This document shows positions 1 through 64,000 of a stretch of 64,000 nt of DNA, one piece after another. The DNA lies in assembly GCA_024642045.1 (NCBI GenBank), contig JAHEBX010000001.1, positions 17,590 through 81,589 on the forward strand. Reading direction: 5' to 3'. Under the pieces are notes generated by a model, which saw nothing but the letters and a program-made list of their open reading frames with translations, was not told the origin of the DNA and searched no databases. A program made the translations under genes and the position numbers. This DNA comes from Pseudorhodobacter sp. (lineage in GTDB: Bacteria; Pseudomonadota; Alphaproteobacteria; Rhodobacterales; Rhodobacteraceae). Within the stretch, counting starts at the first letter, position 1; each line of letters starts with the position of its first letter.

Positions 1-42
1 GAGGTGACCGGATTAATCACTGGCGCCATCGAAACCGTCTGA
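1..42 (+). CDS. 3' end of a sugar ABC transporter ATP-binding protein (truncated by window edge)
   Basis: Frame 1 reads EVTGLITGAIETV-stop, resembling C-termini of single-domain sugar ABC ATPases; lies 21 bp before a permease. Confidence 0.45.
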   Translation, partial: EVTGLITGAIETV

Positions 43-63
43 CTTCTTTCGCAAAGGCCTCCA

Positions 64-1062
64 ATGACAAGCTCGCTGACACGTTCCATTGACCAAAAGC
101 AGCAGACATTTCTGTCCAGCATTCTGGCAAGCCAGACGTTTTGGGTTTTCATCGCGGTGATTTTGGCAAGTGTTGCCCTGTCTTTCGCGACGGACAGTTT
201 TGCCACCAGCAAGAACCTATACAACATCACCCGCAACGTTACTTTTACGGCCATCATCGCGCTGGGCATGACTTTGGTCATCATCACCGGCGGGATTGAC
301 CTGTCAGTCGGCTCGGTTCTGTGTCTGTGCAGCATGGTGCTGGCGGTCGTGATGCACGCAGGCTACTCGATTGAGATCGGCATTGCAGCCTCGATCCTTA
401 CAGCGCTGGTGGTGGGGGCCTTCAACGGGTTTTTGATCGCCTATATTGGCTTGCCGCCCTTTGTCGTGACGCTGGGGATGCTGTCGGTGGCGCGCAGTCT
501 GGCGATGGTTGCTTCGGGAAATACCGTGGTGTTCGAGTTTGGCCCTGACCATGACACTCTGTTGGCCTTGGGTGGAGGTGCTTGGTTTTTCGGAATCGCA
601 AATCCGGTGATGTACACAATCGTTCTGGCCCTTCTGACCGGCTTTGTGCTGCGCTGGACCCGCTTTGGCCGCCATGTCTTTGCCATTGGCGGAAATGAAA
701 GTGCCGCGACGCTGACGGGCGTTCCGGTCAAGATGATCAAGGTCGCGGTCTATATGATTTCGGCACTGTCCGCGGGAATTGCAGGGATCGTGCAGACGGG
801 CTGGCTTGGGGCGGTGACGACCAATATCGGGGCAGGGATGGAGCTTCAGGTGATCGCTGCTGCCGTCATTGGCGGCGCAAACCTTGCCGGCGGCGGGGGC
901 ACGGCCCTTGGCGCCATCATCGGCGCAATGCTCATCGAGGTGATCCGCAACAGCCTTGGCTTATTAGGCATTAACGCGTTTTGGCAGGGAACGTTTATCG
1001 GCGGTGCAATCCTGTTCGCCGTGTTGTTCGACCGTCTTGCAAACTATCGCAGAAACGTCTGA
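64..1062 (+). CDS. Ribose/CUT2-type sugar ABC transporter permease
   Basis: Hydrophobic 332 aa ORF with TGGIDLSVGS, PPFVVTLG and GRHVFAIGGNESAA motifs of the RbsC family. Confidence 0.9.
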   Translation: MTSSLTRSIDQKQQTFLSSILASQTFWVFIAVILASVALSFATDSFATSKNLYNITRNVTFTAIIALGMTLVIITGGIDLSVGSVLCLCSMVLAVVMHAGYSIEIGIAASILTALVVGAFNGFLIAYIGLPPFVVTLGMLSVARSLAMVASGNTVVFEFGPDHDTLLALGGGAWFFGIANPVMYTIVLALLTGFVLRWTRFGRHVFAIGGNESAATLTGVPVKMIKVAVYMISALSAGIAGIVQTGWLGAVTTNIGAGMELQVIAAAVIGGANLAGGGGTALGAIIGAMLIEVIRNSLGLLGINAFWQGTFIGGAILFAVLFDRLANYRRNV

Positions 1063-1202
1063 CCCGCGGCGCGCTGACCGGAATTGAGATTATTGAATAT
1101 GATGTTCGTCGCGGGTGGGCAGCAAGCTAGTGTTTCGGTGCGATGGCCCTCGAAGACCACGGCCTGGAGCAACCGATCCAACCTTGAGTGGAGAGTTAGC
1201 AG

Positions 1203-2093
1203 ATGAAACTTGGCGTTGTTGGGCTTGGATCAATGGGCTATGGCATCGCGGCCTCGCTGTTAAGGGCAGGGCACACGGTTTGCGGTTCTGATGTCAATGC
1301 CGATGCGATGCAGCGTTTGCAGGCGGAAGGTGGGTCTTCAGAGGCAATCGGCGACGCTGCGCAGGGTCTTGAGGCTCTGGTGGTGGTGGTTTTAAACGCC
1401 GCGCAAGTCGAGACGGTTCTCTTTGGGTCGCTGGCACTTGCGTCCCGCATGCCCAAAGGGGCGGTTGTGATCTGCTGCGTCACCGTCGCCCCCGAGTTCG
1501 CCCGCATGATGGGCGCGCGGTGCGAGGCTTTGGGGTTGCTGTATCTTGATGCACCGATTTCCGGCGGGTCGGTCAAAGCGGCCAGAGGCAAGCTGACGGT
1601 GATGGCCTCGGGCTCTGCAGCGGCCTTTGTGGCAGCTCAGCCGGTGCTCGCGGCCACGGCAGAAAAGGTGTTCGAGCTGGGCGACGGTGCTGGCATGGGC
1701 TCTGCGATGAAGGCGGTCAACCAGATGCTTGCAGGTGTGCATATTGCCGCCATGGCCGAGGCTGTAACGTTTGGCATTACGCAGGGAATAGCGCCTGAAA
1801 CCTTCCTCAAAGTCATCCCCGATTGTGCGGGCACCAGTTGGATGCTGGAAAACCGCGCGCCACATATTGTCTCGGGGGATTATACGCCCCATTCAGCGGT
1901 GGATATCTGGCCCAAGGATCTGGGGATCGTGCTGGATGCCGCGCGTGCCGCCAAATTCTCGGCCCCGCTGACCGCGGCCGCTTTGCAGCAGTTTGTGGCG
2001 GCCTCGAACATGGGTTTGGGGCGACAGGATGACGCTGCGGTTGCCAAGGTCTACGCCAGCATTGCGGGCCTTTCGTTGCCGGGCGAGACTTGA
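1203..2093 (+). CDS. ltnD: L-threonate dehydrogenase (beta-hydroxyacid dehydrogenase family)
   Basis: GVVGLGSMG Rossmann motif, DAPISGG, catalytic K in MKAVNQ, IWPKDLGIV; directly precedes otnK-otnC. Confidence 0.8.
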   Translation: MKLGVVGLGSMGYGIAASLLRAGHTVCGSDVNADAMQRLQAEGGSSEAIGDAAQGLEALVVVVLNAAQVETVLFGSLALASRMPKGAVVICCVTVAPEFARMMGARCEALGLLYLDAPISGGSVKAARGKLTVMASGSAAAFVAAQPVLAATAEKVFELGDGAGMGSAMKAVNQMLAGVHIAAMAEAVTFGITQGIAPETFLKVIPDCAGTSWMLENRAPHIVSGDYTPHSAVDIWPKDLGIVLDAARAAKFSAPLTAAALQQFVAASNMGLGRQDDAAVAKVYASIAGLSLPGET

Positions 2094-2096
2094 GGC

Positions 2097-3350
2097 ATGG
2101 CGTTCTTCGGTGCCATTGCAGATGACTTCACCGGCGCTACCGATCTTGCTGGGCTTTTGGCACGTTCAGGTGTGCCGGTGTCGCTGCGGATAGGCGTTCC
2201 GGTCGCGCCACCCGCAGACACAGCCCCGATCGAAATCATAGCCCTTAAGTGCCGCACAACTGCGGTGACAGAGGCAGTGGCCGAAACGCGGGCGGCATTG
2301 ATCTGGCTGCGCGAGGCTGGGGCGCAAAGGTTCTTTTGGAAGTATTGCTCGACTTTCGACTCGACGCCGCAAGGCAATATCGGCCCCGTCGCCGAGGCGC
2401 TTATGGCCGACCTTGGTGCGACCCAGACAATCTACTGCCCGGCCTTCCCGGAAAATGGCCGCAGCATTTTTATGGGCAATCTCTTCGTGGGCGAACAGCC
2501 TTTGTCGGAAAGCCCGATGAAGGACCACCCGCTGACGCCGATGCGCGATAGCAATCTCATGCGACTTCTGGCGCCTCAGGTCACCAAACCGGTTGGTCTG
2601 GCAAACCGTCATACAGTGGCAAAGGGCGCATTGCGCCAAAGGTTGGCCGAACTTGCCTCTGCGGGGGTTGCGCATGTTGTGGTGGATGCCGTCAGCAATG
2701 ACGATCTGCATAAGATCGCCGAGGCCTGCCAGTCGATGCCCTTGCTGACGGGTGGCAGCGCCATCGCCATGCCCCTGCCTGCGTTATGGTTGGCGCAAGG
2801 GTTGGTGCCAAAAGCCGATGACACCGCGTTGCCCCATGCCGAGGCTGGGCCGGCGGTTGTGTTGTCCGGATCTTGTTCGGATATGACCAATCGGCAAGTC
2901 GCGGCTTTCGTTAGTGGCCATCCATCGTTCCGACTGGATCCGGTGGACTTGGCCCAGCATGGCGCGGGTGCGGCGCTGGACTGGGTCGCGCGCCAGGATC
3001 TTGGCACCACACCGATTGTCTACGCCACCGCTGCGCCAAGCGCTGTCAAAAGGGCGCAATCGCTGCTGGGAGGCCATGAGGCGGGCAGACTGGTGGAGGA
3101 GGCACTCGCCGCCTGTGCTGTTGCTGCCCGCAATCGAGGGGCAAGGCGGTTCGTGGTGGCAGGTGGTGAAACCGCAGGCGCTGTCACCCAAGCGCTTGAC
3201 ATCAACCGCCTGAATATCGGGGCCGAGATTGCGCCCGGTGTGCCGTGGTGCTTTGCCACCAGCGCGGGTCATCAGGTTGCCATCACTCTTAAATCTGGCA
3301 ATTTTGGGCAGGAAGGATTCTTTACCGAAGCGCTGAGGGCATTGCCATGA
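2097..3350 (+). CDS. otnK: 3-oxo-tetronate kinase (DUF1537 four-carbon acid sugar kinase)
   Basis: GAIADDFTGATD, FWKYCSTFDST, GGETAG and LKSGNFG motifs. Confidence 0.88.
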   Translation: MAFFGAIADDFTGATDLAGLLARSGVPVSLRIGVPVAPPADTAPIEIIALKCRTTAVTEAVAETRAALIWLREAGAQRFFWKYCSTFDSTPQGNIGPVAEALMADLGATQTIYCPAFPENGRSIFMGNLFVGEQPLSESPMKDHPLTPMRDSNLMRLLAPQVTKPVGLANRHTVAKGALRQRLAELASAGVAHVVVDAVSNDDLHKIAEACQSMPLLTGGSAIAMPLPALWLAQGLVPKADDTALPHAEAGPAVVLSGSCSDMTNRQVAAFVSGHPSFRLDPVDLAQHGAGAALDWVARQDLGTTPIVYATAAPSAVKRAQSLLGGHEAGRLVEEALAACAVAARNRGARRFVVAGGETAGAVTQALDINRLNIGAEIAPGVPWCFATSAGHQVAITLKSGNFGQEGFFTEALRALP

Positions 3351-3994
3351 GCGAAGAAACCACCTTGCGCGAACAGATGTGCAGCTTGGCCAGATCCTTG
3401 TTCGATCGGGGTCTGACCGGTGGGTCCACCGGCAATATTTCGGCGCGTCTCTCCGACGGCAGCCTGTTGGTCTCACCCACGGGCACCAGTTTTGGCAGGT
3501 TGGATCCCGCGCGGCTCAGCCATTTTGACGCCGGTGGCAGGCTGATCGGTGGTGATCAACCCACCAAGGAAATGCCGTTACATACAGCCTTTTACGACAC
3601 GCGGGCTTGTGGGGCGGTGGTGCATCTGCACTGTTGTCACGCGGTTGCGTTGTCAACTTTGCCAGAGGTTGATGAAGACAACTTTCTGCCGCCGATCACG
3701 CCCTATGCTGTGATGCAACTGGGACGGGTCAAGCTGCTGCCCTACTTTCGCCCCGGCGATCCGGCGATGGGGCAGGCGGTTCGTGGGCTGGCGGGAAAAC
3801 GCAGTGCCGTGATGTTGGCCAACCACGGTCCGGTCGTGGCAGGGCGCGACATTGAGGCGGCTTGCAATGCGATCGAGGAACTTGAAGCGACCGCCCGACT
3901 TGCTCTTTTGACACGCGCTTTGCATCCAAGGCTTCTGACCGGAGCGCAAATAGGTGACGTCGTTACAACTTTTGATGTCGAGTGGGACACATGA
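3347..3994 (+). CDS. otnC: 3-oxo-tetronate 4-phosphate decarboxylase (class II aldolase family)
   Basis: GSTGNIS, PTKEMPLH, VVHLHCCH and LANHGPVV motifs; ATGA overlap with otnK. Confidence 0.85.
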   Translation: MSEETTLREQMCSLARSLFDRGLTGGSTGNISARLSDGSLLVSPTGTSFGRLDPARLSHFDAGGRLIGGDQPTKEMPLHTAFYDTRACGAVVHLHCCHAVALSTLPEVDEDNFLPPITPYAVMQLGRVKLLPYFRPGDPAMGQAVRGLAGKRSAVMLANHGPVVAGRDIEAACNAIEELEATARLALLTRALHPRLLTGAQIGDVVTTFDVEWDT

Positions 3995-4767
3995 AATTCT
4001 CGGCCAACCTCGGATTTCTCTGGACAGATCGCACATTGCCCGACGCCATCCGCGCGGCTCATGGCGCAGGCTACGATGCAGTGGAATGTCATTGGCCATA
4101 TGACACGCCTGCCGACCAAACCCTCGCGGCCTTGCAGGATACTGGCATGAGGATGCTTGGCCTGAACACACGTCGCGGCAATATAGCCATAGGCGAAAAC
4201 GGCCTCTCGGCCCTGCCGGGTCGTGAGGCTGAGGCACGCGCCGCTATCGACGAAGCGCTGAACTATGCTCGGGCGACGGGCACAGGCGGTGTGCATGTAA
4301 TGGCGGGCAATTCCAGCGGACCACGCGCAAGGGCGGCCTTCGTGGCAAATCTGCGCTATGCCTGCCAGCAGGCCCACGAGATCATGATCCTGATCGAACC
4401 GCTCAACCCCTACAACGCGCCGGGGTATTTCCTGAACTCGACCGGCCTTGCTGCAGATATCATCCGCGAGGTGGGTGAAGCCAACCTGCGGCTGATGTTT
4501 GACTGCTATCATGTCCAGATCATCGAAGGGGATGTGACGCGACGAATAGAGGCCTTGCTGCCGCTGATCGGTCATATCCAGATTGCTTCGGTGCCCGACC
4601 GGGGCAAACCCGATCATGGCGAGCTCGACTACGGCTATGTGTTGCAACAGGTCACGCGATTGGGCTGGCCGCATCCCATCGGTGCTGAATACATGCCCGG
4701 CCAAGACCGCGATATGGGCTGGCTGGCCCTCTTTAGACAACCCGCAAAGGAACCAGATGATGAGTGA
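3991..4767 (+). CDS. otnI: Hydroxypyruvate isomerase family TIM barrel, probable 2-oxo-tetronate isomerase
   Basis: KFSANLGFL, LIEPLN, FDCYHVQ, GHIQIASVPDRG and GELDY motifs; ATG at 3991 overlaps the otnC stop. Confidence 0.72.
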   Translation: MKFSANLGFLWTDRTLPDAIRAAHGAGYDAVECHWPYDTPADQTLAALQDTGMRMLGLNTRRGNIAIGENGLSALPGREAEARAAIDEALNYARATGTGGVHVMAGNSSGPRARAAFVANLRYACQQAHEIMILIEPLNPYNAPGYFLNSTGLAADIIREVGEANLRLMFDCYHVQIIEGDVTRRIEALLPLIGHIQIASVPDRGKPDHGELDYGYVLQQVTRLGWPHPIGAEYMPGQDRDMGWLALFRQPAKEPDDE

Positions 4768-5689
4768 CAAACCTGTAATCGGCTTTATCGGCCTGGGCTT
4801 TATGGGCCACGGGATGGCGCGGAATTTGCGGCTGAAGGGCTATGAGCTATGGGTCAAGGGCCGTGCCAACCGTGGACCCGTCGAGAGCCTGCTTTCCATC
4901 GGCGCACATGAGGCAGCAAGCCCACAGGAAATGGCGGAAAAGTGTGATATCATCCACATCTGTCTGTCGAACTCGGCTCAGATCGAGGCCGTGATGCGGG
5001 CGCCTGACGGCATTCTTGCAGGTGCGCGCCCCGGTCTGATCGTGATTGACACCTCAACCGCCAACCCCGGCTCGACCGAGGTTCTGGCCGCGGAACTTGC
5101 AGCCAAGGGCGGGCACTTTGTCGATGCACCGCTTGGCGGCACCCCCGTGCAGGCCGAGGCCGGGCAACTCAGCGCCATGGTCGGCTGCGAAGCGGCGGTC
5201 TTTGACCGTGTCGCGCCGGTCATTGGCAGCTGGGCTGCGCGCGCGACCCGCATCGGGCCGGTTGGCAGCGGCCATAAGATGAAGCTTTTGATGAACTTCA
5301 TCAGCCTGTCTTACGGAGCCCTGTTTTCGGAAGTCGTGGTGCTGGGGGCCAAGGTGGGCATCTCGGCCCAGACCATCCGCGAGGTGATCTCGCCAAGCCG
5401 GATGGGCAACGGTTTCTTTGAAACGTTCATGGGGTATGTTGTTGATCGCAATCGCGACAGTCACAAATTCTCGATCGCCAACGCGGCCAAGGATCTGCGC
5501 TATCTCAACGACATGGCCTCGGACGCCAACATGATGAACATTATGGCCGCCGCAGCCCAACACTACTACAGCCATGCGGTCGCAACGGGGCATGAACAAG
5601 ACTACGTCCCGATGCTCTCCGATCTCGTCGGCGCCCTGAACGGCGTCGATATGGAAGATGCCGTCGCAAAAGGGATGACAGGCGCCTGA
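4760..5689 (+). CDS. NAD(P)-dependent beta-hydroxyacid dehydrogenase (3-hydroxyisobutyrate dehydrogenase family)
   Basis: IGFIGLGFMG, DTST, DAPLGG and GHKMKLLMN motifs; start overlaps the end of otnI (4757 is an alternative start). Confidence 0.85.
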   Translation: MSDKPVIGFIGLGFMGHGMARNLRLKGYELWVKGRANRGPVESLLSIGAHEAASPQEMAEKCDIIHICLSNSAQIEAVMRAPDGILAGARPGLIVIDTSTANPGSTEVLAAELAAKGGHFVDAPLGGTPVQAEAGQLSAMVGCEAAVFDRVAPVIGSWAARATRIGPVGSGHKMKLLMNFISLSYGALFSEVVVLGAKVGISAQTIREVISPSRMGNGFFETFMGYVVDRNRDSHKFSIANAAKDLRYLNDMASDANMMNIMAAAAQHYYSHAVATGHEQDYVPMLSDLVGALNGVDMEDAVAKGMTGA

Positions 5690-6056
5690 GCCCAACGCGC
5701 GCCATACTTCGCATCGGTCTTGCAGCGCAAATGGGCGCAGCTGCAGGTTTTCCTGCCTAGCGCCCGCTTGGGCGCGCCGTCATCTTCACCTTCAAGACCG
5801 GCTATGATCGCATCGTCGCTTTCGTGATAACGCCGGATTGCCGGTATGTTACCTATGCGCTCGAGGCATCGGCGCTGAGCCTTCCCGATCGTTTGGCCCA
5901 GACGCCCAACCACGTCGCGGTCACGGACCACGGCATGCGCAGAGCGGTGTCAGCTTAGTGACCAGCACTGCGGCCGAGCTTTGCCACAGGCTTTGACACT
6001 CTGGCGCCCTTTCAGGGCACTGTTGAGACCATGGTGCGCGCAGAAATCGAATCAAG

Positions 6057-6085
6057 TTGACAGATATGGAACGTTCCATTAGTTA
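6057..6085 (+). promoter_or_regulatory. Sigma70-type promoter of the afr operon
   Basis: TTGACA (6057-6062), 17 nt spacer, TAGTTA (6080-6085); 32 bp before the ATG at 6118. Confidence 0.65.
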
Positions 6086-6100
6086 TTTTGGAACGTTCCA
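6066..6100. promoter_or_regulatory. Tandem LacI-type operators
   Basis: Perfect palindromes ATGGAACGTTCCAT (6066-6079) and TGGAACGTTCCA (6089-6100), central CG, centres 22 bp apart. Confidence 0.8.
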
Positions 6101-6117
6101 TAAATTGTGAGGCTTGG

Positions 6118-7122
6118 ATGATTTGGGCGCTGATCGGGGCAAGCACGATTGCCAGCCAGTATATGGTGGATGCTTTGCGCGCCCAGCCCGCGGGCACTGT
6201 CCGCTGGATTATATCTGGCACTGCGGTGCGGGCGGCCGAGTTTGCCGCGGCGCATGACATTCCATATTCAGACACCCATCTGGCGGCGGCTCTGGATGAT
6301 CCGGCCGTTCAGGCCGTCTATATCTCTTCTACCAACGATCGGCACATGGATCAGGCTTTGGGCGCTATTGCTGCTGGCAAGCATGTGCTGTGCGAAAAGC
6401 CGCTTGCGCTGACCGCAAAGGATGCCGCGCAGATCGTTGCGGCGGCAGAGGCTGCCGGTGTGGTCTTTGCCACCAACCATCACCTGCGTTGTGCGGGCAG
6501 CCATCAGGCGGTGCGCGCGCTGATCCACGCAGGACGGATCGGGCGCGTGTTGTCGCTGCGAATTCATCACGCCGTGCATTTGCCGGAAAATCTGCAGGGC
6601 TGGCGGATCAATTCGGCGGCTTCGGGCGGTGGTGTCGTGCCTGATATCACCGTGCATGACGCAGATGTCGCGCGGTTTCTGTTGGGCGAAGACCCGCAGA
6701 GCGTGGTGGCACAAGTGACGAGTTCCGGTTTGGGGCAGGGGGTGGAAGATTCCGCCATGTCAGTCTGGGCCATGCCTTCGGGCGCGATGGTGATGAGCCA
6801 TGAAAGCTTTACTCACCCCTTTGCGGGCTCGGGGCTTGAGGTCCACGGCACAGAAGGCTCGATCTTTGCGCGCGGGGTGATGACGCAGCAGCCGGTGGGC
6901 GAGATTGAGATGGTCACTGCCAAGGGCCGCGAGGTGGTGCGCTTTGAGGCGCATAACCTCTATCAATTTGGCGTTGCGCGGTTTTGTGACGCGGTTGCGG
7001 GCCGCGGGGGCGTGGCGGCGAGCGGATGGGACGGCGTAAAATCCCTTGCGGTGGCCGAGGCCGTACGCCAGGCCGCAGCGACGGGTGCCCAAGTTTCCGT
7101 GGGGTATGGGGTGGCGCCATGA
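6118..7122 (+). CDS. afr: Gfo/Idh/MocA oxidoreductase, 1,5-anhydro-D-fructose reductase-like
   Basis: WALIGASTIA, VYISSTN, GKHVLCEKPLA, TNHHLR, LQGWR, DITVHDAD and EVHGTEGS match the recalled Sinorhizobium Afr sequence along its length. Confidence 0.78.
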   Translation: MIWALIGASTIASQYMVDALRAQPAGTVRWIISGTAVRAAEFAAAHDIPYSDTHLAAALDDPAVQAVYISSTNDRHMDQALGAIAAGKHVLCEKPLALTAKDAAQIVAAAEAAGVVFATNHHLRCAGSHQAVRALIHAGRIGRVLSLRIHHAVHLPENLQGWRINSAASGGGVVPDITVHDADVARFLLGEDPQSVVAQVTSSGLGQGVEDSAMSVWAMPSGAMVMSHESFTHPFAGSGLEVHGTEGSIFARGVMTQQPVGEIEMVTAKGREVVRFEAHNLYQFGVARFCDAVAGRGGVAASGWDGVKSLAVAEAVRQAAATGAQVSVGYGVAP

Positions 7123-8690
7123 GCAAGCTGGTATCCGCAGCCCAGGCCGTTGCCCACATCGAAGACGGCGCGGTTGTCACGGTGTCGTCCTCCTCGGCCT
7201 TGGGCTGCCCTGACCTTGTGCTGAAGGCCATTGGTGCGCGCTTTGACGACAGCGGACATCCGCGTGGATTGACCACAATCCATCCGATCGCTGCGGGGGA
7301 TATGTACGGTGTCAAAGGCGTGGATCACATTGCCAAAGACGGGCTGCTCACCCGGATTTTGGGCGGGTCTTATCCGTCGGGGCCGTCGTCGAAACCGATG
7401 CCCGCGATCTGGCAGATGATCGTTGAAGACCGCGTTGCGGCCTATAACGTACCCTCGGGGATCTTGTTCGACATGCACCGCGAGGCGGCAGCGCGTCGCC
7501 CCGGTGTTTTGACGCGGGTGGGTTTGAAAACCTTTGCCGACCCGATCCGCCAAGGCTGCGCGATGAACGATCTCGCGGCCAAAACCCCGATTGTGAACCG
7601 CGTCGAGTTTCTGGGCGAGACCTGGCTGCACTATCCCAACATCATCCCGACGGTTGCGATCTTGCGCGCAACCACGGCCGATGAGCATGGCAATCTGACC
7701 TACGAGCACGAAGGCGCCTATCTGGGTGGGCTGGAACAGGCGATCTGCGTGCGAAATCACGGCGGTCTGGTGATTGCGCAGGTTTCCCGCGTCACCAAGC
7801 GCGGGTCGCTGCGCCCGCATGATGTGCGCGTGCCGGGCCATCTGGTTGACCTGATCGTGGTTGACGCGGATCAAAAACAGACCTGTGAGACGCCCTATGA
7901 TCCGGCAATTTCCGGCCAGATCATGCGGCCGTGGGAAAGCTTTTCCTTGGCCGAACACGGGGTTGAAAAAATCATCGCGCGGCGCGCGGCGATGGAGTTG
8001 CGGCCCGGCATGACAGCCAATCTCGGCTTTGGTATTTCAGCGATGGTTCCAAGGATCCTGCTGGAAGAAGGTCATCCAGAGGCGGTGACTTGGGCGATTG
8101 AGCAGGGCGCTGTCGGCGGAATGCCTCTGACGGGCTTTGCCTTTGGGTGTGCGTCGAACGCTGATGCCTATGTGCCCTCGCCGCAGCAGTTCATCTATTT
8201 TCAGGGCGCAGGGTTTGACGTGTCGTTCCTGTCGTTCCTTGAGGTGGATATCGAGGGCAACGTCAATGTCTCCAAGCTTGGCAAAAAGCCTTACCTGACA
8301 GCGGGTTGCGGTGGGTTTGTCGACATCACCTCACATGCCAGAAAAATCGTCTTCTCAGGCTGGTTCGAAGCGGGGGCGGAGATTGAGTTGACCGACAAGG
8401 GTCTGCGCGTTGTCACTCCTGGCAAGTTCACCAAGATGGTCGAAGCGGTCGAACATGTCACCTTTTCGGGCGAGCGCGCCCGCGAGCAGGGGCAGGATGT
8501 GATCTATATCACCGAGCGCTGCGTGATGCGGATGGGCGAGCGGGGCATGGTGGCGACCGAAATCATGCCCGGAATTGACCCCGAGCGCGACATCGTTGCG
8601 GCAAGTCAGGGCCGCGTGTCGATTGCGCCGGATGCGATCACTTTGCCACTGTCGCTGCTCCGTGATGAGCCGATGGGGTGGGGAAGATGA
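7119..8690 (+). CDS. Family I acyl-CoA:acetate/3-ketoacid CoA transferase (YdiF/Pct-like, fused)
   Basis: GLKTFADP, ADEHGNL, NLGFGIS, catalytic E in IEQGAVGG, GCGGFVDI and YITERCV motifs. Confidence 0.88.
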   Translation: MSKLVSAAQAVAHIEDGAVVTVSSSSALGCPDLVLKAIGARFDDSGHPRGLTTIHPIAAGDMYGVKGVDHIAKDGLLTRILGGSYPSGPSSKPMPAIWQMIVEDRVAAYNVPSGILFDMHREAAARRPGVLTRVGLKTFADPIRQGCAMNDLAAKTPIVNRVEFLGETWLHYPNIIPTVAILRATTADEHGNLTYEHEGAYLGGLEQAICVRNHGGLVIAQVSRVTKRGSLRPHDVRVPGHLVDLIVVDADQKQTCETPYDPAISGQIMRPWESFSLAEHGVEKIIARRAAMELRPGMTANLGFGISAMVPRILLEEGHPEAVTWAIEQGAVGGMPLTGFAFGCASNADAYVPSPQQFIYFQGAGFDVSFLSFLEVDIEGNVNVSKLGKKPYLTAGCGGFVDITSHARKIVFSGWFEAGAEIELTDKGLRVVTPGKFTKMVEAVEHVTFSGERAREQGQDVIYITERCVMRMGERGMVATEIMPGIDPERDIVAASQGRVSIAPDAITLPLSLLRDEPMGWGR

Positions 8691-9454
8691 GCATGCTTCA
8701 CCTAATTCTCCGGGGTCAGATTGCCGAGCTGCGGCTGGATAACCCGCAAAAGATGAACGCCTTTACTGTCGAGATGCTGACCCAGCTGGCCGGTCATCTG
8801 GAGGCGATAGAGCGCGACGCCGGAATTCGCGCGGTGATGATTACCGCCGAAGGCAACCGCGCCTTTTGCACCGGCGCTGACATCAGCGCCTGGGCCAACC
8901 TGTCAGCGGTGGAATTTGCCCGTCATTGGGTGCGCGATGGCCACCGCATTTTCGACCGGCTTGCGCGGTTGTCCAAGCCGACCATTGCGGTGCTGAACGG
9001 TCATGCCTTTGGCGGCGGGCTGGAACTTGCTGCGGCCTGCGATCTGCGGGTAATGGCGCCCGACGCCAGTCTCGCCCTCCCCGAGGCTGGCGTCGGGATC
9101 GTGCCGGGCTGGTCGGGAACCCAGCGTTTGCTTCGGCTGATGCCCGAAGCCGTGATCAAAGAAATGGCCCTGTTTGGGCATCGCATTACGGCCGCGCGCG
9201 CCTTGGCGATGGGCTTTGTCGCGGCGGTTGACCCAGACCCGCGCGCGGCAGCTAGCGCGTTGCTGGACCGTGCCATCGGGCTGTCGCCACGCGCGGTTGA
9301 GATCACCAAATCGATGATCCACGCCAGCGCGGGCGAAGACCGCGGCGCTATGGTCGAAGCTTTGGGCAGCGCTGCGATTGCTGCAAGCGACGACCGCGAG
9401 GAAGGTGTCAGCGCCTTTCTGCAAAAGCGCAAACCTGAGTTTAAGGGGAACTGA
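8687..9454 (+). CDS. Enoyl-CoA hydratase/isomerase family protein
   Basis: AFCTGADI, GGGLELAAACD and LPEAGVGIVPG motifs (both catalytic Glu present); ATGA overlap. Confidence 0.9.
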   Translation: MSMLHLILRGQIAELRLDNPQKMNAFTVEMLTQLAGHLEAIERDAGIRAVMITAEGNRAFCTGADISAWANLSAVEFARHWVRDGHRIFDRLARLSKPTIAVLNGHAFGGGLELAAACDLRVMAPDASLALPEAGVGIVPGWSGTQRLLRLMPEAVIKEMALFGHRITAARALAMGFVAAVDPDPRAAASALLDRAIGLSPRAVEITKSMIHASAGEDRGAMVEALGSAAIAASDDREEGVSAFLQKRKPEFKGN

Positions 9455-9455
9455 C

Positions 9456-10988
9456 ATGCTTGACCTTACGGTGATCACTGAAGCGACGATTGCGGTGCCA
9501 AATAAACCCTATCGCGCCAGACACTTCATTGCGGGGGCCTATTGCAACAGCGCCGACGGGGCGGTTTCTGAACGCATTTCGCCGTCGCATGGGGTCGTCG
9601 CCAGTATCTCTGCCAAAGGCGGCGCAGCAGAGGCCGAGGCGGCTATTGCAGCGGCAAGAACTGCCTTTGACGATGGCCGTTGGAGCGATGTGCCGGCGCG
9701 TGCACGGGCGAAAGTTCTGAACAAGGTGGCCGATCTGATCGAGGCGAATGTAGAGCGGCTTGCTTTGATCGAAACCATGGAAACGGGCAAGCCGATCAGC
9801 CAGTCGCGCGGGGAATGTGGCGGCGCGGCGGACCTTTGGCGTTACGCAGCCTCGCTTGCCCGCACGTCGCACGGCGACAGCCATAACACCTTGGGCAAGG
9901 ACATTCTGGCGGTCGTGACCAAAGAGCCGATCGGGGTTGTTTCCATCATCACGCCTTGGAATTTCCCGTTCTGGATCCTGAGCCAAAAGCTGCCCTTTGC
10001 GCTGGCCGCTGGTTGTACCTGCGTTGTGAAGCCTTCGGAAATCACCCCATCAACCACCGCGATGCTGGCCGAATTTCTGATCGAGGCGGGGCTGCCCAAA
10101 GGCGTGTGCAACATTGTTCTGGGCGCTGGAAACCCCATCGGCAGCCTGATGAGCACGCATAGCGACGTGGATATGATCACCTTTACCGGCTCGACAGGCG
10201 TGGGCAAGATCATCAGCCAAGCGGCGGCGAATACGCTCAAAAAGGTTGCGTTGGAGTTGGGCGGAAAAAACCCGCAGGTGGTGTTTTCCGATGCCGATCT
10301 GGATCAAGCCGCAGACGCGATTGCCTTTGGCGTCTATTTCAACGTCGGGCAGTGCTGCAATTCCTCGAGCCGCATTATCGTGCATGAGGATATCGCCAAG
10401 GATCTGGTCGAGCGGGTGGTGGCCCTCACGCGGCATGTGCGTTTCGGCAACCCTCTCCATCCTGACACGCAGGTGGGCGCGATTGTAACGCCGGAACATA
10501 ACGGCTCGATTGACGCCCATGTGCGCGCGGCGGTGCGCGCGGGGGCGACGCTGCGGTTGGGCGGCGCGCCGATGGTGGTCGACGGCCTTGGCCAGCAGTT
10601 CTATCAGCCGACCATTCTGACGGGGGTCACCGCAGAGATGCCGATCGCCAGCAGCGAAGTCTTCGGTCCCGTGCTGACCGTGCTGACCTTTCGCACAATG
10701 GACGAGGCGATCGCGCTGACCAATGGCACCACCTACGGCCTTTCCGCCGGGGTCTGGAGCGAAAACGTTCACACCTGTCTTGAATTCAGCCGACGCGCCC
10801 AAGCGGGCACGGTCTGGACCAACACCTGGATGGACGGGTTTCCCGAACTCGCCTTTGGCGGGGTTAAGCAATCCGGCCAGGGACGCGAGATCGGCTCTTA
10901 CGGTTACGACGAATTCCTTGAGGTGAAATCGCACGTCCTGCGCATCGGTCGCACGCGCGCGCCTTGGGTGAAGACCCCGTCGGCCTGA
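9456..10988 (+). CDS. NAD-dependent aldehyde dehydrogenase, sorbosone dehydrogenase-like
   Basis: [25 protein letters not shown] catalytic Cys and EVFGP motifs; subfamily assigned from recalled similarity. Confidence 0.88.
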
Positions 10989-11032
10989 ATGCCGACGGAC
11001 CAAAAGACATAGATCAACTGGGAGGAAGTCTA

Positions 11033-12283
11033 ATGCGTATTATTGGAAAGAAGATGTCGGTGGTTCTGGCGCTTATGGCCAGCACCTCTATGGCGCAGGC
11101 CGAGGATGTCGAGGTGCTGCACTGGTGGACCTCGGGTGGTGAGGCGGCGGCGCTGGGTGTGCTGAAAGACACGCTGAAAAGCCAAGGCATCGGCTGGATC
11201 GACATGCCGGTTTCGGGCGGCGGTGGCGAGGCGGCAATGACCACGCTGCGCGCGCGTGTCACCGCGGGCAACCCACCGACCGCCGTGCAGATGCTCGGCT
11301 TTGACATTCAGGACTGGGCCGCCGAGGGGGCGCTGGGCAATCTGGATGACGTGGCCGCCAAGGAAGGATGGGACGCCGTCGTGCCCCCCGCGCTTCAGGC
11401 CTTTTCCAAGTATGACGGCCACTGGATCGCGGCCCCTGTGAACGTGCATTCGACCAACTGGGTCTGGGCCAACAAGGCGGTTCTTGATGGTTTGGGGATC
11501 GCTCAACCAACCACCTGGGACGAGTTTGTTGCCGCGATGCAAAAGGTCAAGGACTCGGGTAAAACGGCCTTGGCCCATGGTGGCCAGCCTTGGCAAGAGG
11601 CCACCGTGTTTGACGGCGTGGTGTTGTCGGTCGGCGGCACCGAGTTCTACAAAAAGGCCTTTGTCGATCTGGACCCAGAGGCTTTGGGTGGCGCGCAGAT
11701 GGTCGAGGCGTTCAAGCGGATGGAAACGCTGCATTCTTTCACTGACGCCAACTTCTCGGGTCGCGACTGGAACCTGGCCTCGGCTATGGTGATCAATGGC
11801 GATGCGGCCTTCCAGATCATGGGTGACTGGGCCAAGGGCGAGTTCCTGAAGGCGGGCAAAGTGCCGGGCACCGATTTCCTGTGCTTCCGCGTGCCGGGAA
11901 CGGACGGCGATGTCAGCTTCAACTCTGACCAGTTTGCGATGTTCAAGGTCGACTCTGAGGCAGCCAAGGCCGCACAGGCGCAAATGGCCGCAGATATTAT
12001 GTCGCCCACCTTCCAATCCGCGTTTAACGTGGTCAAGGGCTCGGTCCCGGCGCGCACCGATGTGCCAAATACCGCCTTTGACGATTGCGGCAAGAAGGGC
12101 ATGGCTGACCTTGCTGCGGCCTCTGCCTCGGGCAATCTGGTGGGGTCAATGGCGCATGGCCACGCCAACCGTGCTGCGGTCAAGAACGCGATCTATGACG
12201 TTGTGACGGCTGCCTTCAACGGCGAATACGACGCGGAAACGGCAGCCAAAAATCTGGCTGATGCCGTGGCGGCCGCCAAGTAA
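11033..12283 (+). CDS. CUT1 ABC sugar-binding protein 1 (GtsA-like)
   Basis: Signal peptide; [21 protein letters not shown] and [11 protein letters not shown] motifs; RBS GGAGG. Confidence 0.88.
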
Positions 12284-12289
12284 GACTGA

Positions 12290-12318
12290 TTGGGAAAGCG
12301 GCCGGCCCGCTTTCCCAA
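12290..12318 (+). terminator. Perfect 12 bp stem-loop after the binding-protein gene (mRNA-stabilising or attenuating)
   Basis: TTGGGAAAGCGG-CCGGC-CCGCTTTCCCAA. Confidence 0.6.
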
Positions 12319-12387
12319 ACCTGCCGCCCCCAAGCGGGCTTTTCAATTGCAAAGACATCTGTGCCGCGCACAGAAACAGGAGGAACC

Positions 12388-13284
12388 ATGGCATTTTCGA
12401 CCTCTGGCGTGGATATCCGTACCCGCCTTCAGGATTTGATCCCAAAATTGGTTCTGTCTCCGTCCATCGCGGCGATGATGATCTTCGTCTATGGCTTCAT
12501 CGTGTTTACCGTCTATCTCAGCTTTACCAATTCCAAGATGCTGCCCAGCTATGATCTCATAGGTTTTGAGAATTACGCCAAGCTTTGGGCGCTGTCGGCC
12601 TGGTGGACGGCGGTGAGCAACCTTGCGATCTTTGCCTCGCTTTATATCGTGATCTGCACCGCAATCGGACTGACACTCGCCATCCTGCTGGACCAGAAAA
12701 TTCGCGGTGAAGGGGTCTTGCGCCCGATCTACCTTTACCCGATGGCGTTGTCGTTCATCGTGACCGGCACAGCGTGGAAGTGGTTTCTCGACCCCGGAAT
12801 TGGTCTTGAAAATACCATGCACCTTTGGGGCTGGCAGAGTTTCCATTTTGGCTGGATCAAAGATCGTAACATGGCGATCTATACCATCGTCATCGCTGCG
12901 GTCTGGCAAACCTCGGGTTTTGTGATGGCGATGTTTCTGGCCGGGTTGCGCGGGATTGATAACGAAATCCTCAGGGCTGCCCAGATCGACGGGGCCTCTA
13001 ACTGGCAGCTGTATCGCCGGATTGTGATCCCGATGCTGCGGCCGGCCTTCATGTCGGCTTTTGTGATCCTCAGCCATCTGGCGGTGAAATCCTATGACCT
13101 TGTCGTGGCACTGACGGGTGGGGGGCCGGGGCGGGCAACCGAGCTGCCTGCGACCTTCATGTATTCCTATACTTTCACGCGAAATTCGATGGGTATTGGC
13201 GCTTCGAGTGCGGTGATCATGTTGATGACCATCGCGGCGATCATGACCCCTTACCTCTATGCTGAATTGAAGGAGAAGCCCTGA
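12388..13284 (+). CDS. Carbohydrate ABC transporter permease (GtsB-like)
   Basis: PKLVLSPS, multiple TM segments, EAA loop RAAQIDGA; RBS AGGAGG. Confidence 0.9.
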   Translation: MAFSTSGVDIRTRLQDLIPKLVLSPSIAAMMIFVYGFIVFTVYLSFTNSKMLPSYDLIGFENYAKLWALSAWWTAVSNLAIFASLYIVICTAIGLTLAILLDQKIRGEGVLRPIYLYPMALSFIVTGTAWKWFLDPGIGLENTMHLWGWQSFHFGWIKDRNMAIYTIVIAAVWQTSGFVMAMFLAGLRGIDNEILRAAQIDGASNWQLYRRIVIPMLRPAFMSAFVILSHLAVKSYDLVVALTGGGPGRATELPATFMYSYTFTRNSMGIGASSAVIMLMTIAAIMTPYLYAELKEKP

Positions 13285-14162
13285 TGTCTGGAGCAACCCA
13301 AGATACGGCGGTGCGGACCTCTGGCTTCTCCCGGACCCTGATTTACCTTGTGCTGTTGCTGTTTGCGCTGTTTTTCCTGCTGCCGTTCTTTGTGATGCTG
13401 GTGAATTCGCTGAAACCTTTGTCCGAGATTACCGGCGGCAATATGATGGCATTGCCGCAGCATTGGACGATCGAGCCGTGGCTTTCAGCGTGGTCCACAG
13501 CACAGATCGGCGTAGAGCCGACGGGGTTGAAACCCTATTTCGTGAACTCGATCATGATGGTGGTGCCGGCCGTCGCAATCTCGACCGTGTTTGGCGCGCT
13601 GAACGGATATGTGCTGACCAAATGGCGCTTTCGTGGCGATAGCATCCTTTTCGGCCTGATGCTCTTTTCCTGCTTTATCCCGTTTCAGATCGTGCTGATC
13701 CCGATGGCGATGGTCTTGGGCAAAATCGGCCTGGCCGGATCGGTGCAAGGCCTGGTGCTGGTCCATGTGGTCTATGGCATTGGGTTCACCACGCTCTACT
13801 ACCGCAACTATTACGCCTCGTTCCCGACCGAGCTGGTTCGCGCCGCGATGATCGACGGGGCAGGGTTCTTTCGCATCTTTTGGCGGATCATGCTGCCCGT
13901 TTCTGGCCCGATCACTGTGGTCTCGGTGATCTGGCAGTTCACCAATATCTGGAATGACTTTCTGTTCGGGGCCTCATTCGGCGGGCAAAGCCAGCCGATG
14001 ACCGTGGCCCTGAACAACCTCGTGCAATCCTCGACGGGCGTTAAGGAATACAACGTCCATTTCGCAGGTGCGATCCTTGCCGCAGTGCCAACCCTCTTTG
14101 TTTACATCGTTGCAGGCCGCTACTTTGTGCGTGGTCTGATGGCAGGAAGCGTCAAAGGATAA
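13284..14162 (+). CDS. Carbohydrate ABC transporter permease (GtsC-like)
   Basis: ELVRAAMIDGAG EAA loop, WQFTNIWNDFLF, GLMAGSVKG. Confidence 0.9.
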   Translation: MSGATQDTAVRTSGFSRTLIYLVLLLFALFFLLPFFVMLVNSLKPLSEITGGNMMALPQHWTIEPWLSAWSTAQIGVEPTGLKPYFVNSIMMVVPAVAISTVFGALNGYVLTKWRFRGDSILFGLMLFSCFIPFQIVLIPMAMVLGKIGLAGSVQGLVLVHVVYGIGFTTLYYRNYYASFPTELVRAAMIDGAGFFRIFWRIMLPVSGPITVVSVIWQFTNIWNDFLFGASFGGQSQPMTVALNNLVQSSTGVKEYNVHFAGAILAAVPTLFVYIVAGRYFVRGLMAGSVKG

Positions 14163-14261
14163 GGCGACCGTCAGGCAGTTGCAGCCGCCCGACGGTCTTT
14201 CGTTCAACCCTCAGCCCCGTTTGGAACAGACAAGGGCGAACTTTTGAAAAGGAACGACAAA

Positions 14262-15515
14262 ATGCGGCGAATGTCTATGGTCAGTTCACTTGTTTTTGGG
14301 GTGTTTGCCTCTCCCGCGCTTGCACAACCCTCTGTCGAAGTGATGCATTTCTGGACCAGCGGCGGCGAGGCGGCGGCCCTTGGCGCTGTGCGCGATAAGG
14401 TCGTGTCACAGGGCGTGGCATGGGTCGACGCCCCTATCGCAGGGGGCGGCGGCGATCAGGCCAAGACGGCGCTTCAGGCCCGTATTGCCTCGGGCAACCC
14501 ACCAGCGGCCATGCTGATGCTGGGTCAAAACATCATCGATTGGGCGCATGAGGGATTGCTTGGCAATGTCGATGCACTGGCCATGTCCGAAGGCTGGGAC
14601 GCGGTCTTGCCGCAGGCGGTCAAGGATTTCACCAAGATCGACGGCCACTATGTCTCGGTGCCGACCAACGTGCACCGCACCGATATGATCTGGGCCAGCA
14701 AAGCGGCCTTTGACAAGATCGGCGCGCCTTATCCGACAACATGGGACGAGATGAACGCGCTCGCCCCTCGGTTTCTGGCGGCGGGCATCATCCCCTTGGC
14801 GCATGGCGGCCAATCCTGGCAAGAGGCCTATATGTTCGAGGCCGTCGCAATGGGCATTGGGGGCGCCGATTTCTACCGCAAGGCGCTTGTGGATCTGGAT
14901 GACGCCAGCCTGCGCAGCGATACGATGGTTGCCGTGTTTGACGAGATGGCCAAGCTGCGCGGCATGGTCGACAGCAATGCCCCCGGGCGCGACTGGAACC
15001 TTGCCACCGCGATGGTCATCAAAGGTGATGCTGCCATGCAGATCATGGGCGACTGGGCCAAGGGTGAGTTTACCAACGCAGGCAAGACCCCCGGCACCGA
15101 CTACGCCTGCATCCCTGTGCCCAAGGCGAACGGCCAACCCGGCTTTGTGTATCTGGTGAACTCGCTGTCGCTCTTTGCCCAAACCAACCCCGAGGCGGTC
15201 AAAGCACAAGAGGTTCTGGCGAGTGCAATCATGGACAAGGATGTCCAGATTGCGTTCAATAAGGCCAAGGGTGCCATTCCTGCTCGCAATGACGTGGATA
15301 TGTCGGGACTGGATGCCTGCGCGCAAGCTACGGCAAAAGACCTGGCACAAGCTGATGCGGCTGGAACCGCGGTGCCAACATTTGCTGGCACCCATGCGGC
15401 CAACGCGGCCATCGTCGGGGCCGCGACCGATGCGATCACCGAGTTCTTCAACTCTGACGAGACGGCCCAAGAAGGTGCTGCCACTTTGGCGGATGCCATT
15501 CTGGCGGCAAAATAG
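14262..15515 (+). CDS. CUT1 ABC sugar-binding protein 2 (GtsA-like paralogue)
   Basis: Signal peptide; VEVMHFWTSGGE, GRDWNLA and [11 protein letters not shown] motifs. Confidence 0.86.
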   Translation: MRRMSMVSSLVFGVFASPALAQPSVEVMHFWTSGGEAAALGAVRDKVVSQGVAWVDAPIAGGGGDQAKTALQARIASGNPPAAMLMLGQNIIDWAHEGLLGNVDALAMSEGWDAVLPQAVKDFTKIDGHYVSVPTNVHRTDMIWASKAAFDKIGAPYPTTWDEMNALAPRFLAAGIIPLAHGGQSWQEAYMFEAVAMGIGGADFYRKALVDLDDASLRSDTMVAVFDEMAKLRGMVDSNAPGRDWNLATAMVIKGDAAMQIMGDWAKGEFTNAGKTPGTDYACIPVPKANGQPGFVYLVNSLSLFAQTNPEAVKAQEVLASAIMDKDVQIAFNKAKGAIPARNDVDMSGLDACAQATAKDLAQADAAGTAVPTFAGTHAANAAIVGAATDAITEFFNSDETAQEGAATLADAILAAK

Positions 15516-15525
15516 CCTGTCTGCT

Positions 15526-15549
15526 GGCCCCCGCCCTTCGGTGGGGGCC
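15526..15549 (+). terminator. GC-rich stem-loop after the second binding-protein gene
   Basis: GGCCCCCGCC-CTTC-GGTGGGGGCC (one G-U pair); no U tract. Confidence 0.45.
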
Positions 15550-15582
15550 GCTCAAATCGATCACCATAAGGACCGCAACATC

Positions 15583-16695
15583 ATGGGCTTTCTCGATATC
15601 AAAAACGTCACCAAATCCTATGGCAGCGTCAAAGTGCTGCACGAAGTGGATATCGAGGTGCAAGAGGGCGAGTTTCTGGTCCTTGTCGGGCCGTCTGGCT
15701 GCGGTAAATCCACGCTGCTGAACATGATCGCGGGGCTGGAGGTGATTTCCTCGGGCGATATTTCGATCAAGGGGCGGGTGATGAACGGCGTGCATCCGTC
15801 CAAGCGCAATATCGCAATGGTGTTCCAGTCTTACGCGCTTTACCCCAATATGACTGTGGGCCAGAACATGACCTTTGGTCTGGAAATGCACGGCGTACCG
15901 AAACCCGAGCGCGATGCGGCATTGGAGAAGGTCGCAGCGCTCTTGCAGATCACGCCCCTGTTAGAGCGTAAGCCAGGTCAGCTTTCAGGCGGTCAACGCC
16001 AGCGCGTGGCTATGGGGCGCGCGCTTGTGCGCAACCCGGATGTGTTTTTGTTCGACGAGCCGCTCTCCAATCTCGATGCCAAGCTTCGCGTCGATATGCG
16101 TACTGAAATCAAGAAGCTGCACGAGAAGCTCAAGACGACCATCGTCTATGTCACCCACGATCAGATCGAGGCCATGACGCTGTCGACCCGGATCGCGGTG
16201 ATGTATGCAGGCTATGTGCAGCAGCTTGGCACACCCAAGGAAATCTACGACACTCCTGCCAATGTCTATGTGGCAACCTTTATGGGCAGCCCCGCCATGA
16301 ACGTGTTGCCAGCGCACGTGCTGATGCAGGACGATGTTGCGCATGCACGGATCACTGATGCCAATGGGGCCGAGATACTGCTAAAAACGTCACAGCCCAA
16401 TTTGGCAGCTTGGGCGGGCAAAGAGATTTTGTTGGGCATCCGGCCAGAGGCAATCACTGATCCCGAAGGTGCGGACCGCAATTCCAAAAACATCGTGCCG
16501 TTGCGCAATCAGATCAGCGTGACCGAACCCGCCGGGGCGGATACCTTTGTCACCATGACACTTTGTGGCAAAGATGCCGTGGCACGGATGCGCGCCGATG
16601 TCAGCCTGCGCCCGAATGACAGCTTTGAGTTTGCGGTGAATATGGAAAAAGTCGTGGCCTTTGATCCCAAAACCGAAGACCGCATCAAGCCATGA
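15583..16695 (+). CDS. Sugar ABC transporter ATP-binding protein (MalK/GtsD family)
   Basis: GPSGCGKS, LSGGQRQR, FDEPLSNLDAKLR and YVTHDQ motifs, C-terminal TOBE region. Confidence 0.92.
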   Translation: MGFLDIKNVTKSYGSVKVLHEVDIEVQEGEFLVLVGPSGCGKSTLLNMIAGLEVISSGDISIKGRVMNGVHPSKRNIAMVFQSYALYPNMTVGQNMTFGLEMHGVPKPERDAALEKVAALLQITPLLERKPGQLSGGQRQRVAMGRALVRNPDVFLFDEPLSNLDAKLRVDMRTEIKKLHEKLKTTIVYVTHDQIEAMTLSTRIAVMYAGYVQQLGTPKEIYDTPANVYVATFMGSPAMNVLPAHVLMQDDVAHARITDANGAEILLKTSQPNLAAWAGKEILLGIRPEAITDPEGADRNSKNIVPLRNQISVTEPAGADTFVTMTLCGKDAVARMRADVSLRPNDSFEFAVNMEKVVAFDPKTEDRIKP

Positions 16696-18161
16696 CCCCG
16701 GATGTGATCATCATCGGGTCGGGCATGGGCGGGGCCACGCTGGCCGCAGCGCTTGCTCCTACGGGGCGGAGGATTCTGATCCTCGAGCGGGGCGCGCCCT
16801 TGCAACCCTCTGCTGCCGACCGCGACGCAAACGCAATCTTTGGGCGCGGGCAGTTTCGACCGAATGAGACTTGGTACGACGGCGAGGGGCGCGGTTTCAA
16901 TCCGGGCAACTATTATAACGTCGGCGGCAATTCGAAATTCTTTGGTGCGGTGTTTCTGCGCTATCGTTCTGAAGATTTCAGTCCGATCCAGCACCTTGAG
17001 GGGCGCACCCCCGGCTGGCCGATCAGCTATGATGATCTGGAGCCCCATTATCAGCGCGCCGAGACGATGTATCAGATCCGCGGCCAGTTGGGCCAAGACC
17101 CGAGCGAGCCTGCGCACTCGGGCCATTATCCCTATCCACCCGTTCCCGATGAACCCGCGATCGCTGATCTGCGCGCCAGATTGCAACGGCTGGGGCTGCA
17201 CCCCGCCTCATTGCCGCTTGGTGTGGATTTGGAAAAGTGGCTTGCAGGTGGGCAGACGACTTGGGACGCCTATCCCAACACGACCCAAGGCAAGATGGAT
17301 GCCGAAACCATCGGCATCGCCCAGGCGCTTCAGCACGCGAATGTGACGCTGCGCACGGGGCAGGCGGTGCGACGGCTGCTTGCTGACGCCTCGGGTCGCA
17401 TCAGTGGGGTCGAGCTTGAGGGCAGCGGCGAGGTCTTGCAGGCGCCCATAGTGGTGCTAGCCGCGGGTGCGGTGCAATCGGCCGTGCTCTTGCTGCGCTC
17501 GGGGCTTGCGAATTCATCCGATCAGGTCGGCCGCAATTTCATGAACCACAACACCTCGGCTGTGCTGGCGTTTCATCCGTTGCGGCGCAATCGGTCGGTT
17601 TATCAAAAGACGCTGATGGTCAATGATTTCTACCTCGGCGGCGGGCCGAAAAACGCGCCTTTGGGCAACATCCAGATGCTGGGTAAGATCACAGGCCCGA
17701 TTTTGACTGCGAATGCCCGCTTGCCTCGGGTTCTGGCGAACTTCATCTCGCACAGGACATTGGACCTTTATGCGATGTCCGAAGACCTTCCCGACCCGGA
17801 AAGCCGCATCATGCTGCAAGGCGAGCGGATCGTGATGGATTGGCGGCAAAAGAACTGGGCGGCGCATCTGGTGCTTGTGGCTAAGCTCAAGGCACTGCTG
17901 CGGCGGGCGGGCTATCCGGTTGTGCTTTCAAAGCCCTTTGACAGCCGCACGCCCTCGCATCAATGCGGCACCGCGCGGATGGGGCGCGACGGCACCGGCA
18001 GCGTTGTTGATATCTTTTGCCGCAGTCACGACCACCCCAATCTGTTTATCACCGATGCCTCGGTGTTGCCGACCTCGGCCGCCGTCAACCCGGCGCTGAC
18101 CATTGCCGCGCTGGCCTTGCGCGCGGCCGATCACATCATCGCTACCGATTTTGCTGCCTGA
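16692..18161 (+). CDS. GMC family FAD oxidoreductase 1 (sugar dehydrogenase/oxidase-like)
   Basis: IIGSGMGG, VGGNSKFFG, SHQCGTARMG and VNPALTI (His/Asn pair); no signal peptide. Confidence 0.85.
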   Translation: MTPDVIIIGSGMGGATLAAALAPTGRRILILERGAPLQPSAADRDANAIFGRGQFRPNETWYDGEGRGFNPGNYYNVGGNSKFFGAVFLRYRSEDFSPIQHLEGRTPGWPISYDDLEPHYQRAETMYQIRGQLGQDPSEPAHSGHYPYPPVPDEPAIADLRARLQRLGLHPASLPLGVDLEKWLAGGQTTWDAYPNTTQGKMDAETIGIAQALQHANVTLRTGQAVRRLLADASGRISGVELEGSGEVLQAPIVVLAAGAVQSAVLLLRSGLANSSDQVGRNFMNHNTSAVLAFHPLRRNRSVYQKTLMVNDFYLGGGPKNAPLGNIQMLGKITGPILTANARLPRVLANFISHRTLDLYAMSEDLPDPESRIMLQGERIVMDWRQKNWAAHLVLVAKLKALLRRAGYPVVLSKPFDSRTPSHQCGTARMGRDGTGSVVDIFCRSHDHPNLFITDASVLPTSAAVNPALTIAALALRAADHIIATDFAA

Positions 18162-18177
18162 AGACTGGAGACGCCTC

Positions 18178-19764
18178 GTGCCCGAAGGATTTGATTTCAT
18201 TGTGATCGGCGGCGGATCGGCAGGCTCGGTCGTGGCGGCACGGCTGACCGAGAACCCTTTGGTCAGCGTGTTGCTGATTGAGGCAGGCGGGCGCGACCGC
18301 CATCCGTTTTATCACCTGCCTGCGGGCTTTGCCAAAATGACCAAAGGCATCGGGTCGTGGGGCTGGGAAACCACGCCGCAAAAGCACATGCAAAACAAGG
18401 TGTTCCGCTATACCCAAGCCAAGGTGATCGGCGGCGGGTCTGCGATCAATGCGCAGATCTATACCCGTGGCAACGCCCAGGATTATGACGAGTGGCGGCA
18501 GATGGGCTGCACCGGTTGGGGCTATGACGACGTGCTGCCCTATTTCCGCAAAGCCGAGGATAACGACACCTTTGACAATCGCTTTCACGGCAAGGGCGGC
18601 CCGCTGGGAGTCAGCCAGCCGATAGCACCCCTGCCGATCTGCGAGGCTTATTTCGAGGCCGCGGCCCAGATCGGCATTCCGCGCAACATGGATATCAACG
18701 GCGAGACGCAGGACGGCGTTTGCTATTACCAACTGACCCAACGCCACGCGCGCCGCTCTTCGGCGGCGATGGCCTATCTTGCGCCGAACCGTGGCAGGCC
18801 GAACCTGACGGTGAAAACCGGAGTCGAAGTCCGCCGCCTGATTGTGACTGCGGGCCGTGCCACTGGGGTGGAACTGATGGACGGCCGTCAGTTGATGGCG
18901 GCGCAAGAGGTCGTGCTGTCCAGCGGTGCTATCGGCACGCCGCGCCTGTTGCAGCTTTCGGGGATTGGACCCGCCGATCATCTCCAGGCCCTCGGGATCA
19001 AGGTCGTTTTCGATCAGCCGCAGGTCGGTGAAAATCTGCAAGACCATCTGGACCTTTACTGCATCGCCGAGCTTTCTGGGCCCTACAGTTATGACCGCTT
19101 TGCCAAGCCGCATCTGGCGGCACTGGCGGGTCTGCAATATCTTTTGCAACGCAAGGGGCCTGTGGCCTCGTCGCTGTTTGAAACCGGTGGCTTTTGGTAT
19201 GCCGACCCCGATGCGCGCTCGCCGGACATTCAGTTTCATCTTGGCCTTGGCACAGGGATCGAGCATGGCGTGGTTGCCATGCCGCAAGGGGGCATCACAT
19301 TGAACTCGTGCTATTTGCGCCCGCGTTCACGCGGGTCGGTGCGGCTGCAATCGGCGGATCCTGCGCAGATGCCGTTGATCGATCCGAATTATCTCTCTGA
19401 TCCCGTTGACCGCGAGATGTCGATCCGTGGCCTGAAACTGACCCAGCAAATCCTGTCGCAACCTGCGCTGAAAGACTTTGTCCTTGCCCAACGGTTGCCC
19501 GGCCCCGAGGTGAAAACCGAGGCGGATTACTTCAACTTTATCAGCCAACATTCGAAAACTTCGCACCATTGCGCCGGCACTTGCCGCATGGGCGCTGATG
19601 CGGCGGCAGTGGTTGATCTGCAGTTGCGCTTTAACGGCATTGCGGGGCTGCGCATTGTCGATAATTCAATTATGCCAAAGGTGATTTCGTCCAATACCAA
19701 CGCGGCAGCGATCATGATCGGCGAAAAGGCTGCCGATATGATCAAAGCCCAGCATGGAGCCTGA
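18178..19764 (+). CDS. GMC family FAD oxidoreductase 2 (choline/sorbose dehydrogenase-like)
   Basis: IGGGSAG, GGGSAINAQIYTRG, VGENLQDH, HHCAGTCRMG and SNTNA motifs; GTG start with GGAG RBS. Confidence 0.88.
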   Translation: MPEGFDFIVIGGGSAGSVVAARLTENPLVSVLLIEAGGRDRHPFYHLPAGFAKMTKGIGSWGWETTPQKHMQNKVFRYTQAKVIGGGSAINAQIYTRGNAQDYDEWRQMGCTGWGYDDVLPYFRKAEDNDTFDNRFHGKGGPLGVSQPIAPLPICEAYFEAAAQIGIPRNMDINGETQDGVCYYQLTQRHARRSSAAMAYLAPNRGRPNLTVKTGVEVRRLIVTAGRATGVELMDGRQLMAAQEVVLSSGAIGTPRLLQLSGIGPADHLQALGIKVVFDQPQVGENLQDHLDLYCIAELSGPYSYDRFAKPHLAALAGLQYLLQRKGPVASSLFETGGFWYADPDARSPDIQFHLGLGTGIEHGVVAMPQGGITLNSCYLRPRSRGSVRLQSADPAQMPLIDPNYLSDPVDREMSIRGLKLTQQILSQPALKDFVLAQRLPGPEVKTEADYFNFISQHSKTSHHCAGTCRMGADAAAVVDLQLRFNGIAGLRIVDNSIMPKVISSNTNAAAIMIGEKAADMIKAQHGA

Positions 19765-19765
19765 T

Positions 19766-20086
19766 ATGATCCGTCACATCGTTCTGATTAAATTTTCCGA
19801 AGGAGTCAGCGAGGCAAAAATCGCCGACCTTTTCACTGAATTGAAGCAGATTGAGAGCAAACTTGCCGGTCTGCGTGCCATAACGGCAGGGCGGAGCGAA
19901 AGCCCCGAGCAGATGGAGCGCGGCTATATGCACGGCTTTGTTGCTGATTTCGACAGCTGGGCGGATTTGCAGGCCTATCAGGACCACCCAGACCATCAGC
20001 TTTTGGGCAGCAAGCTGGTGGCCCATGCTGTGGGGGGCAAGGATGGGATCTTGTGCTTTGACCTTGAGGTGAACGAGACACGCTAA
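19766..20086 (+). CDS. Dabb family (stress-responsive alpha/beta barrel) protein
   Basis: MIRHIVLIKF, GYMHGFVADF and AYQDHPDH motifs; start 1 bp after the GMC2 stop. Confidence 0.8.
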   Translation: MIRHIVLIKFSEGVSEAKIADLFTELKQIESKLAGLRAITAGRSESPEQMERGYMHGFVADFDSWADLQAYQDHPDHQLLGSKLVAHAVGGKDGILCFDLEVNETR

Positions 20087-20191
20087 CAGGCCAGAAAGTA
20101 TTTCGTTACTCAGGTTGTTGTTTCACCCAAGAACAAAAAGCGTCACAGTCAGTCTGAGAACCTGAGCGACGTGACCGGAGGCCGACGATTC

Positions 20192-21208
20192 ATGACTGCT
20201 GATCGCAGACCGACCATCATAGATGTCGCGCATAAGGCGGGGGTTTCAAAATCGACAGTCAGCCTCGTGCTGCAAAACAGTGCATCGGTGCGCGAAGAAA
20301 CCCGTGTCTTGGTGCGGCAAGCTATGGCGGATCTGAGCTATGTCTATAACCGCGCAGCGGCCAATATGCGGATGTCGAATGCAGGCCTGATTGGTCTTGT
20401 GATCAATGACTTGCGCAACCCCTTCTTTACTGAATTTGCAACATCCTTGCAGATGGCGCTTTCGGCGCGCGGCTATGCCGTCGTGATCGCCAATACCGAT
20501 GAAGACGCCGGTTTGCAGGCGCGCACCATTGGCACAATGATTGAACATGGCGTGTCGGCCTTTATCATCTCGCCTGCCTACGGCGAAGTCGTGCCCGCCT
20601 TTGACGCGATGTTGCGCGCGGGCGTTCCGACAATGCAGGTCCTGCGTAAGGTTGATGGCCGAACCGGGCAGTTTCCCTTTGCCGGGCCCAACTACCCAGA
20701 GGGCAGCACGCTTGCAACGCGGCATCTTTTGGCGCAGGGCGCACGGCGGATTGCCTTTGTCGGCGGGCTTGCGGGGCGCGCGGTAACTCAGGAACGCATG
20801 TCGGGGTATCTGGAGGTGCTGCGCGCCGAAGGGATAGAGCCGCTGGTTCTGTCTGGAAAATCCTCACGCGCCTTTGGCCGCGAGATGGCGCATCAGCTGG
20901 CGCAGCAACACCCCGACTGTGATGCGGCACTTTGCTTTAACGACCTGGTGGCGCTGGGCATGTTGGTTGGGTGTAACGAGCTGGGTCGCAAGGTTGGGCC
21001 AAATTTCAAGATCGTCGGCTTTGACGACATCGAAGACGCAGCGCAAGCCTTTCCAACACTCAGCTCGGTGCGCTGCGATGTGGCGGGGTTTGGTCGACAG
21101 ATCGCAGCGACCGTCTTGGACTGGCTGGAAAACGGCGTGGTGCCCGCCGCCGAAAGCCGATCTGTCGTGCAATTGATCGAGCGGCAGTCCAGCACCACTG
21201 GGGCCTAG
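20192..21208 (+). CDS. LacI family transcriptional regulator
   Basis: PTIIDVAHKAGVSKSTVSLVL HTH, YVYNRAAANMR hinge, NPFF and VGFDDI motifs; RBS GGAGG. Confidence 0.93.
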   Translation: MTADRRPTIIDVAHKAGVSKSTVSLVLQNSASVREETRVLVRQAMADLSYVYNRAAANMRMSNAGLIGLVINDLRNPFFTEFATSLQMALSARGYAVVIANTDEDAGLQARTIGTMIEHGVSAFIISPAYGEVVPAFDAMLRAGVPTMQVLRKVDGRTGQFPFAGPNYPEGSTLATRHLLAQGARRIAFVGGLAGRAVTQERMSGYLEVLRAEGIEPLVLSGKSSRAFGREMAHQLAQQHPDCDAALCFNDLVALGMLVGCNELGRKVGPNFKIVGFDDIEDAAQAFPTLSSVRCDVAGFGRQIAATVLDWLENGVVPAAESRSVVQLIERQSSTTGA

Positions 21209-22146
21209 ACCACCATGCCCGACAGCCGCGCGCCCACCTCTTTCGGCACGCGGGCCCCATAATGCTGCAGCACTTCAGCCGCGACGCGCTGCCCAAGCCC
21301 TATCGCCTGTTCGGCACCCAATCCGCGCATCCGTCCGGCAAGGTAGCCTGCATTGAACGCATCGCCCGCACCCGTGGTGTCGCGGATGTTTGCAACGGGC
21401 GGGGTAGGGACCGCGCCTTGGGTCTCGGGCGTGCGAAAATGCACCGCTGCGCTGCCATTCTTGACGACGATCTCTCGCACCCCCGCCCGCGCGAGCCGTG
21501 ACACCGTCGCCGCTGGGTCGGCATCCAGAAAATGCGCGGCCTCGTCGTCGAAACTGGGTAGGGCGATATCGGTCAAGATGAGCATCTGCTGCACCGTATC
21601 GCGGATCTCTTGCGTCGAGCCCCACAGACGCGGGCGGATGTTGGGGTCAAATGCAATCACGGACCCCGCCGCCCGTGCTGACTGCAAAACCGCAAACAAC
21701 CTGCTGCGCGCCTCTGGTGCAAGAATGGCCAGCGTGATCCCCGAAAGATGGATCAAACCCGCCCCGTCGATGGCCGCCGAAAGCGCTGCTGCGTCATTGG
21801 CTAGATGACGCGCCGCAGACTGGCTGCGCCAATAGTGAAAGCTGCGCTCGACCCCATCCAGTTCAATCAGATAAAGCCCCATTGTCCGCGTGCTGTCGCG
21901 CATCAGGCCCGCGGGGTTCAGCCCATCCGCCGCCAGCTCTGCGGCAAAGGCATCGGAAATGGCATCGCACCCCAAGCCGCTGACAAAGCCCAGATCGGCG
22001 CGCGGGCCCAAAAGCTTGGCCATATGCCAGACGGTGTTAAAGGTATCGCCTGCAAAGTTCCGCCGAAAGAGCCCATCGCCCACCGGCGCAAGTTCCACCA
22101 TAGCCTCGCCGATCGCGACCATTTTGGTATTCGCAATCGTGATCAT
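21205..22146 (-). CDS. kdgK: PfkB sugar kinase, 2-keto-3-deoxygluconate kinase-like
   Basis: IGEAMVEL, AGDTFNT, ERSFHYWRSQSAAR, FDPNIRPRLW and DTTGAGDAFNAG motifs typical of KdgK. Confidence 0.75.
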   Translation of the reverse strand: MITIANTKMVAIGEAMVELAPVGDGLFRRNFAGDTFNTVWHMAKLLGPRADLGFVSGLGCDAISDAFAAELAADGLNPAGLMRDSTRTMGLYLIELDGVERSFHYWRSQSAARHLANDAAALSAAIDGAGLIHLSGITLAILAPEARSRLFAVLQSARAAGSVIAFDPNIRPRLWGSTQEIRDTVQQMLILTDIALPSFDDEAAHFLDADPAATVSRLARAGVREIVVKNGSAAVHFRTPETQGAVPTPPVANIRDTTGAGDAFNAGYLAGRMRGLGAEQAIGLGQRVAAEVLQHYGARVPKEVGARLSGMVV

Positions 22147-24224
22147 ACTGCAGAATCCGTCTGTTGTGATTTATAGATGCACCCCATCAGCCAGTCGGGC
22201 CAATCACGCTCGAAAAACGACTTGTCGGCTGCCAAGGTTCGGTTCGGGCGCACCGAAACCTCGATCTTGCCGCTGCGCAGGCGAACCACAAGTTGCTCGG
22301 CCTTGTCCTGCACCTGTTCGTTGCGAAAGCGGAACTCTGTCAAGGCGCCGGATGCTGCCTCGGGCAGGCTCTCGCCAGCGGGATCACAGATCGCCCTTGC
22401 CCCACGACTGCCTCCACCTTTGGCAATATAGGCATCAAGCGCAGCCAGCACGGCCTCTGACGCCAAAGCCATGTGCTGGCGCTGGATCAGCCGCGCACCT
22501 TCGCCCGCGCGATCTGGCCGCAAGCCCTGGCGGCGGATCCGGTCGTTCAGCGCGCGCGCCTCATCCAGCGCCGCCGCGACAGAGGCGGGCGTGCACATGA
22601 TGCCGGCATGTTCACTCATGCGGGCCTGAACGGTATCGCGCAACGTCTGCGCATCCAGCGGGCTATCGGCGCGCAACACTGATTTAAGGTCGGTCACCGC
22701 GCGCAGGTCAGCTATCTGTTCCGGCTTGCCCATCACGGCGCGGCCACTGGCGGCGATATGCTCGGCCACGCGGGTGCCAAAGACCTGGCCCGCATTCAGC
22801 GCAGCACCTCCGGGTCGCGTCACCCCATGAGTGCCCGCAGCCTCGCCAATCGCATAGCAGCCCGCGAGCGTCGTTTGCCCCCAGATATCAACCGAAATAC
22901 CACCATTCATATGCTGGTGATTCACCGCGAATTCCAAAGGCGCCGTGGCAATATCCACCTTGTAGCGGCGGTAAAGTTCAATCGCCAAAGGGTTCATATG
23001 GCGAAGGCGCTCAATCGGTATCGGTTGCACCGCGCCCGCATGTTTCAGATAGCTGCGCACATCATCGTCCAGCCGATCAAGGCTGAACGCCTGATCCCCC
23101 GGCACCGCGACAGGGTTGCGGTTGAAATCCATATACACGCGCCGCCCGGCCTCGCCTTCACGCCAGATTGCCAGATCAATCAGGCTTGATCCGAAATCCA
23201 GCATCCGCGTCGCGTGGAATGGCCATTGATAGCCCTTGCGAAAGATGTTCGAGGCCAACTCTTGCGTCGTGCGATAGTAGGCGGCCAGAAAGTTATGCTC
23301 GCCCCCTTCGGCATCGACCGAATAGATATAGGGGATGGTCTGCACATAGGTGCCCGACAGGTTCCACGGAAAGCCCTCGCGCCGCGTGCCGATACCGAAC
23401 TGGCTCTCGGTCAGATTGATCAGATCCAGCCCCGCCTCCAGCGCCAGACCCAGACTGCCAAAACAACCGTTCGGAAAGACCGAGTCGCGGTAGAGCTCGC
23501 CCGGCCCACCCGCGGCCAGCACCAGAACCGGCGCATGAAACAGCGCCAGACCCAAGGGATTGGCCTCATGGCGGTCTTTCGGGCGAATGGTCAGAACCCC
23601 TTGGGTCTGACGGTCATCGCCCTCGGTGGTGATAATCTTGACGACCGTGGTTTGATTGAAAAACGGAATGCCAAGACGCAGGGCCTCTGCCGCCAAGACC
23701 TTGACCATCAAGCGCGAGGTGCGCGGCCCGCAACTGGTCGCGCGGCCGACCTCGTCATGGTCGGTCTGATAGCGTAAGGTGCCGCCCAGCCTGTCCTGAG
23801 GCAGGGGCAAGCCCAGATATTGCAGCGACGCCATCGCCCGCGCAGAGCCCACTGCCTCGACATAGGCGGTGTCCTCATCCATCGCGCCGCCAGCGCGGAT
23901 CGCACGTGCCATCGCCTGATAGTTGTCGCCTTGGTCTGCAGTGTTGGCCGTGTGCAACGTCTGCTTGTCCGACCCCGAACAAGCCGAGGTTCCCCCCCAT
24001 GCGCTTTGTGAGATGATCGCGACCTTCACCCCGCGCCGATGCAGCTCGACCGCCGCGCGCAAGCCTGCGGCCCCGCTGCCGACAACCAGACACTCGGCAT
24101 TATAGGTGGGCAATGTGTGGCCATCCAAAACGGTCCGGCTGTCTGGTCCGGGCTCTGCCCCAAGGCGGGGCATGTCAATATCGGTCAGTGAATCCAGAAC
24201 CTCTTGCGAAACTTCCGTTTTCAA
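22143..24224 (-). CDS. FAD-binding protein of the succinate dehydrogenase/fumarate reductase/NadB flavoprotein superfamily, unknown substrate
   Basis: VVGSGAAG, HQHMNGG, YAIGEAAGTHGVTRPGG motifs; TTG start with AAGGAG RBS; ATGA overlap with kdgK. Confidence 0.82.
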   Translation of the reverse strand: MKTEVSQEVLDSLTDIDMPRLGAEPGPDSRTVLDGHTLPTYNAECLVVGSGAAGLRAAVELHRRGVKVAIISQSAWGGTSACSGSDKQTLHTANTADQGDNYQAMARAIRAGGAMDEDTAYVEAVGSARAMASLQYLGLPLPQDRLGGTLRYQTDHDEVGRATSCGPRTSRLMVKVLAAEALRLGIPFFNQTTVVKIITTEGDDRQTQGVLTIRPKDRHEANPLGLALFHAPVLVLAAGGPGELYRDSVFPNGCFGSLGLALEAGLDLINLTESQFGIGTRREGFPWNLSGTYVQTIPYIYSVDAEGGEHNFLAAYYRTTQELASNIFRKGYQWPFHATRMLDFGSSLIDLAIWREGEAGRRVYMDFNRNPVAVPGDQAFSLDRLDDDVRSYLKHAGAVQPIPIERLRHMNPLAIELYRRYKVDIATAPLEFAVNHQHMNGGISVDIWGQTTLAGCYAIGEAAGTHGVTRPGGAALNAGQVFGTRVAEHIAASGRAVMGKPEQIADLRAVTDLKSVLRADSPLDAQTLRDTVQARMSEHAGIMCTPASVAAALDEARALNDRIRRQGLRPDRAGEGARLIQRQHMALASEAVLAALDAYIAKGGGSRGARAICDPAGESLPEAASGALTEFRFRNEQVQDKAEQLVVRLRSGKIEVSVRPNRTLAADKSFFERDWPDWLMGCIYKSQQTDSAV

Positions 24225-24282
24225 CGTGCACTCCTTGGGATTGAGTTCGGTTTTGTCATCGTTTTGGTGGAATCCAGTCTTA

Positions 24283-24326
24283 TGGAACGTTCCAATTGCT
24301 ATAGACGCGATAACACATCAGGTCAA
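24283..24326 (-). promoter_or_regulatory. Sigma70-type promoter plus third LacI-type operator for the flavoprotein-kdgK operon
   Basis: Minus strand TTGACC (24326-24321), 17 nt, TATAGC (24303-24298), then TGGAACGTTCCA (24294-24283). Confidence 0.75.
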
Positions 24327-24382
24327 CATGCTACCATGTCGTTTGCGGGTTCAATGGCCGGTGATTTCACGTTGTTTCGTGA

Positions 24383-25105
24383 TCATTTGGTGTCGGACAG
24401 ATCGGAAAACCGAAACCGCGCTTTGATCGGCAAATGGTCAGAGGCTTTGCGTGCCAAGGGGCTGTCGTGCGGGGCTACATCCTGCAGCAGGCCCTTGTGA
24501 CAGCTCATAATCCGATCATAGGGCAGCAGGGGGTAACGCGATGGAAAACTGGGGGGCGGCGCGCTGACCGAAAACTGCTCAGCAAAGGTGCGAAACATCG
24601 TGGCAGTACGCGACCATTCATTCAGATCGCCCATCAGCAGCGTTGGACGGTCGGGCAGCGAAGCCACTTTATCAAGGATCGCGCGCGCCTGTGCTGCGCG
24701 CGAGCGGGGCAGCAGGCCAAGATGGGTATTCACCACCCGCAAAGGTTGGCCGTTGACCTTAAGATCGGTGATGATCGCACCGCGCGGCTCAAAACCGGGC
24801 AGGATCAGCTTGTGAACCTGCTGAACAAGCGCATTGCGCACCAAAAGCAGGTTGCCGTGCCAGCCATGTGCCGGGCCTGTCTGGTCCAGCGGAATCGGGA
24901 TCAGGCCCAGATCGCGGCGGATGCTGTCCAGATCCAGAAGGCCGGTCCGGGTGCCAAACCGCGTGTCCACCTCTTGCAGCGCCAGAATATCCGCGCCGAT
25001 TTCGGCAATGACGGCAGCGGTGCGGTCCAGATCGCGGCGCCGGTCGGTGCCGACGCCCTTATGGATGTTGTAAGAGGCCACCGAGAGGTCTTCAGGTTGC
25101 GGCAT
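24383..25105 (-). CDS. Endonuclease/exonuclease/phosphatase family protein (YbhP-like)
   Basis: SYNIHKGVG, ALQEVD, HLGL, MGDLNEW and SDHLP motifs; AGGAG RBS. Confidence 0.87.
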   Translation of the reverse strand: MPQPEDLSVASYNIHKGVGTDRRRDLDRTAAVIAEIGADILALQEVDTRFGTRTGLLDLDSIRRDLGLIPIPLDQTGPAHGWHGNLLLVRNALVQQVHKLILPGFEPRGAIITDLKVNGQPLRVVNTHLGLLPRSRAAQARAILDKVASLPDRPTLLMGDLNEWSRTATMFRTFAEQFSVSAPPPSFPSRYPLLPYDRIMSCHKGLLQDVAPHDSPLARKASDHLPIKARFRFSDLSDTK

Positions 25106-25113
25106 CGGCCCTC

Positions 25114-26703
25114 CTAAAGCAGCCATTGGATCGGCAGCGTGCCAAGGAGTTTGATCAGCAATCGCAGAGGCAGCGTTGTATTCGGCTCGATCTCGAAGCG
25201 CTGTTCGTCGCCATCGCGGTCTTGTGCCGTCCAGACCAATTTCTGACCCTCTTCCAGACTGACGCGATAGGCGAGCGTGGCGAGGTTTTCATCCAGCCAG
25301 TCCGATATACGGTCGGCGATTTTGGGGCTGTCGATCAACAGCCCCATCTCGGTGTTCAGTCTGCGTGAGCGCGGGTCAAAATTGAGAGAGCCGACAAAGA
25401 TGCGCCTGCGATCAATCGTGAAACCTTTGGCGTGCAGGGCGGCTTTGGACAGATCGAAAAGCTCGACCTCGCGCACGGATTGCTTTTGGCCGCCATCGCT
25501 CTTCAGCTCGTAAACTTCGACCCCGCCCGCGACCAAGGCCGCCCGATAAGAGGCATAGGCGCCGTGAACGACGGCGACATCGGTGGCCTCCAGCGCATTT
25601 GTAAGTGTGCGTACCCGAATGCCTTTGGCGACAAAGGCGTTAAATTGGGCAGTGGCGGTCCTGCCGGGCACGAAATAGGCTGAAATCACATCAAGACTGC
25701 GCTCTGGTGTGCCAATTTCGGCAAACAGGCGCTGGATCATCAGATCGCCACCGTCGTCAAGGCCAAGCACTTTGCCGGGGTCATCGCTGAACAAAATCGC
25801 GGGCACCCATTCCATCGGCATGCTCATCGCGATCAGCGCATCCGAAAAGGCCGAACTGTGAACGTATTCGGCATAGCGGCGGCCCTCGGCGGTGTCTCGC
25901 AAGGCGGCATCGCGCCGTTCTAACTGGGTTTCTGCGCCCGGCAAAAGCGTGATCAGGCTGGCGGCGGGATAAGCGGACTGGCTGGTCCAATAGCGCGAAA
26001 ATTCGCGGCTGACATCACGCGCCGCAGGGCCCGCCGCCATAACGTCGAGGTCAATATAGCTGAGGGGCCCACCCGTCTCGAAATAAATGTCACCAATATT
26101 GCGGCCGCCAACAACGGTTACGGCCCCGTCGACAGTGAAGGATTTGTTGTGCATCCGGCGGTTCAGGCGAAAGAAATCAAAGAGGTAGTTCACCCGCCTG
26201 TAGCTGCGCAGGGTAAAGGGGTTAAAGATGCGGACCTCTGCGTTGGGCAGCGCGTCCAGAGCCGCAAGCTCCTGATCCAACCCCAATGCGCCATTGTCAT
26301 CGACCAAGAGGCGAACCCTGACGCCGCGCTTGGCTGCGTCTTGCAGTTCTGTCAGCAAGCGCAGACCCGTCAGATCATCGTTCCAGATGTAATATTGCGC
26401 ATCAATCGACTGGGTCGCTGCGCGGGCAAGGTGGATGCGGGCGGCAAAAGCATCAGCACCGTTTTGCAAGGTCACAATCCCCGAAAGGCCCGGATGCAGG
26501 GCCGATAGCTCGGCCACCGTTTCGCCCAAGCCCGCCGATGGCGTGCTATCTGGCGCAAGGAAATCGGCCGCAGACGTCGATCTTTCCGGCAGCGGAAAGG
26601 ACATGCGCATTGCCAGCAATGCGGCGGAAACGCCACCAGCCAAAACGCCGAGACCCTTTGCCGCCTTTCGCAACACTGCGGATGATTTGGTCTGTTTACG
26701 CAC
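25114..26703 (-). CDS. Phospholipase D family protein, cardiolipin synthase ClsC-like
   Basis: Two HKD motifs (RMHNKSFTVD, LHAKGFTID), GGRNIG, GSLNFDPRS...NTEMG, N-terminal TM helix. Confidence 0.85.
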   Translation of the reverse strand: MRKQTKSSAVLRKAAKGLGVLAGGVSAALLAMRMSFPLPERSTSAADFLAPDSTPSAGLGETVAELSALHPGLSGIVTLQNGADAFAARIHLARAATQSIDAQYYIWNDDLTGLRLLTELQDAAKRGVRVRLLVDDNGALGLDQELAALDALPNAEVRIFNPFTLRSYRRVNYLFDFFRLNRRMHNKSFTVDGAVTVVGGRNIGDIYFETGGPLSYIDLDVMAAGPAARDVSREFSRYWTSQSAYPAASLITLLPGAETQLERRDAALRDTAEGRRYAEYVHSSAFSDALIAMSMPMEWVPAILFSDDPGKVLGLDDGGDLMIQRLFAEIGTPERSLDVISAYFVPGRTATAQFNAFVAKGIRVRTLTNALEATDVAVVHGAYASYRAALVAGGVEVYELKSDGGQKQSVREVELFDLSKAALHAKGFTIDRRRIFVGSLNFDPRSRRLNTEMGLLIDSPKIADRISDWLDENLATLAYRVSLEEGQKLVWTAQDRDGDEQRFEIEPNTTLPLRLLIKLLGTLPIQWLL

Positions 26704-27059
26704 TAAAACAAAACTCTCCGATGCAGCTTGTGAAAGCGTGACGTCCTGTGGCCTGCTTGCCTTGGGTTATCAAAACACGGCTTCGGGAAAAGCCAGGCAT
26801 GCTATGGGGCATAAAAACGGCCAATGGCGCTTGCTCTATGTTTGTTAACGCGAAACGTTCTCGGCACGACCCTTCTGACCAAAGTGGCATAGGCCCTTCG
26901 TGCATTAAACACAAACCTCGCCAAACGCTTTGATCTTGATCATCCAAAGCTGGCCGAAACCCTTGGCCGCAAATCTGATCAAGGGTTGACTCAGATCAGT
27001 GCCGCGCTGACGGCCAGCCAATAGGGTCACGGAGGTCTGAAACCGAAAAGAGCCGCCAG

Positions 27060-28133
27060 ATGCCGCATGAACAAAAGCCCAAGCAACAAGTATGGCTTGC
27101 ACGGTGGCGCCGGGCTTTGATCACGGGCGTCATCATTGTGGGGGTTGGTGGTTATTGGGGCTGGCAAAGCCTGCGCGAGGGCCCGCACGAGGTTTTAAGT
27201 GAAGTGGCAACACTTGGCCCTGTGACGCGATTGCTTGCGGTCAACGGCAAGATTGCGGCGCAAACGTCGGTACAGATCCGCGCCTCGGTCAGTGCGACGG
27301 TGCTGGATTTGCTGGTGCAGGAGGGTGATGCGGTGACCAAAGGGCAGGTCTTGGCACGGCTTGATGATACTCAGCAACGCGCCGTGGTCCAACAAGCGAT
27401 TTCGACGCTGCAAGGTGGCCAGATTCAACAGGCACAGGCCGAGGCCACCTATTCGCGCAGTCTTGAGTTGGGCAGCTTGATCGCCCGCTCCAAGCTGGAG
27501 GACGCCCAGCGGTCGCTGGATGGCGCAGAGCAAGAGGTGGCGCGGCTGTCAGCGATCCTGGAACAGGCCAAGATCCAACTGGCGCGTTACACCGTCCAAG
27601 CCCCGATCGCGGGGACTGTCATCGCCAGATCCGTCGATCTGGGGCAGTTGGTAGATGCCTCGACAGCCCTGTTCACGCTGGCCGATCTGTCCGAGTTGAT
27701 TGTTGAGACGGATGTTGATGAAAGCTATGGCACCCAGATCGCGCTGGGTCAGGCTGCCAAGATGCGGCTTGTCGGGAGCCGCACCACGCTGGAGGGCGCG
27801 GTGACCTTTGTGTCCCCCAAGGTTGACGCCGCGACGGGTGGGCTGGCGGTGAAGATCGGCTTTGCCGCGCCGCTAAGCGCACCCGTGGGGCTTACGGTGA
27901 CTGCGAATATTGTTGTGGACCAAAGAGATGGCATTACCGTGCCGCGCGCCGCCCTGATGGGCGATGCGGTGTTTCTCTATGTGGACGGCAAGGCCAAACG
28001 GACACCGGTTAGCTACATCGACTGGCCTGCGGCGCGGCTGATCGTGACCGACGGGCTGAAGGCCGGCGATCTGGTAATCATGGATAGCACCGGATTGAGT
28101 GACGGGTTGACGGTTAAGCTGGGTAAACTCTGA
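27060..28133 (+). CDS. Efflux periplasmic adaptor (membrane fusion protein)
   Basis: N-terminal TM, biotinyl-lipoyl-like VQEGDAVTKGQVLARLD, coiled hairpin, APIAGTV. Confidence 0.87.
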   Translation: MPHEQKPKQQVWLARWRRALITGVIIVGVGGYWGWQSLREGPHEVLSEVATLGPVTRLLAVNGKIAAQTSVQIRASVSATVLDLLVQEGDAVTKGQVLARLDDTQQRAVVQQAISTLQGGQIQQAQAEATYSRSLELGSLIARSKLEDAQRSLDGAEQEVARLSAILEQAKIQLARYTVQAPIAGTVIARSVDLGQLVDASTALFTLADLSELIVETDVDESYGTQIALGQAAKMRLVGSRTTLEGAVTFVSPKVDAATGGLAVKIGFAAPLSAPVGLTVTANIVVDQRDGITVPRAALMGDAVFLYVDGKAKRTPVSYIDWPAARLIVTDGLKAGDLVIMDSTGLSDGLTVKLGKL

Positions 28134-29335
28134 TGCTCTACGCGCTAAAAATCGCAAGCCGCTATTTGACTGCCTCCAAGGCGCAGACCGCACTCTTGGT
28201 GACAGGCGTCGCAGTGGGGGTGTTCATCTTTATCTTTATGTCGGCGCTGATCGGCGGATTGGCCGAGTTTATCCTCGCGCGCACTGCCGGGGATATGGCG
28301 CATGTCAGCATTCAGGCCGAGGCGACCAACCCTGCGCAGCTTGGTGAATTTCCCGGCACGACACTGTTGGTTCAAGCTGCCACGGATGAGACCGCAACCT
28401 TGCGCGATGCGACCAATTTCCAGCCGTTGATCGAGGCCTTACCCGAGGTCAAGGCGGTCTCGCCTCAGGTCAACGGCGCGGGTGTTTTGCGGCGCGGCAC
28501 ACAGGTGGCGCAGGTCTCGATTATCGGGCTGGAGCCGGGGCGCGAGTCGGCGATCACCAATCTGGCAAAGTATATGGTTGAGGGCGATGCGGGGTTGCGC
28601 ACGGGGGCGCTGCTTTTGGGCAAAAGTCTCGTTGATGATCTGGGCCTGAGCCTTGGTCAATCGGTTCTGGTGCAGTCAGCCAACGGCATTGATGCGGCGC
28701 TGACCCTGACGGGGATTTATCAGATTGGCTCTGGCGGACCGGACCGTCGCATGGCCTATGTAAGCCTGTCCACCGCACGCACGCTGTTTGCGATGCCACA
28801 GGGGCTGACCAAGGTCGAGATCAAACTCAATGACCTCTATGCCGCCGATGAGGTGGCGGCGCATATCAGGGCACTGACGGGATTGCCGGCGAAATCATGG
28901 ACAGTGGACGGCGCGCAATTGCTTGAGGCGCTCAAGGCTCAGGCGCAGACGGGCTATTTTCTCAAGACCTTTGCGATGATCACCATCGTGATTGGCGTGG
29001 CTTCGGCGCTGCTTTTGTCGACCTATCGCCGCAGGCCCGAGATCGGCATCATGCGCGCGATGGGGGCGTCGCGGAACTTTGTGATCGTGGTGTTTGTGCT
29101 GCAGGGTGCTTTGGTCGGGGTGATGGGCGGGCTTGTGGGGGCTGGGCTGGGCTACCTTGCGCTGCTGCCATTTCCGACGCGGGACGCCTTTCGACCGGGC
29201 ACCTTGCCGATGGATATCACCCAAGGCTCCTATGGGCTTGCGATCATCCTGACCGTGATCGGTGCAATTTTCGCCTCTATCCTGCCGGCGCGGTCAGCGG
29301 CAAGGGTGGACCCGGTGACGGCGATTGGCCAATGA
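28133..29335 (+). CDS. FtsX/MacB/LolE-like ABC permease
   Basis: TM1, large periplasmic domain, EIGIMRAMGAS and PARSAARVDPV motifs. Confidence 0.87.
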   Translation: MLYALKIASRYLTASKAQTALLVTGVAVGVFIFIFMSALIGGLAEFILARTAGDMAHVSIQAEATNPAQLGEFPGTTLLVQAATDETATLRDATNFQPLIEALPEVKAVSPQVNGAGVLRRGTQVAQVSIIGLEPGRESAITNLAKYMVEGDAGLRTGALLLGKSLVDDLGLSLGQSVLVQSANGIDAALTLTGIYQIGSGGPDRRMAYVSLSTARTLFAMPQGLTKVEIKLNDLYAADEVAAHIRALTGLPAKSWTVDGAQLLEALKAQAQTGYFLKTFAMITIVIGVASALLLSTYRRRPEIGIMRAMGASRNFVIVVFVLQGALVGVMGGLVGAGLGYLALLPFPTRDAFRPGTLPMDITQGSYGLAIILTVIGAIFASILPARSAARVDPVTAIGQ

Positions 29336-30006
29336 CGCTGTTGACTGTCACCGATCTGGTCAAGACCTTCGGCTCGGGTGAGACCGCAACCCATGTGCTG
29401 CGCGGGCTGGATCTGACGCTGCAAACAGGTGAGATGGCTGCGCTCTTGGGGCCGTCGGGATCGGGTAAAAGCACGCTTTTGACCATATTGGGTACGCTCA
29501 TGCAGCCAAGCTCCGGCCGTCAGACCATGTTGGGTGTTGATCTGACCATCGCCACGGATGCAGAGTTGACGCAGTTTCGCAACTTGCACATCGGCTTTGT
29601 CTTTCAGTTTCATAACCTGTTGCCCGACTTTACCGCGCTGGAAAACGTGATCTTTCCGACTGCCATCCGCGAGGGCCGCGAGACACTGGCCGCGCGCAAT
29701 CGTGGAGCGGATCTGCTGACCCGCATGGGGCTGGCGGATCGCATCAATTTCCCCTCGGCCAATCTGTCGGGCGGGCAAAAGCAGCGTGTGGCCGTGGCGC
29801 GCGCGCTGATGAATGCGCCCGAGTTGGTGTTGGCCGACGAGCCGACAGGCAACCTTGACCGCGCCTCGGCCATGCAGGTGATGCAGTTGATCGGCCAGAT
29901 CAACCGAGACGAAGGCACGACCTTTCTGATCTCGACCCATGACGAAAAGATCGCCGCCACCTGTGCGCGCCAGATTGTCGTCGCAGATGGTAAGGTGAGC
30001 GGCTAA
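29332..30006 (+). CDS. LolD/MacB-type ABC ATP-binding protein
   Basis: GPSGSGKS, GFVFQFHNL, LSGGQKQR and LADEPTGNLD motifs. Confidence 0.9.
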   Translation: MTLLTVTDLVKTFGSGETATHVLRGLDLTLQTGEMAALLGPSGSGKSTLLTILGTLMQPSSGRQTMLGVDLTIATDAELTQFRNLHIGFVFQFHNLLPDFTALENVIFPTAIREGRETLAARNRGADLLTRMGLADRINFPSANLSGGQKQRVAVARALMNAPELVLADEPTGNLDRASAMQVMQLIGQINRDEGTTFLISTHDEKIAATCARQIVVADGKVSG

Positions 30007-30021
30007 AGGCGGGCCGAGTTG

Positions 30022-32385
30022 TCATGCCATCTGCCACGTCCCTCCAGGCCTGTAGCGCGCGGCGATCTGTCCGGATTCCAGTGCAAAAAGATGCAGCCAG
30101 CCATGGTCGAAAAGTGCTTGCAGGCCGTTGTGGCGGGCAATCACATCCGTAATGGCGGTTTGCGGCGCTTCTATCATCACCGACAGGCGCAAAGGGTCGT
30201 GAACCAGCTGCGCGCCGTCATGCACCGCTTGCCAGGGCAGGCCCGCCCGCAGCCGCCCGCCATTGCCCTCGACGACGCCAATGCCGCCTGTGACGTTGTG
30301 GATCAGCTTGTTGCCGCCCCCAAAGACCGCCGGCGCCACGGCAGAGCCGTAATATTGCAGGCTGATCCAGCTGGCCACCACCACGGGCGCGGTCAGGATC
30401 AATTCGAGCGTGGCAAAACCCGCATCGGCTTGCCAGTCATAGCTGTGCAGAAAGGCCCGCCCGCCAAGGTTGGCCCCGCAACTCGCCCCCCGTGGCGCCG
30501 CGATAAAGGCAGAACACCCCGCAAGACCCCATTCGGGCCGCACCTCGGCCCAGTTCGTGGCCCGCCCGGCAATTGTGGCCGCACAGGCCCCCGGCAGCCG
30601 CAGAGCGCGCTCGGCCCGAGCCCGCTCGCCCGCCGCGTCAAGCCAGCGCTGTGCCTGCGCAAGCTCGGCCGCATGATCAGGTGCCGCAGTATCAGGATAG
30701 AGCGTCACGCCGTCGGTCGTGGTGTTGTGCAGCCCCGCCACAAACAGCGTGTCCGGGGCAAGGTCGATACCATGAACCGACAGACCCGCCCGCGTTTCGG
30801 GGTCGTTGAGCAATCCTGCCAGCAGTCGTGCCGAAACCTCACCCGTGTAGCCGCCACAGGCACCGCAGTTATAAGAGCTTGCATGCGGATTGTTGGCGAC
30901 CTGCGCGCCATGACCGACCAGCAGCACCAGCCGTGCATGCCGCTCGGTCAGGCTCATCGCTTTCAAAACTGCGGCGGCGTGCGTGGCCTTTTGCGCGGGC
31001 GTCAGCGCCACGTCAAGCTGTGGTGCGTGGTCTGGATCATGGCGCTTTGCCGCAATCCCCAGCGCATCCCTCGCCAGTTTCCAGCCATAGAGGGGTCCCG
31101 CCGCCTCGACGAAAGCGAAAGAGGACACCGCAGCTTGCCGGAATCGGCCCAAGGCGCGGGTCGTGCGGGCCTTGATGCGGGTGGACTGTTCGCACGCGGG
31201 CGTGCCAGAGGCATGCGTGGTCATGCCGGGGTTCAGCAGCACCGGCAGATGCGCCTCGACCACGTCAGACCCAAAGCTGCGATGCGCCACCGGCAGGCCG
31301 AAGAAGCCCGCAAAGCCGAGTGTCTCGATCCCCGCATCCACACCTTCCAACGCGCGCCGGAACACTTCCGACCGCACATCAATACAAAAGGCTGCCTGAA
31401 GTGTCGCACGCCCGCTCACCGGGCGCGGTGCCGCTTGGCTCAGCATCGACCCCAGTTGCCGCTGATGGGCGCGCTCGGCCGCCTCTTGCAGCAGGATGTC
31501 GATCACTTGATCGGGGGTCGGGGTCAGCGGATGCGCATGCGCGGCCACTGTTTGCTCCCAAGCCTTGTGGACGTGCGGGGCATTGGCAAAGATGGCCTCT
31601 TCCCAGATCAGCCGTATCGCCAGCAGGTCGGTTAACGTGGCGTCCGACTGCCCTGCCATCTCTGCCTGCCACAAGAGCCAGCGCGCATGCTGTGCCCAAC
31701 CGCCCAGATCGACCAGCAGCCGGTGAAACACCGTCTCGGCCGCCGCTTCGGTGATCCCAAGCGTCTCACACGCGCGCAGCACAGCGCGCTCGGCTGTATC
31801 GGGGGCAGAGGCCACATGCGCGCAAAATCCCGAAAGACCCGCCAGTTCCGGCGTCAGATCATGGCTGGCCCAAGCCCGCCAGGCGGCAAAAGTGCTTTGT
31901 CCCGGCGCGGGGGTCCAAAGCGCCTGACCTTGGTCGAAATGCCCCGCCGCCCAGAGGCCGATGGTCCGCTGGATGACCGCGGGCCAATCCCGCCCCGTCT
32001 TGGGCGCAGCAAGTTCGGCCAACGTCGGCAAGGCCTGAACCTCGGGGCTGGGCGCATCGAGTTGGCGCTTTAGCGCGGCCAGATCGGCGGGCCTGTCTGC
32101 CAAGGCACAGACGATCAGGGCCTGTGCAACATCGTCGTCCGTGATCGCTCCGGATGCCATCTTGGCGGCATAGTCGGCGCGCGGGCGTGTCAGCCGCACC
32201 CCCGCCACACGCGCGAGCCGGGCCGAGGCCATGGCAAGATCCTCGCCGGTCTGGCCGAGCAAGGGGTTTACGGCCACGGTCGCCTCCAGCGGAAAGGCGG
32301 GCGGGATGGCGCGGGCCGCAGCCTCGGCAGCTTGAAGCAGGCCAGTCACCCGGACCGGGGCAATTTGAGCGTGTTTGATGAACAT
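30022..32385 (-). CDS. dabA: Inorganic carbon transporter subunit DabA (DUF2309)
   Basis: AVNP, FCIDVRSE, GHG, CGACGG (Zn-ligand C/D/H/C set), RPEWGL and HDP motifs; AGGAGA RBS. Confidence 0.9.
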   Translation of the reverse strand: MFIKHAQIAPVRVTGLLQAAEAAARAIPPAFPLEATVAVNPLLGQTGEDLAMASARLARVAGVRLTRPRADYAAKMASGAITDDDVAQALIVCALADRPADLAALKRQLDAPSPEVQALPTLAELAAPKTGRDWPAVIQRTIGLWAAGHFDQGQALWTPAPGQSTFAAWRAWASHDLTPELAGLSGFCAHVASAPDTAERAVLRACETLGITEAAAETVFHRLLVDLGGWAQHARWLLWQAEMAGQSDATLTDLLAIRLIWEEAIFANAPHVHKAWEQTVAAHAHPLTPTPDQVIDILLQEAAERAHQRQLGSMLSQAAPRPVSGRATLQAAFCIDVRSEVFRRALEGVDAGIETLGFAGFFGLPVAHRSFGSDVVEAHLPVLLNPGMTTHASGTPACEQSTRIKARTTRALGRFRQAAVSSFAFVEAAGPLYGWKLARDALGIAAKRHDPDHAPQLDVALTPAQKATHAAAVLKAMSLTERHARLVLLVGHGAQVANNPHASSYNCGACGGYTGEVSARLLAGLLNDPETRAGLSVHGIDLAPDTLFVAGLHNTTTDGVTLYPDTAAPDHAAELAQAQRWLDAAGERARAERALRLPGACAATIAGRATNWAEVRPEWGLAGCSAFIAAPRGASCGANLGGRAFLHSYDWQADAGFATLELILTAPVVVASWISLQYYGSAVAPAVFGGGNKLIHNVTGGIGVVEGNGGRLRAGLPWQAVHDGAQLVHDPLRLSVMIEAPQTAITDVIARHNGLQALFDHGWLHLFALESGQIAARYRPGGTWQMA

Positions 32386-32409
32386 GTCAGTCTCCTGCAA
32401 GACAAAGGG

Positions 32410-33963
32410 TCAGAGCGATCCAGAGGCCCGAAAGCCGCCGATCAGCCGGTCAAGAAGCGCGTTGAGATAAAGCCCGTTGGCCAGATGCACGCGAAGGCCC
32501 GCCGTTGCAGGATGATGCGCCCACAGTGGGAACAGCGCCTGCGCCACAGCCACCAGACCAAACGACACGATCGCCAGCACGATCAGACCCCATTCCAGCG
32601 CATCAGGGGCAGGTGGGGCCGGGAGGGATGCGCCCCAAAGGGCGGCGGCCGTCAGTTGAAAACTGAAATAGGCCACGGCCGCCCCGAGCGAGGCAAGGCC
32701 CGTGCGCCGGGTCAGCGCCGCAGGTGCCGCATCGGCAAGCCCCTGCGCCACCAGATAGGCCACGCCAAAGATCAGGATCGCGCCCAGCGCCACAGCTTGC
32801 GCTGATTTCGGTCCAGAGATGGCTTCGAACCCGACTGCAACCACCGCGTAAAGCGCGAGGGCCAGTGCAAATGCCTTGGCCACAGCACCCGGACCGGGCG
32901 CCGCCACCGGCCCTGGCCGACGGATAGAGGCCACCGCCTGAACGGCAGTTCCCGACGACAGGAAAGCATGTGCCTTATAGAGCGAATGGGCCACGATATG
33001 CAGCAGCGCCAGAGGCCAAAGCCCAAGCCCGCATTGCAACAACATAAAGCCCATCTGCGCTACGGTGGACCACGCAAGCGCTGTCTTGACGGCACTTTGT
33101 GTCAGCATCACCGCCGCGCCGAAAAGCGCCGTTAGCCCGCCCAGCATCACCAGTGACGCCATCGCGGCAGGGCTCGTCTGCACAACCTCGGCCAGCCGGA
33201 TTAGCAGGAACCCGCCGCCGTTGATGATGCCCGCGTGCAGCAAGGCCGAGACGGGAGTTGGCGCCTCCATCACCTCGGTCAGCCAGCCGTGGATCGGAAA
33301 GGTCGCGGTCTTGAGCGCCGCCGCCAGCACGATCAGCACGACGGCGAGTTGTGCAGACAAAGGCAGGCCGGATTGCGCGGCAAGCCCCAGCTCCGCAAGA
33401 TCCACGCTGCCAAAGGCCAACCAGAGCAGGCTTGCAGCGAGGAACAGCGCAACATCGCCGGCGCCCCAGACAAGCGTGAACTTGGCCGCCGCCCGCCGTG
33501 CCTCGGGGCGATCGGGATAGAACAGCAACAGCTGCCGCAATCCAAGCCCGACCGCACCAAAGGCCAGCACCAACACTCCCAGGCTGCCCGCCTGCACCAG
33601 CGTCAGCACGGCTGCGAGCGTGGCCAGCAAAATGCGGTGAAACGCCCCCTCGCGGGGTTCTGCGTCGAGGTAGCTGCGCGCATAACGCACCACAACCCAG
33701 CCGACAAAGCTGACCAGAAGTGTCATGGTCGCGCTGATTGCGTCAAGACGGAAAGCCAAGAGCGCGGCATTCCTACCGAAAGTCAGCGTCATGGCACCCG
33801 CGGCAAAAAGCTGGATGACGCCCGCCAGTGCCAGCCCCAGAGCGACAAGGGCTGCGGCCTCGGCCAAGCGCGGCAGCGGGCCGGGGCGGCGGTTCGGGTG
33901 GCTTGTGGTAATCGCTGCGACAGCCAACAGCAGGATCGGGGCGAGTAGGGGCAGGGGGGGCAT
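32410..33963 (-). CDS. dabB: Inorganic carbon transporter membrane subunit DabB (NuoL/MrpA-like)
   Basis: HGWLTEVMEAPTPVSALLHAG, WSTVAQMGFM and HSLYKAHAFL motifs; directly upstream of dabA. Confidence 0.88.
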   Translation of the reverse strand: MPPLPLLAPILLLAVAAITTSHPNRRPGPLPRLAEAAALVALGLALAGVIQLFAAGAMTLTFGRNAALLAFRLDAISATMTLLVSFVGWVVVRYARSYLDAEPREGAFHRILLATLAAVLTLVQAGSLGVLVLAFGAVGLGLRQLLLFYPDRPEARRAAAKFTLVWGAGDVALFLAASLLWLAFGSVDLAELGLAAQSGLPLSAQLAVVLIVLAAALKTATFPIHGWLTEVMEAPTPVSALLHAGIINGGGFLLIRLAEVVQTSPAAMASLVMLGGLTALFGAAVMLTQSAVKTALAWSTVAQMGFMLLQCGLGLWPLALLHIVAHSLYKAHAFLSSGTAVQAVASIRRPGPVAAPGPGAVAKAFALALALYAVVAVGFEAISGPKSAQAVALGAILIFGVAYLVAQGLADAAPAALTRRTGLASLGAAVAYFSFQLTAAALWGASLPAPPAPDALEWGLIVLAIVSFGLVAVAQALFPLWAHHPATAGLRVHLANGLYLNALLDRLIGGFRASGSL

Positions 33964-34046
33964 CTGGCGGGCTCCTGTTCAAGTCGGATGGCCGTAGAGA
34001 TACCGCTTGCACAACTTCTATAAAATTACATATTTTAGCATTAATC

Positions 34047-34063
34047 GTTCGATTTTGTGGAAC
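34047..34063. promoter_or_regulatory. Candidate LysR recognition box
   Basis: GTTC-N9-GAAC containing T-N11-A, in the AT-rich dabB/lysR divergent gap next to the lysR start. Confidence 0.5.
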
Positions 34064-34065
34064 AT

Positions 34066-34938
34066 ATGGACACCCTGAACCTGCATCACCTGCGACTGTT
34101 TCGCGCTGTTGCCACGGATGGCACGCTGACGGGTGCCGCGCGGTGGCTGAACCTGTCACAATCCGCGCTTTCGACTCAGATCAAGGCGCTGGAGGCTTCT
34201 TTGGGCCACGATCTGTTTGAACGCCGTGGCCGCGGCCTGGTGCTGACCGAGGCCGGACGCATCGCGCTTGACCACGCAGAGGCGATCTTTCGCACGGCCA
34301 ATGATCTGACCGCGACCCTGCGCGAAACACGTCAGACGCGTCGACCCTTGCGGGTGGGCGCGCTTGCGACACTCTCGCGCAACTTTCAAATGCAGTTTGT
34401 GCGTCCGCTGATCGGGCGCGTGGATGTCGAGGTGGTGCTGCGGTCGGGCAGTCAGTCGGAACTTTTGCGCGATCTGGATGCGCTTGCGTTGGACGTTGTA
34501 TTGACGAACCTTGCGCCAAGCCGGGATTCGGGCAGTCTATGGCTGGTGCATCAGTTGGCCTCGCAACCCGTCAGCCTGATCGGAACGCAGTTTCGGGTGG
34601 GGGCGCAGCCGCGCCCTTTGCGCGATCTGCTGGCCGAAGAGCCGTTGATCCTGCCCGCACCTGGCACATCGTTGCGTCTGGCCTTTGATGCCTTGGCGGC
34701 ACGCCTGCAACTGGCTCCGGTCATCGCCGCCGAGGCGGATGACATGGCCATGCTGCGCCTTTTGGCGCGTGAAGATGCAGGACTGGCCGTGATCCCGCCC
34801 ATCGTGGTGCAGGATGAACTGACGACGGGTCAATTGGTCGAGGCCGCGCAGATCGAGGGAATGTTTGAAACTTTTTATGCCATTACGCGAGAGAGGCGGT
34901 TTCCCAACCCGCTGCTGGTGCTGCTGCTGAAGTCGTAA
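34066..34938 (+). CDS. LysR family regulator (NhaR-like), divergent from dabBA
   Basis: LNLHHLRLF, LSQSALSTQIKALE and LFERRGRGLVLTEAG HTH motifs. Confidence 0.92.
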   Translation: MDTLNLHHLRLFRAVATDGTLTGAARWLNLSQSALSTQIKALEASLGHDLFERRGRGLVLTEAGRIALDHAEAIFRTANDLTATLRETRQTRRPLRVGALATLSRNFQMQFVRPLIGRVDVEVVLRSGSQSELLRDLDALALDVVLTNLAPSRDSGSLWLVHQLASQPVSLIGTQFRVGAQPRPLRDLLAEEPLILPAPGTSLRLAFDALAARLQLAPVIAAEADDMAMLRLLAREDAGLAVIPPIVVQDELTTGQLVEAAQIEGMFETFYAITRERRFPNPLLVLLLKS

Positions 34939-34961
34939 CGCCATATTTCGGCCCGGCTCAT

Positions 34962-35720
34962 TCAAGCTGTCTTGTGCTGTGCGATCTTCAACAAGCGCCC
35001 TGGTGCGTCTGCGGCAAGAGGGGCTGTTGTCGCCGATGCCATATGCCACGCAAGGACCTGATTGCTGCTCAGAACGGGCACTCCCAGTTCGGCCTCAAGG
35101 TCGTCGATGAGATCAAGCGTGCGCAGGTTGGTGCAGGACAGGAACACCGCCTCGGCCCCCTTTGCCGCAGCCCGCGCAGCCGCCTTGATCGAGGCGGGGG
35201 CGATCCTTGCGACGCGGGCCTCGACCTCTTCGCCAAAGGTCAGCGTCTGCCCGAGAGAAAAGCCAGCCGCGGCAAAAGCGTCACCCACCGGCGCCGCAAT
35301 GCTTGCGACATAGGGTGTCACCAGACCCAGCCGCTCGATACCCAGCACCTTGAGTGCCGCCAGCGCCGCGCTCAACGGATCGGTGACCATCGCAGTCTCG
35401 ACCCCTTGCCGAACCATGCGTGCTACAGCGTCGGCCCCGATCAATGTAGTGCCCGAAGTGCAGCCATAGCCCACCGCATCAAAGCGCGCCGCCCGAGGCA
35501 ACAGCTGCGCCGCGCGCGGCAAGTCTGCTTTCATCGCCGCAATCGAGTCGGTCGTAAGCTCGTCTCCAGACGGAATGCGGCTGACATAAAGGGCGATCTC
35601 ACGATCCGGGAACAGCCTGCGGAAGTCTTGCTCAAGCGTTTCATCGGCCTGAAGAACCACGAGGCCCAGCGTCGCCTTGGACCCAATCGGGCCTACCAGA
35701 TCAAAGCTGATTTGCCTCAT
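34962..35720 (-). CDS. Asp/Glu racemase / maleate isomerase family protein (EutA-like)
   Basis: Two catalytic Cys motifs GYGCTSG and FLSCTNL, LVTPY, SSNQ. Confidence 0.85.
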   Translation of the reverse strand: MRQISFDLVGPIGSKATLGLVVLQADETLEQDFRRLFPDREIALYVSRIPSGDELTTDSIAAMKADLPRAAQLLPRAARFDAVGYGCTSGTTLIGADAVARMVRQGVETAMVTDPLSAALAALKVLGIERLGLVTPYVASIAAPVGDAFAAAGFSLGQTLTFGEEVEARVARIAPASIKAAARAAAKGAEAVFLSCTNLRTLDLIDDLEAELGVPVLSSNQVLAWHMASATTAPLAADAPGRLLKIAQHKTA

Positions 35721-36883
35721 CCCATGATCTCGGGCAACTGTTCGGGCGCACGCCGCGACAAGAGTTCGGGGCCCTCGGGCCGCAACACGATATTCTCCTC
35801 ATGCACAAGAATGCGCCCAAGCGCGATTTCAACTCCCGGCTCCAGCGTCAAGACCATCCCCTCGCGTAATTCAGTCGTATCAAGCGGCGTAAAGGATGGC
35901 CATTCGGTCAGCGTGAGCCCCAGCCCGTGGCCCAGCCGGCCGCCGCCCGGTGTCGCGCCCTGACGCAGCAAGGCGTCGGTCAAGACCCGGTGGACATCCC
36001 GCGCCAGCATACCCGGACGCAGTTCGGCCAAAGCGGTATCGGTTGCCGCATAGAGAGCCGCATGCGCGCGGCGCACCTCATCACTGGCCCGCCCGATCGC
36101 AAAGTTTCGGTCAAAGTCGCAGAAATACCCATCGCGCACAGCACCGGTATCCAGCATCAGCACATCGCCTGCCTGCAAGGGGCGCTCATCGGCGGGTGAG
36201 ATCACATCGCCATAGCCGCCTTTCCCTGCACCGCCCGCAATATAGCTGACCCAATCGGCTCCCTCTTGCAGCAAGGCTACCTGAAAATCGCGAAACACCT
36301 TTGCCAAGGGCAGGCCTTGGCGCACGAACTCTGGCACGCGGGCAAAGGCTGCGTCCGCCACCGCGCAGGTCGCGCGGATCTTGGCGATTTCTGCCGCGGA
36401 TTTAATCTCTCGGACGCGATAGACCGCGCGCGTGCCGTCATCAAATCTGCGCGGGGCAATACGGTCTTGCAGGCGCATGAAATCGCCAATCGGCATGCGC
36501 AGATGGCTTTCCAGCCCCATCGGGATGCCAACTTTGCCCGATGCCGGCACGGTTTCTGACAGGGCATCCGCCAGCAGGCTAACCCCATCGTCAACCGGAT
36601 CAGGTGCGCTCCAGGTGCGTATATCCTTGATCCAGCACCGCCCCATCAGGGCGGCACCGATTGCGGGAATGACCGCGATCGGATCGCCCGTCGCGGGCAC
36701 GACGATGAACCATGGCCGCGCTGGGCTCTCCCAAAATCGGGTCAGGAAACCAGTGGTGTAATACACATCTGCCGGCGTGGTCAAAAGCAGTGCGTCAAGC
36801 CCGTCCCGCGCCATTTCGGATTGCAGGGCCCGGATGCGGCGCCGAAATTCGCTGGCCGGAAAGATCAAAGAGCGGTCAGACAT
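35717..36883 (-). CDS. M24 (Xaa-Pro peptidase/creatinase/ectoine hydrolase-like) family hydrolase
   Basis: Metal ligands in MLDTG, FCDFDR, GHGLG, LEPG and HEEN; N-terminal creatinase domain. Confidence 0.85.
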   Translation of the reverse strand: MSDRSLIFPASEFRRRIRALQSEMARDGLDALLLTTPADVYYTTGFLTRFWESPARPWFIVVPATGDPIAVIPAIGAALMGRCWIKDIRTWSAPDPVDDGVSLLADALSETVPASGKVGIPMGLESHLRMPIGDFMRLQDRIAPRRFDDGTRAVYRVREIKSAAEIAKIRATCAVADAAFARVPEFVRQGLPLAKVFRDFQVALLQEGADWVSYIAGGAGKGGYGDVISPADERPLQAGDVLMLDTGAVRDGYFCDFDRNFAIGRASDEVRRAHAALYAATDTALAELRPGMLARDVHRVLTDALLRQGATPGGGRLGHGLGLTLTEWPSFTPLDTTELREGMVLTLEPGVEIALGRILVHEENIVLRPEGPELLSRRAPEQLPEIMG

Positions 36884-37919
36884 CTTCTGGCCCTTCGCTG
36901 AGAATACACAGCACATGCGACTGCGGACCAATCCCGTCGAGCCCTACCAGCAGGGCCGCAACCCCCGCCGCCCCCGAGGGGGTCGAAGCCAAGCCAACCG
37001 ATACTACAGCCGCAGCCCCCGCCGCCGCCTCAGCCTCGGTGATGGTGACAAACAGATCGGCATCTTGGGCAAGGTAGGCAAGCGCCAGCATTGAGGGCGT
37101 CTTGCAATCCAGCCGCCCCATGATCGAGACGGGGCCTTGGGTTTCCACAACCGCCCCCGCCCGGATGCTTTCGATCAAGGCAGGTGCGGCCTCGGGTTCA
37201 ACCACGATCATCTGCGGCGCGTCTGCCCAGCGGCGCCTCAGCTCCGATGCCACCGCCGCCGCAAGCCCCCCGACACCGGCCTGCAACAAAATATGGCTCG
37301 GCACTTCCGCCATTTGCGCCGTGATTTCGGTGGCGATTTGGCGATAGCCTTCCATCACCCTGAAGGGCATTTCTACATATCCGGGCCAAGAGCCATCCGA
37401 AAGCAATGTCCAGCCTTCGGCCTCTGCCGCCTTACCTGCCGCCGCCATACTCGCCTCATAGTTTTCGCCCGCGCGCACCACCCGCGCCCCCTTGGCTTTG
37501 AGCCGCGTGGCAAAGCTTTCCGGCACGGTATTCGCCAGATAAATCACCGCGTCTGCGCCAAAAACCCGCGCGCCAGCCGCCACCGACATGCCATGATTGC
37601 CCGCGCTTGCGGTGACATACGTCCGGCCCCGTAGTGCGGTTTGCAGATCGCCCCCCGCGGCCGCCGCCTCACGCGCAATCGCATAGGCGGCCCCCAGCGC
37701 CTTGAAGCTGCCAAGCCCCATCCGCGACCGTTCATCCTTGAGCGTCAGTCTGGCAATTCCTGCCTGAGCAGCCAGTTCCGGGCAATCCAGCAACGGTGTC
37801 GGGCGATGCGCCGGGCATTGCGCCAAGAGGGCTGCAACCGCCTCAGCATGCGCGCCCGACAGGGGCGGAAGATCCGGCAAACCTCTGCCACGAAATTCGT
37901 TGTGCAGTCTTTCGGTCAC
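36876..37919 (-). CDS. PLP-dependent fold-type II enzyme, diaminopropionate ammonia-lyase-like
   Basis: LKDE...GLGSFKALG, ASAGNHG, LSDGSWPGY and QAGVGGLA motifs; GTG start with AGGGGG RBS. Confidence 0.82.
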   Translation of the reverse strand: MTERLHNEFRGRGLPDLPPLSGAHAEAVAALLAQCPAHRPTPLLDCPELAAQAGIARLTLKDERSRMGLGSFKALGAAYAIAREAAAAGGDLQTALRGRTYVTASAGNHGMSVAAGARVFGADAVIYLANTVPESFATRLKAKGARVVRAGENYEASMAAAGKAAEAEGWTLLSDGSWPGYVEMPFRVMEGYRQIATEITAQMAEVPSHILLQAGVGGLAAAVASELRRRWADAPQMIVVEPEAAPALIESIRAGAVVETQGPVSIMGRLDCKTPSMLALAYLAQDADLFVTITEAEAAAGAAAVVSVGLASTPSGAAGVAALLVGLDGIGPQSHVLCILSEGPEDV

Positions 37920-38092
37920 ATGCGCCCCCTTTGTCCTTGGCGCCACGATAGCCCGAACGACTCACAAATTTCCCGGAATAATCCTGCCACATGGCGCTGA
38001 TTTCTTGACAAACCCACCCATTTTTTGCGGAAATTCGGACCGCGAGCATTCAATTGGCTGGCCTCGCTCTGAAGATAAGACAATGTTGTGGC

Positions 38093-38572
38093 ATGGACAG
38101 ATTCGACGCAGCCATTCTTGACGCCATTCAGACCAACAACCGCCTGACAGCTGAGGCGCTGTCGAAACTTGTGTTCCTGTCGCCCGACAGTTGCCGCAAG
38201 CGTCTCGCTCGCTTGCGGGCTGACGGCTATATCGCTGCCGATATCGCGGTGCTTGATCCCGGCAAGTTGGGGCGCGGACTATTGGTCATCGTCGAGGTCG
38301 CGCTCACCTCCGAGCGCCCCGCCGATCTGGACCGGTTTCGCGAAAAGATGAAGGCCGCGCCAGAGGTGATGCAATGCTATTACATCACCGGCAACAGCGA
38401 CTTTCTGCTGATCCTTTCGGCCAGCGACATGGCCGACTATGAAGCGTTCACCCGTCGGTATTTCTTCGCTGAAGAAAACATCATGAAGTTCCGCACAAGT
38501 GTTGTGATGGACCGCGTCAAGATGGGGTTTACGATACCGCTGCCATGCGTCGAGGCCGGTTCAGAGGCTTAA
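38093..38572 (+). CDS. Lrp/AsnC family regulator
   Basis: N-terminal HTH (LSPDSCRKRLARL), PEVMQCYYITGNSDFLL. Confidence 0.9.
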   Translation: MDRFDAAILDAIQTNNRLTAEALSKLVFLSPDSCRKRLARLRADGYIAADIAVLDPGKLGRGLLVIVEVALTSERPADLDRFREKMKAAPEVMQCYYITGNSDFLLILSASDMADYEAFTRRYFFAEENIMKFRTSVVMDRVKMGFTIPLPCVEAGSEA

Positions 38573-38904
38573 TATGTCTTTATGGCGCGGCGTGCCGTTT
38601 CGTTTCAGAACAGGGCACGCTATTGATCATTGGTACAATTTCTGCACTGCAGCATCAAAACCCGTCCAAAATATAGGCATCCAGTATTTTCACCTGTGAA
38701 TCCGGGGCCTCGCATCGTCACGCCGGTTGAAGCCTGTTCGATTCGGGTCTTCCCATAGTCAGGCTTGGACCCTTCAGCGCGGAAACAGACCGAGCATCGT
38801 TTGAACTCCTTCTTTCCGGCGCAACGCAATAGAAACAAAAGAACCGCTCTAATCCATTGTATTTGTTTTAAAAATGGCACGGGCGATCATCAGGGGATGT
38901 GAAC

Positions 38905-40191
38905 ATGAAACTGACCAGACGCGCACTTTTGGCATCCGGCATTGCATCGCTAGCCGTGCCGCGCATTGCATTTGCTGCAGGTGAGACGATCAAGATCGGG
39001 GTGCTGCATTCGCTTTCCGGCACTATGGCGATTTCGGAAACCACACTGAAAGACACCATGCTGATGCTGATCGAGGCTCAGAACGCCAAGGGCGGGCTCT
39101 TGGGCAAACAGATCGAGGCGGTGGTGGTGGATCCGGCTTCGGACTGGCCGTTGTTTGCCGAAAAGGCCCGCGAACTGCTGACGGTAGACAAGGTTGACGT
39201 GATGTTCGGCTGCTGGACGTCGGTATCACGCAAATCGGTGTTGCCGGTGATCGAGGAACTGAACGGGTTGCTGTTCTATCCCGTTCAATACGAAGGCGAA
39301 GAATCGTCGAAAAATGTCTTTTACACCGGCGCAGCGCCGAACCAGCAGGCCATTCCTGCGGTCGACTATTATCTGAACGAGTTGGGCATCCAGAAGTTCG
39401 CGCTGTTGGGCACTGATTATGTCTATCCGCGCACCACTAACAACATTCTGGAAGCCTATCTGATCTCGAAGGGCATTGCCAAAGAGGACATCTTTGTCAA
39501 CTACACCCCGTTTGGCCACTCGGATTGGTCGAAAATCGTCAGCGACGTTGTGGCCTTGGGAGCAGATGGCAAAAAGGTTGGGGTGATCTCTACCATCAAC
39601 GGCGACGCCAACATCGGCTTTTACAAGGAGCTGGCGGCGGCGGGTGTGACCGCGGACAAGCTTCCCGTTTGCGCCTTTTCGGTTGGCGAGGAAGAGCTTT
39701 CGGGTCTGGACACCTCGAACCTTGTTGGCCATCTGGCTGCATGGAACTACTTTATGTCAGCGGATACACCTGAAAACAAAGCGTTTATTGACCAGTGGCA
39801 CGCCTTTATCAAAGACGAAAAGCGCGTAACCAATGACCCGATGGAAGCCCATTATATCGGCTTTAACATGTGGGTGAATGCGGTGACTGCGGCGGGAACA
39901 ACAGATGTCGATGCCGTGTCCGATGCGATGATCGGGCAAAAGTTCCCCAACCTGACCGGCACCGTCGCCGAGATGTTGCCCAACCATCATCTGACCAAAC
40001 CGGTCTTGATCGGCGAAATTCGCGCCGATGGGCAATTCGATATCATCAGCCAGACTGAGCCCGTCGCGGGCGATGCCTGGACAGATTTTCTGCCGGAATC
40101 TGCGGTGCTCGAGTCGGATTGGAAGGACCTGAAGTGCGGCATGTACAACAAGGAAACCAAGACCTGCGTGCAGCTGACCTCCAACTATTGA
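38905..40191 (+). CDS. urtA: Urea ABC transporter substrate-binding protein
   Basis: HSLSGTMAISE, GCWTSVSRK, YPVQYEG, GTDYVYPR and AWNYF motifs. Confidence 0.92.
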   Translation: MKLTRRALLASGIASLAVPRIAFAAGETIKIGVLHSLSGTMAISETTLKDTMLMLIEAQNAKGGLLGKQIEAVVVDPASDWPLFAEKARELLTVDKVDVMFGCWTSVSRKSVLPVIEELNGLLFYPVQYEGEESSKNVFYTGAAPNQQAIPAVDYYLNELGIQKFALLGTDYVYPRTTNNILEAYLISKGIAKEDIFVNYTPFGHSDWSKIVSDVVALGADGKKVGVISTINGDANIGFYKELAAAGVTADKLPVCAFSVGEEELSGLDTSNLVGHLAAWNYFMSADTPENKAFIDQWHAFIKDEKRVTNDPMEAHYIGFNMWVNAVTAAGTTDVDAVSDAMIGQKFPNLTGTVAEMLPNHHLTKPVLIGEIRADGQFDIISQTEPVAGDAWTDFLPESAVLESDWKDLKCGMYNKETKTCVQLTSNY

Positions 40192-40198
40192 TCCTTGA

Positions 40199-40222
40199 GT
40201 GAGGGGCCGTCTGGCCCCTCAC
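40199..40222 (+). terminator. Perfect 10 bp stem-loop after urtA
   Basis: GTGAGGGGCC-GTCT-GGCCCCTCAC. Confidence 0.55.
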
Positions 40223-40242
40223 ATTTCCCGACCGGATATGAA

Positions 40243-42174
40243 ATGCGAACTTTGTTGATCTGCCTCTTCGCGTTGCTGTCAGTGACGCCCCTGCGCGCGC
40301 AGACCGTGGCGGAGATCCTTTCGGCCAATGCGGGCCTGATCGAAAAATCCTCGCGACAGACGATTGCCCCGGTGATCGATGCACTTGCGGCAAGCGGCGA
40401 TCCGATGGCAGCCGAAGTTCTGGCGGCCTGGCAGGAAAAGGCCTTGGCAATCCGCAAGGGTGACGGGGCCTTTGTTCTGCTGAAAACCACATCTGACGGC
40501 TATGAGGTGCGCGATCTGACGGGGGCGACGTTAGGCACAGCCACGAAAACCGACGTTACGGAACTGAAGCCCAATGCCGGCGTGCGTGCGATGATCGCAA
40601 CGGCACTGGTTCAGTTCACCCTTTCTGATCCAGATATCTCAAAGCGGCAAGCGGCCCTCGATTCCATCGCAAAAGACCCCAAACCTGAGGCCCTGCTGCC
40701 GTTGCGGGCGGCGATCAAGTTGGAAAAAGCACCTACGATTCTGGCTCAGAAACAACGACTTGAACAACTGCTGACGCTGCGGTTCGATGCTGATCCTGCC
40801 GCCCGTGTCGCCGCAATTACTGGATTTGGTGCCGATTTAGGACTTGATCTGCGTGCCGCGCTCAATCCTTTGGTCGTGACCAAACGCCTCGCTGCGTCGA
40901 GCCCGCCAGACGGCAATATTGCGCGCGCGTTGCAGCCAGGGCGCGATCTTTCGCAAACCGAGGCTTATGATCTTTTGGTCGCGGCCGGGCTCGCTTTGCC
41001 GCGTCTGACCATCGAAGCAGAGCGTGCAGCCCTGCTGGCCAATCTGACCGATGGTATGGTTGGCGGCGTAGCTTTGGCGGATCTTGCCAGTCAAGCCGCC
41101 CGCGACCGCGCCTATACCGCGCTGGAAGCCGAGGGCCGGGTGCCGCAAGCGATGACCGACGCGGAGGCAAAGGCCGCGGTGAACGATTTTCAGTTTTACG
41201 ATGTTTACGTGGAACCTGATGCCGCCGTAACGTCTGCAGCCAGTGCTGCCTTGACGTCGATTGGTTACCGGGTCGATTTCATGCAGGCGGCAGACCTCGC
41301 CCTGGACGGGCTATCGCTTGCCTCGATCTACTTTCTGGCTGCCATAGGGCTTGCCATTACCTTTGGCGTGATGGGGGTGATCAATATGGCGCATGGCGAG
41401 TTCATCACCCTTGGCGCCTATACGGGCTATGTCGTGCAGCAATGGGTGCCCAATTACACTGCCTCGATCCTGATCGCACTGCCTTTGGCCTTTGCGGTGA
41501 CCTTTGCCGCCGGTGTGGCGATGGAGCGGCTGGTGATCCGGCATCTTTACAAGCGGCCACTTGAGACGCTGCTTGCCACCTTTGGAATTTCCATCGCGCT
41601 GCAGCAGATATTCAAGAATATCTTTGGCACGCAAGCGCGGCCCTTGACCTCGCCTGCATGGTTGGACGGCGCGCTTAGTTTCAATGACGTCGTGTCGATC
41701 AGCTATATCCGCATTGCGATCTTTGTGCTGGCGCTGGTCTTTCTGGGCTTTTTCCTATGGCTGATGAAACGCACGCGCCTTGGTCTGGAGGTGCGCGCCG
41801 TGACGCAAAACCCCGGAATGGCGGCAAGCATGGGCATCAATCCCGACCGTATCAACATGCTGACCTTTGGGCTTGGCTCTGGCATCGCGGGCATTGCGGG
41901 GGTGGCGATCGGACTGTTTGCCAAAGTGACGTCAGAGCTTGGCACTGACTATATCGTGCAATCCTTCATGACGGTCGTGGTCGGTGGCGTCGGCAATATC
42001 TGGGGCACGCTTGCGGGGGCGACGATGATCGGCGGTTTGCAAAAGATGATTGAGTTTCTCAACCCCTCGAACACCTTGGCAGCGCAAACCTACATGATCT
42101 TATTCATCATTCTGTTTATTCAGTTTCGACCGCGTGGCATCATCGCTTTGCGTGGTCGCGCCGCAGGAGACTGA
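40243..42174 (+). CDS. urtB: Urea ABC transporter permease with long N-terminal periplasmic extension
   Basis: GLAITFGVMGVINMAHGEF, RPLETLLATFG and QFRPRG motifs. Confidence 0.88.
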   Translation: MRTLLICLFALLSVTPLRAQTVAEILSANAGLIEKSSRQTIAPVIDALAASGDPMAAEVLAAWQEKALAIRKGDGAFVLLKTTSDGYEVRDLTGATLGTATKTDVTELKPNAGVRAMIATALVQFTLSDPDISKRQAALDSIAKDPKPEALLPLRAAIKLEKAPTILAQKQRLEQLLTLRFDADPAARVAAITGFGADLGLDLRAALNPLVVTKRLAASSPPDGNIARALQPGRDLSQTEAYDLLVAAGLALPRLTIEAERAALLANLTDGMVGGVALADLASQAARDRAYTALEAEGRVPQAMTDAEAKAAVNDFQFYDVYVEPDAAVTSAASAALTSIGYRVDFMQAADLALDGLSLASIYFLAAIGLAITFGVMGVINMAHGEFITLGAYTGYVVQQWVPNYTASILIALPLAFAVTFAAGVAMERLVIRHLYKRPLETLLATFGISIALQQIFKNIFGTQARPLTSPAWLDGALSFNDVVSISYIRIAIFVLALVFLGFFLWLMKRTRLGLEVRAVTQNPGMAASMGINPDRINMLTFGLGSGIAGIAGVAIGLFAKVTSELGTDYIVQSFMTVVVGGVGNIWGTLAGATMIGGLQKMIEFLNPSNTLAAQTYMILFIILFIQFRPRGIIALRGRAAGD

Positions 42175-42177
42175 CTG

Positions 42178-43383
42178 ATGCGCAACCAGAAATCTCGGCT
42201 GATCTTTGTGCTAGTCCTGGCTTTGTTCACCATCCTTGTCACTATTGGCGCGCAGAACGGGCTGGTTTCAACCTCGTTCGTCAAGACCTTGGGCAAGACG
42301 CTGTGCCTGTGCATCGCCGCGCTCGCGATGGATTTGATCTGGGGCTATGCGGGTATCCTGAGCCTTGGCCACATGGCGTTTTTTGCGCTTGGCGGCTATA
42401 TGATCGGCATGTGGCTGATGTATGCCCGAACCGAGGAAATTGTGGTTGCTTCGCTGGCCAATGCGGGTCTGCCTGCCACACCCGAAGAGATCAGCCAAGG
42501 CATCGCCTCGCAGATCTTTGGCGTGGTCGGGGCCTCGGATTTGCCCATGATCTGGGGCTTTGCGCATAGCCTGCCGCTGCAATTGATGCTTGTGGTGCTG
42601 CTGCCCGGACTGCTTGCGCTGGCGTTCGGCTGGCTTGCGTTTCGGGCGCGGGTCACGGGGGTTTATCTTTCGATCCTGACCCAAGCCATGACCTTGGCAC
42701 TGGCGCTGTATCTGTTTCAAAACGACTCTGGGTTGCGGGGCAACAATGGTCTGTCGGGTCTGCAAAACCTGCCGGGGGTGACAGCGGGGCAGCAGGAGGT
42801 ATCGCTGTGGTTCTTTTGGGCGGCGGCGGCGGCGCTTTGCATCACCTATATCGGGCTTTCTGCAATCGTGTCGGGCAAGTTCGGATCGGTGATCCGCGCT
42901 ATTCGCGATGACGAGGCAAGAGTGCGATTTCTGGGCTATTCGGTTGAGGCCTATAAGCTTTTCGTCTTTACCTTGACGTCCGTGATCGTGGCGCTTGCCG
43001 GGGCGCTCTACTATCCGCAGGCGGGCATCATCAACCCTGCCGAACTCGCCCCAATAGCATCGATCTATCTTGCGGTTTGGGTCGCGATCGGGGGCCGTGG
43101 CAAACTTTATGGCGCGGTCATCGGGGCTGCGGTTGTTTCGCTGTTGTCCAGTTGGTTTACCGGCGGACGCGCACCCTCGATCCCCTTGGGCTTTGCCACA
43201 ATCGACTGGGTGAACTGGTGGCAGGTCTTGCTGGGGCTGTCGTTCGTCTGTGTTACCCTGTTTGCCCCCAAGGGCATCAGCGGCATCTTTGATTGGGTCG
43301 CCGGTGCCGCGTCACCAGATCGCAAAGGCGCACCGCTGGGGCGCGACGACGGATCGTTGCAGGAACAAGAGGCGTTGAAATGA
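42178..43383 (+). CDS. urtC: Urea ABC transporter permease
   Basis: DLIWGYAGILSLGH, GVYLSILTQA and AIRDDEARVRFLGY motifs. Confidence 0.88.
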   Translation: MRNQKSRLIFVLVLALFTILVTIGAQNGLVSTSFVKTLGKTLCLCIAALAMDLIWGYAGILSLGHMAFFALGGYMIGMWLMYARTEEIVVASLANAGLPATPEEISQGIASQIFGVVGASDLPMIWGFAHSLPLQLMLVVLLPGLLALAFGWLAFRARVTGVYLSILTQAMTLALALYLFQNDSGLRGNNGLSGLQNLPGVTAGQQEVSLWFFWAAAAALCITYIGLSAIVSGKFGSVIRAIRDDEARVRFLGYSVEAYKLFVFTLTSVIVALAGALYYPQAGIINPAELAPIASIYLAVWVAIGGRGKLYGAVIGAAVVSLLSSWFTGGRAPSIPLGFATIDWVNWWQVLLGLSFVCVTLFAPKGISGIFDWVAGAASPDRKGAPLGRDDGSLQEQEALK

Positions 43384-44123
43384 GCGCGCTGTTGGAGGTT
43401 TCGGGTGTGAGCGTCAGCTTTGACGGCTTTCGCGCGATCAACAATCTGACCTTTTCCATCGGGACGGCAGAGCTGCGCGCGATTATCGGGCCGAATGGGG
43501 CGGGCAAAAGCACATTCATGGACATCGTGACGGGTAAAACCAAACCTGACAGCGGTGCGGTCACGTTTGGCGAGAAGTCGACCTCGTTGCTGAAGCTGTC
43601 CGAAGCGCAGATTGCACGGGTCGGGATCGGGCGGAAGTTTCAGCGCCCGACGGTGTTTGAAGATCAAACCGTTGCCGAAAACCTGATCCTTGCCCTGAAG
43701 GCCGCGCGCAGCCCTTGGAAGGTGCTGGCATGGCGGATCAAGTCGATTGATCTTGAGAAGGTGCAACGGTTGGCGGTCCAAGTTGGCCTTGCCGACCACT
43801 TGCCGCGCAAAGCTGGCGAGTTGAGCCACGGGCAAAAGCAATGGCTCGAGATTGCAATGCTTCTGGCGCAAGAGCCGCGGCTTTTGCTGGTGGATGAACC
43901 CGCTGCCGGAATGACTCTGGCCGAACGCGAGCGCACGACCGAACTTTTGACCCAGATCGCGCAGACGCGGGCCGTGGTGGTGGTGGAGCACGATATGGAC
44001 TTTGTCCGCCGCCTGAATTGCCGTGTGACGGTGCTGCACGAAGGCGCGGTTTTGGCCGAGGGCAGTCTCGAGCATGTCACCAAGAACCAAGATGTCATCG
44101 ACGTCTATCTGGGGCGCGGATAA
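43380..44123 (+). CDS. urtD: Urea ABC transporter ATP-binding protein
   Basis: GPNGAGKS, GIGRKFQRP, LSHGQKQWLEI and VEHDM motifs. Confidence 0.9.
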   Translation: MSALLEVSGVSVSFDGFRAINNLTFSIGTAELRAIIGPNGAGKSTFMDIVTGKTKPDSGAVTFGEKSTSLLKLSEAQIARVGIGRKFQRPTVFEDQTVAENLILALKAARSPWKVLAWRIKSIDLEKVQRLAVQVGLADHLPRKAGELSHGQKQWLEIAMLLAQEPRLLLVDEPAAGMTLAERERTTELLTQIAQTRAVVVVEHDMDFVRRLNCRVTVLHEGAVLAEGSLEHVTKNQDVIDVYLGRG

Positions 44124-44818
44124 TGATCAAAGTCAAAGACCTGACCTTACACTACGGCGGCACTCAAATTCTACACGGCATTGATTTTGAAGCAAAATCT
44201 GGCCAGATCACCTGTATCATGGGCACAAATGGCACCGGAAAGACCAGTTTGCTGAAGGCGCTGTCCGGCACGCATCCGCGCTCTGGCGGTAGGATGGAGT
44301 TTGACGGCGAAGCCATAGGCATCGTGCGAGCGCAAGTCATGGCGCAGCGCGGGCTTGCGCTTGTGCCGCAGGGTCGGATGATCTTTCCGCTGCTCAGCGT
44401 GCGCGAGAATTTGGAAACGGCCTTCGCGGTCTTGCCAAAATCCGAACGTCGAATTCCGGCCGAAATCTATGATCTGTTTCCGGTCCTGAAAGACATGACA
44501 CAGCGACGCGGCGGCGATCTTTCGGGTGGCCAACAGCAGCAACTTGCAATCGCGCGCGCCATGATCATGAAGCCAAAGGTTCTTTTGCTGGATGAGCCGA
44601 CCGAGGGCATTCAACCAAATATCATCCAGCAAATCGGCCATGTTCTGGAATATTTGAAGGGCAAAGGCGATATGGCAATTGTTCTGGTCGAGCAGTACTT
44701 CGAGTTTGCCTATGCTTTGGCCGATCATTTCTATGTCTTGCGGCGGGGCCTCGTATCGACATCCGGCCCGCGCGCAAGTTTCGAGAAGGCTGCACTGCGG
44801 TCCGAAGTGGCGCTTTAG
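44123..44818 (+). CDS. urtE: Urea ABC transporter ATP-binding protein
   Basis: GTNGTGKT, LSGGQQQQLAI, DEPTEGIQP and VEQY motifs. Confidence 0.9.
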   Translation: MIKVKDLTLHYGGTQILHGIDFEAKSGQITCIMGTNGTGKTSLLKALSGTHPRSGGRMEFDGEAIGIVRAQVMAQRGLALVPQGRMIFPLLSVRENLETAFAVLPKSERRIPAEIYDLFPVLKDMTQRRGGDLSGGQQQQLAIARAMIMKPKVLLLDEPTEGIQPNIIQQIGHVLEYLKGKGDMAIVLVEQYFEFAYALADHFYVLRRGLVSTSGPRASFEKAALRSEVAL

Positions 44819-44865
44819 CGAAGATCAATCGCATCTGGGCTTGGCGACGTTCGGGCAACGCCAGC

Positions 44866-45642
44866 CTAGAAAGACTGCCAGCCCTTCCACAGCATGTAGA
44901 ATGCCACGACGAAGATCAGCAGCGCGAACACCGTCGTCAGTGTGCCGCGCCCAGACAGGCGGCGTGCAAGACGGGTGCCCAGCAAGCCGCCCCCGATGCC
45001 GCCCAAAATGAAGACGGCGGCCAAGCCCCAATCCACCAGCCCCGAAAAGGCATAGTTCAGAGCCGTGGTCAGACCGAAAGCCGCGACGGCGACAAGGCTG
45101 GTGCCGACCGCATTAATGATCGGCATGTGGGTCGAGGCCACCAAGCCCGGCACGATCAGAAAACCGCCGCCGATACCGAAAAAGCCCGAAAATCCGCCTG
45201 TTGCCACGCCGAAACTCATGACCTTAGCAGCATTCTCGCGTCCGCATTGCGCGCCCGGAATGCCTTCGGCCCGGCGGTTCTTGAGCATCAATACACCGAC
45301 AACCAGCATCACCAACGCGAACAGGAACAAAAGCTTCTGACCGTCAAAGGATTTGCCAAGCGTTGACCCCGCGAACGCCCCCAGAACACCCGACACCGCA
45401 TAGAGCCCGCCGCAGCGCCATTTCACATTTCCGGCGCGCGCATGTTGCGCCAGGCTGGACATCGCGTTCATGGCCACTGCCAGCGCGCTGGTCCCGATCG
45501 CCACATGCGGATTTGTCACCCCTACCACATAGACCATCAAAGGCACCGCAAGGATTGACCCGCCTCCGCCCACGAGGCCCAAGGTCAGTCCAACCAATCC
45601 GCCAGAAAGCGTGCCGAGAAAATAGTGAAAGCTGTCGATCAT
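44866..45642 (-). CDS. Sulfite exporter TauE/SafE family protein
   Basis: GLVGGGGSILAVP repeated as GFFGIGGGFLIVP, AIGTS/AVGTS. Confidence 0.88.
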   Translation of the reverse strand: MIDSFHYFLGTLSGGLVGLTLGLVGGGGSILAVPLMVYVVGVTNPHVAIGTSALAVAMNAMSSLAQHARAGNVKWRCGGLYAVSGVLGAFAGSTLGKSFDGQKLLFLFALVMLVVGVLMLKNRRAEGIPGAQCGRENAAKVMSFGVATGGFSGFFGIGGGFLIVPGLVASTHMPIINAVGTSLVAVAAFGLTTALNYAFSGLVDWGLAAVFILGGIGGGLLGTRLARRLSGRGTLTTVFALLIFVVAFYMLWKGWQSF

Positions 45643-45757
45643 CGTTGTTTGTCCAAATCAGGTGGTCCTGACACGAGGATCGTGTCAGCGAAGCAGCCAC
45701 ATCACAGTGCAATTCTTGGATCTGAAGCTGCCAAGTCAGGGCGCGCCATGCCGGCGG

Positions 45758-46135
45758 CTAGTCGCTGTTCATCTGCTCCGAGGTCTTTGCAATCATCATG
45801 TCCAGAAATCCCCAAAAGAAATCTTCTCCGGGATAACCTTCGATGCGATCAACTTCGACGCCGTCCTGAACCAGAACAAAGGTTGGGGTGAAAACGGGTG
45901 CGGACCGCAAAGTGATGCCGTCCGGAAGCGTGGCGTGAATGTCGATCCGCATCAGAGGGGCCTGCTGGCCTTCAGTCGTCAGTGGATACTTTGGGCCAAT
46001 TTGGCGATTCCACTGCGCGCAATAACGGCAGCCAGGCTGTTCGAACATCAGCAATTGAACCTCCGCTTGGGCGGTGAGTGGCCAAAATGGCAACAGGCTA
46101 AGGCCGAGAACTGCGCCTTGCAGAGACAGTCTCAT
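45758..46135 (-). CDS. soxS: Periplasmic thioredoxin SoxS
   Basis: Signal peptide, EQPGCRYC, FTPTFVL, GYPGEDFFW; divergent from soxV. Confidence 0.8.
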   Translation of the reverse strand: MRLSLQGAVLGLSLLPFWPLTAQAEVQLLMFEQPGCRYCAQWNRQIGPKYPLTTEGQQAPLMRIDIHATLPDGITLRSAPVFTPTFVLVQDGVEVDRIEGYPGEDFFWGFLDMMIAKTSEQMNSD

Positions 46136-46230
46136 TGACGGACCTCGATTCATATAGATACATTGTAATATATCCAAGTTAGACGTGTTGCGAACCCCCT
46201 TTTCTTGGCCAAGCAGGACTGCGAGGTAAA

Positions 46231-46968
46231 ATGTTCGAAATTTCATATGGAGGGGCAGTACTTGCAGGTATTTTGTCATTCCTGTCGCCCTGCATTTTGC
46301 CCATGGTGCCGTTTTATCTGAGCTATATGGCCGGGCTTTCGATGCAGGAATTGCGCGCCGAGGGTGGAATCGTTCCGGGGGCGCGGCGCAGGTTGGTGTT
46401 TTCCGCTATCGCCTTTGCGCTTGGTGTGACCACGATTTTTGTCTTGCTGGGCTTGGGGGCAACGGCGCTGGGACAGGTCTTTTTGCAATGGAAGCAGCCG
46501 CTTTCCTATGTTGCGGCCGCTGTTCTGATGGTGTTTGGATTGCACTTTCTGGGCATCTTCAAGATCGGCTTTCTGTACCGCGAAGCGCGGCTGGATGCGG
46601 GCAAGCCGTCCGCGGGGGTGCTTGGGTCCTATGTCATGGGTCTTGCGTTTGGCTTTGGTTGGACGCCGTGCGTTGGGCCTGCCTTGGCGGCAATTCTGAT
46701 GGTCGCAAGCGGTATGGGCGATTTGTGGCGCGGGGCGAGCCTGCTGTTCGTCTATGGCGTTGCGATGACCTTTCCCTTCGTCATCGCCGCCTTTTTCGCG
46801 CAACCCTTTCTGGGCTGGATCAGCCGGAACAGGAAATATCTGGTCTATGTTGAAAAGGTCATGGGCGGTATGCTGATCGTGTTTGCTCTGCTCATCGCTA
46901 CAAATTCTGTCAACTATATCGCGGACTTTATGATCCGCCATTTTGATTTCAGCGGTACGCTGCAGTAA
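46231..46968 (+). CDS. soxV: CcdA-type thiol-disulfide transporter SoxV
   Basis: SFLSPCILPMVP and GFGWTPCVGP motifs. Confidence 0.87.
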   Translation: MFEISYGGAVLAGILSFLSPCILPMVPFYLSYMAGLSMQELRAEGGIVPGARRRLVFSAIAFALGVTTIFVLLGLGATALGQVFLQWKQPLSYVAAAVLMVFGLHFLGIFKIGFLYREARLDAGKPSAGVLGSYVMGLAFGFGWTPCVGPALAAILMVASGMGDLWRGASLLFVYGVAMTFPFVIAAFFAQPFLGWISRNRKYLVYVEKVMGGMLIVFALLIATNSVNYIADFMIRHFDFSGTLQ

Positions 46969-46981
46969 CAGGGAGGTTGGG

Positions 46982-47539
46982 ATGAAACGCTTGATTTTGG
47001 CAGCACTGTTGACGGTGTTTGCGGCGTCGGCGCAGGCCGTTACTCTGGGCGATGATGGCCTGCACAAGACCGAATGGCAGCATGATACCTTCAAAGACCT
47101 GCGCGAGGATTTGGCCGAGGCCAATGCTGAAGGCAAGCGACTGCTGATCATGATCGAACAGCGCGGCTGCATTTATTGCACCAAGATGCATGAAGAGGTT
47201 TTTCCCGACCCAAAGATCGATGCGCTGTTGAAGAATGACTATTTTGTAATTCAGATCAATATGTTCGGCGATGTGGATGTGACCGATTTTGACGGCAAGG
47301 TTCTGCCCGAAAAAGATATGGTGGTGCGTTGGGGCGCTTTGTTCACACCGACATTGATCTTTCTGCCGGAAGAGGTTCCTGAAGGTAAGACGGCTTCTGA
47401 GGCCGCTGTGGTGACCATGCCGGGCGCTTTTGGCAAGGGGACGACCGAGGCTTTGCTGACATGGGTGAAAGACCACGGATATGAGAGCGGCGAGCCTTTC
47501 CAGAAATATGTCGCGGCGCGGATGGGTGCGGGAAACTGA
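46982..47539 (+). CDS. soxW: Periplasmic thioredoxin SoxW
   Basis: Signal peptide, EQRGCIYCTKMH, FTPTLIF, PGAFG. Confidence 0.85.
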   Translation: MKRLILAALLTVFAASAQAVTLGDDGLHKTEWQHDTFKDLREDLAEANAEGKRLLIMIEQRGCIYCTKMHEEVFPDPKIDALLKNDYFVIQINMFGDVDVTDFDGKVLPEKDMVVRWGALFTPTLIFLPEEVPEGKTASEAAVVTMPGAFGKGTTEALLTWVKDHGYESGEPFQKYVAARMGAGN

Positions 47540-47557
47540 AAAGACCCTCCGGAAATT

Positions 47558-47577
47558 ATATTCACGTAATCGTATAT
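47558..47577. promoter_or_regulatory. Candidate SoxR/SqrR/BigR-type operator upstream of soxX
   Basis: ATATTC-N8-GTATAT, one mismatch from a perfect ATATTC-N8-GAATAT inverted repeat. Confidence 0.45.
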
Positions 47578-47641
47578 CAATGTTGCCAGCTTCACCTTTC
47601 TTCGCCTAGACTGTGAGTCGGAGAGACGAGGGAGGACTAAA

Positions 47642-48115
47642 ATGCAGAGCAGAGTCATGCTCGGCCTGACTTTGGCCACGCTTGCGGCGCTACCCGCCGC
47701 AGCCCAAACTGCCCCAGCCGATGTCGTGTTCAATGAAGGCGCGATCGAAACAAGCCTGACGGGTGCACCGGGCGATGCCGCCGAAGGTGCAAAGGTCATG
47801 GCAAGCCGTGCGATGGGCAATTGTGTTGCCTGTCATGTGGTCACGGCGATGCCCGAGGCGTCGTTTCAGGGCAACGTAGGGCCCGCACTCGATGGTGCGG
47901 CCGGTCGGTGGTCAGAGGCGCAGCTGCGCGGCATCGTTGCCAATGCGAAGATGACCTTTGACGGCACAGTGATGCCCGCTTTCTATAAGACAGAGGGCTA
48001 TATCCGCCCGGGCGACGCCTACACTGGCAAGGCACCGACGGGACCGCTGCCTCCGATTTTGGATGGCACGCAGATCGAGAATGTCGTCGCGTATCTGATG
48101 ACCTTAAAGGACTAG
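47642..48115 (+). CDS. soxX: Sulfur oxidation c-type cytochrome SoxX
   Basis: GNCVACH, GNVGPAL, TVMPAFY motifs. Confidence 0.92.
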   Translation: MQSRVMLGLTLATLAALPAAAQTAPADVVFNEGAIETSLTGAPGDAAEGAKVMASRAMGNCVACHVVTAMPEASFQGNVGPALDGAAGRWSEAQLRGIVANAKMTFDGTVMPAFYKTEGYIRPGDAYTGKAPTGPLPPILDGTQIENVVAYLMTLKD

Positions 48116-48146
48116 GGGCCCAGCCCGAATGAACGAGGAGTCGATG

Positions 48147-48566
48147 ATGAAACTTTCAAGACGTGAAGCGATCGCTCTTGGCTTTGGCAGTGTTGCGGCA
48201 ACTTTGCTGCCGATGCCAGTGCTGGCTGATGCGGCCGAAGACGCGATTTCGGCCTTTACCGGAGGCGCGGCAGTCGGGACGGCAGGGGTCACGCTGACGG
48301 CACCGGAGATCGCCGAAAACGGAAATACGGTGCCGGTTTCAGTAAATGCGCCGGGCGCCTCGGCGATTATGCTCTTGGCAACGGGCAACCCGACACCCGC
48401 AGTGGCCACCTTCAAGTTTGGACCCGCGGCCGGGTCGCAAAATGCCGCTACCCGCATTCGTTTGGCTAAAACGCAAAAGGTCGTAGCGATCGCGAAGCTC
48501 GCCGATGGAACCTTTGCTCAAGCTGAATCCACCGTAAAAGTGACCATCGGCGGCTGCGGCGGCTGA
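48147..48566 (+). CDS. soxY: Sulfur carrier protein SoxY
   Basis: Tat signal SRRE, APEIAENGNTVP, C-terminal VTIGGCGG swinging arm. Confidence 0.95.
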   Translation: MKLSRREAIALGFGSVAATLLPMPVLADAAEDAISAFTGGAAVGTAGVTLTAPEIAENGNTVPVSVNAPGASAIMLLATGNPTPAVATFKFGPAAGSQNAATRIRLAKTQKVVAIAKLADGTFAQAESTVKVTIGGCGG

Positions 48567-48589
48567 TCTGGTCTGATGAGGAGACGATA

Positions 48590-48919
48590 ATGGCAAACGA
48601 TGTCAAACCCCGCGTAAAGGTCCCTAAGTCGGCTGCTGTCGGCGAAGTGGTGACGCTCAAGACCCTGATCAGCCATCCGATGGAATCTGGTCAGCGCAAA
48701 GACGACAAGGGCGTGCTGATCCCGCGCGAGATCATCAACCGTTTTACGTGTGACTATCACGGCGTGAACGTGATCGAGATCGAGATTGATCCGGCCGTGT
48801 CGACCAATCCTTATTTTGAATTCGACGTCAAGATCGATGCAGCAGGGGAATTCGTCTTCACTTGGTACGATGACGACGGCTCTGTCTACACAGAGAAGAA
48901 ATCCATCGAAATCGCCTGA
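48590..48919 (+). CDS. soxZ: Sulfur carrier subunit SoxZ
   Basis: LISHPMESGQRKD, VSTNPYFEF, WYDDDG motifs. Confidence 0.93.
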   Translation: MANDVKPRVKVPKSAAVGEVVTLKTLISHPMESGQRKDDKGVLIPREIINRFTCDYHGVNVIEIEIDPAVSTNPYFEFDVKIDAAGEFVFTWYDDDGSVYTEKKSIEIA

Positions 48920-48983
48920 GGCGAAACTGCGGAGTGACCCAGCACCCCTTTCGGTGCCGGGTCTTGAAAAGGGAGGAATAGCA

Positions 48984-49847
48984 ATGCGTCTGCGTCTTGG
49001 CAGAACTCTAATCACCGCCGCCGCAATGGTCGTCACGGCGAGCTCTGTGGCCCATTCTGATGCCGTTGAAGGTGTCGATCTGGTGATCAACGAAGACATT
49101 ACCCTCGTCACCCGCGCAGCACCGCCAGCTTCACTGGATGGCGCGCTGCCGGAAATTCTGTCGGGCTGGCTCTTTCGCGAAGGCGAAACCCGTGCGATGG
49201 AAATGGACGATTTTTCCAACCCCGCTATGGTCTTTGTCGATCAGGGTATGGATATGTGGAACAAGGTCGATGGCACCGAGGGTAAATCCTGCGCCTCTTG
49301 CCACGAAGACATCTCCAGCCTGAAAGCGTCACGGGCCTCGATGCCCAAGATGAACGAAAAAGGCGACGATCTGTGGTCGATGGAGAACTTCATCAATAAC
49401 TGCCGCACCACGCGAATGGGTGCGGAAGAGTGGAAGTGGTCGGGCGACGATATGAAAAACATGACGGCCGCCATCTCGATGGCGGGGCGTGGTGAATTGG
49501 TGCATCCCAAGATCGACGGTGCGGCTGCTGACTGGTGGCAAAAGGGCAAAGACCTTTACTACACCCGTTTTGGTCAGCTGGAACTTTCGTGCGCCTCCTG
49601 CCACGAGAAGAACTATGGCCACATGATCCGCGCCGATCACCTGAGCCAGGGCCAACTGAGCGGCTTTCCGGTTTACCGGCTGAAGGATGCAGGACTGGTC
49701 TCTATCCAACAACGCTTCAAAGGCTGTGTGCGTGACACACGGGCTGAAACGTTCAAGGAAGGCTCGCCCGAATTCCGCGCGCTGGAGCTTTATGTCGCCT
49801 CGCGCGGTGACGGGCTTTCGGTCGAGGGCGTCGGCGTTCGCCCCTAA
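48984..49847 (+). CDS. soxA: Dihaem SoxA (L-cysteine S-thiosulfotransferase)
   Basis: Two CASCH haem motifs, RADHLSQG, RFKGCVRDTRAE, LELYVASRG. Confidence 0.93.
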   Translation: MRLRLGRTLITAAAMVVTASSVAHSDAVEGVDLVINEDITLVTRAAPPASLDGALPEILSGWLFREGETRAMEMDDFSNPAMVFVDQGMDMWNKVDGTEGKSCASCHEDISSLKASRASMPKMNEKGDDLWSMENFINNCRTTRMGAEEWKWSGDDMKNMTAAISMAGRGELVHPKIDGAAADWWQKGKDLYYTRFGQLELSCASCHEKNYGHMIRADHLSQGQLSGFPVYRLKDAGLVSIQQRFKGCVRDTRAETFKEGSPEFRALELYVASRGDGLSVEGVGVRP

Positions 49848-49958
49848 GATTGCGTGGCGCGGGGAGGCCCCTCGCGCCATAGCTTCGGCCAAGTGCCAAG
49901 ACAGCATTGCATCCTTGGCAATCGCCGGATGTCAGACTGAATGACATAGGAGATACCA

Positions 49959-51650
49959 ATGATTTCGCGCCGCGAGTTTTTGCAGGCCTCTGTTGCCGCA
50001 TCTGCAATTTTGGGGGCCTCGGGCATCGGCAATTGGTCGCGGCTTGCGGCCCAGCAGGTGCTGACGCAGGATCAACTGCTGCAGTTTGACGACTTCGGCA
50101 ACGTCACCCTGATCCATATCACCGACATTCATGCCCAGCTCAAGCCGATCTGGTTCCGCGAACCCGAGATCAATATTGGTGTCGGGGAGGCGCGCGGCAA
50201 ACCCCCGCATGTGACGGGCGCGGATTTCGTCAAGATGTTCAATCTGCAACCCGCCTCGCCCGAGGCTTATGCTCTGACCTACGAAGACTTTGCTGCGCTG
50301 GGGAAGACTTACGGCAAGATGGGCGGCTTGGACCGCGTGGCCACGGTGGTGAAAGCCATCCGCGCCGCACGTCCTGACAGCATTCTGCTGGATGGTGGCG
50401 ACACATGGCACGGCTCGATGACTTCGCTGCTCACCAAAGGGCAGGATATGGTCAATGTGATGAACAAACTGGGTGTCGAGGCGATGACCAGCCATTGGGA
50501 ATGGACCTATGGCACCCAGCGGGTCAAGGAAATCGTCGACACCTTGCCCTTCCCCTTCCTTGGCGCGAATATCTTTGATGCGGAATGGGATGAACCGGCC
50601 TTTGATCCCTACAAGATGTTCGAAAAGGGCGGCGTCAAGGTTGCCGTGATCGGGCAGGCCTTCCCTTATATGCCGATTGCCAATCCCAAATGGATGTTCC
50701 CCGAGTATTCCTTTGGGATCCGGCAAGAGCGGATGCAGGAAATGGTGGATGAGGTTCGCGCCAAGGGTGCCGAACTGGTGGTGTGTCTGTCGCACAACGG
50801 TTTTGACGTGGACCGCAAGATGGCCGCGCAGGTGCAGGGCATCGACGTGATCCTGACGGGCCACACACATGACGCGATCCCCGAGCCGGTGCTGGTGGGC
50901 CAGACGATCCTGATCGCTTCGGGCTCGAACGGCAAATTCGTCAGCCGCGTTGATCTGGACGTACGCGACGGCAAGATGATGGGCTTTCGCCACAAGCTGA
51001 TCCCGATATTCTCGGACGTGATCACCCCTGACGCCGAGATGGCCGCAGTGATCGACGGTGAGCGCGAGCCCTTCAAGGCGCAGTTGGAAGAAGAGATTGG
51101 CACCACGGAAAGCCTGCTTTACCGCCGCGGAAATTTCAACGGCACATGGGATGATCTGATCTGTGATGCCGTGCGCTCGGAACGCGATGCGCAAATCGCC
51201 ATGTCACCCGGCGTGAGGTGGGGGCCTTCGGTGATGCCAGGCGAGGCGATCACCCGCGAGGATATCCACAACGCCACCTCGATGACCTATGGACAGGTCT
51301 ATCGCACAGAGATGACCGGCGAAACGATCAATACCATCCTTGAGGATGTCGCTGACAATCTGTTCAACACCGACCCCTATTACCAGCAGGGCGGTGACAT
51401 GGTGCGCGTGGGTGGCCTTGGCTATCACATTGATGTGTCGCAGAAAATCGGCGCGCGCATCAGCAACATGACGCTGCTTGCAACGGGCGAGGCCATTGAT
51501 GCCTCCAAATCCTACACAGTCGCGGGATGGGCGAGCGTCAATGAAGGCACCGAGGGGCCGCAGATCTGGGATGTGCTGGAGAGCCATATCCGCAAGATCG
51601 GCACTGTGAAGATCGAACCAAATACTTCGGTGGTCGTCACAGGTGCCTGA
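49959..51650 (+). CDS. soxB: Thiosulfohydrolase SoxB
   Basis: Tat SRREFL, HITDIHAQL, DGGDTW, SHNG, GHTHD, YRRGNF and YYQQGGDMVR motifs. Confidence 0.95.
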   Translation: MISRREFLQASVAASAILGASGIGNWSRLAAQQVLTQDQLLQFDDFGNVTLIHITDIHAQLKPIWFREPEINIGVGEARGKPPHVTGADFVKMFNLQPASPEAYALTYEDFAALGKTYGKMGGLDRVATVVKAIRAARPDSILLDGGDTWHGSMTSLLTKGQDMVNVMNKLGVEAMTSHWEWTYGTQRVKEIVDTLPFPFLGANIFDAEWDEPAFDPYKMFEKGGVKVAVIGQAFPYMPIANPKWMFPEYSFGIRQERMQEMVDEVRAKGAELVVCLSHNGFDVDRKMAAQVQGIDVILTGHTHDAIPEPVLVGQTILIASGSNGKFVSRVDLDVRDGKMMGFRHKLIPIFSDVITPDAEMAAVIDGEREPFKAQLEEEIGTTESLLYRRGNFNGTWDDLICDAVRSERDAQIAMSPGVRWGPSVMPGEAITREDIHNATSMTYGQVYRTEMTGETINTILEDVADNLFNTDPYYQQGGDMVRVGGLGYHIDVSQKIGARISNMTLLATGEAIDASKSYTVAGWASVNEGTEGPQIWDVLESHIRKIGTVKIEPNTSVVVTGA

Positions 51651-51688
51651 GCCTGCGACCGCGAAGAATGACCGTGAGGGAGGAAGAC

Positions 51689-52969
51689 ATGAGCGAAAGA
51701 CCAACCGAGAAACCTGAATTCGGCCCAACGCGGCGCGGATTTTTGCGCGCGAGCGTCGCGGGTGGTGCGCTGGTTGCGACGGGTGGGGCGGCATTTGCGC
51801 AAACCCCCGATCCGCTGATCACCGAGGTGCAACCTTGGGCGCGGGTGTTTGGGGACGGGATAGACGCCACGCCTTACGGTATGCCGATCCGATTTGAGAC
51901 AGATGTGATCCGTCGAAACGTCCCATGGCTGACGGCCGATGTGACCAGTTCGATCAACTTCACCCCGATTCATGCGCTGGACGGCACCATAACGCCGGCT
52001 GGCTGCGGTTTTGAGCGCCACCATTCCGGCGCGATCGAGCTTGCCAAGGAAGACTATCGCCTGATGATCAACGGACTGGTCGAAACGCCTTTGGTGTTCA
52101 CCTACGCTGATCTTGAACGCTTTCCACGCGAAAGCCGCGTGCATTTTCTGGAATGTGCGGCCAATAGTGGCATGGAATGGGCGGGCGCGCAGCTGAACGG
52201 GTCGCAGTTCACTCATGGCATGGTCCATAATATGGAATACACCGGCATTCCTCTGCGGCTTTTGCTGGAAGAGGCGGGTGTAAAGCCCGAGGGTAAGTGG
52301 ATATTGGTCGAAGGTGCCGATGCCTCGTCCAATGGCCGCTCGATCCCGATGGAAAAGGCGTTGGACGACTGTCTCGTCGCCTTCAAGGCCAATGGCGAGG
52401 CGCTGCGCAAAGAGCATGGCTATCCGGTTCGACTCGTGGTTCCGGGCTGGGAAGGCAATATGTGGGTCAAATGGCTGCGCCGCATTGAGGTCGGCGACAT
52501 GCCCTGGGAAACGCGTGAGGAAACCTCAAAATACACCGACACGATGGCAGACGGTTCCGCGCGAAAATGGACATGGATCATGGATGCCAAATCCGTGGTT
52601 ACCAGCCCAAGCCCGCAGATGCCGATCAAATCGGGGCCCGGTCCGGTGGTCATCACCGGCCTTGCGTGGTCGGGACGCGGCACAATCACCCGTGTCGATG
52701 TCTCGATGGATGGTGGCAAGACGTGGCACGAGGCGCGGCTGCAACCGCATAGCCACGACAAGGCGTTGCACCGCTTCTACTTTGATCACGTCTGGGACGG
52801 CTCCGAGATGCTGCTGCAATCGCGCGCCACCGACAGCACTGGTTATGTTCAGCCGACCAAGAATGCGCTGAGAGCCATTCGGGGCCTGAACTCGGTCTAT
52901 CACAACAACGGCATTCAAACTTGGTGGGTCAAGTCGGATGGGGAGGCAGAAAATGTCGAAGTTTCCTAA
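51689..52969 (+). CDS. soxC: Sulfane dehydrogenase molybdoprotein SoxC
   Basis: Tat RRGFL, FERHHSG, Moco Cys in LECAANS, GYPVRL, PGWEGN. Confidence 0.93.
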   Translation: MSERPTEKPEFGPTRRGFLRASVAGGALVATGGAAFAQTPDPLITEVQPWARVFGDGIDATPYGMPIRFETDVIRRNVPWLTADVTSSINFTPIHALDGTITPAGCGFERHHSGAIELAKEDYRLMINGLVETPLVFTYADLERFPRESRVHFLECAANSGMEWAGAQLNGSQFTHGMVHNMEYTGIPLRLLLEEAGVKPEGKWILVEGADASSNGRSIPMEKALDDCLVAFKANGEALRKEHGYPVRLVVPGWEGNMWVKWLRRIEVGDMPWETREETSKYTDTMADGSARKWTWIMDAKSVVTSPSPQMPIKSGPGPVVITGLAWSGRGTITRVDVSMDGGKTWHEARLQPHSHDKALHRFYFDHVWDGSEMLLQSRATDSTGYVQPTKNALRAIRGLNSVYHNNGIQTWWVKSDGEAENVEVS

Positions 52970-53993
52970 GGTTGCGCTTGGCCTCGTGCTGACGACAGTT
53001 CTGGCTATGCCCGCATTTGCAGAAAAAATGGGCCTTGGCAGGCCTGCTCTTGCTGCTGAAATCGACGCTTGGAACCATGACGTGCGCCCTGATGGCCAAG
53101 GCTTGCCCGAGGGTTCGGGGGACGTCGCGACAGGCGAGACGCTGTTTTCTGCCAACTGCGCCGCGTGTCATGGCGAATTCGCCGAGGGTGTCGATAACTG
53201 GCCCAAACTGGCCGGCGGCGCCGGCACGCTGGCCGATCAGGACCCGTTGAAAACCGTGGGGTCATATTGGCCTTACCTCTCGACGACATTCGACTATGTG
53301 CATCGCTCGATGCCCTATGGAAATGCGCAAACACTTGAACCGAATGATGTTTATGCCATTTTGGCCTATATCCTTTATTCGAACGACCTTGTGGGCGAGG
53401 ATTTCACGCTGTCGAAAGAGAATTTCCTCGACGTGAAGATGCCCAATGCCGATGGCTTCTTTGTCGACAACCGCGAAACCGTTGAGTTGCCAGAGTTTTC
53501 CAAACCGGCCTGCATGGAAAACTGCAAGGATAAGGTCGAAATTACGGCCTATGCCTCGGTGCTTGACGTGACGCCGGATGAAAAGAAGGCAACCGAACCT
53601 GTGCCTGCGGTCGTCGCTGACGCTGTTCCCGCAGCCGAACCTGCACCTGCCGTTGAAGTGGCCAGCGTTGATCCCGCCCTGATCGCGTCTGGTGAAAAGG
53701 TCTTCAAGAAATGTGCGGCTTGCCACAAGGTCGGTGAGGGCGCCAAGAACGGGGTCGGCCCAATGCTGAACGGCGTTGTGGGGCGTGCGGCTGGGGCGGT
53801 CGAGGGATACAAATACTCGGCGGCGATGGCTGATGCGGGGGCCAATGGCACTGTCTGGGATCCGGCGACGCTTGATACCTATCTGACCAACCCCAAGACG
53901 GCTATTCCAAAGAACAAAATGTCCTTTGCCGGCCTTCCAAAGCCAGAAGATCGCGCGGCGGTGATAGCTTACTTGGGCAGTTTCTCGCAGTGA
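52953..53993 (+). CDS. soxD: Dihaem cytochrome SoxD
   Basis: Two CAACH motifs, SYWPY, SMPY, Ala/Pro linker, C-terminal c2-like domain. Confidence 0.9.
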   Translation: MSKFPKVALGLVLTTVLAMPAFAEKMGLGRPALAAEIDAWNHDVRPDGQGLPEGSGDVATGETLFSANCAACHGEFAEGVDNWPKLAGGAGTLADQDPLKTVGSYWPYLSTTFDYVHRSMPYGNAQTLEPNDVYAILAYILYSNDLVGEDFTLSKENFLDVKMPNADGFFVDNRETVELPEFSKPACMENCKDKVEITAYASVLDVTPDEKKATEPVPAVVADAVPAAEPAPAVEVASVDPALIASGEKVFKKCAACHKVGEGAKNGVGPMLNGVVGRAAGAVEGYKYSAAMADAGANGTVWDPATLDTYLTNPKTAIPKNKMSFAGLPKPEDRAAVIAYLGSFSQ

Positions 53994-54048
53994 ACCAGGC
54001 GGGCGGGCGGCCATTGGTCGCCCGTTTCGGCCTATCGGAGACGAGCCT

Positions 54049-55302
54049 ATGGCCCTGAACAGACGTCACTTTCTGAGCGTTGGTCTTGCTGGCACGGCTT
54101 TGCTGCAAGCGCCGATGCTATTGGCGCAGACGGTCTTTCATGTGGTTGTTGTCGGTGGCGGGGCAGGGGGCGCGACGGTCGCGCGCCTGCTTGCCAGTTC
54201 GGGTGTTCGGGTGAGCCTGGTCGAACCCAATCCCAAGTATCACACCTGCTTTTTGTCCAACCTTTTTTTGGGTGGGCTGCGCGATCATCAAGGCTTTGTT
54301 TTTGGCTATGAGGCCTTGGTCGCGGCAGGTGTGACGCTGGTGCAAAGCCGCGTCGTCGGGGTTGATCGGGACGTAAAGTCGGTCAGCCTCGATACGGGTG
54401 AGGTTCTGGCTTATGATCGGCTCGTGCTGGCGCCCGGCATTGATTTTCGGGAAGGCGCGGTGCCTGGGTGGTCGCTCGCTGATGCGCAACGCATGCCGCA
54501 TGCGTACAAAGAGCAAGATCAAACCCAGCTCTTGCGCGACCAGATCGATGCGATGCCGCGGGGCGGAACTTTTGCGATGCTGGCACCGCCCAATCCTTAC
54601 CGCTGCCCGCCTGCGCCATATGAACGCATCTCAATGATTGCGCATCGGTTAGAGCGAACCAACCCGACCGCAAAGATCCTGATCTTTGACCCAAAAGACA
54701 AGTTCACCAAGCAGACCCTGTTCGAGAACGCTTGGGGTAAATACTACAACGGCATGATCACCTGGTTTGGCCCCGATTTCGGTGCGGATGCTGTCGAAGT
54801 GCGTCCCGATGCGATGGAAGTTATTGTCGATGGTGACGTTCAGGCCGTCGATGTCTGCAACGTCATCCCCGCCCAGATCGCAGGTGCTGTCGCCCATCTC
54901 GCAGGTGTCACCGATGAGACCGGCTGGGCGCCAGTCGACGCCTTTTCCCTGCGCAGCAAGCTGGATCCGTTGGTCTCTGTGATTGGCGACAGTGCATCCC
55001 AAGGCGACATGCCGAAATCGGCCTTTGCCGCAAACAGCCACGCCCATGCTGCAGCAAGCGCAATCCTTGCCGAAATGGTGGGCAACGCGGCCCCACCGCC
55101 CAGCTATGCAAATGCCTGTTGGTCACTGCTGGCACCAAACGATGCGGTCAAGATCACCGAGACATTTCACGCCACCGCCGAAAAGATCGTGTCAGACGAG
55201 ATTTACATCAGCGCTCCAAACGAGCCCGCTGAAACCCGCCGCGCTACTGCCGAAGAAGGTTTGGCTTGGTATGAGGGCATAACAGCCGACATCTTTGGCT
55301 AA
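54049..55302 (+). CDS. soxF: Flavocytochrome c sulfide dehydrogenase flavoprotein (SoxF/FccB-like)
   Basis: Tat NRRHFL, VVGGGAGG, YRCPPAPYER, GDS...MPKSAFAANS, second Cys in ANACWS. Confidence 0.85.
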   Translation: MALNRRHFLSVGLAGTALLQAPMLLAQTVFHVVVVGGGAGGATVARLLASSGVRVSLVEPNPKYHTCFLSNLFLGGLRDHQGFVFGYEALVAAGVTLVQSRVVGVDRDVKSVSLDTGEVLAYDRLVLAPGIDFREGAVPGWSLADAQRMPHAYKEQDQTQLLRDQIDAMPRGGTFAMLAPPNPYRCPPAPYERISMIAHRLERTNPTAKILIFDPKDKFTKQTLFENAWGKYYNGMITWFGPDFGADAVEVRPDAMEVIVDGDVQAVDVCNVIPAQIAGAVAHLAGVTDETGWAPVDAFSLRSKLDPLVSVIGDSASQGDMPKSAFAANSHAHAAASAILAEMVGNAAPPPSYANACWSLLAPNDAVKITETFHATAEKIVSDEIYISAPNEPAETRRATAEEGLAWYEGITADIFG

Positions 55303-55314
55303 GAAGGATACATC

Positions 55315-56223
55315 ATGCAGATCACGCGTCGTCACTTTCTTACATCGGCTCTGGCTACCAGTGCTGCGCCACAATTGCTGTGGGCAAGCACTCAGGCACA
55401 GCTGGGCAACATGCAGATTGACTCGTTGTCTGATGGCAATCTGACGTTGCCAGCGGCGTTCATCTTGGGTGGAATGCCCACGGATGAGCTTGCGACGATT
55501 GTTGCCAAATATGGGTTGCAAGCTGGCAGTCTGACGCCACCTTGCAATGTGACCCTGCTGCGTTACGCAGATCGGAAGGTCATTTTCGATGTCGGCGCGG
55601 GTCCTGATTTCCAACCGACCGCGGGAAAGCTCGCCTCAGCATTCGATGCCTTGGGTGTAAGCGCCGATGAAATCACCGATGTTGTTTTTACTCACGGCCA
55701 TCCGGATCACCTGTGGGGGCTGCTGGATGAGTTTGACGAACCGGTTTTTGCCAATGCAGCGCATCATTTCGGGCAGGTTGAATTCGACTATTGGACCGAC
55801 CCCAATACGGTCAGCACAATTGGCACCGAGCGGACGACGTTTGCCGTAGGGGCTGCGCGCAGGCTGAGTGCCTTCGCAGATCACTTCAGCTTCTTTAACG
55901 ACGGAGAAGAGATTTTGCCTGGCGTGGCCGCTCGCGCCACTGTTGGCCACACGCCGGGCCATATGTCATTCGAGCTGCGCGATGGGTCGCAATCAATGCT
56001 GGTGGTTGGGGATGCTTTGGGCAATCACCATGTCGCTTTTGAGCGGCCCGGTTGGGTGTCAAATTCGGATCAGGACGGCCCAACCGCTGCAAAAACGCGG
56101 CTTGGCCTGCTGGATCAGCTAGCCGCCGAGCAGATGCCTTTTCTGGGGTTCCATCTGCCCGAAGGCGGCATCGGTCGCGCAGAACGCATGGGCGACAGCT
56201 ATCGCTTTGTCGCCGCCACTTAG
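55315..56223 (+). CDS. Tat-exported MBL-fold metallo-hydrolase
   Basis: TRRHFL, THGHPDHLWG, GHTPGH and GFHLP motifs. Confidence 0.85.
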   Translation: MQITRRHFLTSALATSAAPQLLWASTQAQLGNMQIDSLSDGNLTLPAAFILGGMPTDELATIVAKYGLQAGSLTPPCNVTLLRYADRKVIFDVGAGPDFQPTAGKLASAFDALGVSADEITDVVFTHGHPDHLWGLLDEFDEPVFANAAHHFGQVEFDYWTDPNTVSTIGTERTTFAVGAARRLSAFADHFSFFNDGEEILPGVAARATVGHTPGHMSFELRDGSQSMLVVGDALGNHHVAFERPGWVSNSDQDGPTAAKTRLGLLDQLAAEQMPFLGFHLPEGGIGRAERMGDSYRFVAAT

Positions 56224-57266
56224 GCCGGCTGGTCGATGAAATAGTCGGCGGCCATCGCGCCGGCCCACATGCAAAACAGTGCAAGCCAAGCGGTAGCGAC
56301 AAAGATCGACCCGCCGGTCACACCTGCGCCGATTGCGCAGCCGCCTGCCAGCATCGCGCCAAAGCCCATCATCGCCGCTCCTAACATCGAGCGACGCATC
56401 GCGCTTTCGGAATTGAAGCCTTCAAAGCGAAACGTGCCGGCAAACAGGGCCGAGGTTGCCGCCCCCGCAAAAACCCCGGCGATCAGACCTACGTCGAAAT
56501 CCAGCGCTGGCAGCGGCACCAGAAAAAACATGAGCGTCTTTGCTGAAGGCCCGCTGAATGTGACCGAGGTGATGGCGACGGGATCAAAGGCGATCTGCGC
56601 AAGTCGAAACGTCATGATCCATCCCAATGCCACCGAAAAGCCCACGCCAGAGGCAAAGATCAACACCTGCCAGCCAATCCGGTTCTTGCGCGCCAATAAC
56701 AATGCGATGGCGGCGATCAGAACGCCAATCGCAAGCCCGGCCTCATGAGGCAGCTGGACGAGTGTTGTCAGCTCTACATTCCTTCCGCCCGGCGTCACCC
56801 ATAGCCGCGCAATCCAGTCGCGCACTGGCGAAAGCCAGCCATGCAGACTCATTTGCGCAACCACCGCAAAGATCAGACCCGAAACGACCGAGCGCAAATT
56901 GCCAGAGGCCGCCAGTACCAAAAGCCGCCCCGAGCAGCCGCGAGCCAGCACCATGCCCACGCCGAACATGAGCCCACCAAAGATCGCGCCGGACCAAGAA
57001 CCCGCGACAGACATCATCCGCGACTGGTCTGCATTGAAGAGCCCCAACATCTGCGCGCTTTGAACCCAGATGACGGCGGTCGAAAAGGTCAAAAGCCAGA
57101 CGGCCATCCGCGTACCAAGTTGGCCTCGCGCAACCTCGACCGTTGCAGCGCGCAGGCAAAACGAAGAACGCTGCGCGGCCACGCCAAAGACAAGTCCGGT
57201 CAAGACCCCGAACAGCGCGGCTGTCGCAGGTTCGCCAAGGCTGTCTGCCAATATCTGGATATCCAT
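56220..57266 (-). CDS. YeeE/YedE (TsuA/SoxT-like) sulfur compound transporter
   Basis: Three Cys motifs SSFCLR, ARGCSGR and AGGCAIG; multi-TM. Confidence 0.87.
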   Translation of the reverse strand: MDIQILADSLGEPATAALFGVLTGLVFGVAAQRSSFCLRAATVEVARGQLGTRMAVWLLTFSTAVIWVQSAQMLGLFNADQSRMMSVAGSWSGAIFGGLMFGVGMVLARGCSGRLLVLAASGNLRSVVSGLIFAVVAQMSLHGWLSPVRDWIARLWVTPGGRNVELTTLVQLPHEAGLAIGVLIAAIALLLARKNRIGWQVLIFASGVGFSVALGWIMTFRLAQIAFDPVAITSVTFSGPSAKTLMFFLVPLPALDFDVGLIAGVFAGAATSALFAGTFRFEGFNSESAMRRSMLGAAMMGFGAMLAGGCAIGAGVTGGSIFVATAWLALFCMWAGAMAADYFIDQPA

Positions 57267-57638
57267 TCAAGGCTCCGCAAAAATACACCTCCAACAATGT
57301 CAGGCGCCGCAGCATAGGGCCTTGATACAGATCAGAGGCGTTATTGTTGAACGGACAAGCGCCCACATTAGCCTCGGTTTCGAGGCAGGATATGTCCCGG
57401 GGTGAAAGAAGTAATGCCGCTGACGCACCTCTTGCCGCGTGCAATCAGGGGTCAGGTCGTTCCTGTCTCATTTCCCAAACATCAAGTTGGCTGCAAGACG
57501 GGCCTTCGGGTTTGTTGCGTCGGGGCTGGCAGCTGAGCCCATAACGGCCCTAAGACTCGCAGATCAATTCCGCAGCGTGACAAAGTGTGGGGTCCGTGGC
57601 ATCACGCGTCCTAACCGTATTTGCCAGGAGCCTGTTCG

Positions 57639-58325
57639 ATGTCCTTTGACCGTTCCATCAAGATCGCCCCCTCGATCCTTTCGGCCGATTTCGCCGACTT
57701 TGGCCGCGAAATCCAAGCGATTGAGGCGCAGGGTGCCGACTGGGTGCATGTCGATGTGATGGATGGGCATTTTGTGCCCAACATCACCTTTGGCCCGCCC
57801 GCGGTTGCGGCCTTTCGCAAACATGTCCAGACCGTGATGGACGTTCACATCATGATCTCGCCCGTCGATGCCTATATCGATGCCTTTGCGGCGGCGGGGA
57901 CAGATATTCTGACGCCGCATGTCGAGGCGGGGCCGCATATTCATCGCACGCTTCAGGCCATTCGCGGCGCAGGAATGAAGGCGGGAGTAGCGCTCAACCC
58001 AGGCACTCCGGCAGAGGCGGTGAGGCATCTGTTGGATCTGACCGATCTGATCTGCGTGATGACCGTGAACCCCGGATTTGGCGGGCAGAAGTTCATCGAC
58101 ATGACAGCCAAGATCCGCGCCCTGCGTGAGATGATCGGGGATCGCCCGATTCATATTGAAATCGACGGCGGGATGACGCCAGAGACCGCGCCACTCGTGG
58201 CCGCTGCCGGGGCGGATGTTTTGGTTGCGGGTTCAGCGGTGTTTAAAGGTGGCTCTGTCGCCAATCCCGCCGCCTATGGCACGAATATCCGTGCGATCCG
58301 CGCGGCAGCCGAAGCGGCGCGGTAA
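57639..58325 (+). CDS. rpe: Ribulose-phosphate 3-epimerase
   Basis: IAPSILSADF, HVDVMDGHFVPN, MTVNPGFGGQ and EIDGG motifs. Confidence 0.96.
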   Translation: MSFDRSIKIAPSILSADFADFGREIQAIEAQGADWVHVDVMDGHFVPNITFGPPAVAAFRKHVQTVMDVHIMISPVDAYIDAFAAAGTDILTPHVEAGPHIHRTLQAIRGAGMKAGVALNPGTPAEAVRHLLDLTDLICVMTVNPGFGGQKFIDMTAKIRALREMIGDRPIHIEIDGGMTPETAPLVAAAGADVLVAGSAVFKGGSVANPAAYGTNIRAIRAAAEAAR

Positions 58326-58329
58326 ACTG

Positions 58330-58968
58330 ATGGCGCGGATTGTTTTCGATCTGGACGGCACTTTGGTTGACAGTGCGCCCGACATTTGCACAGCCGTAAA
58401 CCTGATGCTGGACCAAGAAGGTTTGGCGCGTCTGAGTTTGCCCGAAGTGGTGTCTTTTGTTGGCAATGGATTGCCGCATCTTGTGAGCCTGATTATGAGC
58501 GCGCGTGAGATTGATCTGGCGCGACACGGAGAGCTTACGTTGCGCGTGGCGGGTCACTATGATGCGGTGAACGGGCAGCAGACAGTACTTTATCCAAATG
58601 TTGCAGAGGCTCTCTCGGCCCTGAAACTGGCGGGCCACAGCCTTGCGCTTTGCACCAACAAACCCGAAGCACCCGCACGCCACTGCCTCTTGCAAATGGG
58701 GCTGAGGGATCATTTTGATCAGGTGATCGGCGGTGACAGCTTGCCGTACCGTAAACCCGACCCCCGGCCGCTGCGCGCCTGCACCCCCGATATCTTTGTC
58801 GGGGACAGTGACGTCGATGCCGAAACCGCGACCCGCGCGGGTGTGCCCTTTATCCTCTTCACCGAAGGATACCGCAAGACCGCGCTGGCTGAGTTGCCGC
58901 ATCGCGTCAGCTTTTCCGATTTTGCGGTATTGCCAGCGCTTGTTGAAAGCCTTGTCAGATCAGCCTAA
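58330..58968 (+). CDS. gph: Phosphoglycolate phosphatase (HAD)
   Basis: FDLDGTLVDS, CTNKP, KPDP, VGDSDVD, FTEGY motifs. Confidence 0.87.
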   Translation: MARIVFDLDGTLVDSAPDICTAVNLMLDQEGLARLSLPEVVSFVGNGLPHLVSLIMSAREIDLARHGELTLRVAGHYDAVNGQQTVLYPNVAEALSALKLAGHSLALCTNKPEAPARHCLLQMGLRDHFDQVIGGDSLPYRKPDPRPLRACTPDIFVGDSDVDAETATRAGVPFILFTEGYRKTALAELPHRVSFSDFAVLPALVESLVRSA

Positions 58969-59095
58969 GGGGGTTGATTTTCGCTCTGTAAGCCCCTCGG
59001 TATGGTGCGCGATACAATTTTAGTGCCCTGACTTGATTTGTGTCAGGATTTGCAGTGTCTTTTTCACTTTCGCCGTCGGGGCGCTGGAGGTTCAT

Positions 59096-59446
59096 TCACC
59101 CCGTGGCCAATCCCGCCTCGTCAATCGGGTTGAACTCGTCGGCCAAGAACCGCTCGAACGCGTCCAGATCGACCGGTTCAAATTGGCCAAAACCCTGCAT
59201 CCATACGCTTGCCGTGCGCAGCGCGTCGGGTTCCAGCTTGCACCAAATCACCCGACCGCGCTTTTCCCGCGCGATTAATCCCGCCTCGGACAGAATCCCC
59301 AAGTGTTTTGAGATCGCCGCGAGGCTCATCTCGAAAGGCTCTGCGACATCCGTGACGGCCATGTCATCTTCCAGCAGCATGGCCAGAATGGCCCGCCGGG
59401 TCGGGTCTGCGAGGGCCGAAAAAACCATGTCCAAACGCTCTGCCAT
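59096..59446 (-). CDS. ArsR/SmtB family regulator
   Basis: FSALADPTRRAIL, SLAAISKHLGIL..AGLI motifs. Confidence 0.9.
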   Translation of the reverse strand: MAERLDMVFSALADPTRRAILAMLLEDDMAVTDVAEPFEMSLAAISKHLGILSEAGLIAREKRGRVIWCKLEPDALRTASVWMQGFGQFEPVDLDAFERFLADEFNPIDEAGLATG

Positions 59447-59477
59447 GGCACAACTATCGCGCCTGGCCTGAGGATCG

Positions 59478-59493
59478 TCAACCAGATGGTTGA
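59478..59493. promoter_or_regulatory. Candidate ArsR autoregulatory operator
   Basis: Perfect inverted repeat TCAACC-AGAT-GGTTGA 31 bp upstream of the arsR start. Confidence 0.6.
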
Positions 59494-59583
59494 ATATAGG
59501 ATTGCATCAAATTGCCGAGCGGTGGTGCTGATACATTTGACGAAATATATATAATACAATGGGTTGCATAGTATCATCCCCGC

Positions 59584-59612
59584 TTGACTCGCAGGGCGCC
59601 GCTTCGTAGAAA
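59584..59612 (+). promoter_or_regulatory. Candidate sigma70 promoter of the atp F0 operon
   Basis: TTGACT-N17-TAGAAA. Confidence 0.5.
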
Positions 59613-59638
59613 ACCCAAGACCATTTGGGGGTTTTGCC

Positions 59639-59998
59639 ATGGTATCGGACGCGGATCGCGAGCGCCTTTCGGCCTTGGAGAAGCGGATTGATGCCGCCAA
59701 AGCCGCAGCGGCACCACGCCGTTCGGCCCAAGAGGATAAACATCGTCAGGCACAACTGGCTTGGCGCATGGTAATTGAGCTGGTGGCCGGTCTGCTGATC
59801 GGTTTCTGCATCGGATACGGGCTGGATACCCTGTTTGGGACCAAACCGGTGTTTCTGGTGTTGTTTGTGCTGGCTGGGTTTGCGGCGGGGGTGAAAACCA
59901 TGCTGCGCTCGGCGAAGGAAATGCAGGGCGACGCCGCGCCAGCGGTTGATCCAAAAGCAAACGCCGCAGTCGCGGCAGACGATGAAGAGGAATACTGA
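59639..59998 (+). CDS. atpI: AtpZ/AtpI family protein
   Basis: [24 protein letters not shown]; first gene of the F0 operon. Confidence 0.85.
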
Positions 59999-59999
59999 C

Positions 60000-60773
60000 G
60001 TGGCAGGCGAAGCGCAAAGCGAAGGTGGATTGTCGTTCCATCCGCTCCAGCAGTTCGAAGTTCACCCGCTGTTCGGCGAGGGGCCGATCCACTGGTATAC
60101 GATTACCAATGCCACGCTTTGGTTGCTGATCGCAGCCCTGGCCGTGATCGGTGTGTTTGCTTGGGGCTCTTCGGGCCGCAAGATTATTCCATCGCGGATG
60201 CAATCAGTTGGCGAGCTTGGGTATGACTTCGTGCACAATATGGTCGTTGACGTGACCGGCGAAGATGGCGCGAAATACTTCCCGATGATCATGACGTTGT
60301 TCCTGACCATCGCCTTTTCGAACATGCTTGGCTTGTTGCCCGGATCTTTCGCGCCCACCTCGCATGTCGCGGTGACGGCAATCCTCGGCTTTGGCGTGTT
60401 CCTGTTCGTGACGCTCTTGGGCTTTTACAAGCACGGATTGCACTTTCTCGGCCTGTTCTGGATGACGGACTCGCCGTTGGTGCTGCGTCCGATCATCGCG
60501 ATCATCGAGTTGATTTCCTACTTTGTGCGCCCGGTCAGCCATTCCATTCGTCTTGCGGGCAACATCATGGCGGGCCACGCCGTTATGAAAGTGTTTGCTG
60601 CCTTTGCGCCGATGATCCTGTTCTCAGGGATCGGCATTTTGGTGACGCCGGTGTCGGTTCTTGCCATCGCAGCAATCTATGCGCTGGAGGTGCTCGTCGC
60701 CTTCATCCAAGCCTACGTGTTTACAATCCTGACCTGCGTTTACCTGAAGGATGCTTTGCATCCGGGTCACTAA
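60000..60773 (+). CDS. atpB: F0F1 ATP synthase subunit a
   Basis: [30 protein letters not shown] motifs; GTG start. Confidence 0.95.
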
Positions 60774-60820
60774 CGCCTGTCTTAAACTCATCTAACCTAT
60801 TCCATCGTAAGGAGAATATC

Positions 60821-61060
60821 ATGGAACTCGCAGCAGCAGCCGCAATGGGCAAATTCATCGGTGCAGGCCTTGCCGCCATCGGTTCGGGCGCTTCGGCTAT
60901 CGGTGTTGGCAATGTGGCCGGCAACTTCTTGGCAGGCGCTCTGCGCAACCCTTCGGCAGCCGGCTCGCAGACCGCGACCCTGTTCATCGGTCTGGCTTTT
61001 GCAGAAGCACTGGGGATCTTCTCGTTCCTCGTCGCTCTGCTGTTGATGTTCGCAGTCTAA
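60821..61060 (+). CDS. atpE: F0F1 ATP synthase subunit c
   Basis: [19 protein letters not shown] motifs. Confidence 0.96.
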
Positions 61061-61082
61061 TCTGACCCGTCCATCCTTACGG

Positions 61083-61114
61083 TCAGGGGTGCCGCCAACG
61101 CGCGGCGCCCTTGA
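61083..61114 (+). other. 13 bp stem-loop after atpE
   Basis: TCAGGGGTGCCGC-CAACGC-GCGGCGCCCTTGA (two G-U pairs). Confidence 0.55.
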
Positions 61115-61144
61115 ACTTCAAAAAGGGTCCGACGGAGGGGCAAA

Positions 61145-61693
61145 ATGACAGCGACCACCACAACAGAAGCCGCAACCGAAGTTGCGCATGAGGCAGCCGC
61201 ATCAGGTGGCATGCCACAGCTTGATCCTACGCATTTCGCGAACCAGATCTTCTGGCTCGTCGTCACCTTGCTCGTGGTCTTTTTCGTGCTCAAACTCGTG
61301 GCTTTGCCGCGGATCGGTGGCACATTGGCAAACCGTAAAGGCACGATCATCAACGATCTCGCCGCCGCGGAAGAGCTGAAGCAAAAGGCCGTTGCGGCCG
61401 AGAAAGCCTATCAGGATGCGCTTGCGCAGGCTCGTGTCGAGGCGGCAAAGATCGTCGCTGATGCCAAGGCAGAAATTCAGGGTGACCTGAATAAAGCTAT
61501 CGCCAAGGCAGATGCCCAGATCGCCACCAAGTCAGCCGAATCCGCAGGCCGGATCGACGAAATTCGCGCAGGTGCGCAGGAAGCGATCAACGAGGTCGCC
61601 AAGGATACCGCCAAGGAATTGGTGGCAGCTTTGGGCGGCAAGGCGGATGCAAGGTCGATCACCGCTGCGGTGACCGCTCGGTTGAAAGGCTAA
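61145..61693 (+). CDS. F0F1 ATP synthase subunit b'
   Basis: GMPQLD, NQIFWL, LPRIG, coiled coil. Confidence 0.92.
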
Positions 61694-61697
61694 GATA

Positions 61698-62264
61698 ATG
61701 AGAAACGTATTTCTTATCATCGCTTTGGCAGGTATCGTTGCGGTCCTGACCGCCAACAGCCATGGCGCTGCGATGTTCAGCCTGCACAACACCAACTTTG
61801 TGGTGCTCATCTCGTTCCTGCTGTTCATCGGCGTGCTGATCTATACTGGGGTCCCGGGCGTGTTGGCGGGGGCACTCGATGCTCGTGCCGCGCGCATCAA
61901 GGCCGAACTGGAAGAGGCCAAGGCTCTGCGGGCAGAAGCATTGGCACTGCTGGCTTCTTATGAGGTCAAGCAAAAAGAAGTGCAGGAGCAATCTGCGCGC
62001 ATCATCGCGCAGGCCAAGGAAGAGGCGCAAAGCGCTGCCGCCAAAGCCAAGGACGATCTGAAGCTGTCGATTGCCCGCCGTCTTGCGGCAGCCGAAGAGC
62101 AGATCGCTTCGGCCGAGGCTTCTGCCTTGCGTCAGGTCCGCGAGAGCGCGATCTCGGTCGCTATTGCCGCAGCGGGCGAGGTGTTGGCCAAGCAAGCCAC
62201 CGCAGAAACCGCGACCGCTTCGATCGACGAAGCCATTGCTCAGGTTGACGCCAAGTTCCACTAA
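61698..62264 (+). CDS. atpF: F0F1 ATP synthase subunit b
   Basis: FSLHNTNFVV TM, LDARAARIKAELEEA coiled coil. Confidence 0.9.
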   Translation: MRNVFLIIALAGIVAVLTANSHGAAMFSLHNTNFVVLISFLLFIGVLIYTGVPGVLAGALDARAARIKAELEEAKALRAEALALLASYEVKQKEVQEQSARIIAQAKEEAQSAAAKAKDDLKLSIARRLAAAEEQIASAEASALRQVRESAISVAIAAAGEVLAKQATAETATASIDEAIAQVDAKFH

Positions 62265-62280
62265 GCGTTTGGAAATAAAG

Positions 62281-62309
62281 AAAGGCTCGGCAATTCGCCG
62301 GGCCTTTTT
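62281..62309. terminator. Bidirectional intrinsic terminator
   Basis: AAAGGCTCGGC-AATTC-GCCGGGCCTTTTT with A and T tracts, between convergent atpF and the FadR-type gene. Confidence 0.75.
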
Positions 62310-63075
62310 ATTTGCGGTTTTCATTCTCGAGCCGGAGTTTGGCAATAGACTCGTTATGATTGTATTTGATTTGCTCCAGCATGGCTGCTTGAACAAAATC
62401 CAGATGCACCTCGACCGCTTTGCGTGCCGCCAGCGCGTTGCGGGCCTGCACCGCTGAGTTAATCGCGCGGTGCTGATCCAGCAGCATGTCGCGCGTCACC
62501 CGGTTCTTGAACATGACCTGTCTGTTGTAGAAAACGCCTTGACGCAAAAGCTCATACATCGAGCGCATCATGTGCAGCATGATGACGTTGTGGCTGGCCT
62601 CGATAATCGCCATGTGGAAATGCGCATCCAGGTCGGATTCGTCCGTCGGGTCGCGCCTTTGGTGGGCCATTTCCATTTTGCCGAACACCGTGTCGATGAC
62701 TTTCAGATCGGTGTCCGAGCCAAGCCGTGCGGCCCTCTCGGCCGCAAGTCCCTCGATGTCACGTCGAAACATCACGTAGTCGAAAACCGCTTCTTGATGG
62801 GCCGCGAACAACCCGATCAGGGCAGGCGAAAAGGCAGACCCAAGCACCTCTGCCACAAAGATCCCAGAATTCGGGCGGCTGGTCAGCAGGCCGCGTTCCT
62901 GCAGGTCGGCAACGGCCTCGCGCAAAGAGGGGCGCGAGACGCCAAGCTGTTCTGACAGCTCGCGTTCCGAAGGCAGGCGTTCCCCGGGTTGCAATATACC
63001 GCGCAGGATCAGCAGCTCGATTTGATGAACCACGGATTGCGACAGTTTCTCGGCCTCGATCTTTTTGAATGGCAT
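62308..63075 (-). CDS. GntR/FadR family regulator with FCD domain (PdhR/LldR-like)
   Basis: PGERLPSERELSEQLGVSRPSLREA, DAHFHMAIIEASHN motifs. Confidence 0.92.
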   Translation of the reverse strand: MPFKKIEAEKLSQSVVHQIELLILRGILQPGERLPSERELSEQLGVSRPSLREAVADLQERGLLTSRPNSGIFVAEVLGSAFSPALIGLFAAHQEAVFDYVMFRRDIEGLAAERAARLGSDTDLKVIDTVFGKMEMAHQRRDPTDESDLDAHFHMAIIEASHNVIMLHMMRSMYELLRQGVFYNRQVMFKNRVTRDMLLDQHRAINSAVQARNALAARKAVEVHLDFVQAAMLEQIKYNHNESIAKLRLENENRK

Positions 63076-63094
63076 GATTTGCTCCGAACCGGTT

Positions 63095-63111
63095 AAGATG
63101 TATGACCAATT
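63095..63111. promoter_or_regulatory. Possible FadR-family autoregulatory site
   Basis: AAGATGT-ATG-ACCAATT, partial match (11 of 14) to the PdhR/LldR-type AATTGGT-N3-ACCAATT. Confidence 0.35.
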
Positions 63112-63178
63112 CTTTGCCGCCTCAACGAAAAACGAGCGGAGCCTGCGCCCCGCTCGAATTTAAGTTGCCTAAGGTCAA

Positions 63179-63832
63179 TCAGGCCGTGGGACGAATAATG
63201 ATCTCGACCCGACGGTTGGCCGCGCGGCCCTGCGGTGTCAGGTTCGAGGCGACGGGCTGATCTTCGCCGCGGCCATAGGCTGCAATCCGACCGCCCTGAA
63301 CGCCCGAGTCGCGCAGCACATTCGCCACGCTGTTCGCGCGCCGCTGCGACAGATCCTGGTTGTAGGCCGCAGATCCCGTGTTATCCGTGTGACCGATGAC
63401 TTCGATGGTGCTGTTTGGATAGCGGTTCAGCGACCCCGCGACCGCACGGATGTCCGAGGTCAGATCAGGGCGCAACGTAGCGCTGTCTGTGGCGAACAGC
63501 ACATCTTGCGGCATGTTCACGACCAGATACTGGCCGTTGTTCGTAACCGAGATATTCGAGTTGCCGATCGACGAACGCAGATCTGCCGCCTGTGCGTCAA
63601 GCGTCGATCCGATAGCGCCGCCCAGCGCCGCGCCGATCACGCCGCCGACAACCGCTTTGCCCAGCTTGTCGTCTTTGCTGCTTGCACCGGCAACGGCGCC
63701 AAGGAAACCACCCATCATCGCACCATTCTTGGCACGGGCATTTGGATCATCGGGATAGCTGTTGGGGTTCACGCAGGCGGTCAGCCCGATCAGGGCTGCG
63801 GTGGACAAAAGCACGGGAGTTTTGAGTTTCAT
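63179..63832 (-). CDS. OmpA family lipoprotein with glycine zipper (YiaD-like)
   Basis: Lipobox LTAC, Gly zipper, IEVIGHTD, LSQRRA..V, NRRVEI. Confidence 0.92.
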   Translation of the reverse strand: MKLKTPVLLSTAALIGLTACVNPNSYPDDPNARAKNGAMMGGFLGAVAGASSKDDKLGKAVVGGVIGAALGGAIGSTLDAQAADLRSSIGNSNISVTNNGQYLVVNMPQDVLFATDSATLRPDLTSDIRAVAGSLNRYPNSTIEVIGHTDNTGSAAYNQDLSQRRANSVANVLRDSGVQGGRIAAYGRGEDQPVASNLTPQGRAANRRVEIIIRPTA

Positions 63833-64000
63833 GGTTCGCCTCTGGGTATCATGGTTGGGCCTGATCCGGCCGATGCCCTTCTATAGGCTAACACGTCGGC
63901 AGCGGCATGGTTTCTTGCGGGCCTTAGCAAGTTTTCGCCCATGCTCACAGGTTCATTGCAACGTCGTCGCGGGCGGACTCGAAAGCAAGCATTGCGCGTT

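Follow-up and report, generated by a model that had tools for sequence, protein, structure and literature searches.

A putative LacI-repressed regulon of Pseudorhodobacter sp. that may convert 1,5-anhydro-sugars to 2-keto-3-deoxy-D-gluconate by a CoA-dependent route

The closest described relative of the locus considered here is the 1,5-anhydro-D-fructose pathway of Sinorhizobium morelense and S. meliloti (Kühn, Yu and Giffhorn 2006; 2GLX, 4KOA), whose first enzyme, 1,5-anhydro-D-fructose reductase (AFR), has an orthologue at our locus. In the published pathway, anhydromannitol is next oxygenated at C-1 to mannose, as the first-pass annotation had correctly stated; according to a 2025 review, the enzyme responsible is still without identification (PMC12441222). 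A different solution is found in the anaerobic “anhydroglycolysis” of E. coli and gut bacteria, where PTS uptake is followed by the action of the glycyl-radical isomerases YbiW/PflD on AG6P and AM6P. It shares with our locus the presumed substrates, 1,5-anhydroglucitol and 1,5-anhydromannitol, and a cyclic ether that has to be opened, but it relies on radical C–O cleavage of 6-phosphates to 1-deoxyfructose-6-phosphate and works only under strict anoxia, whereas the route proposed below would have no phosphorylated ring intermediates and would use flavin dehydrogenases instead. One more anhydro-sugar route, that of levoglucosan dehydrogenase (LGDH, a member of the GFO/IDH/MocA family), differs in opening the ring via a 3-keto intermediate and without CoA.

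The window, a 64,000-nt stretch of Pseudorhodobacter sp. DNA, carries two convergent transcription units at 6057-24326, where Pfam, NCBIfam and PDB searches recovered every gene listed by the first-pass annotation. A promoter-like site on the plus strand (6057..6100; TTGACA at 6057-6062, a 17-nt spacer, TAGTTA at 6080-6085) contains two exact copies of the operator palindrome TGGAACGTTCCA (6067-6078 and 6089-6100, plus strand), and a third exact copy lies upstream of the FAD2–PfkB pair (24283..24294, minus strand). These three copies, all at the two promoters, are the only ones in 64 kb, against 0.12 expected by chance, and none of 100 shuffles reached three. In many related loci the 12-mer is also present at the 5′ ends of afr/CoA transferase, and in relatives it also lies upstream of FAD2 or GFO392-FAD2. 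Since the palindrome exceeds chance and is shared by both promoters, co-regulation of the two units, claimed from the outset, is well supported. The LacI-family repressor (20171..21208, plus strand) probably binds all three palindromes. ATGA or TGATG start/stop overlaps connect afr with the CoA transferase gene, the latter with the crotonase gene, the two permease genes with each other, and the ATPase/GMC1, GMC2/Dabb and FAD2/PfkB pairs.

The first gene, afr (6118..7122, plus strand), encodes an orthologue of the NADPH-type AFR of the GFO/IDH/MocA family that is 50% identical to the S. morelense enzyme 2GLX, with E 2.4e-92 for the AFR match versus 3e-25 for the next family. According to the alignment, the GASTIA motif and the equivalents of Ser33/Arg38 and Lys94/Asp176/His180 are kept; the catalytic and NADPH-binding residues of AFR are conserved. 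[quoted passage not shown] Judged by gene order, the window locus is the positional orthologue of this operon, syntenic across its entire length, and the AFR-like reductase proposed at first reading is borne out by both identity and synteny. The two loci represent variants: FAD2 and PfkB in the window, SDR, DUF993 and a glycerate kinase in S. meliloti.

The AFR-CoAT-ECH-ALDH-GMC1 core is kept in 134 fetched loci sampled from Alphaproteobacteria, Actinomycetota, Chloroflexota, Verrucomicrobiota, Deinococcota, and Rhodothermales. The neighborhoods of afr homologues, which the first-pass annotation had named as a check, place afr immediately upstream of the CoA transferase gene in 96 of the 134, in several phyla. 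This arrangement bears on the published route. It might be real as it stands, with AFR making anhydromannitol, an oxygenase yielding mannose, and the other genes serving an unrelated co-regulated substrate or side-product salvage. It is the only route with experimental backing, as far as Kühn et al. 2006 is cited in PMC12441222 for a conversion of anhydromannitol to mannose, a product that the route proposed here would not give. However, neither a P450 or other oxygenase, nor a hexokinase, nor a mannose-6-phosphate isomerase was found in any of approximately 250 loci, afr is translationally coupled to the CoA transferase gene and adjoins it in the 96 loci mentioned, and the oxygenase has gone without identification for twenty years (PMC12441222). 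We consider this reading quite unlikely; the gene content points instead to oxidation at C6, followed by activation with CoA, elimination, and opening of the ring to give 2-keto-3-deoxy-D-gluconate (KDG).

The fused family-I (YdiF-type) CoA transferase (7119..8690, plus strand; E 8.6e-95 to YdiF 2AHU) has an EQG motif with Glu at residue 328 and is 82-91% identical across Rhodobacterales and Hyphomicrobiales. The crotonase-type hydratase/dehydratase (8687..9454, plus strand) indeed bears both catalytic Glu residues (LELAAACD...LPEAGVG) that had been noticed initially, and is proposed to perform 4,5-dehydration of an anhydro-uronyl-CoA; its closest solved structure is the 3-hydroxypropionyl-CoA dehydratase 5ZAI (E 3e-48). 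A parallel is provided by carnitine CaiB/CaiD, in which a beta-hydroxy acid is dehydrated and the CoA recycled. In both systems, the CoA transferase is translationally coupled to a crotonase dehydratase in the absence of a ligase, thiolase or acyl-CoA dehydrogenase, which suggests a catalytic CoA cycle around one dehydration; CaiB, however, belongs to family III, while the window transferase is of family I and would act on a sugar acid. It might be argued that the substrate of the CoA enzymes is not the sugar acid itself but a small fragment other than a sugar (e.g., a released 3-hydroxy acid), as in acrylate/3-hydroxypropionate or carnitine metabolism. The nearest solved crotonase speaks for this, and YdiF-type transferases, as a family, use short acyl groups. 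At the same time, neither a thiolase nor an acyl-CoA or 3-hydroxyacyl-CoA dehydrogenase was found in the clusters, the immediate neighbor in other phyla is GH88, an enzyme of unsaturated sugar acids, and small gene units described below (L231, L195, L338) link both FAD2 and the CoA pair with KDG enzymes, making such a fragment a highly improbable substrate.

Carboxylate formation is ascribed to GMC2 (18178..19764, plus strand), a choline/L-sorbose-dehydrogenase-like GMC flavoenzyme proposed to oxidize the C6 primary alcohol to an aldehyde, and to an NAD(P)-dependent aldehyde dehydrogenase (ALDH; 9456..10988, plus strand; ELGGK Glu, GQCC Cys) proposed to take the C6 aldehyde to the anhydro-uronate. 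The pair resembles the L-sorbose and L-sorbosone dehydrogenases, a GMC flavoenzyme and an ALDH that produce 2-keto-L-gulonate; in our case, an exocyclic CH2OH beside the ring oxygen is likewise predicted to become first the aldehyde and then the acid. In S. meliloti, the GMC2 orthologue SMc04390 has been named L-sorbose dehydrogenase (PMC12542648). A point of difference is that GMC2, at 547 bits against PRK02106, stays below the cut-off of 605 for choline dehydrogenase. GMC1 (16692..18161, plus strand) is a cytoplasmic GMC flavoenzyme of the FAD-glucose/fructose-dehydrogenase clade, with matches to 6A2U, 8HDD and 7W2J (E about 1e-31 to 1e-24) and a His...Asn pair, and is proposed to oxidize C2. 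Its suggested partnership with AFR fits Bradyrhizobium plasmids, where AFR and GMC1 occur alone with an MFS transporter. The positions on the sugar assigned to GMC1 and GMC2 are proposals beyond the reach of sequence.

With ALDH and a KDG kinase at hand, an osone (Maillard) route, the alternative named by the first-pass annotation, may also be imagined: imported glucosone or 3-deoxyglucosone would be reduced by AFR, and ALDH would make KDG from 3-deoxyglucosone. AFR orthologues are said to reduce osones, but the conserved core of CoA transferase, crotonase, GH88 and two GMC enzymes would be left without a role, and we give this possibility very little credence.

Uptake is provided by a CUT1 ABC importer consisting of two binding proteins, two permeases (12361..14162, plus strand; 12361-13284 and 13284-14162, TGATG overlap) and a MalK/UgpC-type ATPase (15583..16695, plus strand). 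The main binding protein, SBP1 (11033..12283, plus strand), has a signal peptide and falls in the glucose-binding family (4R2B, E 3.5e-180; SAR11_0769-glucose complex 8HQQ, E 9e-121; P. putida 5DVF), in agreement with the hexose-type importer originally annotated. That the locus encodes two of them had been left out of the first-pass gene list; SBP2 (14262..15515, plus strand), a paralogue of SBP1, is present only in a subset of relatives, with orthologues about 80% identical in L017, L018, L027, L034, L043, L048, L056, and L064. Glucose or galactose is the ligand of the SBP1 relatives in the PDB, so the substrates may instead be plain hexoses or small glycosides. SBP1 is 74% identical to the SBP gene product of the orthologous S. 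meliloti operon (SMc04396 by gene order). That gene was reported to be dextrin-induced, with anhydro-sugars outside the inducers tried (PMC4960864), which counts against the main scheme.

The minus-strand unit begins with FAD2 (22143..24224), a 693-aa SdhA/FrdA-fold flavoprotein of a distinct uncharacterized family. Each of the 80 fetched FAD2 loci has one or more core-cluster genes in its flank, and FAD2 belongs to the system. In related loci, FAD2 was not found together with GH88 or with the SDR+DUF993 pair. Among 30 alphaproteobacterial genomes with the core, all carry FAD2 or DUF993 and 26 lack GH88. Outside these phyla, 39 loci have, next after ALDH, a gene for the unsaturated glucuronyl hydrolase GH88 (E 1.5e-63 to UGL 1VD5; equivalents of catalytic D88 and D149 invariant), and such AFR-CoA transferase-crotonase-ALDH-GMC clusters are found in Actinomycetota, Chloroflexota, Verrucomicrobiota, and Deinococcota. 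GH88 enzymes hydrate C4=C5 enol-ether uronates, so their place after ALDH matches the initial idea of an enol-ether intermediate opened by hydration. A search of this organism's genome revealed no GH88. As FAD2, GH88 and SDR+DUF993 replace each other across clusters, FAD2 is the leading candidate for the hydrating enzyme here. Distant FAD2 relatives, however, are paired or fused with OYE-type flavin reductases, an association more suggestive of redox chemistry than of hydration. In Rhizobium and in some Rhodobacter, the cluster variants have an LGDH-like GFO gene (full length, 302 bits against NF052479) directly upstream of FAD2; it was not found in this genome (best hit 34% identical). The Dabb (stress-responsive alpha/beta barrel) protein (19754..20086, plus strand) is optional across relatives: it occurs in Rhodobacterales and some Hyphomicrobiales clusters and is missing from S. 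meliloti and nearly all Rhizobium loci, with one weak exception (L218). The roles of FAD2, including enol-ether hydration, and of Dabb are guesses.

The hydration logic recalls the unsaturated uronate pathway, in which polysaccharide lyase products undergo GH88/GH105 hydration and are converted via KduI/KduD or DEH reductase to KDG, the substrate of KdgK and, further, Eda. A C4=C5 enol-ether uronate is predicted in our case too, the end products KDG and KDPG are the same, GH88, PfkB and Eda are present in orthologous clusters, and alginate-derived DEH illustrates that the manno series gives KDG directly. There, however, a lyase makes the double bond; here it would arise intracellularly on a saturated monosaccharide acid by CoA transferase and crotonase, the substrate would have no aglycone (1-deoxy), and this genome is devoid of GH88. 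Release of an aglycone from unsaturated uronides is the usual action of GH88, and its presence therefore also fits an oxidative-eliminative deglycosylation of small glucosides or other 1-substituted hexopyranosides: C6 would be oxidized, the uronide dehydrated via its CoA ester, and GH88 or its substitutes would release the aglycone and 5-keto-4-deoxyuronate, while AFR (or SDR or GFO392) would act in a KduD-like manner, from 2,5-diketo-3-deoxygluconate to KDG. PfkB and Eda are equally compatible with this, AFR orthologues reportedly also reduce 2-keto aldoses, and the SDR of S. meliloti-type clusters scores 131 bits with the KduD model, below the cut-off of 339. Nevertheless, the family of SBP1 binds monosaccharides (glucose/galactose), no KduI-type isomerase was found in the clusters, anhydrofructose, via AFR, is the one substrate to which experiments have connected the operon, and the AFR+GMC1 mini-module makes sense as a C2-epimerizing pair on an anhydro-sugar. 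Deglycosylation is therefore unlikely.

As for KDG, the PfkB kinase (21205..22146, minus strand) is of the KdgK clade (4E69, E 3.6e-83; Shigella KdgK 3LHX, E 6e-56) and proposed to convert KDG to KDPG. It is the sole KdgK-like gene found in the genome, with Eda encoded elsewhere. Its 250 bits against NF052444 are below the NCBIfam KdgK cut-off of 400, and this counts against the KDG scheme. In relatives, PfkB and Eda lie inside the clusters (Aquiluna L294/L295; L289, L292, L293, L298 and L312; Rhodobacter L217/L244/L247), so that KDG as the product, the end point originally suggested, agrees with in-cluster KDG-type kinase and KDPG aldolase in Aquiluna, other actinobacteria and close Rhodobacter relatives. 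The minimal units LacI-CoAT-ECH-FAD2 (L231) and FAD2-PfkB-CoAT-ECH (L195), and the FAD2-Eda-PfkB operon of a distant FAD2 homologue (L338), point the same way.

Taken together, comparative genomics supports a LacI-repressed, CoA-dependent regulon leading from anhydro-sugars to KDG, a scheme that we regard as rather probable. It would serve the aerobic catabolism of 1,5-anhydro-D-fructose and probably also of 1,5-anhydro-D-glucitol and 1,5-anhydro-D-mannitol. After uptake by the glucose-type ABC system, GMC1 would oxidize anhydroglucitol to anhydrofructose, which AFR would reduce with NADPH to anhydromannitol, the known chemistry of its orthologue; GMC2 and ALDH would then turn the C6 hydroxymethyl into the carboxylate of 2,6-anhydro-D-mannonate. 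The YdiF-type transferase would form the thioester, the two-Glu crotonase would remove water across C5-H/C4-OH to give a 4,5-unsaturated enol-ether uronate, and the transferase would probably hand the CoA to the next substrate molecule, as for carnitine. Hydration of the enol ether at C5, by GH88 in other phyla and by another enzyme here, would yield a hemiketal that opens to KDG, predicted to be D-erythro because AFR makes the manno configuration. Phosphorylation by PfkB and cleavage of KDPG by the genome's Eda would complete the route. Activity data back the AFR orthologues; all other assignments are predictions. No description of this route was found in the literature searched, consistent with the claim of the first-pass annotation that it would be new. 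If the scheme is true, an unpublished CoA-dependent route would break the ether ring of anhydro-sugars and lead to an ordinary metabolite, KDG.

The plus-strand unit opens with a sigma-70-like promoter, read from the sequence (TTGACA at 6057-6062, a 17-nt spacer, and TAGTTA at 6080-6085), and begins with afr (6118-7122), the gene for a 1,5-anhydro-D-fructose reductase (AFR), followed by genes for a fused YdiF-type CoA transferase (CoAT, 7119-8690), a crotonase (ECH, 8687-9454), and an aldehyde dehydrogenase (ALDH, 9456-10988). Then come the genes for a CUT1 ABC importer, comprising the binding protein SBP1 (11033-12283), two permeases (12361-14162), a second binding protein, SBP2 (14262-15515), and a MalK-type ATPase (15583-16695), and those for two GMC flavoenzymes, GMC1 (16692-18161) and GMC2 (18178-19764), a Dabb protein (19754-20086), and a LacI regulator (20171-21208). 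The convergent minus-strand unit starts with FAD2 (24224-22143), which encodes a 693-aa FAD_binding_2 protein and to which the gene for a PfkB kinase (22146-21205) is translationally coupled. The ORF listing together with Pfam, NCBIfam, and PDB searches confirmed every gene listed in the first-pass annotation; most gene junctions of the locus are start/stop overlaps. The source genome is a 3.49-Mb assembly of 265 contigs, probably a MAG, whose closest relatives point to the Paracoccaceae.

The palindrome TGGAACGTTCCA occurs in exact copies at 6067, 6089, and 24283 and nowhere else in the 64-kb window, so the plus- and minus-strand units have one operator in common. Only 0.12 copies are expected by chance, and three copies were reached in none of 100 shuffles; the earlier view of a single co-regulated locus is thereby upheld. 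The same 12-mer recurs in 63 of 252 loci fetched for comparison. Its sites in the inspected loci are the 5′ ends of afr or CoAT, those of FAD2 or of a GFO392-FAD2 pair (GFO392 being a levoglucosan-dehydrogenase-like protein), and the interval between LacI and DUF993, with one odd site, in Aquiluna, inside afr. G+C-rich hairpins are found at 12290-12320 and 15520-15550, each directly 3′ of a binding-protein gene; by stabilising the mRNA or acting as attenuators, they may raise the level of binding protein over that of the membrane components.

The flanks of the locus, an L-threonate/tetronate cluster upstream and EEP and PLD genes downstream, are unrelated to the finding. The upstream region (64-5689) consists of a ribose-type ABC permease followed by an L-threonate/tetronate catabolic set (genes 1203-5689), where LtnD (410 bits, cut-off 350), OtnK (523, 350), and OtnC (289, 250) pass their thresholds and an OtnI-like isomerase scores below its own (246 against 325); the set also includes a second HIBADH-type dehydrogenase, possibly a D-erythronate dehydrogenase. 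One possible link between the afr cluster and the tetronate genes 1203-5689, a 3-keto route reaching erythronate by way of a 1-deoxy-2,3-diulose, was considered and rejected because the adjacency is conserved in no other locus examined.

[quoted passage not shown] Matches to the generic GKHVLCEK pattern dominated this search, which still returned informative distant clusters. In S. meliloti, a divergent DUF993 gene precedes the series LacI-AFR-CoA transferase-crotonase-ALDH-SBP-permease-permease-ATPase-GMC-SDR-GMC-glycerate kinase; the window proteins are 44-75% identical to their S. meliloti counterparts, with the same gene order and with SBP1 the closest (74%). The S. meliloti afr is reportedly SMc04400 of Kühn et al. 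2006, and its neighbours, by gene order, are then SMc04390-SMc04401; the window afr occupies the same genomic position as SMc04400. The names given to SMc04390-SMc04392 agree with this numbering (PMC12542648), and smc04396, a putative sugar-transport gene, is induced by dextrin (PMC4960864).

Beyond this pair, over 500 close relatives of the CoA transferase were found. Within the 10-kb flanks that bound the counts, the 134 loci with both CoAT and ECH contain ALDH in 126 cases, GMC1 in 113, and AFR in 100, and in 96 of them AFR lies directly upstream of CoAT. This core (AFR-CoAT-ECH-ALDH-GMC1) was found in Rhodobacterales, Hyphomicrobiales, Actinomycetota, Chloroflexota, Verrucomicrobiota, Deinococcota, and Rhodothermales. 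Bradyrhizobium plasmids have a module of AFR, GMC1, and an MFS gene, the GMC being 60% identical to GMC1, and this arrangement fits a C2 oxidation/reduction pair. In a Rhodothermales MAG (locus L092, 7954-9797), divergent genes for electron-transfer flavoprotein alpha and beta adjoin the afr cluster, and their product may be the electron acceptor for cytoplasmic GMC dehydrogenases. Actinobacterial loci (e.g., L097, 12681-14948) encode a 755-aa fusion of a gluconate 2-dehydrogenase subunit-3 domain with a GMC catalytic domain. In clusters of the Arthrobacter and Streptomyces types, the gene for this fusion separates CoAT from ECH, and some of these clusters are without a GMC2 orthologue. A reduced Hyphomicrobiales MAG locus (L091), which is without CoAT and ECH, reads LacI-Dabb-AFR-ALDH-permeases-ATPase-glycerate kinase, and the kinase gene is followed by a fusion of the large and medium subunits of a B12-type diol/glycerol dehydratase.

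The window AFR matches 2GLX (E 2.4e-92; 50% identity over 322 residues) and 4KOA (E 1.7e-90), the next structure being glucose-fructose oxidoreductase (E 3.3e-25). Lys94, Asp176, and His180 of AFR were reportedly identified as catalytic by Dambe et al. in 2006, along with an NADPH-type GASTIA motif with Ser33 and Arg38. The HMMER alignment (CEKP, DITVHDAD, GASTIA, S..R) places equivalents of all of these in the window protein, which is predicted to be an NADPH-dependent reductase that stereoselectively converts anhydrofructose into anhydromannitol (EC 1.1.1.292). CoAT is a fused alpha/beta CoA_trans protein (PF01144) aligned to 2AHU over residues 4-520 (E 8.6e-95); its candidate catalytic Glu, residue 328 in an EQG motif, is matched to YdiF Glu333 by position only. 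The crotonase, whose nearest solved structure is the 3-hydroxypropionyl-CoA dehydratase 5ZAI, retains both catalytic Glu in GGGLELA and LPEAGVG as aligned to that structure (Glu144 and Glu164 in rat ECH), and ALDH has both the ELGGK and GQCC motifs. GMC1 and GMC2 (PF00732/PF05199) have the N-terminal FAD motif and keep the C-terminal His/Asn pair (HQCGT...VNPALT and HHCAGT...NTNAAA, respectively), and neither reaches a curated NCBIfam equivalog cut-off; GMC1 groups with the catalytic subunits of FAD-dependent glucose and fructose dehydrogenases and GMC2 with choline/sorbose-type enzymes. SBP1 is close to CUT1 binding proteins for glucose and galactose (4R2B, E 3.5e-180; 8HQQ, E 9e-121; 5DVF, E 2.4e-117; 2B3B, E 3.8e-39), of which 8HQQ is the SAR11_0769-glucose complex (PMC11485210); SBP1 belongs to this family.

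According to a 2025 review, the aerobic degradation of anhydrofructose proceeds by AFR and then by C-1 hydroxylation with an unidentified P450-like enzyme, no aerobic anhydroglucitol-degrading enzyme is known, and the anaerobic route depends on the glycyl-radical enzymes YbiW and PflD (PMC12441222). The first-pass annotation had proposed instead that anhydroglucitol reaches KDG through anhydrofructose, anhydromannitol, and a C6 acid, a route that, as a whole, comparative genomics supports. After AFR, C6 oxidation and CoA activation would be followed by elimination by the crotonase, yielding an enol ether that would be hydrated to KDG for KdgK to act on. With the C4 hydroxyl lost and C5 turned into a ketone, C2 and C3 would be the sole remaining chiral centres; when the chain is read from its acid end, the D-erythro compound, which is KDG, would then result in the manno series and the L-threo isomer in the gluco series. 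A manno-specific reductase would be useful because the manno series would yield KDG. The difference between the two outcomes parallels that between alginate-derived DEH and pectin-derived DKI. The CoA/KDG scheme leaves the reported formation of mannose unaccounted for. For Pseudorhodobacter sp., we infer the substrates, all reactions except that of AFR, the recycling of CoA, and the ring-opening enzyme.

The enol-ether step predicted for this route finds a counterpart in relatives. The GH88 family acts on unsaturated uronates by hydrating their C4=C5 enol ether. In Arthrobacter, Pfam GH88 is matched by the gene that follows ALDH, and a profile of 19 such proteins aligns nearly full length with the Bacillus unsaturated glucuronyl hydrolase 1VD5 (E 1.5e-63). 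Both catalytic positions, D88 and D149, are invariant, and the first of them is fixed by the D88N mutant entry 2AHF. In other phyla, 39 loci have CoAT, ECH, and ALDH together with a GH88 in which D126/D181 are invariant, which bears out the idea that an enol-ether hydratase belongs to the system in relatives. Since no polysaccharide lyase is present, the double bond must come from other genes of the cluster, and CoAT and the crotonase together are the natural candidate for making it. A tblastn search with the Arthrobacter protein found no GH88 in the window genome or in the alphaproteobacterial loci, nor was it found in 26 of 30 related alphaproteobacterial genomes.

Enzymes that process KDG are likewise linked to the system. 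In the Aquiluna cluster, genes for PfkB, an HbpS-like protein, and Eda sit between GMC1 and GMC2; the best families of this PfkB are KDG/KDGal kinases, and Eda scores 180 bits with TIGR01182 (cut-off 156). Eda is also found inside six further GH88-type loci and just after LacI in three Rhodobacter loci close to the window, so the expected association of PfkB and Eda with the cluster is borne out across phyla. The best family of the window PfkB kinase is KdgK (NF052444; 250 bits, below the equivalog cut-off of 400), and its PDB matches are 4E69 (E 3.6e-83) and Shigella KdgK 3LHX (E 6e-56); it is thus described as KdgK-like, with family membership unproven. It is the sole KdgK-like gene found in the genome, where Eda and UxuA are encoded elsewhere.

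The clusters fall into three mutually exclusive types. The GH88 type (39 loci) has neither FAD2 nor DUF993; the FAD2 type (80 loci) is devoid of GH88, DUF993, and the cluster-type SDR; and the SDR type (33 loci), with DUF993 where the flank reaches, is devoid of FAD2. All 80 fetched FAD2-centred loci contain at least one gene of the core, GMC1 being present in 72 and GMC2 in 71, and a minimal arrangement, LacI-CoAT-ECH-FAD2, exists; FAD2 is no chance accessory. Additional genes of the FAD2 type are the levoglucosan-dehydrogenase-like GFO gene (54 loci) and PfkB (23 loci). Among 30 core-bearing alphaproteobacterial genomes, 17 have FAD2, 20 have DUF993, and none is without both; DUF993 occurs in all 13 core genomes without FAD2 and adjoins the cluster in 12 of them. 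The window genome was searched for GFO392, DUF993, and the cluster-type SDR, and none of the three was found. SDR-type clusters have DUF993 in place of FAD2, often with glycerate kinase. In S. meliloti (locus L169, 13485-14654) and Mesorhizobium, DUF993 and the afr operon have a LacI operator region in common; a close DUF993 homologue is the unannotated crystal structure 4DNH (E 2.6e-151). GFO392, a 390-aa GFO/IDH/MocA protein (locus L182, 7826-8995; also L244, L217, and L247), is nearest to levoglucosan dehydrogenase (302 bits at full length, cut-off 650); in clusters of Rhizobium, Devosia, and some Rhodobacter, its gene immediately precedes FAD2.

The predicted fold of FAD2 is that of FrdA/SdhA (pLDDT 91.7; Foldseek TM 0.67-0.80 at 15-21% identity), and structure prediction with Foldseek gave nothing more specific. 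FAD2 is without the capping-domain His (H-P-T) and the proton-donor Arg (RGEGG), the stretch there reading QFGIGTRREG, and keeps the C-terminal His (QHMNGG) and Arg (HGVTRPGG), which bind carboxylate in SdhA-type enzymes; the family also has invariant polar residues of its own. These active-site motifs rule out an ordinary fumarate reductase or aspartate oxidase, and no genes for Fe-S or membrane-anchor proteins are adjacent to FAD2. The FAD2 clade, a large family with the SdhA fold, comprises 432 clusters at 50% identity (E <= 1e-30), and the source names of FAD2 homologues are uninformative. The hints from distant members (L338-L349, P0156) are mixed: one forms a FAD2-Eda-PfkB operon, another is fused to an OYE domain, and others adjoin genes for SDR, OYE-type flavin reductase, GH4, TRAP-transporter, or xylose-isomerase-like TIM-barrel proteins; these recurrent neighbours suggest a general role in the metabolism of keto- or unsaturated sugar acids.

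Within the route, FAD2 would convert the unsaturated acid into KDG, the part played by GH88 in other clusters. The flavin-dependent 2-haloacrylate hydratase (PMC6100074) is a possible precedent, by analogy, for such a hydration; a redox role of FAD2 is equally possible. As to other candidates, the absence of Dabb from S. meliloti and from nearly all Rhizobium clusters makes it unlikely as a universal enol-ether hydratase. The EEP gene at 24383-25126 was dismissed as a partner of FAD2, the EEP found beside FAD2 in Rhizobium being an unrelated Xth-like gene.

We put forward, with low confidence, a broader proposal: that bacteria of at least five phyla have an undescribed route for the aerobic degradation of 1,5-anhydro-sugars, where CoAT and crotonase carry out a lyase-like 4,5-elimination on an intracellular monosaccharide acid and the enol ether is opened by one of three unrelated means that substitute for each other, namely GH88, SDR with DUF993, or FAD2 as a new family of SdhA-fold flavoproteins. 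On this proposal, FAD2 would depend on flavin and either hydrate the enol ether or open the ether, in a manner comparable to that of the flavin-dependent 2-haloacrylate hydratase. Polysaccharide lyases perform the 4,5-elimination on polymers, whereas the CoAT/crotonase pair would do so on a monosaccharide acid in the cell. A literature search covering non-subscription journals found no papers tying anhydro-sugars to CoA enzymes or GH88 and nothing relevant on anhydromannonate, the CoA route, an aerobic anhydroglucitol pathway, the SMc0439x genes, or DUF993.

What follows AFR has been unknown since 2006, the oxygenase proposed for it never having been found, and a complete gene-assigned aerobic route would close this gap. 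If true, the route would add CoA-thioester-assisted beta-elimination to known sugar-acid chemistry and would provide functions for DUF993, the FAD_binding_2 clade of FAD2, and a conserved cytoplasmic clade of GH88. In the neutropenia of GSD Ib and G6PC3 deficiency, a probiotic that lowers intestinal 1,5-anhydroglucitol would need an aerobically working enzyme (PMC12441222), and the operon is an obvious candidate source of one. Finally, the operon may account for the use, by Rhodobacterales and rhizobia associated with algae and plants, of the anhydrofructose that alpha-1,4-glucan lyases release.

Follow-up and report, generated by a model that had tools for sequence, protein, structure and literature searches.

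The window, the whole stretch of 64,000 nucleotides from Pseudorhodobacter sp. that was analysed, belongs to a genome assembly of 265 contigs and carries the following genes and features around a CoA-transferase and a crotonase.

6057-6100, plus strand: promoter-like TTGACA-N17-TAGTTA with two exact palindromes TGGAACGTTCCA at 6067-6078 and 6089-6100 (sequence read)
6118-7122, plus strand: Gfo/Idh/MocA oxidoreductase, AFR-like, i.e., a 1,5-anhydro-D-fructose reductase homologue (PDB matches)
7119-8690, plus strand: fused (alpha+beta) family-I CoA-transferase, YdiF-like, 523 aa (PF01144, 2AHU match)
8687-9454, plus strand: crotonase-superfamily enoyl-CoA hydratase/dehydratase, 255 aa (PF00378, 5ZAI match)
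9456-10988, plus strand: NAD(P)-dependent ALDH of the sugar-aldehyde (L-sorbosone dehydrogenase-like) type (PF00171, PDB matches)
11033-16695, plus strand: CUT1-type ABC importer, exact starts uncertain (ORFs, SBP_bac_1)
about 11033-12283, plus strand: importer SBP1 (SBP_bac_1)
about 12388-13284 and 13284-14162, plus strand: importer permeases (ORFs)
about 14262-15515, plus strand: second, paralogous SBP of the importer (ORFs)
about 15583-16695, plus strand: importer ATPase (ORFs)
16692-18161, plus strand: GMC flavoenzyme 1, related to catalytic subunits of FAD glucose dehydrogenase and fructose dehydrogenase
18175-19764, plus strand: GMC flavoenzyme 2, choline-dehydrogenase-like, start uncertain (547 bits, choline dehydrogenase subfamily)
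19754-20086, plus strand: Dabb (dimeric alpha/beta-barrel) protein, a conserved companion gene (PF07876)
20171-21208, plus strand: LacI-family repressor of the locus
21205-22146, minus strand: PfkB kinase, KdgK-like (2-dehydro-3-deoxygluconokinase-like) (NF052444, 4E69)
22143-24224, minus strand: 693-aa SdhA/NadB-superfamily flavoprotein (family search)
24283-24294, unstranded: third exact operator copy TGGAACGTTCCA, upstream of the flavoprotein-kinase operon (motif count)

The afr operon begins at the promoter and operators at 6057-6100. The palindrome occurs in three exact copies in the window against 0.12 expected by chance, and is presumed to be the binding site of the LacI-type repressor of the locus. 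Judging from the shared operator copy at 24283, the KdgK-like kinase is co-regulated with the afr operon. The product of the Gfo/Idh/MocA gene matches 1,5-anhydro-D-fructose reductase 2GLX with 313 bits and 4KOA with 307 bits, and the ALDH matches the NAD-dependent ALDH 3U4J with 514 bits and L-sorbosone dehydrogenase 7W5L with 482 bits. GMC1 is a candidate oxidiser of a secondary ring hydroxyl. Among PDB entries, GMC2 comes closest to choline dehydrogenase, to alcohol oxidases and to 8B7S, the primary-alcohol oxidase of chloramphenicol; it may oxidise a primary alcohol and supply the ALDH. The kinase has 2-dehydro-3-deoxygluconokinase 4E69 as its best PDB match (282 bits) and reaches 250 bits against NF052444, under the 400-bit KdgK equivalog cut-off; it is KdgK-like, a putative 2-dehydro-3-deoxygluconokinase.

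An earlier note on this DNA had described afr, the CoA-transferase and the crotonase as joined by ATGA overlaps, with the ALDH starting 1 bp further on, and the sequence read bears this out. Within the ATGA at 7119-7122, the Gfo/Idh/MocA gene ends in TGA and the CoA-transferase begins, the ATGA at 8687-8690 joins the crotonase start to the CoA-transferase stop, and the crotonase TGA stop at 9452-9454 is followed by a C at 9455 and the ALDH ATG at 9456, i.e., a 1-nt spacer. Since 4-base overlaps are common in this genome (others lie at 3347, 16692 and 22143), such an overlap is by itself ordinary, whereas its conservation is not. The same note had placed the pair inside a sugar operon, which holds insofar as the operon is of sugar type; the operon in question, however, is afr and not the L-threonate cluster upstream. 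The L-threonate genes (1203-4767) lie just upstream of the afr operon, are carried by none of 80 related loci, and are a neighbour without relation to it.

Conservation of the layout and the Sinorhizobium afr locus

These 80 loci, drawn from Rhodobacterales and Rhizobiales, formed the comparison set. The CoA-transferase and crotonase genes meet in an NTGA overlap in 80/80 of them, the Gfo/CoA-transferase junction is a 4-nt overlap in 58 of 60 related loci, and the spacer between crotonase and ALDH is 0-3 nt in about 70 of 75. In related loci, the pair is accompanied by two GMC flavoenzymes, an ALDH and an ABC importer of the CUT1 type, and the invariable overlap together with these shared neighbours therefore shows a layout that is conserved and not due to chance. 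An AFR-like gene lies directly 5' of the CoA-transferase in 56 of 78 related loci and does not adjoin it in about a quarter, while the CoA-transferase, crotonase and ALDH are found in every AFR cluster examined, those of S. meliloti and Paraburkholderia among them.

Only a minority of related loci have the second SBP, and where related loci have extra genes, these encode LacI regulators. Other lineages carry an SDR and a DUF993 protein in place of the kinase and the flavoprotein, sometimes with a glycerate kinase; DUF993 carries the label 'dihydrodipicolinate synthase family protein' in NCBI's genome annotation. In a test of 12 genomes, the 693-aa flavoprotein and DUF993 were mutually exclusive (three genomes versus the other nine), and neither SDR nor DUF993 was found in the window's own variant of the locus. 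In a paralogous cluster on a Sagittula plasmid, a Dabb gene lies directly 3' of the crotonase.

The afr locus of S. meliloti and S. morelense has the gene order LacI, AFR, CoA-transferase, crotonase, ALDH, CUT1 ABC importer and GMC, as does the window. The S. meliloti cluster, which from its position next to leuB probably bears the tags SMc04390-SMc04401 (with SMc04399 as the putative CoA-transferase gene and SMc04398 as the putative crotonase gene), encodes an SBP that is 74% identical to SBP1 of the window. The S. meliloti copy nevertheless represents a divergent clade, with a CoA-transferase 65% and a crotonase 44% identical to those of the window, and its locus has an SDR and DUF993, whereas the window has the SdhA-like flavoprotein and the KdgK-like kinase. 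In the Sinorhizobium locus, AFR (2GLX, 4KOA) alone is characterised. In sequence, the window has the marks of an afr (1,5-anhydrofructose utilisation) locus with an AfrR-type regulon: an orthologue of AFR, palindromic operators shared under a LacI repressor, and the gene order of S. meliloti. Its operon may be the LacI-controlled counterpart of the Sinorhizobium afr locus, for sugars of the 1,5-anhydro-hexose type, an assignment that we hold at slightly less than even confidence and that is part of the overall reading given below. The SBP gene of the S. meliloti cluster, smc04396, is reported to be induced by dextrin (PMC4960864), and a 2025 review describes the step after 1,5-anhydromannitol as still to be identified (PMC12441222).

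The two CoA enzymes and their known counterparts

The CoA-transferase aligns over residues 4-520 with E. coli YdiF (2AHU, 322 bits), the closest solved structure and likewise a fused family-I enzyme of the PF01144 fold, which shares the catalytic Glu and the GxGG motif. The catalytic Glu328 lies in IEQGAVGG, followed by a GCGGFVDI motif, and aligns with the Glu of ETG in YdiF and of SENG in SCOT; both Glu328 and GxGGF are kept without exception in 85/85 orthologues. No enzyme of the locus is better conserved than the CoA-transferase, whose median identity is 84%. Its homologues at 60% identity or more stand apart as a discrete group, whereas generic YdiF-like proteins, E. coli YdiF included, reach at most 44%, leaving a clear identity gap.

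The best PDB match of the crotonase is the 3-hydroxypropionyl-CoA dehydratase 5ZAI (168 bits, 38% identity). Its residues were mapped onto Ms3HPCD via PMC6048173, and their invariance was checked in 84 orthologues. A64, G110, E113 and E133 correspond to A65, G110, E113 and E133 of Ms3HPCD, giving an oxyanion hole of A64/G110 and a catalytic pair of E113/E133; G110, E113 and E133 do not vary in 84/84, and position 64 carries Ala in 82 orthologues and Gly in the other two. The pocket consists of W69/W81/W142/S228, and the three Trp residues with a small residue at 228 are invariant in all 84 orthologues, paralogues at 43-47% identity included, a subfamily-specific signature that implies a dedicated substrate. 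Trp232 at the bottom of the Ms3HPCD pocket is replaced by Ser, Gly or Ala throughout the 84 (S228 in the window), and the pocket is therefore larger. The alpha3 helix is tight, without a deletion relative to Ms3HPCD, whereas long-chain ECHs have a 2-residue deletion there. The pocket, with its three bulky Trp residues, maps to a short-chain aromatic type and is not obviously polar; a small C3-C4 hydroxyacyl-CoA would suit it no less well than a pyranose ring.

By analogy, the pair resembles the CoA-dependent dehydratases of the CaiB/CaiD type, a known kind of system. In CaiB/CaiD (carnitine CoA-transferase and carnitinyl-CoA dehydratase), a beta-hydroxy acid loses water while bound as a thioester, and no ATP is needed to recycle the CoA; CaiB, however, is a family-III transferase, whereas that of the window is a fused family-I enzyme of the YdiF type in a sugar operon context. 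AcuN/AcuK (acrylate/3-hydroxypropionate) is a second example of a CoA-transferase with a crotonase, and AcuN, too, belongs to family III. Cyclohex-1-ene-1-carbonyl-CoA hydratases of the BadK type, members of the crotonase family, reversibly hydrate C1-C2 of a six-membered ring whose C1 bears the thioester. BadK, likened here by reaction and not by sequence, is thus a carbocyclic analogue of the proposed crotonase step, although its substrate, a carbocycle of anaerobic benzoate degradation, has neither a ring oxygen nor hydroxyl groups. For the GMC and ALDH enzymes, a counterpart is the pair of FAD L-sorbose and NAD(P) L-sorbosone dehydrogenases (SNDH 7W5L), which converts a sugar CH2OH to the aldehyde and then to the acid; that pair ends at 2-keto-L-gulonate, whereas in the window the acid would go on to the CoA enzymes.

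Possible dehydration of an anhydro-sugar acid as a CoA thioester

Two familiar types of pathway were looked for and rejected. Thiolase_N (PF00108) and Acyl-CoA_dh_1 (PF00441) have no match on the contig of the window (C157), all matches lying on other contigs, and the family search found neither enzyme among the locus genes, which agrees with the earlier remark that the locus lacks both; because the contig carries neither a thiolase nor an acyl-CoA dehydrogenase (ACAD), the pair is not that of a fatty-acid beta-oxidation operon. A classical metal-dependent sugar-acid dehydratase pathway was discarded as well, since no enolase-, IlvD- or UxuA-type dehydratase is encoded in the locus, where all genes from 6118 to 24224 are assigned to other families. 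An Eda aldolase is encoded in the genome.

The probable role of the CoA-transferase and the crotonase is to remove water from a sugar-derived acid that is bound to CoA as a thioester, and they would then supply so far missing steps of aerobic anhydro-sugar breakdown. This reading is the most economical because the pair does not belong to beta-oxidation and is an obligate, co-regulated member of a sugar-type operon in more than 80 genomes, because no classical dehydratase is present and yet a co-regulated KdgK-like kinase would need a 2-keto-3-deoxy acid, and because GMC2 and the ALDH are of a kind that oxidises the CH2OH of a sugar to COOH while both catalytic Glu residues of the crotonase are kept. 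For the complete sequence of events, from sugar CH2OH to carboxylate, CoA transfer, beta-elimination by the crotonase and a KDG-like 2-keto-3-deoxy acid, we would put the chances at not quite half.

The enzymatic steps, each of which we infer from the genes, their families and their conservation, would be as follows. First, the AFR-like reductase would bring the imported anhydro-sugar to a manno-configured alditol, and GMC1 may beforehand oxidise 1,5-anhydroglucitol to anhydrofructose. Second, GMC2 and then the ALDH would convert the CH2OH of the alditol to a carboxylate, yielding a 2,6-anhydro-hexonate. Third, the YdiF-like CoA-transferase would load CoA onto this acid from the CoA ester of the pathway product or from acetyl- or succinyl-CoA; since the CoA would be handed to the next substrate molecule, no ATP would be spent. 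Fourth, the crotonase would make use of the acidified alpha-hydrogen and eliminate the beta-hydroxyl, giving a 2-alkoxy-2-enoyl-CoA, i.e., a vinyl ether. Fifth, the vinyl ether would be hydrated, either spontaneously or with the Dabb protein or some other enzyme as catalyst, and the ring would thereby open to a 2-keto-3-deoxy-hexonate. Sixth, the manno configuration would lead to 2-keto-3-deoxy-D-gluconate, which the KdgK-like kinase and Eda would pass to central metabolism.

1,5-Anhydro-D-mannitol oxidised at C6 is 2,6-anhydro-D-mannonate, and dehydration of D-mannonate gives KDG. The pair would thus take the role that UxuA-, ManD- or IlvD-type dehydratases have in classical sugar-acid pathways. 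The UxuA/ManD mannonate dehydratases and the IlvD/Edd family arrive at the same proposed net result, from hexonate to a 2-keto-3-deoxy acid for KdgK and Eda, but through a metal-stabilised enolate of the free carboxylate, without CoA and with unrelated folds, and they are absent from the locus. The earlier note had proposed a CoA-activated sugar-acid dehydratase or ring-opening module. The former is partly supported by the context, but ring opening by the pair alone does not stand, because oxidation at C6 leaves the ring oxygen in the alpha position relative to the thioester and not in the beta position; elimination by the pair gives a vinyl ether only, and another step must hydrate it.

Several points speak against this dehydration route. 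The kinase falls under the KdgK cut-off, AFR does not adjoin the CoA-transferase in about a quarter of loci, the short-chain crotonase pocket would suit a small hydroxy acid as well, and GMC1, the SdhA-like flavoprotein, SDR, DUF993 and Dabb have no confident place in the pathway. In addition, an alpha-keto or vinyl-ether thioester would be an unusual intermediate, and the published C-1 hydroxylation route needs no CoA. A bolder form of the proposal, which we consider rather unlikely, is that aerobic alpha- and beta-proteobacteria possess a new CoA-dependent ether-ring opening of 1,5-anhydro-hexitols via 2,6-anhydro-hexonyl-CoA to KDG, with the manno stereochemistry of AFR serving the D-erythro product. 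After oxidation of C6 to a carboxylate, a dedicated transferase of the YdiF clade would form the CoA ester. The Trp-lined crotonase would then carry out a 4,5-elimination as polysaccharide lyases do on uronates, hydration of the vinyl ether would give KDG, and AFR would make the manno isomer precisely for the D-erythro product (KDG), not L-threo.

Among the alternatives, the one that survives best, although we judge it unlikely, is a beta-oxidation-like route in which the crotonase would act as hydratase or epimerase on a sugar-derived acyl-CoA, followed by a redox enzyme, which would be the SdhA-like flavoprotein in the window and the SDR in most lineages, and by a putative C-C cleavage by DUF993 in place of thiolase, and not leading to KDG. 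It is suggested by a minimal cluster (L118) consisting of DUF993, LacI and CoA-transferase-crotonase-SDR, by the match of the SDR of related loci to a '3-ketoacyl-ACP reductase' model, and by the Sagittula plasmid paralogue, in which an ACAD and a MaoC hydratase adjoin CoA-transferase-crotonase-Dabb and SDR-DUF993. A precedent is the deoxyribonyl-CoA pathway of Klebsiella michiganensis, which likewise processes a sugar acid in the form of its CoA thioester and whose cluster includes a CoA-transferase and a glycerate kinase; it has no crotonase and uses a CoA-synthetase, a thiolase and a 3-hydroxyacyl-CoA dehydrogenase (PMC6365646). However, the variant in the window keeps the CoA-transferase and crotonase without SDR and DUF993 and has the KdgK-like kinase instead, on a contig lacking thiolase and ACAD.

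Less likely still, the pair would act late in the pathway on a small C3-C4 fragment, e.g., one derived from glycerate, 3-hydroxypropionate, malonate semialdehyde or lactate (compare the Anaerostipes inositol-to-propionate route), rather than on a C6 sugar acid. The closest solved crotonase, a 3-hydroxypropionyl-CoA dehydratase, the short-chain aromatic pocket and the short acyl-CoA substrates of YdiF-type transferases are consistent with this, and a CoA-transferase acting on a C3 fragment in a cyclitol pathway, as outlined in PMC8355322, offers a precedent. The replacement of Trp232, which enlarges the pocket in all 84 orthologues, argues against it, as do the position of the pair at the operon head, translationally coupled to AFR, the first pathway enzyme, and the distinct CoA-transferase clade, whose high conservation across the lineage points to a dedicated substrate. 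Moreover, an enoyl-CoA reductase and a CoA-acylating semialdehyde dehydrogenase are both missing, and the ALDH is sorbosone-dehydrogenase-like.

It is improbable that 1,5-anhydromannitol is oxygenated at C-1 to mannose while GMC2, the ALDH, the CoA-transferase and the crotonase serve another co-imported substrate, e.g., that of the second SBP. Hydroxylation of anhydromannitol at C-1 to mannose was proposed by Kuhn et al. in 2006, as summarised in PMC12441222, and the two paralogous SBPs of the window and the CoA-transferase loci without AFR (about a quarter) would agree with separate substrates. On the other hand, family searches found no monooxygenase or P450 among the locus genes, the second SBP is confined to its minority of loci, and each AFR cluster examined has the CoA-transferase, crotonase and ALDH.

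Finally, a generic short-chain fatty-acid or ketone-body function (acetoacetate or propionate CoA-transferase plus crotonase) that came to lie in a sugar locus by chance is very improbable: the database names 'propionate CoA-transferase' and 'acetate CoA-transferase YdiF' and FadX as the best NCBIfam match of the CoA-transferase point to it, but the FadX score is 304 against a 750-bit cut-off, synteny and the start/stop overlap hold in 80/80 loci of two orders and also in Burkholderiaceae, the pair shares its promoter and operator with the sugar genes, and the pocket signature is subfamily-specific.

The unit containing the CoA-transferase and the crotonase

The arrangement of the fused family-I CoA-transferase (CoAT) and the crotonase (ECH) is confirmed and strongly conserved. 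Reading of the sequence bore out the junctions described in the earlier note: the stop codon of the Gfo/Idh/MocA gene (TGA, 7120–7122) sits in the CoAT ATG beginning at 7119, the CoAT stop codon (TGA, 8688–8690) sits in the crotonase ATG beginning at 8687, both as ATGA overlaps, and the aldehyde dehydrogenase gene (ALDH) starts with an ATG at 9456, 1 bp after the crotonase, whose stop codon lies at 9452–9454. The same note held that the locus contains neither a thiolase nor an acyl-CoA dehydrogenase (ACAD), and a search of the whole assembly agreed, with Thiolase_N and Acyl-CoA_dh_1 matches only on contigs other than the one carrying the window. Four-base overlaps are common across the Pseudorhodobacter genome, and an overlap by itself is little evidence; its conservation is evidence.

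A 428-bp gap ahead of the first gene, a homologue of 1,5-anhydro-D-fructose reductase (AFR), contains TTGACA-N17-TAGTTA together with two exact copies of TGGAACGTTCCA. A third exact copy is found at 24283, upstream of the divergent flavoprotein–kinase operon; these three copies in the window compare with a chance expectation of 0.12. From the promoter and the shared copies of TGGAACGTTCCA, the unit containing the CoAT/crotonase pair is predicted to extend from 6057 to ~21208 and to include a co-regulated minus-strand pair at 21205–24224. The features are as follows (SBP, solute-binding protein of a CUT1-type ABC importer; GMC1 and GMC2, flavoenzymes; Dabb, conserved companion protein).

64–1062, ribose-type ABC permease, upstream of the L-threonate genes
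1203–4767, LtnD (L-threonate dehydrogenase), OtnK (3-oxo-tetronate kinase), OtnC (3-oxo-tetronate-4-phosphate decarboxylase) and OtnI-like (2-oxo-tetronate isomerase-like) genes
~4757–5689, second HIBADH-family dehydrogenase, after the L-threonate genes
6057–~21208, main operon, in the order AFR-like, CoAT, ECH, ALDH, SBP1, two permeases, second SBP, ATPase, GMC1, GMC2, Dabb, LacI repressor
21205–24224, minus strand, opposite to the main operon, KdgK-like kinase and SdhA-like flavoprotein

A scan for terminators and promoters inside the operon gave none above the shuffled expectation. The second SBP gene (14244–15515), inserted between the permeases and the ATPase, is ~50% identical to SBP1 and has close orthologues (77–80%) in only ~9 of 80 related loci, which suggests two related substrates passing through one transporter. 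The Dabb gene (19754–20086) shares 11 nt with the end of GMC2.

The genes at 1203–4767 together look like the known L-threonate pathway from their profile scores, since LtnD (410 bits, cut-off 350), OtnK (523, cut-off 350) and OtnC (289, cut-off 250) lie above the NCBIfam equivalog cut-offs, with the OtnI-like gene at 246 bits under its cut-off of 325. The HIBADH-family gene that follows could be of the D-erythronate dehydrogenase type. Membership of these genes in the afr unit was rejected because the 428-bp gap with the afr promoter and operators lies between, and a link is also ruled out by their absence within 10 kb in all 80 related loci.

Conservation of the core and variation of its partners

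A scan at one genome per species gave 512 CoAT relatives, and the best 80 of these 512 (82–91% identical CoATs, from Rhodobacterales and Rhizobiales) were compared gene by gene. Among these best 80, the crotonase directly follows CoAT in 79 of 79 loci, the CoAT/ECH junction is an NTGA overlap in 80 of 80 (78 ATGA, 2 GTGA), the AFR/CoAT junction is a 4-nt overlap in 58 of 60, and the spacer between ECH and ALDH is 0–3 nt in ~70 of 75. The ALDH, the ABC importer, GMC1 and GMC2 lie downstream in nearly all those with sufficient flank. Median identities in the same set are 84% for CoAT, 76% for ECH, 73% for ALDH, 69% for AFR and 67% for GMC1, making CoAT the most conserved enzyme of the locus. Seven loci (L015, L020, L056, L060, L077, L125 and L126) carry an additional, oppositely oriented gene between the ALDH and first SBP genes; these inserted genes were considered as hidden dehydratases and rejected, being second LacI-family regulators.

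Across 401 genomes sampled evenly from the phylum, CoAT matches fall into two groups, with at least 60% and at most 44% identity, and none between. The former comprises ~23 genomes, which belong to the window's family, to a second family whose clusters are Rhizobiaceae-like and to a single beta-proteobacterial family; the latter consists of generic YdiF-like proteins. The locus occurs widely among Rhodobacterales of marine and fresh waters, with Marinovum algicola as one culturable carrier in this order, and among Rhizobiaceae associated with plants.

The downstream genes vary. In most lineages (Rhizobiaceae, Burkholderiaceae and many Rhodobacterales) an SDR is present together with a "DHDPS-family" gene, to which a glycerate kinase is sometimes added, whereas the window's lineage has the SdhA-like flavoprotein (693 aa, 22143–24224, minus strand) and the KdgK-like kinase, with neither SDR nor DHDPS-family gene. 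The latter gene belongs to Pfam DUF993 and has no NCBIfam match at an E-value of 1e-10, and its identification as a known KDG (2-keto-3-deoxy-D-gluconate) aldolase was rejected on these grounds; an aldolase function is a guess at the level of the family. Among 12 CoAT-carrying genomes (the relatives being G116, G120, G132, G220, G278, G295, G308, G329, G332, G344 and G374), 9 have DUF993 and the remaining 3 have the flavoprotein, no genome having both or neither, and the SDR adjoins DUF993 in those DUF993 genomes whose flanks were examined. This looks like non-orthologous replacement of the downstream module, DUF993 plus SDR against flavoprotein plus kinase.

A minimal cluster, L118, is reduced to DUF993, LacI and CoAT-ECH-SDR. 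These variants show CoAT-ECH to be the unchanging core shared by a family of sugar-type catabolic clusters. Dabb accompanies this core in all cluster types seen, directly after the crotonase in a plasmid paralogue cluster.

This more distant paralogous cluster of Sagittula plasmids, with a CoAT 60% identical to that of the window, was observed in L084 (Sagittula sp. MA-2 plasmid p7, NZ_CP126152.1), L119 and L120. It has a CUT2-type sugar ABC system, which differs from that of the window, together with a Zn-ADH, an ALDH, a GMC2-like gene, two aldo-keto reductases, CoAT-ECH-Dabb, a MaoC hydratase, an acryloyl-CoA-reductase-like ACAD, an SDR, DUF993 and a xylose-isomerase-like TIM protein. It probably handles another substrate, perhaps a deoxy-sugar, via the same CoA core.

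Predicted functions of the enzymes

CoAT (523 aa; PF01144) scores 322 bits against E. coli YdiF. Its Glu328 (IEQGAVGG) aligns with the ETG glutamate of YdiF and the SENG glutamate of succinyl-CoA:3-ketoacid transferase and, like the GCGGFVDI motif, is invariant in 85 orthologues. In the crotonase (255 aa; PF00378), the oxyanion hole is kept (A64, G110), as are the two catalytic glutamates E113 and E133, which marks it as a true hydratase/dehydratase rather than one of the hydrolase or isomerase type. Its pocket was assessed by homology mapping onto the closest solved enzyme, the M. sedula 3-hydroxypropionyl-CoA dehydratase, whose pocket is formed by F70, F81, Y142 and W232 (PMC6048173). The equivalents are W69, W81, W142 and S228, giving a pocket of the short-chain aromatic type in which the bottom-closing residue is replaced by a small one. 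None of the three tryptophans varies among the 84 orthologues and paralogues, nor does His86, although overall identity falls to 43%, and position 228 is only Ser, Gly or Ala in the same set.

The AFR-like protein (PF01408/PF02894) scores 313 bits against the crystal structure of the S. morelense AFR (2GLX), and GMC1 resembles the catalytic subunits of FAD glucose dehydrogenase and fructose dehydrogenase. GMC2 is choline-dehydrogenase-like, and its best solved relatives (chloramphenicol C3-OH oxidase, choline dehydrogenase and alcohol oxidases) all oxidise primary alcohols. The best characterised relative of the ALDH (PF00171) is the NAD(P)-dependent L-sorbosone dehydrogenase (482 bits); thus, GMC2 and the ALDH resemble the sorbose/sorbosone dehydrogenase pair, which converts a sugar CH2OH to COOH. 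The co-regulated PfkB kinase is KdgK-like, with 282 bits to its best solved relative, the 2-dehydro-3-deoxygluconokinase 4E69, and a KdgK equivalog score of 250 bits, under the 400-bit cut-off. The genome also encodes Eda.

A possible CoA-dependent route and its alternatives

Dehydration of sugar acids is normally carried out by metal enzymes that act on the free acid. No dehydratase of the enolase-superfamily, IlvD/Edd or UxuA types is found among the locus genes, and this absence, together with a predicted 2-keto-3-deoxy-acid kinase and a predicted CH2OH-to-COOH pair, leaves CoAT and the crotonase as the sole candidate for an α,β-elimination. The earlier note had proposed a CoA-activated sugar-acid dehydratase or ring-opening module. 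The dehydratase part is plausible and, on predicted functions, the best interpretation available; ring opening by the pair alone does not hold, since the ring oxygen is positioned alpha to the thioester, and an extra hydration is required. We tentatively favour, at somewhat under an even chance, a CoA-dependent dehydration of a C6 sugar acid to a KDG-like product. The fully specific version, from anhydromannonate to KDG, is rather unlikely to be right in every particular.

In that version, 1,5-anhydro-D-mannitol, the AFR product, would be oxidised at C6 to 2,6-anhydro-D-mannonate. As a CoA thioester, the latter would have an acidic α-H and could lose its β-OH to give a vinyl ether by ordinary crotonase chemistry, which BadK performs on cyclohexane-carbonyl-CoA. 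Hydration of the vinyl ether would open the ring to a 2-keto-3-deoxy-hexonate, either spontaneously or through the conserved Dabb, a candidate for this missing hydration or tautomerisation step, or through something else. The two remaining stereocentres, from C2 and C3 of the manno isomer, would make the product D-erythro, i.e., KDG, which is also the product of D-mannonate dehydratase, whereas the gluco isomer would yield an L-threo acid; this would explain why the reductase of the pathway makes the manno isomer. As in CaiB/CaiD, each product could hand its CoA on to a fresh substrate molecule, without any need for ATP. The pairing is that of known CoA-transferase plus crotonase dehydratases, here placed in carbohydrate catabolism; if true, dehydration by way of a CoA thioester would be a logic new to this area of metabolism.

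We consider four alternatives. First, beta-oxidation-like processing with the SDR or flavoprotein and DUF993 is unlikely; the cluster variants are compatible with SDR and DUF993 acting on CoA esters, but the window's own variant lacks both and has the KdgK-like kinase instead. Second, action of CoAT and the crotonase on a small C3–C4 fragment is a little less likely still. The mapped pocket would suit a small hydroxyacyl group and a compact, ring-sized polar substrate equally, the latter because Trp stacking is typical of sugar-binding sites. Third, a 2025 review describes the reduction of 1,5-anhydrofructose to 1,5-anhydromannitol in Rhizobiaceae and states that the next enzyme, a proposed C-1 hydroxylase yielding mannose, is "still unidentified" (PMC12441222). 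It is improbable that this C-1 oxygenation to mannose is the real route and that the CoA genes serve another substrate. Fourth, generic short-chain acyl-CoA metabolism is very improbable, the crotonase pocket appearing dedicated and conserved from its invariant residues.

According to the same review, 1,5-anhydroglucitol has no described aerobic pathway, and an O2-tolerant activity that degrades it would be useful in practice as a way to reduce intestinal 1,5-AG in GSD Ib and G6PC3-deficiency neutropenia (PMC12441222). If correct, the route favoured here would close a gap dating from 2006 and still reported in the review, namely what becomes of 1,5-anhydromannitol and 1,5-anhydroglucitol under aerobic conditions once AFR has acted. 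The locus probably marks the use of common but overlooked environmental sugars arising from starch/glycogen lyases, pyrolysis and C-glycoside breakdown.

In S. meliloti, a related cluster adjoins leuB on an annotated replicon of 3.7 Mb that bears the label pSymB, in the order LacI, "1,5-anhydro-D-fructose reductase", CoA-transferase, enoyl-CoA hydratase, ALDH, ABC importer, GMC, SDR and GMC, with a "dihydrodipicolinate synthase family" gene upstream. Identities to the window are 65% for CoAT, 44% for ECH, 54% for ALDH and 74% for the SBP. Published work was searched for a function assigned to CoAT, the crotonase or the SMc0439x genes, and the one datum to emerge was dextrin induction of the SBP gene smc04396 (PMC4960864). 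A Paraburkholderia replicon shares the S. meliloti layout. Near the afr-like cluster of L083 (Paraburkholderia largidicola PPGU16_p1), positions 7687–8121 of this 2.3-Mb environmental replicon carry the PLSDB label "VIM-73 beta-lactamase, identity 100%" (an rgi prediction), which has the look of a doubtful automated assignment.

Follow-up and report, generated by a model that had tools for sequence, protein, structure and literature searches.

The complex-II fold, as found in the flavoprotein subunits FrdA and SdhA of fumarate reductase and succinate dehydrogenase (E. coli 1KF6, 5VPN and 1NEK; M. smegmatis 7D6V), is among the best studied in bioenergetics. L-aspartate oxidase, NadB (1CHU, 1KNP and 2E5V), is a stand-alone, soluble enzyme of the same superfamily with non-covalent FAD, and its activity shows that this fold is not limited to the oxidation of C–C bonds. 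The soluble NADH:fumarate, acrylate and urocanate reductases (Klebsiella FRD, Vibrio ARD and Shewanella UrdA) combine an OYE-like NADH module with FAD_binding_2, and belong to the short flavocytochrome-c3-like branch, with a covalent-FMN domain. KstD, also of the FAD_binding_2 superfamily, carries out a C1–C2 desaturation beside a 3-ketone provided by a dehydrogenase. In carbohydrate catabolism, the KDG funnel of uronate degradation consists of KduI/KduD or DEH reductase, KdgK and Eda. The 1,5-anhydro (1-deoxy) sugars have a C1 without a leaving group. Sinorhizobium morelense, as reportedly described by Kuhn et al. in 2006 (Appl Environ Microbiol), converts anhydrofructose to anhydromannitol and then to mannose, the last enzyme being said to be unknown. 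In the levoglucosan pathway, LgdA–LgdB1–LgdB2–LgdC, a Gfo/Idh/MocA 3-dehydrogenase (levoglucosan dehydrogenase, PDB 6A3F-J) is followed by PF01261 TIM-barrel enzymes that act on a 2-hydroxy-3-keto-glycal (PMC10066097).

The flavoprotein considered here is encoded in a 64,000-nucleotide stretch of Pseudorhodobacter sp. DNA (the window), at 22143..24224 on the minus strand. The ORF list and translation show a genuine, conserved gene for 693 aa, as the first-pass annotation had it. The start codon is a TTG at 24224-24222, preceded at a spacing of 6 nt by AAGGAG (24236-24231), and since residues 1-21 are kept in homologues, this long TTG start is real. At the other end, the gene overlaps that of a PfkB kinase by an ATGA read directly at 22143-22146, which bears out the coupling to a kdgK-type gene claimed earlier. 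The protein matches PF00890 (FAD_binding_2) with 105.3 bits (gathering score 20.4) over residues 46-476, covering profile positions 3-414 of 414. Structure prediction gave a confident SdhA/FrdA-like model (AlphaFold, pLDDT 92.2, pTM 0.93) with the four domains of the complex-II fold (FAD, cap, helical and C-terminal), for which the top Foldseek matches are FrdA/SdhA at TM 0.72-0.82 (target-normalised) and 19% identity, with nothing nearer in the PDB. The profile scores are far from those required of the named enzymes: SdhA/FrdA models (TIGR01812, TIGR01816, TIGR01176, NF006686 and others) give 60-103 bits against cut-offs of 567-933, NadB models (TIGR00551, PRK NadB) give 41-107 bits against cut-offs of 453-726 (107 versus 453 for TIGR00551), and the NCBIfam TfrA models are also far under their cut-offs. 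As judged from its sequence, the protein is thus not NadB, SdhA or FrdA.

The FAD motif and three further motifs named in the first-pass annotation are all present as quoted, on the minus strand. The dinucleotide-binding motif GSGAAG (residues 49-54, 24063..24080) has G49, G51 and A53 invariant across 92 family members, and S50, A52 and G54 invariant in 26 close homologues. GTSACSGSD (residues 78-86, 23967..23993) is homologous by hhalign to the SdhA segment that carries the covalent 8-alpha-N3-histidyl-FAD His (RSHTxxAQGG). That His is missing, as the annotation had stated: the segment reads SQSAWGGTSACSGSD, there is no His between H62 and H91, and the His of RSHTVAAQGG in the genome's own SdhA falls opposite an alignment gap. 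Instead, the segment runs into the family signature GSDKQT, in which G84, S85, D86, K87, Q88 and T89 are invariant in the 92-sequence alignment. At QFG (residues 275-277, 23394..23402; hhalign and phmmer), which stands in place of the SdhA/FrdA/NadB QFH, the cap-domain catalytic His of QFHPTG (SdhA H242) is replaced by Gly277, and both Q275 and G277 are invariant in the 92 sequences. The candidate equivalent of the proton-shuttle R286 is R340, which is not conserved across the family. HQHMNGG (residues 436-442, 22899..22919) and HGVTRPGG (residues 466-473, 22806..22829), both located by phmmer, hhalign and family conservation, had been proposed as analogues of the catalytic His and Arg of fumarate reductases. 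This holds for the Arg, since R470 aligns with the carboxylate clamp SdhA R399/FrdA R390 and is kept in at least 90% of the 92 sequences, but not clearly for the His: the residue aligned with the substrate-binding His (SdhA H354) is Q437, H438 lies one position on, and H436 is not conserved, whereas Q437, H438, G441 and G442 are invariant. On these alignments, the clade has a single carboxylate clamp, R470 with Q437/H438, and R470 is the only canonical SdhA/FrdA substrate-site residue retained.

We note differences from each of the described flavoenzymes. First, the protein shares with FrdA/SdhA the four-domain fold, the FAD-binding motifs, the GE...HGxxR segment and the clamp Arg, whereas it has no conserved proton-shuttle Arg and no Fe–S or anchor partners, and possesses about 40 extra N-terminal residues and invariant motifs of its own (GSDKQT, WNLSGTYxQ, KGYQWP and QHxNGG). 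Second, it is about 150 residues longer than NadB, has an SdhA-like C-terminal domain, has lost the NadB catalytic residues (G277, Q437 and no conserved cap Arg), and sits in a context of sugar catabolism rather than NAD synthesis. Third, the comparison with KstD is an analogy of function only: the sequence match is not specific and covers only the N-terminal FAD segment (residues 40-93; 7P18, E 3e-5), KstD is absent among the top 50 Foldseek matches, and it has neither the helical and C-terminal domains nor the Arg clamp. Genes for Fe–S or membrane-anchor subunits occur neither among the 20 annotated neighbours, as the first-pass annotation had observed, nor in 84 related loci. Because there is no flavinylation-site His, no signal peptide and no partner subunit, the protein is taken to be a soluble, cytoplasmic enzyme whose FAD is probably bound non-covalently, in support of the earlier view.

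With 432 clusters at 50% identity (E < 1e-30), the family is large. Its members come from Rhizobium, Rhodobacterales and Devosia, from about half of the complete E. coli genomes and from many metagenomes of anaerobes. The label 'orphan' given earlier is therefore apt in that partner subunits are lacking, but not with regard to family size. In agreement with the first-pass annotation, Pfam, NCBIfam, the PDB and the literature searched yielded no characterised relative. The 'GSDKQT / KGYQWP' clade, as defined here, comprises proteins of about 620-720 aa with GSDKQT, WN.SG..Q, KG.QWP, QH.NGG, HG..RPGG and GSRG. The window flavoprotein has all of these motifs, and across 92 members (32-83% identity) they are invariant or almost so, which places the protein among complex-II-flavoprotein-like proteins in a clade that is large and uncharacterised.

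The locus appears to be under LacI-type control. The operator palindrome TGGAACGTTCCA occurs in three exact copies in the window, the same three as in the whole genome, two of them before afr (6067 and 6089) and one, at 24283..24294, before the flavoprotein gene; 11 other loci have it 46-131 bp ahead of the flavoprotein gene. A promoter-like site, TTGACC-N17-TATAGC (24326-24298), may lie just upstream of the latter copy. A LacI-family regulator (20171..21208, plus strand; Pfam LacI and Peripla_BP) is convergent with the kinase gene and adjoins the flavoprotein in about 30 related loci. The co-regulated operon (6088..20086, plus strand), defined by Pfam, NCBIfam and the operator copies, encodes Afr, a 1,5-anhydro-D-fructose reductase homologue (313 bits versus PDB 2GLX), a family-I CoA-transferase, a crotonase, an aldehyde dehydrogenase, a CUT1 ABC importer that has two binding proteins, two GMC flavoenzymes and a Dabb protein. 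Outside this locus, the genome encodes two PF01081 aldolases.

The coupled kinase (21205..22146, minus strand) is assigned to the KdgK clade of PfkB sugar-acid kinases by NCBIfam and PDB matches. Its best PfkB model is NCBIfam KdgK NF052444 at 250 bits, under the cut-off of 400, so that it is KdgK-clade and not a certified equivalog; among PDB entries it matches the KDG kinase 4E69 (282 bits), KdgK 3LHX (193 bits) and YdjH (184 bits). In a phyletic profile of 151 genera of the same family, Rhodobacteraceae (one genome per genus, with shared ancestry uncorrected), the kinase orthologue is present in 12 of the 18 flavoprotein-positive genera and an LGDH-like Gfo enzyme in 11, both always adjacent and both in none of the 133 negative genera. 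This Gfo enzyme is nearest to levoglucosan dehydrogenase (236 bits versus PDB 6A3F-J; 300 bits versus NCBIfam LevoglcsnDh). Afr and the Gfo enzyme are nearly complementary across the 18 genera (five with Afr only, nine with Gfo only, two with both and two with neither).

The homologue in E. coli shares 56% identity and belongs to an operon of the order TetR/SDR/TIM-barrel/crotonase/CoA-transferase/flavoprotein/MFS, whose CoA-transferase and crotonase compare with those of this locus at 40% and 33%, respectively. At 76 distant metagenome loci, the genes found closest are those of SDRs (35), OYE or OYE-FeS-NAD(P)H fusions (24), KDPG/KHG aldolase (19) and PfkB kinase (15); an operon OYE-SDR-Eda-flavoprotein-PfkB recurs in distant lineages, and an OYE-flavoprotein fusion exists among distant members. 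The SDR partners of the E. coli and anaerobe cassettes pass one NCBIfam model, NF009386. PF01261 proteins are found alongside the flavoprotein in lineages that include E. coli, and the wider family is linked to TRAP- and MFS-type acid transporters. Hence the context of sugar or sugar-acid catabolism with a KDG-type kinase, recognised at this locus in the first-pass annotation, holds in distant lineages as well. As the family sits consistently in such loci, the flavoprotein probably marks an undescribed catabolic step.

The best reading, to which we assign a probability of about 0.5, is that the flavoprotein is a substrate-level FAD desaturase or ene-reductase for an anhydro-sugar intermediate with an activating keto or carboxy group, and that it feeds the KDG-type kinase. 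We infer the reaction, its direction and the electron acceptor, as well as the enoate/enone chemistry already suggested in the first-pass annotation. In the proposed scheme, the flavoprotein and its ATGA-coupled kinase would be an add-on module of a LacI-controlled anhydro-sugar locus. An imported 1,5-anhydro-sugar would be activated as a ketone or carboxylate, by an NAD(P)-dependent dehydrogenase partner (Afr here, the LGDH-like Gfo enzyme in Rhizobium and many Rhodobacterales, an SDR elsewhere) and/or by C6 oxidation to the acid through GMC2 and the aldehyde dehydrogenase. The flavoprotein would then introduce an alpha,beta C–C double bond beside the ring oxygen in a two-electron step of the SdhA or 3-ketosteroid-dehydrogenase type, with hydride transfer to FAD N5; for a keto-activated ring, the logic would be that of KstD. 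Hydration of the resulting cyclic enol ether would open the ether ring to a 2-keto(-3-deoxy) sugar acid, which the coupled kinase would phosphorylate and pass to a KDPG-type aldolase from another part of the genome. With its paired or fused OYE-type NAD(P)H modules, the enzyme of anaerobes would presumably run in the reducing direction.

This scheme differs from both described sugar routes. The levoglucosan pathway resembles it in the LGDH-like Gfo partner and in the PF01261 proteins near the flavoprotein of other lineages; however, the regulon in the window has no PF01261 gene, and levoglucosan has a C1 leaving group, so that beta-elimination opens its ring with no flavoprotein involved. Such a group is missing from a 1,5-anhydro-alditol, and it is here that a desaturase would be required. 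The KDG funnel shares the KdgK-clade kinase, the KDPG-type aldolase and KduD-like SDR neighbours, whereas the flavoprotein loci have no KduI, UxaC or dehydratase, and the flavoprotein stands upstream instead, together with an OYE (anaerobes) or with a CoA-transferase and crotonase (Proteobacteria).

Several points count against desaturation or limit its role. A redox-neutral CoA-transferase/crotonase route from 2,6-anhydro-aldonate to KDG can be drawn without the flavoprotein, and the 2-keto sugar that Afr makes or uses does not by itself put the ketone where desaturation adjacent to the ring oxygen requires it. In addition, about 12 genera of the same family have the Afr/GMC/CoA cluster without the flavoprotein, which makes the latter dispensable for the core route. 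We regard it as a tentative idea, with the odds against it, that flavin-dependent desaturation of an activated tetrahydropyran ring beside the ring oxygen, followed by hydration and opening, is a reaction new to carbohydrate catabolism. If true, it would supply a missing way to open 1,5-anhydro (1-deoxy) sugars and acids into the KDG/Entner-Doudoroff hub, would explain the Sinorhizobium 'C-1 oxygenation', and would give a function to the operon found in about half of E. coli strains. This branch of the fold, with its rebuilt active site, spans hundreds of clusters, with rhizobia, marine Rhodobacterales, E. coli strains and many anaerobes among its hosts. Because it is consistently wired to a sugar-acid kinase, an aldolase and sugar dehydrogenases, finding its reaction would put a new step, and probably a new route, on the map of carbohydrate catabolism in bacteria, and could settle the degradation of 1,5-anhydro-sugars such as anhydrofructose (from glycogen and starch) and 1,5-anhydroglucitol (dietary and a clinical marker). 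The question is directly testable, since tractable hosts, non-K-12 E. coli and Rhizobium leguminosarum, have orthologues.

An unlikely, though better surviving, alternative is that the flavoprotein works in the reducing direction here too, as a counterpart of CaiA in the carnitine pathway that reduces an enoate or enoyl-CoA from the CoA-transferase and crotonase, with net dehydroxylation of a sugar acid. The trio of CoA-transferase, crotonase and flavoprotein is indeed shared with the E. coli operon, OYE-type modules are paired with or fused to distant members much as in the soluble NADH:fumarate-type reductases, and, given the redox potentials, reduction is the sole thermodynamically favourable direction with an NAD(P)H partner. 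The clade itself is SdhA-like, unlike those reductases. Against this alternative, the window genome has no OYE partner for the flavoprotein: no OYE or other electron-donor module occurs in the regulon, and the operator is found nowhere else in the genome. The OYE-bearing anaerobe cassettes, for their part, have neither CoA-transferase nor crotonase; with their NAD(P)H-linked partners they point to reduction rather than desaturation in those lineages. Moreover, a reduced 2-alkoxy-enoate would lead to no opening of the ether ring and to no substrate for a KDG-type kinase.

It is less probable still that the enzyme is an ether C–H dehydrogenase, which would take hydride from the Afr product 1,5-anhydro-D-mannitol at C1, with addition of water yielding D-mannose. 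In that case, the coupled kinase would phosphorylate hexoses, and the flavoprotein would be the Sinorhizobium 'C-1 oxygenation' enzyme. The Afr homologue in the same regulon, the Afr or Gfo partner in 16 of the 18 flavoprotein-positive genera, and the oxidation of a C–N bond by hydride transfer in NadB are in line with this proposal. However, the kinase belongs to the KdgK/YdjH keto-acid clade (250-282 bits) and not to the fructokinases (about 97 bits), the wider family is tied to KDPG aldolase, SDRs and TRAP/MFS acid transporters, the Arg clamp that remains suggests that the substrate has a carboxylate, and Afr clusters without the flavoprotein occur.

The first-pass annotation had also offered an electron sink for the GMC enzymes, that is, a relay re-oxidising the two GMC flavoenzymes with no organic substrate of its own, which we consider very improbable. 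Of 84 related loci, about 70 have GMC1 and GMC2 beside the flavoprotein, the two being its commonest neighbours in Alphaproteobacteria, and GMC1 resembles catalytic subunits that normally pass electrons to partner subunits; yet GMC1 has no Fe–S cysteine cluster like that of its 3Fe-4S-bearing relatives. The association also fails in both directions, GMC1 occurring without the flavoprotein in 16 genera (and the GMC/CoA cluster in the 12 or so mentioned above) and the flavoprotein occurring without any GMC enzyme in the E. coli and anaerobe operons. Furthermore, the substrate-site motifs are invariant family-wide, and it is the kinase and the Gfo enzyme, rather than the GMCs, that strictly depend on the flavoprotein. 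Lastly, the chance of an ordinary L-aspartate oxidase, succinate dehydrogenase or fumarate reductase flavoprotein is negligible: although the best named matches are NadB, TfrA and SdhA/FrdA and homologues carry the JGI annotation 'succinate dehydrogenase/fumarate reductase flavoprotein', the scores reach 100-107 bits against cut-offs of 450-930, the catalytic His and Arg and the covalent His are missing, Fe–S/anchor genes are absent nearby, and a canonical SdhA with all motifs, including RSHTVAAQGG, is encoded elsewhere in the genome (422 bits).

The flavoprotein gene is a 693-codon reading frame on the minus strand (22143–24224), with a TTG start codon at 24224–24222 and, as read in the sequence, an AAGGAG motif 6 nt before it. 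The first 21 residues are kept in homologues (consensus MxIDVPQxILDALTDVDMPRL), which supports the long version of the reading frame as the genuine one. The motifs reported in the first-pass annotation are all present, i.e., GSGAAG (49–54), GTSACSGSD (78–86), HQHMNGG (436–442) and HGVTRPGG (466–473), as is the ATGA coupling to a downstream kinase, in that the stop codon overlaps the ATG of a KdgK-clade PfkB gene (21205–22146, minus strand) at 22143–22146. No Fe–S or membrane-anchor subunit is encoded among the ~20 annotated neighbour genes, again as first described. Just upstream of the putative flavoprotein promoter, at 24383–26703 on the minus strand, lie two overlapping genes, one of the Exo_endo_phos family and one of PLD type (cardiolipin-synthase-like); this pair is not conserved beside the flavoprotein in other loci. 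A link between Exo_endo_phos and the flavoprotein was considered and rejected as coincidence, since the genes here and in Rhizobium are unrelated.

A full-length FAD_binding_2 domain was detected in the flavoprotein (Pfam, 105 bits), whereas the curated NCBIfam models for NadB, SdhA, FrdA, TfrA and their relatives each score 40–107 bits against cut-offs of 450–930. Among solved structures, the best sequence matches are mycobacterial SdhA (E 2e-16) and E. coli FrdA, and the alignment to SdhA/FrdA is confined to the FAD-binding N-terminus and the C-terminal half, leaving the cap region 277–400 unaligned. Residues were mapped by phmmer alignments and by a profile alignment to the canonical SdhA of the same genome, a normal protein (422 bits) with RSHTVAAQGG, QFHPTG, HYNMGG and HGANRLG; the active site is placed by alignment only. 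The position of the covalent-FAD His of SdhA is a gap in the flavoprotein alignment, and QFGIGT, with an invariant Gly277, stands in place of QFHPTG. The C-terminal motifs had been likened to the catalytic His/Arg of fumarate reductases. The arginine is retained, with Arg470 aligning with Arg399 of SdhA; at the position of the substrate-binding His of SdhA/FrdA stands the invariant Gln437, with His438 one position further on, and His436 is not conserved in the family. R340, the sole candidate for a proton-shuttle Arg, is variable within the family. Across 92 members of 32–83% identity, the family-specific invariant motifs are GSDKQT, YxTDxD, RxxSxGxxTS, WNxSG...Q, KGxxWP, QHxxGG, G...PGG and SRG. 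Because the NadB and SdhA model scores fall far under their cut-offs and the residue mapping differs, the flavoprotein does not cluster with either enzyme, in line with the original proposal. The alignments show a predicted active site that is neither SdhA- nor NadB-like and retains one putative carboxylate clamp.

An AlphaFold model built from 26 close homologues was poor (pLDDT 62) and was replaced by an AlphaFold2 model based on an alignment of 92 diverse sequences (mean pLDDT 92.2, pTM 0.93). A Foldseek search of the PDB ranked E. coli FrdA first, followed by many SdhA chains (target-normalised TM 0.72–0.82, 19% identity) and then by PAPS/APS reductases and NadB; nothing closer, and no KstD-type enzyme, appeared in the top 50 matches. 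The model and this ranking point to a complete complex-II-flavoprotein-like fold that is predicted to stand alone. The first-pass annotation knew of no characterised member, and searches of Pfam, NCBIfam and the PDB (both sequence and fold) gave none; nor did the papers searched contain a characterisation of the family or of its E. coli operon. The protein represents a functionally new branch within an established fold rather than a novel type of system.

Upstream on the plus strand, one long operon encodes Afr, a homologue of 1,5-anhydro-D-fructose reductase (313 bits to the crystallised enzyme 2GLX), together with a family-I CoA-transferase, a crotonase, an acid-forming aldehyde dehydrogenase (ALDH), a CUT1 ABC importer with two binding proteins, two GMC flavoenzymes (GMC1 and GMC2) and a Dabb protein, and is followed by a LacI-type regulator gene. 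Assignment of the ALDH as MmsA/IolA, the end of an inositol-like pathway, was rejected in favour of a generic acid-forming, BADH/HpaE-like enzyme. The whole 3.49-Mb assembly holds exactly three copies of the LacI-type operator palindrome TGGAACGTTCCA, all of them inside the window. Two copies precede afr, and the third (24283–24294) precedes the flavoprotein gene, just after a promoter-like site, TTGACC-N17-TATAGC, so that the flavoprotein–kinase pair forms the second operon of one local regulon. The palindrome is also found 46–131 bp upstream of the flavoprotein orthologue in 11 other loci. The flavoprotein is co-regulated with the anhydro-sugar locus. SMc04396 of S. meliloti, a possible orthologue of a binding protein of this locus, is reported to be induced by dextrin (PMC4960864).

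Relatives of the flavoprotein are encoded in more than 570 GTDB species genomes, the best 80 of which belong to Rhizobium, Rhodobacterales, Devosia and Agrobacterium radiobacter (~70% identity), the Rhizobium orthologue being ~72% identical. GMC1 and GMC2 adjoin the flavoprotein gene in ~70 of 84 loci, and every related locus whose flank extends far enough also carries the ABC importer, ALDH, crotonase and CoA-transferase. A Gfo/Idh/MocA gene of 380–394 aa immediately precedes the flavoprotein gene in more than 35 loci; an apparent 378-aa ORF at the upstream side in one relative proved to be a spurious high-GC frame. The closest match of this enzyme, the 394-aa Gfo, is levoglucosan dehydrogenase (LGDH; PDB 6A3F-J, PMC10066097), with 236 bits to these structures and 300 bits to the NCBIfam model LevoglcsnDh against a cut-off of 650.

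Since a class-wide sample of 201 genomes was too sparse for phyletic profiling (2 matches), 151 genera of the window's own family were sampled instead and compared by Fisher tests. The flavoprotein occurs in 18 of the 151 genera. The CoA-transferase orthologue (31 genera) is found in 17/18 flavoprotein-positive and 14/133 negative genera, GMC1 (33 genera) in 17/18 and 16/133, and Afr (22 genera) in 7/18 and 15/133. The kinase orthologue (12 genera; 12/18 and 0/133, p = 1e-13) and the 394-aa Gfo (11 genera; 11/18 and 0/133, p = 2e-12) are strictly dependent on the flavoprotein and invariably adjacent to its gene. These counts, with the constant adjacency, define the flavoprotein, its kinase and the Gfo dehydrogenase as an add-on module, and the kinase substrate evidently exists only where the flavoprotein is present. 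The CoA-transferase/GMC cluster occurs without the flavoprotein or its kinase in 12 genera, 11 of which carry Afr, and inside cluster-bearing genomes Afr is negatively associated with the flavoprotein (odds ratio 0.06, p = 0.008), suggesting that a single pathway has two alternative branches. In the 18 flavoprotein-positive genera, the distributions of Afr and the 394-aa Gfo almost complement each other (Afr only in 5, Gfo only in 9, both in 2, neither in 2).

An exhaustive search (E < 1e-30) returned 432 clusters at 50% identity, mostly of 600–690 aa, one of which is a fusion of an Old-Yellow-Enzyme (OYE)-type Oxidored_FMN domain to the flavoprotein. Of 5426 complete E. coli genomes, 2631 (~48%) carry a homologue of 56% identity, located in an operon between ytfB and rplI (e.g., NZ_CP027440.1, 3516363–3523272) with the order TetR / SDR / sugar-phosphate-isomerase-like TIM barrel / crotonase / CoA-transferase / flavoprotein / MFS. 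The CoA-transferase and crotonase of the operon correspond to those of the window locus (40% and 33%, respectively), and ytfA of K-12 is probably its TetR remnant. The closer outgroups (44–46% identity) have the order TetR-SDR-flavoprotein-PF01261-TRAP. For one 44%-identical homologue on a metagenome contig, the recorded protein is obtained only if TGA codes for Trp, which points either to a possible source organism using genetic code 4 or 25 or to a faulty gene call.

Among the three nearest genes on each side in 76 distant metagenome loci, the commonest are those for an SDR (35 loci), a KDPG/KHG aldolase (19), an OYE protein (17) or an OYE-FeS-NAD(P)H reductase fusion (7), and a KDG-kinase-like PfkB (15). 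The recurrent order is OYE-SDR-Eda-(BNR_4)-flavoprotein-PfkB-(IF-2B), with single cases of flavoprotein-Eda-PfkB and GH4-flavoprotein-OYE. The SDRs of E. coli and of the anaerobe cassettes both pass NCBIfam model NF009386. Family-wide, the constant partners are therefore an NAD(P) sugar dehydrogenase together with a kinase and an aldolase, both KDG-type, and the OYE electron-transfer partner is restricted to anaerobes; PF01081 aldolases are present in the window's genome. Nine anaerobe cassettes carry a ~500-aa lipoprotein-like BNR_4 (PF15892) gene directly upstream of the flavoprotein, and nine carry an IF-2B/MtnA-like isomerase gene downstream; the place of either in a cytoplasmic KDG-type route is not obvious.

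We propose that the flavoprotein catalyzes a two-electron C–C redox step on a sugar ring, in which FAD N5 would accept or donate the hydride, as it does elsewhere in the superfamily. Activation of the ring could come from a ketone introduced by the dehydrogenase partner and/or from a carboxylate, produced by GMC2 and ALDH and held by R470. 1,5-Anhydro-sugars, unlike levoglucosan or glycosides, lack a leaving group beside the ring oxygen, which makes the beta-elimination of the LGDH pathway impossible. Desaturation, a chemically attractive proposal for such sugars, would lead to an enol ether of the same kind, openable by water, and the opened product would be a 2-keto(-3-deoxy) hexonate that passes to the coupled kinase. 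Candidate substrates are a 3-keto-anhydroalditol, a 4-keto-2,6-anhydro-aldonate or the CoA ester of the latter. Schemes were drawn for CoA-dependent dehydration to KDG, alpha-alkoxy acid oxidation to 2-ketogluconate and BadI-like ring cleavage, none of which is singled out by the sequence data. A redox-neutral route to KDG by way of the CoA-transferase and crotonase requires no flavoprotein. This agrees with the clusters that lack one, and cautions that the flavoprotein acts in a side branch and not in the trunk. The tractable orthologues in E. coli and Rhizobium make the family a solid lead that can be tested.

Where the partners are NAD(P)H-linked OYE proteins, thermodynamics favours only the reverse reaction, ene-reduction, and the members in anaerobes therefore probably act as reductases. 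The window's flavoprotein may also have a reductive role like that of CaiA, although the regulon contains no electron donor. Direct oxidation of an ether C–H, converting anhydromannitol to mannose, would account for an old observation reportedly made in Sinorhizobium; however, it is hard to square with the link to aldolases and with the keto-acid clade of the kinase. The suggestion that the flavoprotein is an electron sink for the GMC enzymes is disfavoured: 16 genera have GMC1 without the flavoprotein, E. coli and the anaerobes have the flavoprotein without GMC, GMC1 has no Fe–S cluster, and the substrate-site motifs of the flavoprotein are invariant. A conventional role as NadB or Sdh is all but excluded.

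GMC1 (16692–19764, plus strand) most closely resembles the catalytic subunits of the three-subunit membrane FAD-glucose and fructose dehydrogenases (6A2U, 7W2J), but the Cys cluster, the small subunit and the cytochrome subunit of those enzymes are missing; a role as a 3Fe–4S carrier pairing with the flavoprotein in the manner of SdhB was ruled out by the missing Cys cluster. Just upstream of the locus (2097–5689, plus strand) lies a complete four-carbon acid-sugar (threonate/erythronate-type) cluster that encodes OtnK, a 3-oxo-tetronate kinase (523 bits), and OtnC, a 3-oxo-tetronate 4-phosphate decarboxylase (289 bits), both above cut-off, together with an AP_endonuc_2 isomerase-like protein and a beta-hydroxyacid dehydrogenase. 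Flanks of up to 10 kb around related loci showed no OtnK-type genes; in the window these genes are spaced 16–20 kb from the flavoprotein gene, farther than such flanks extend.
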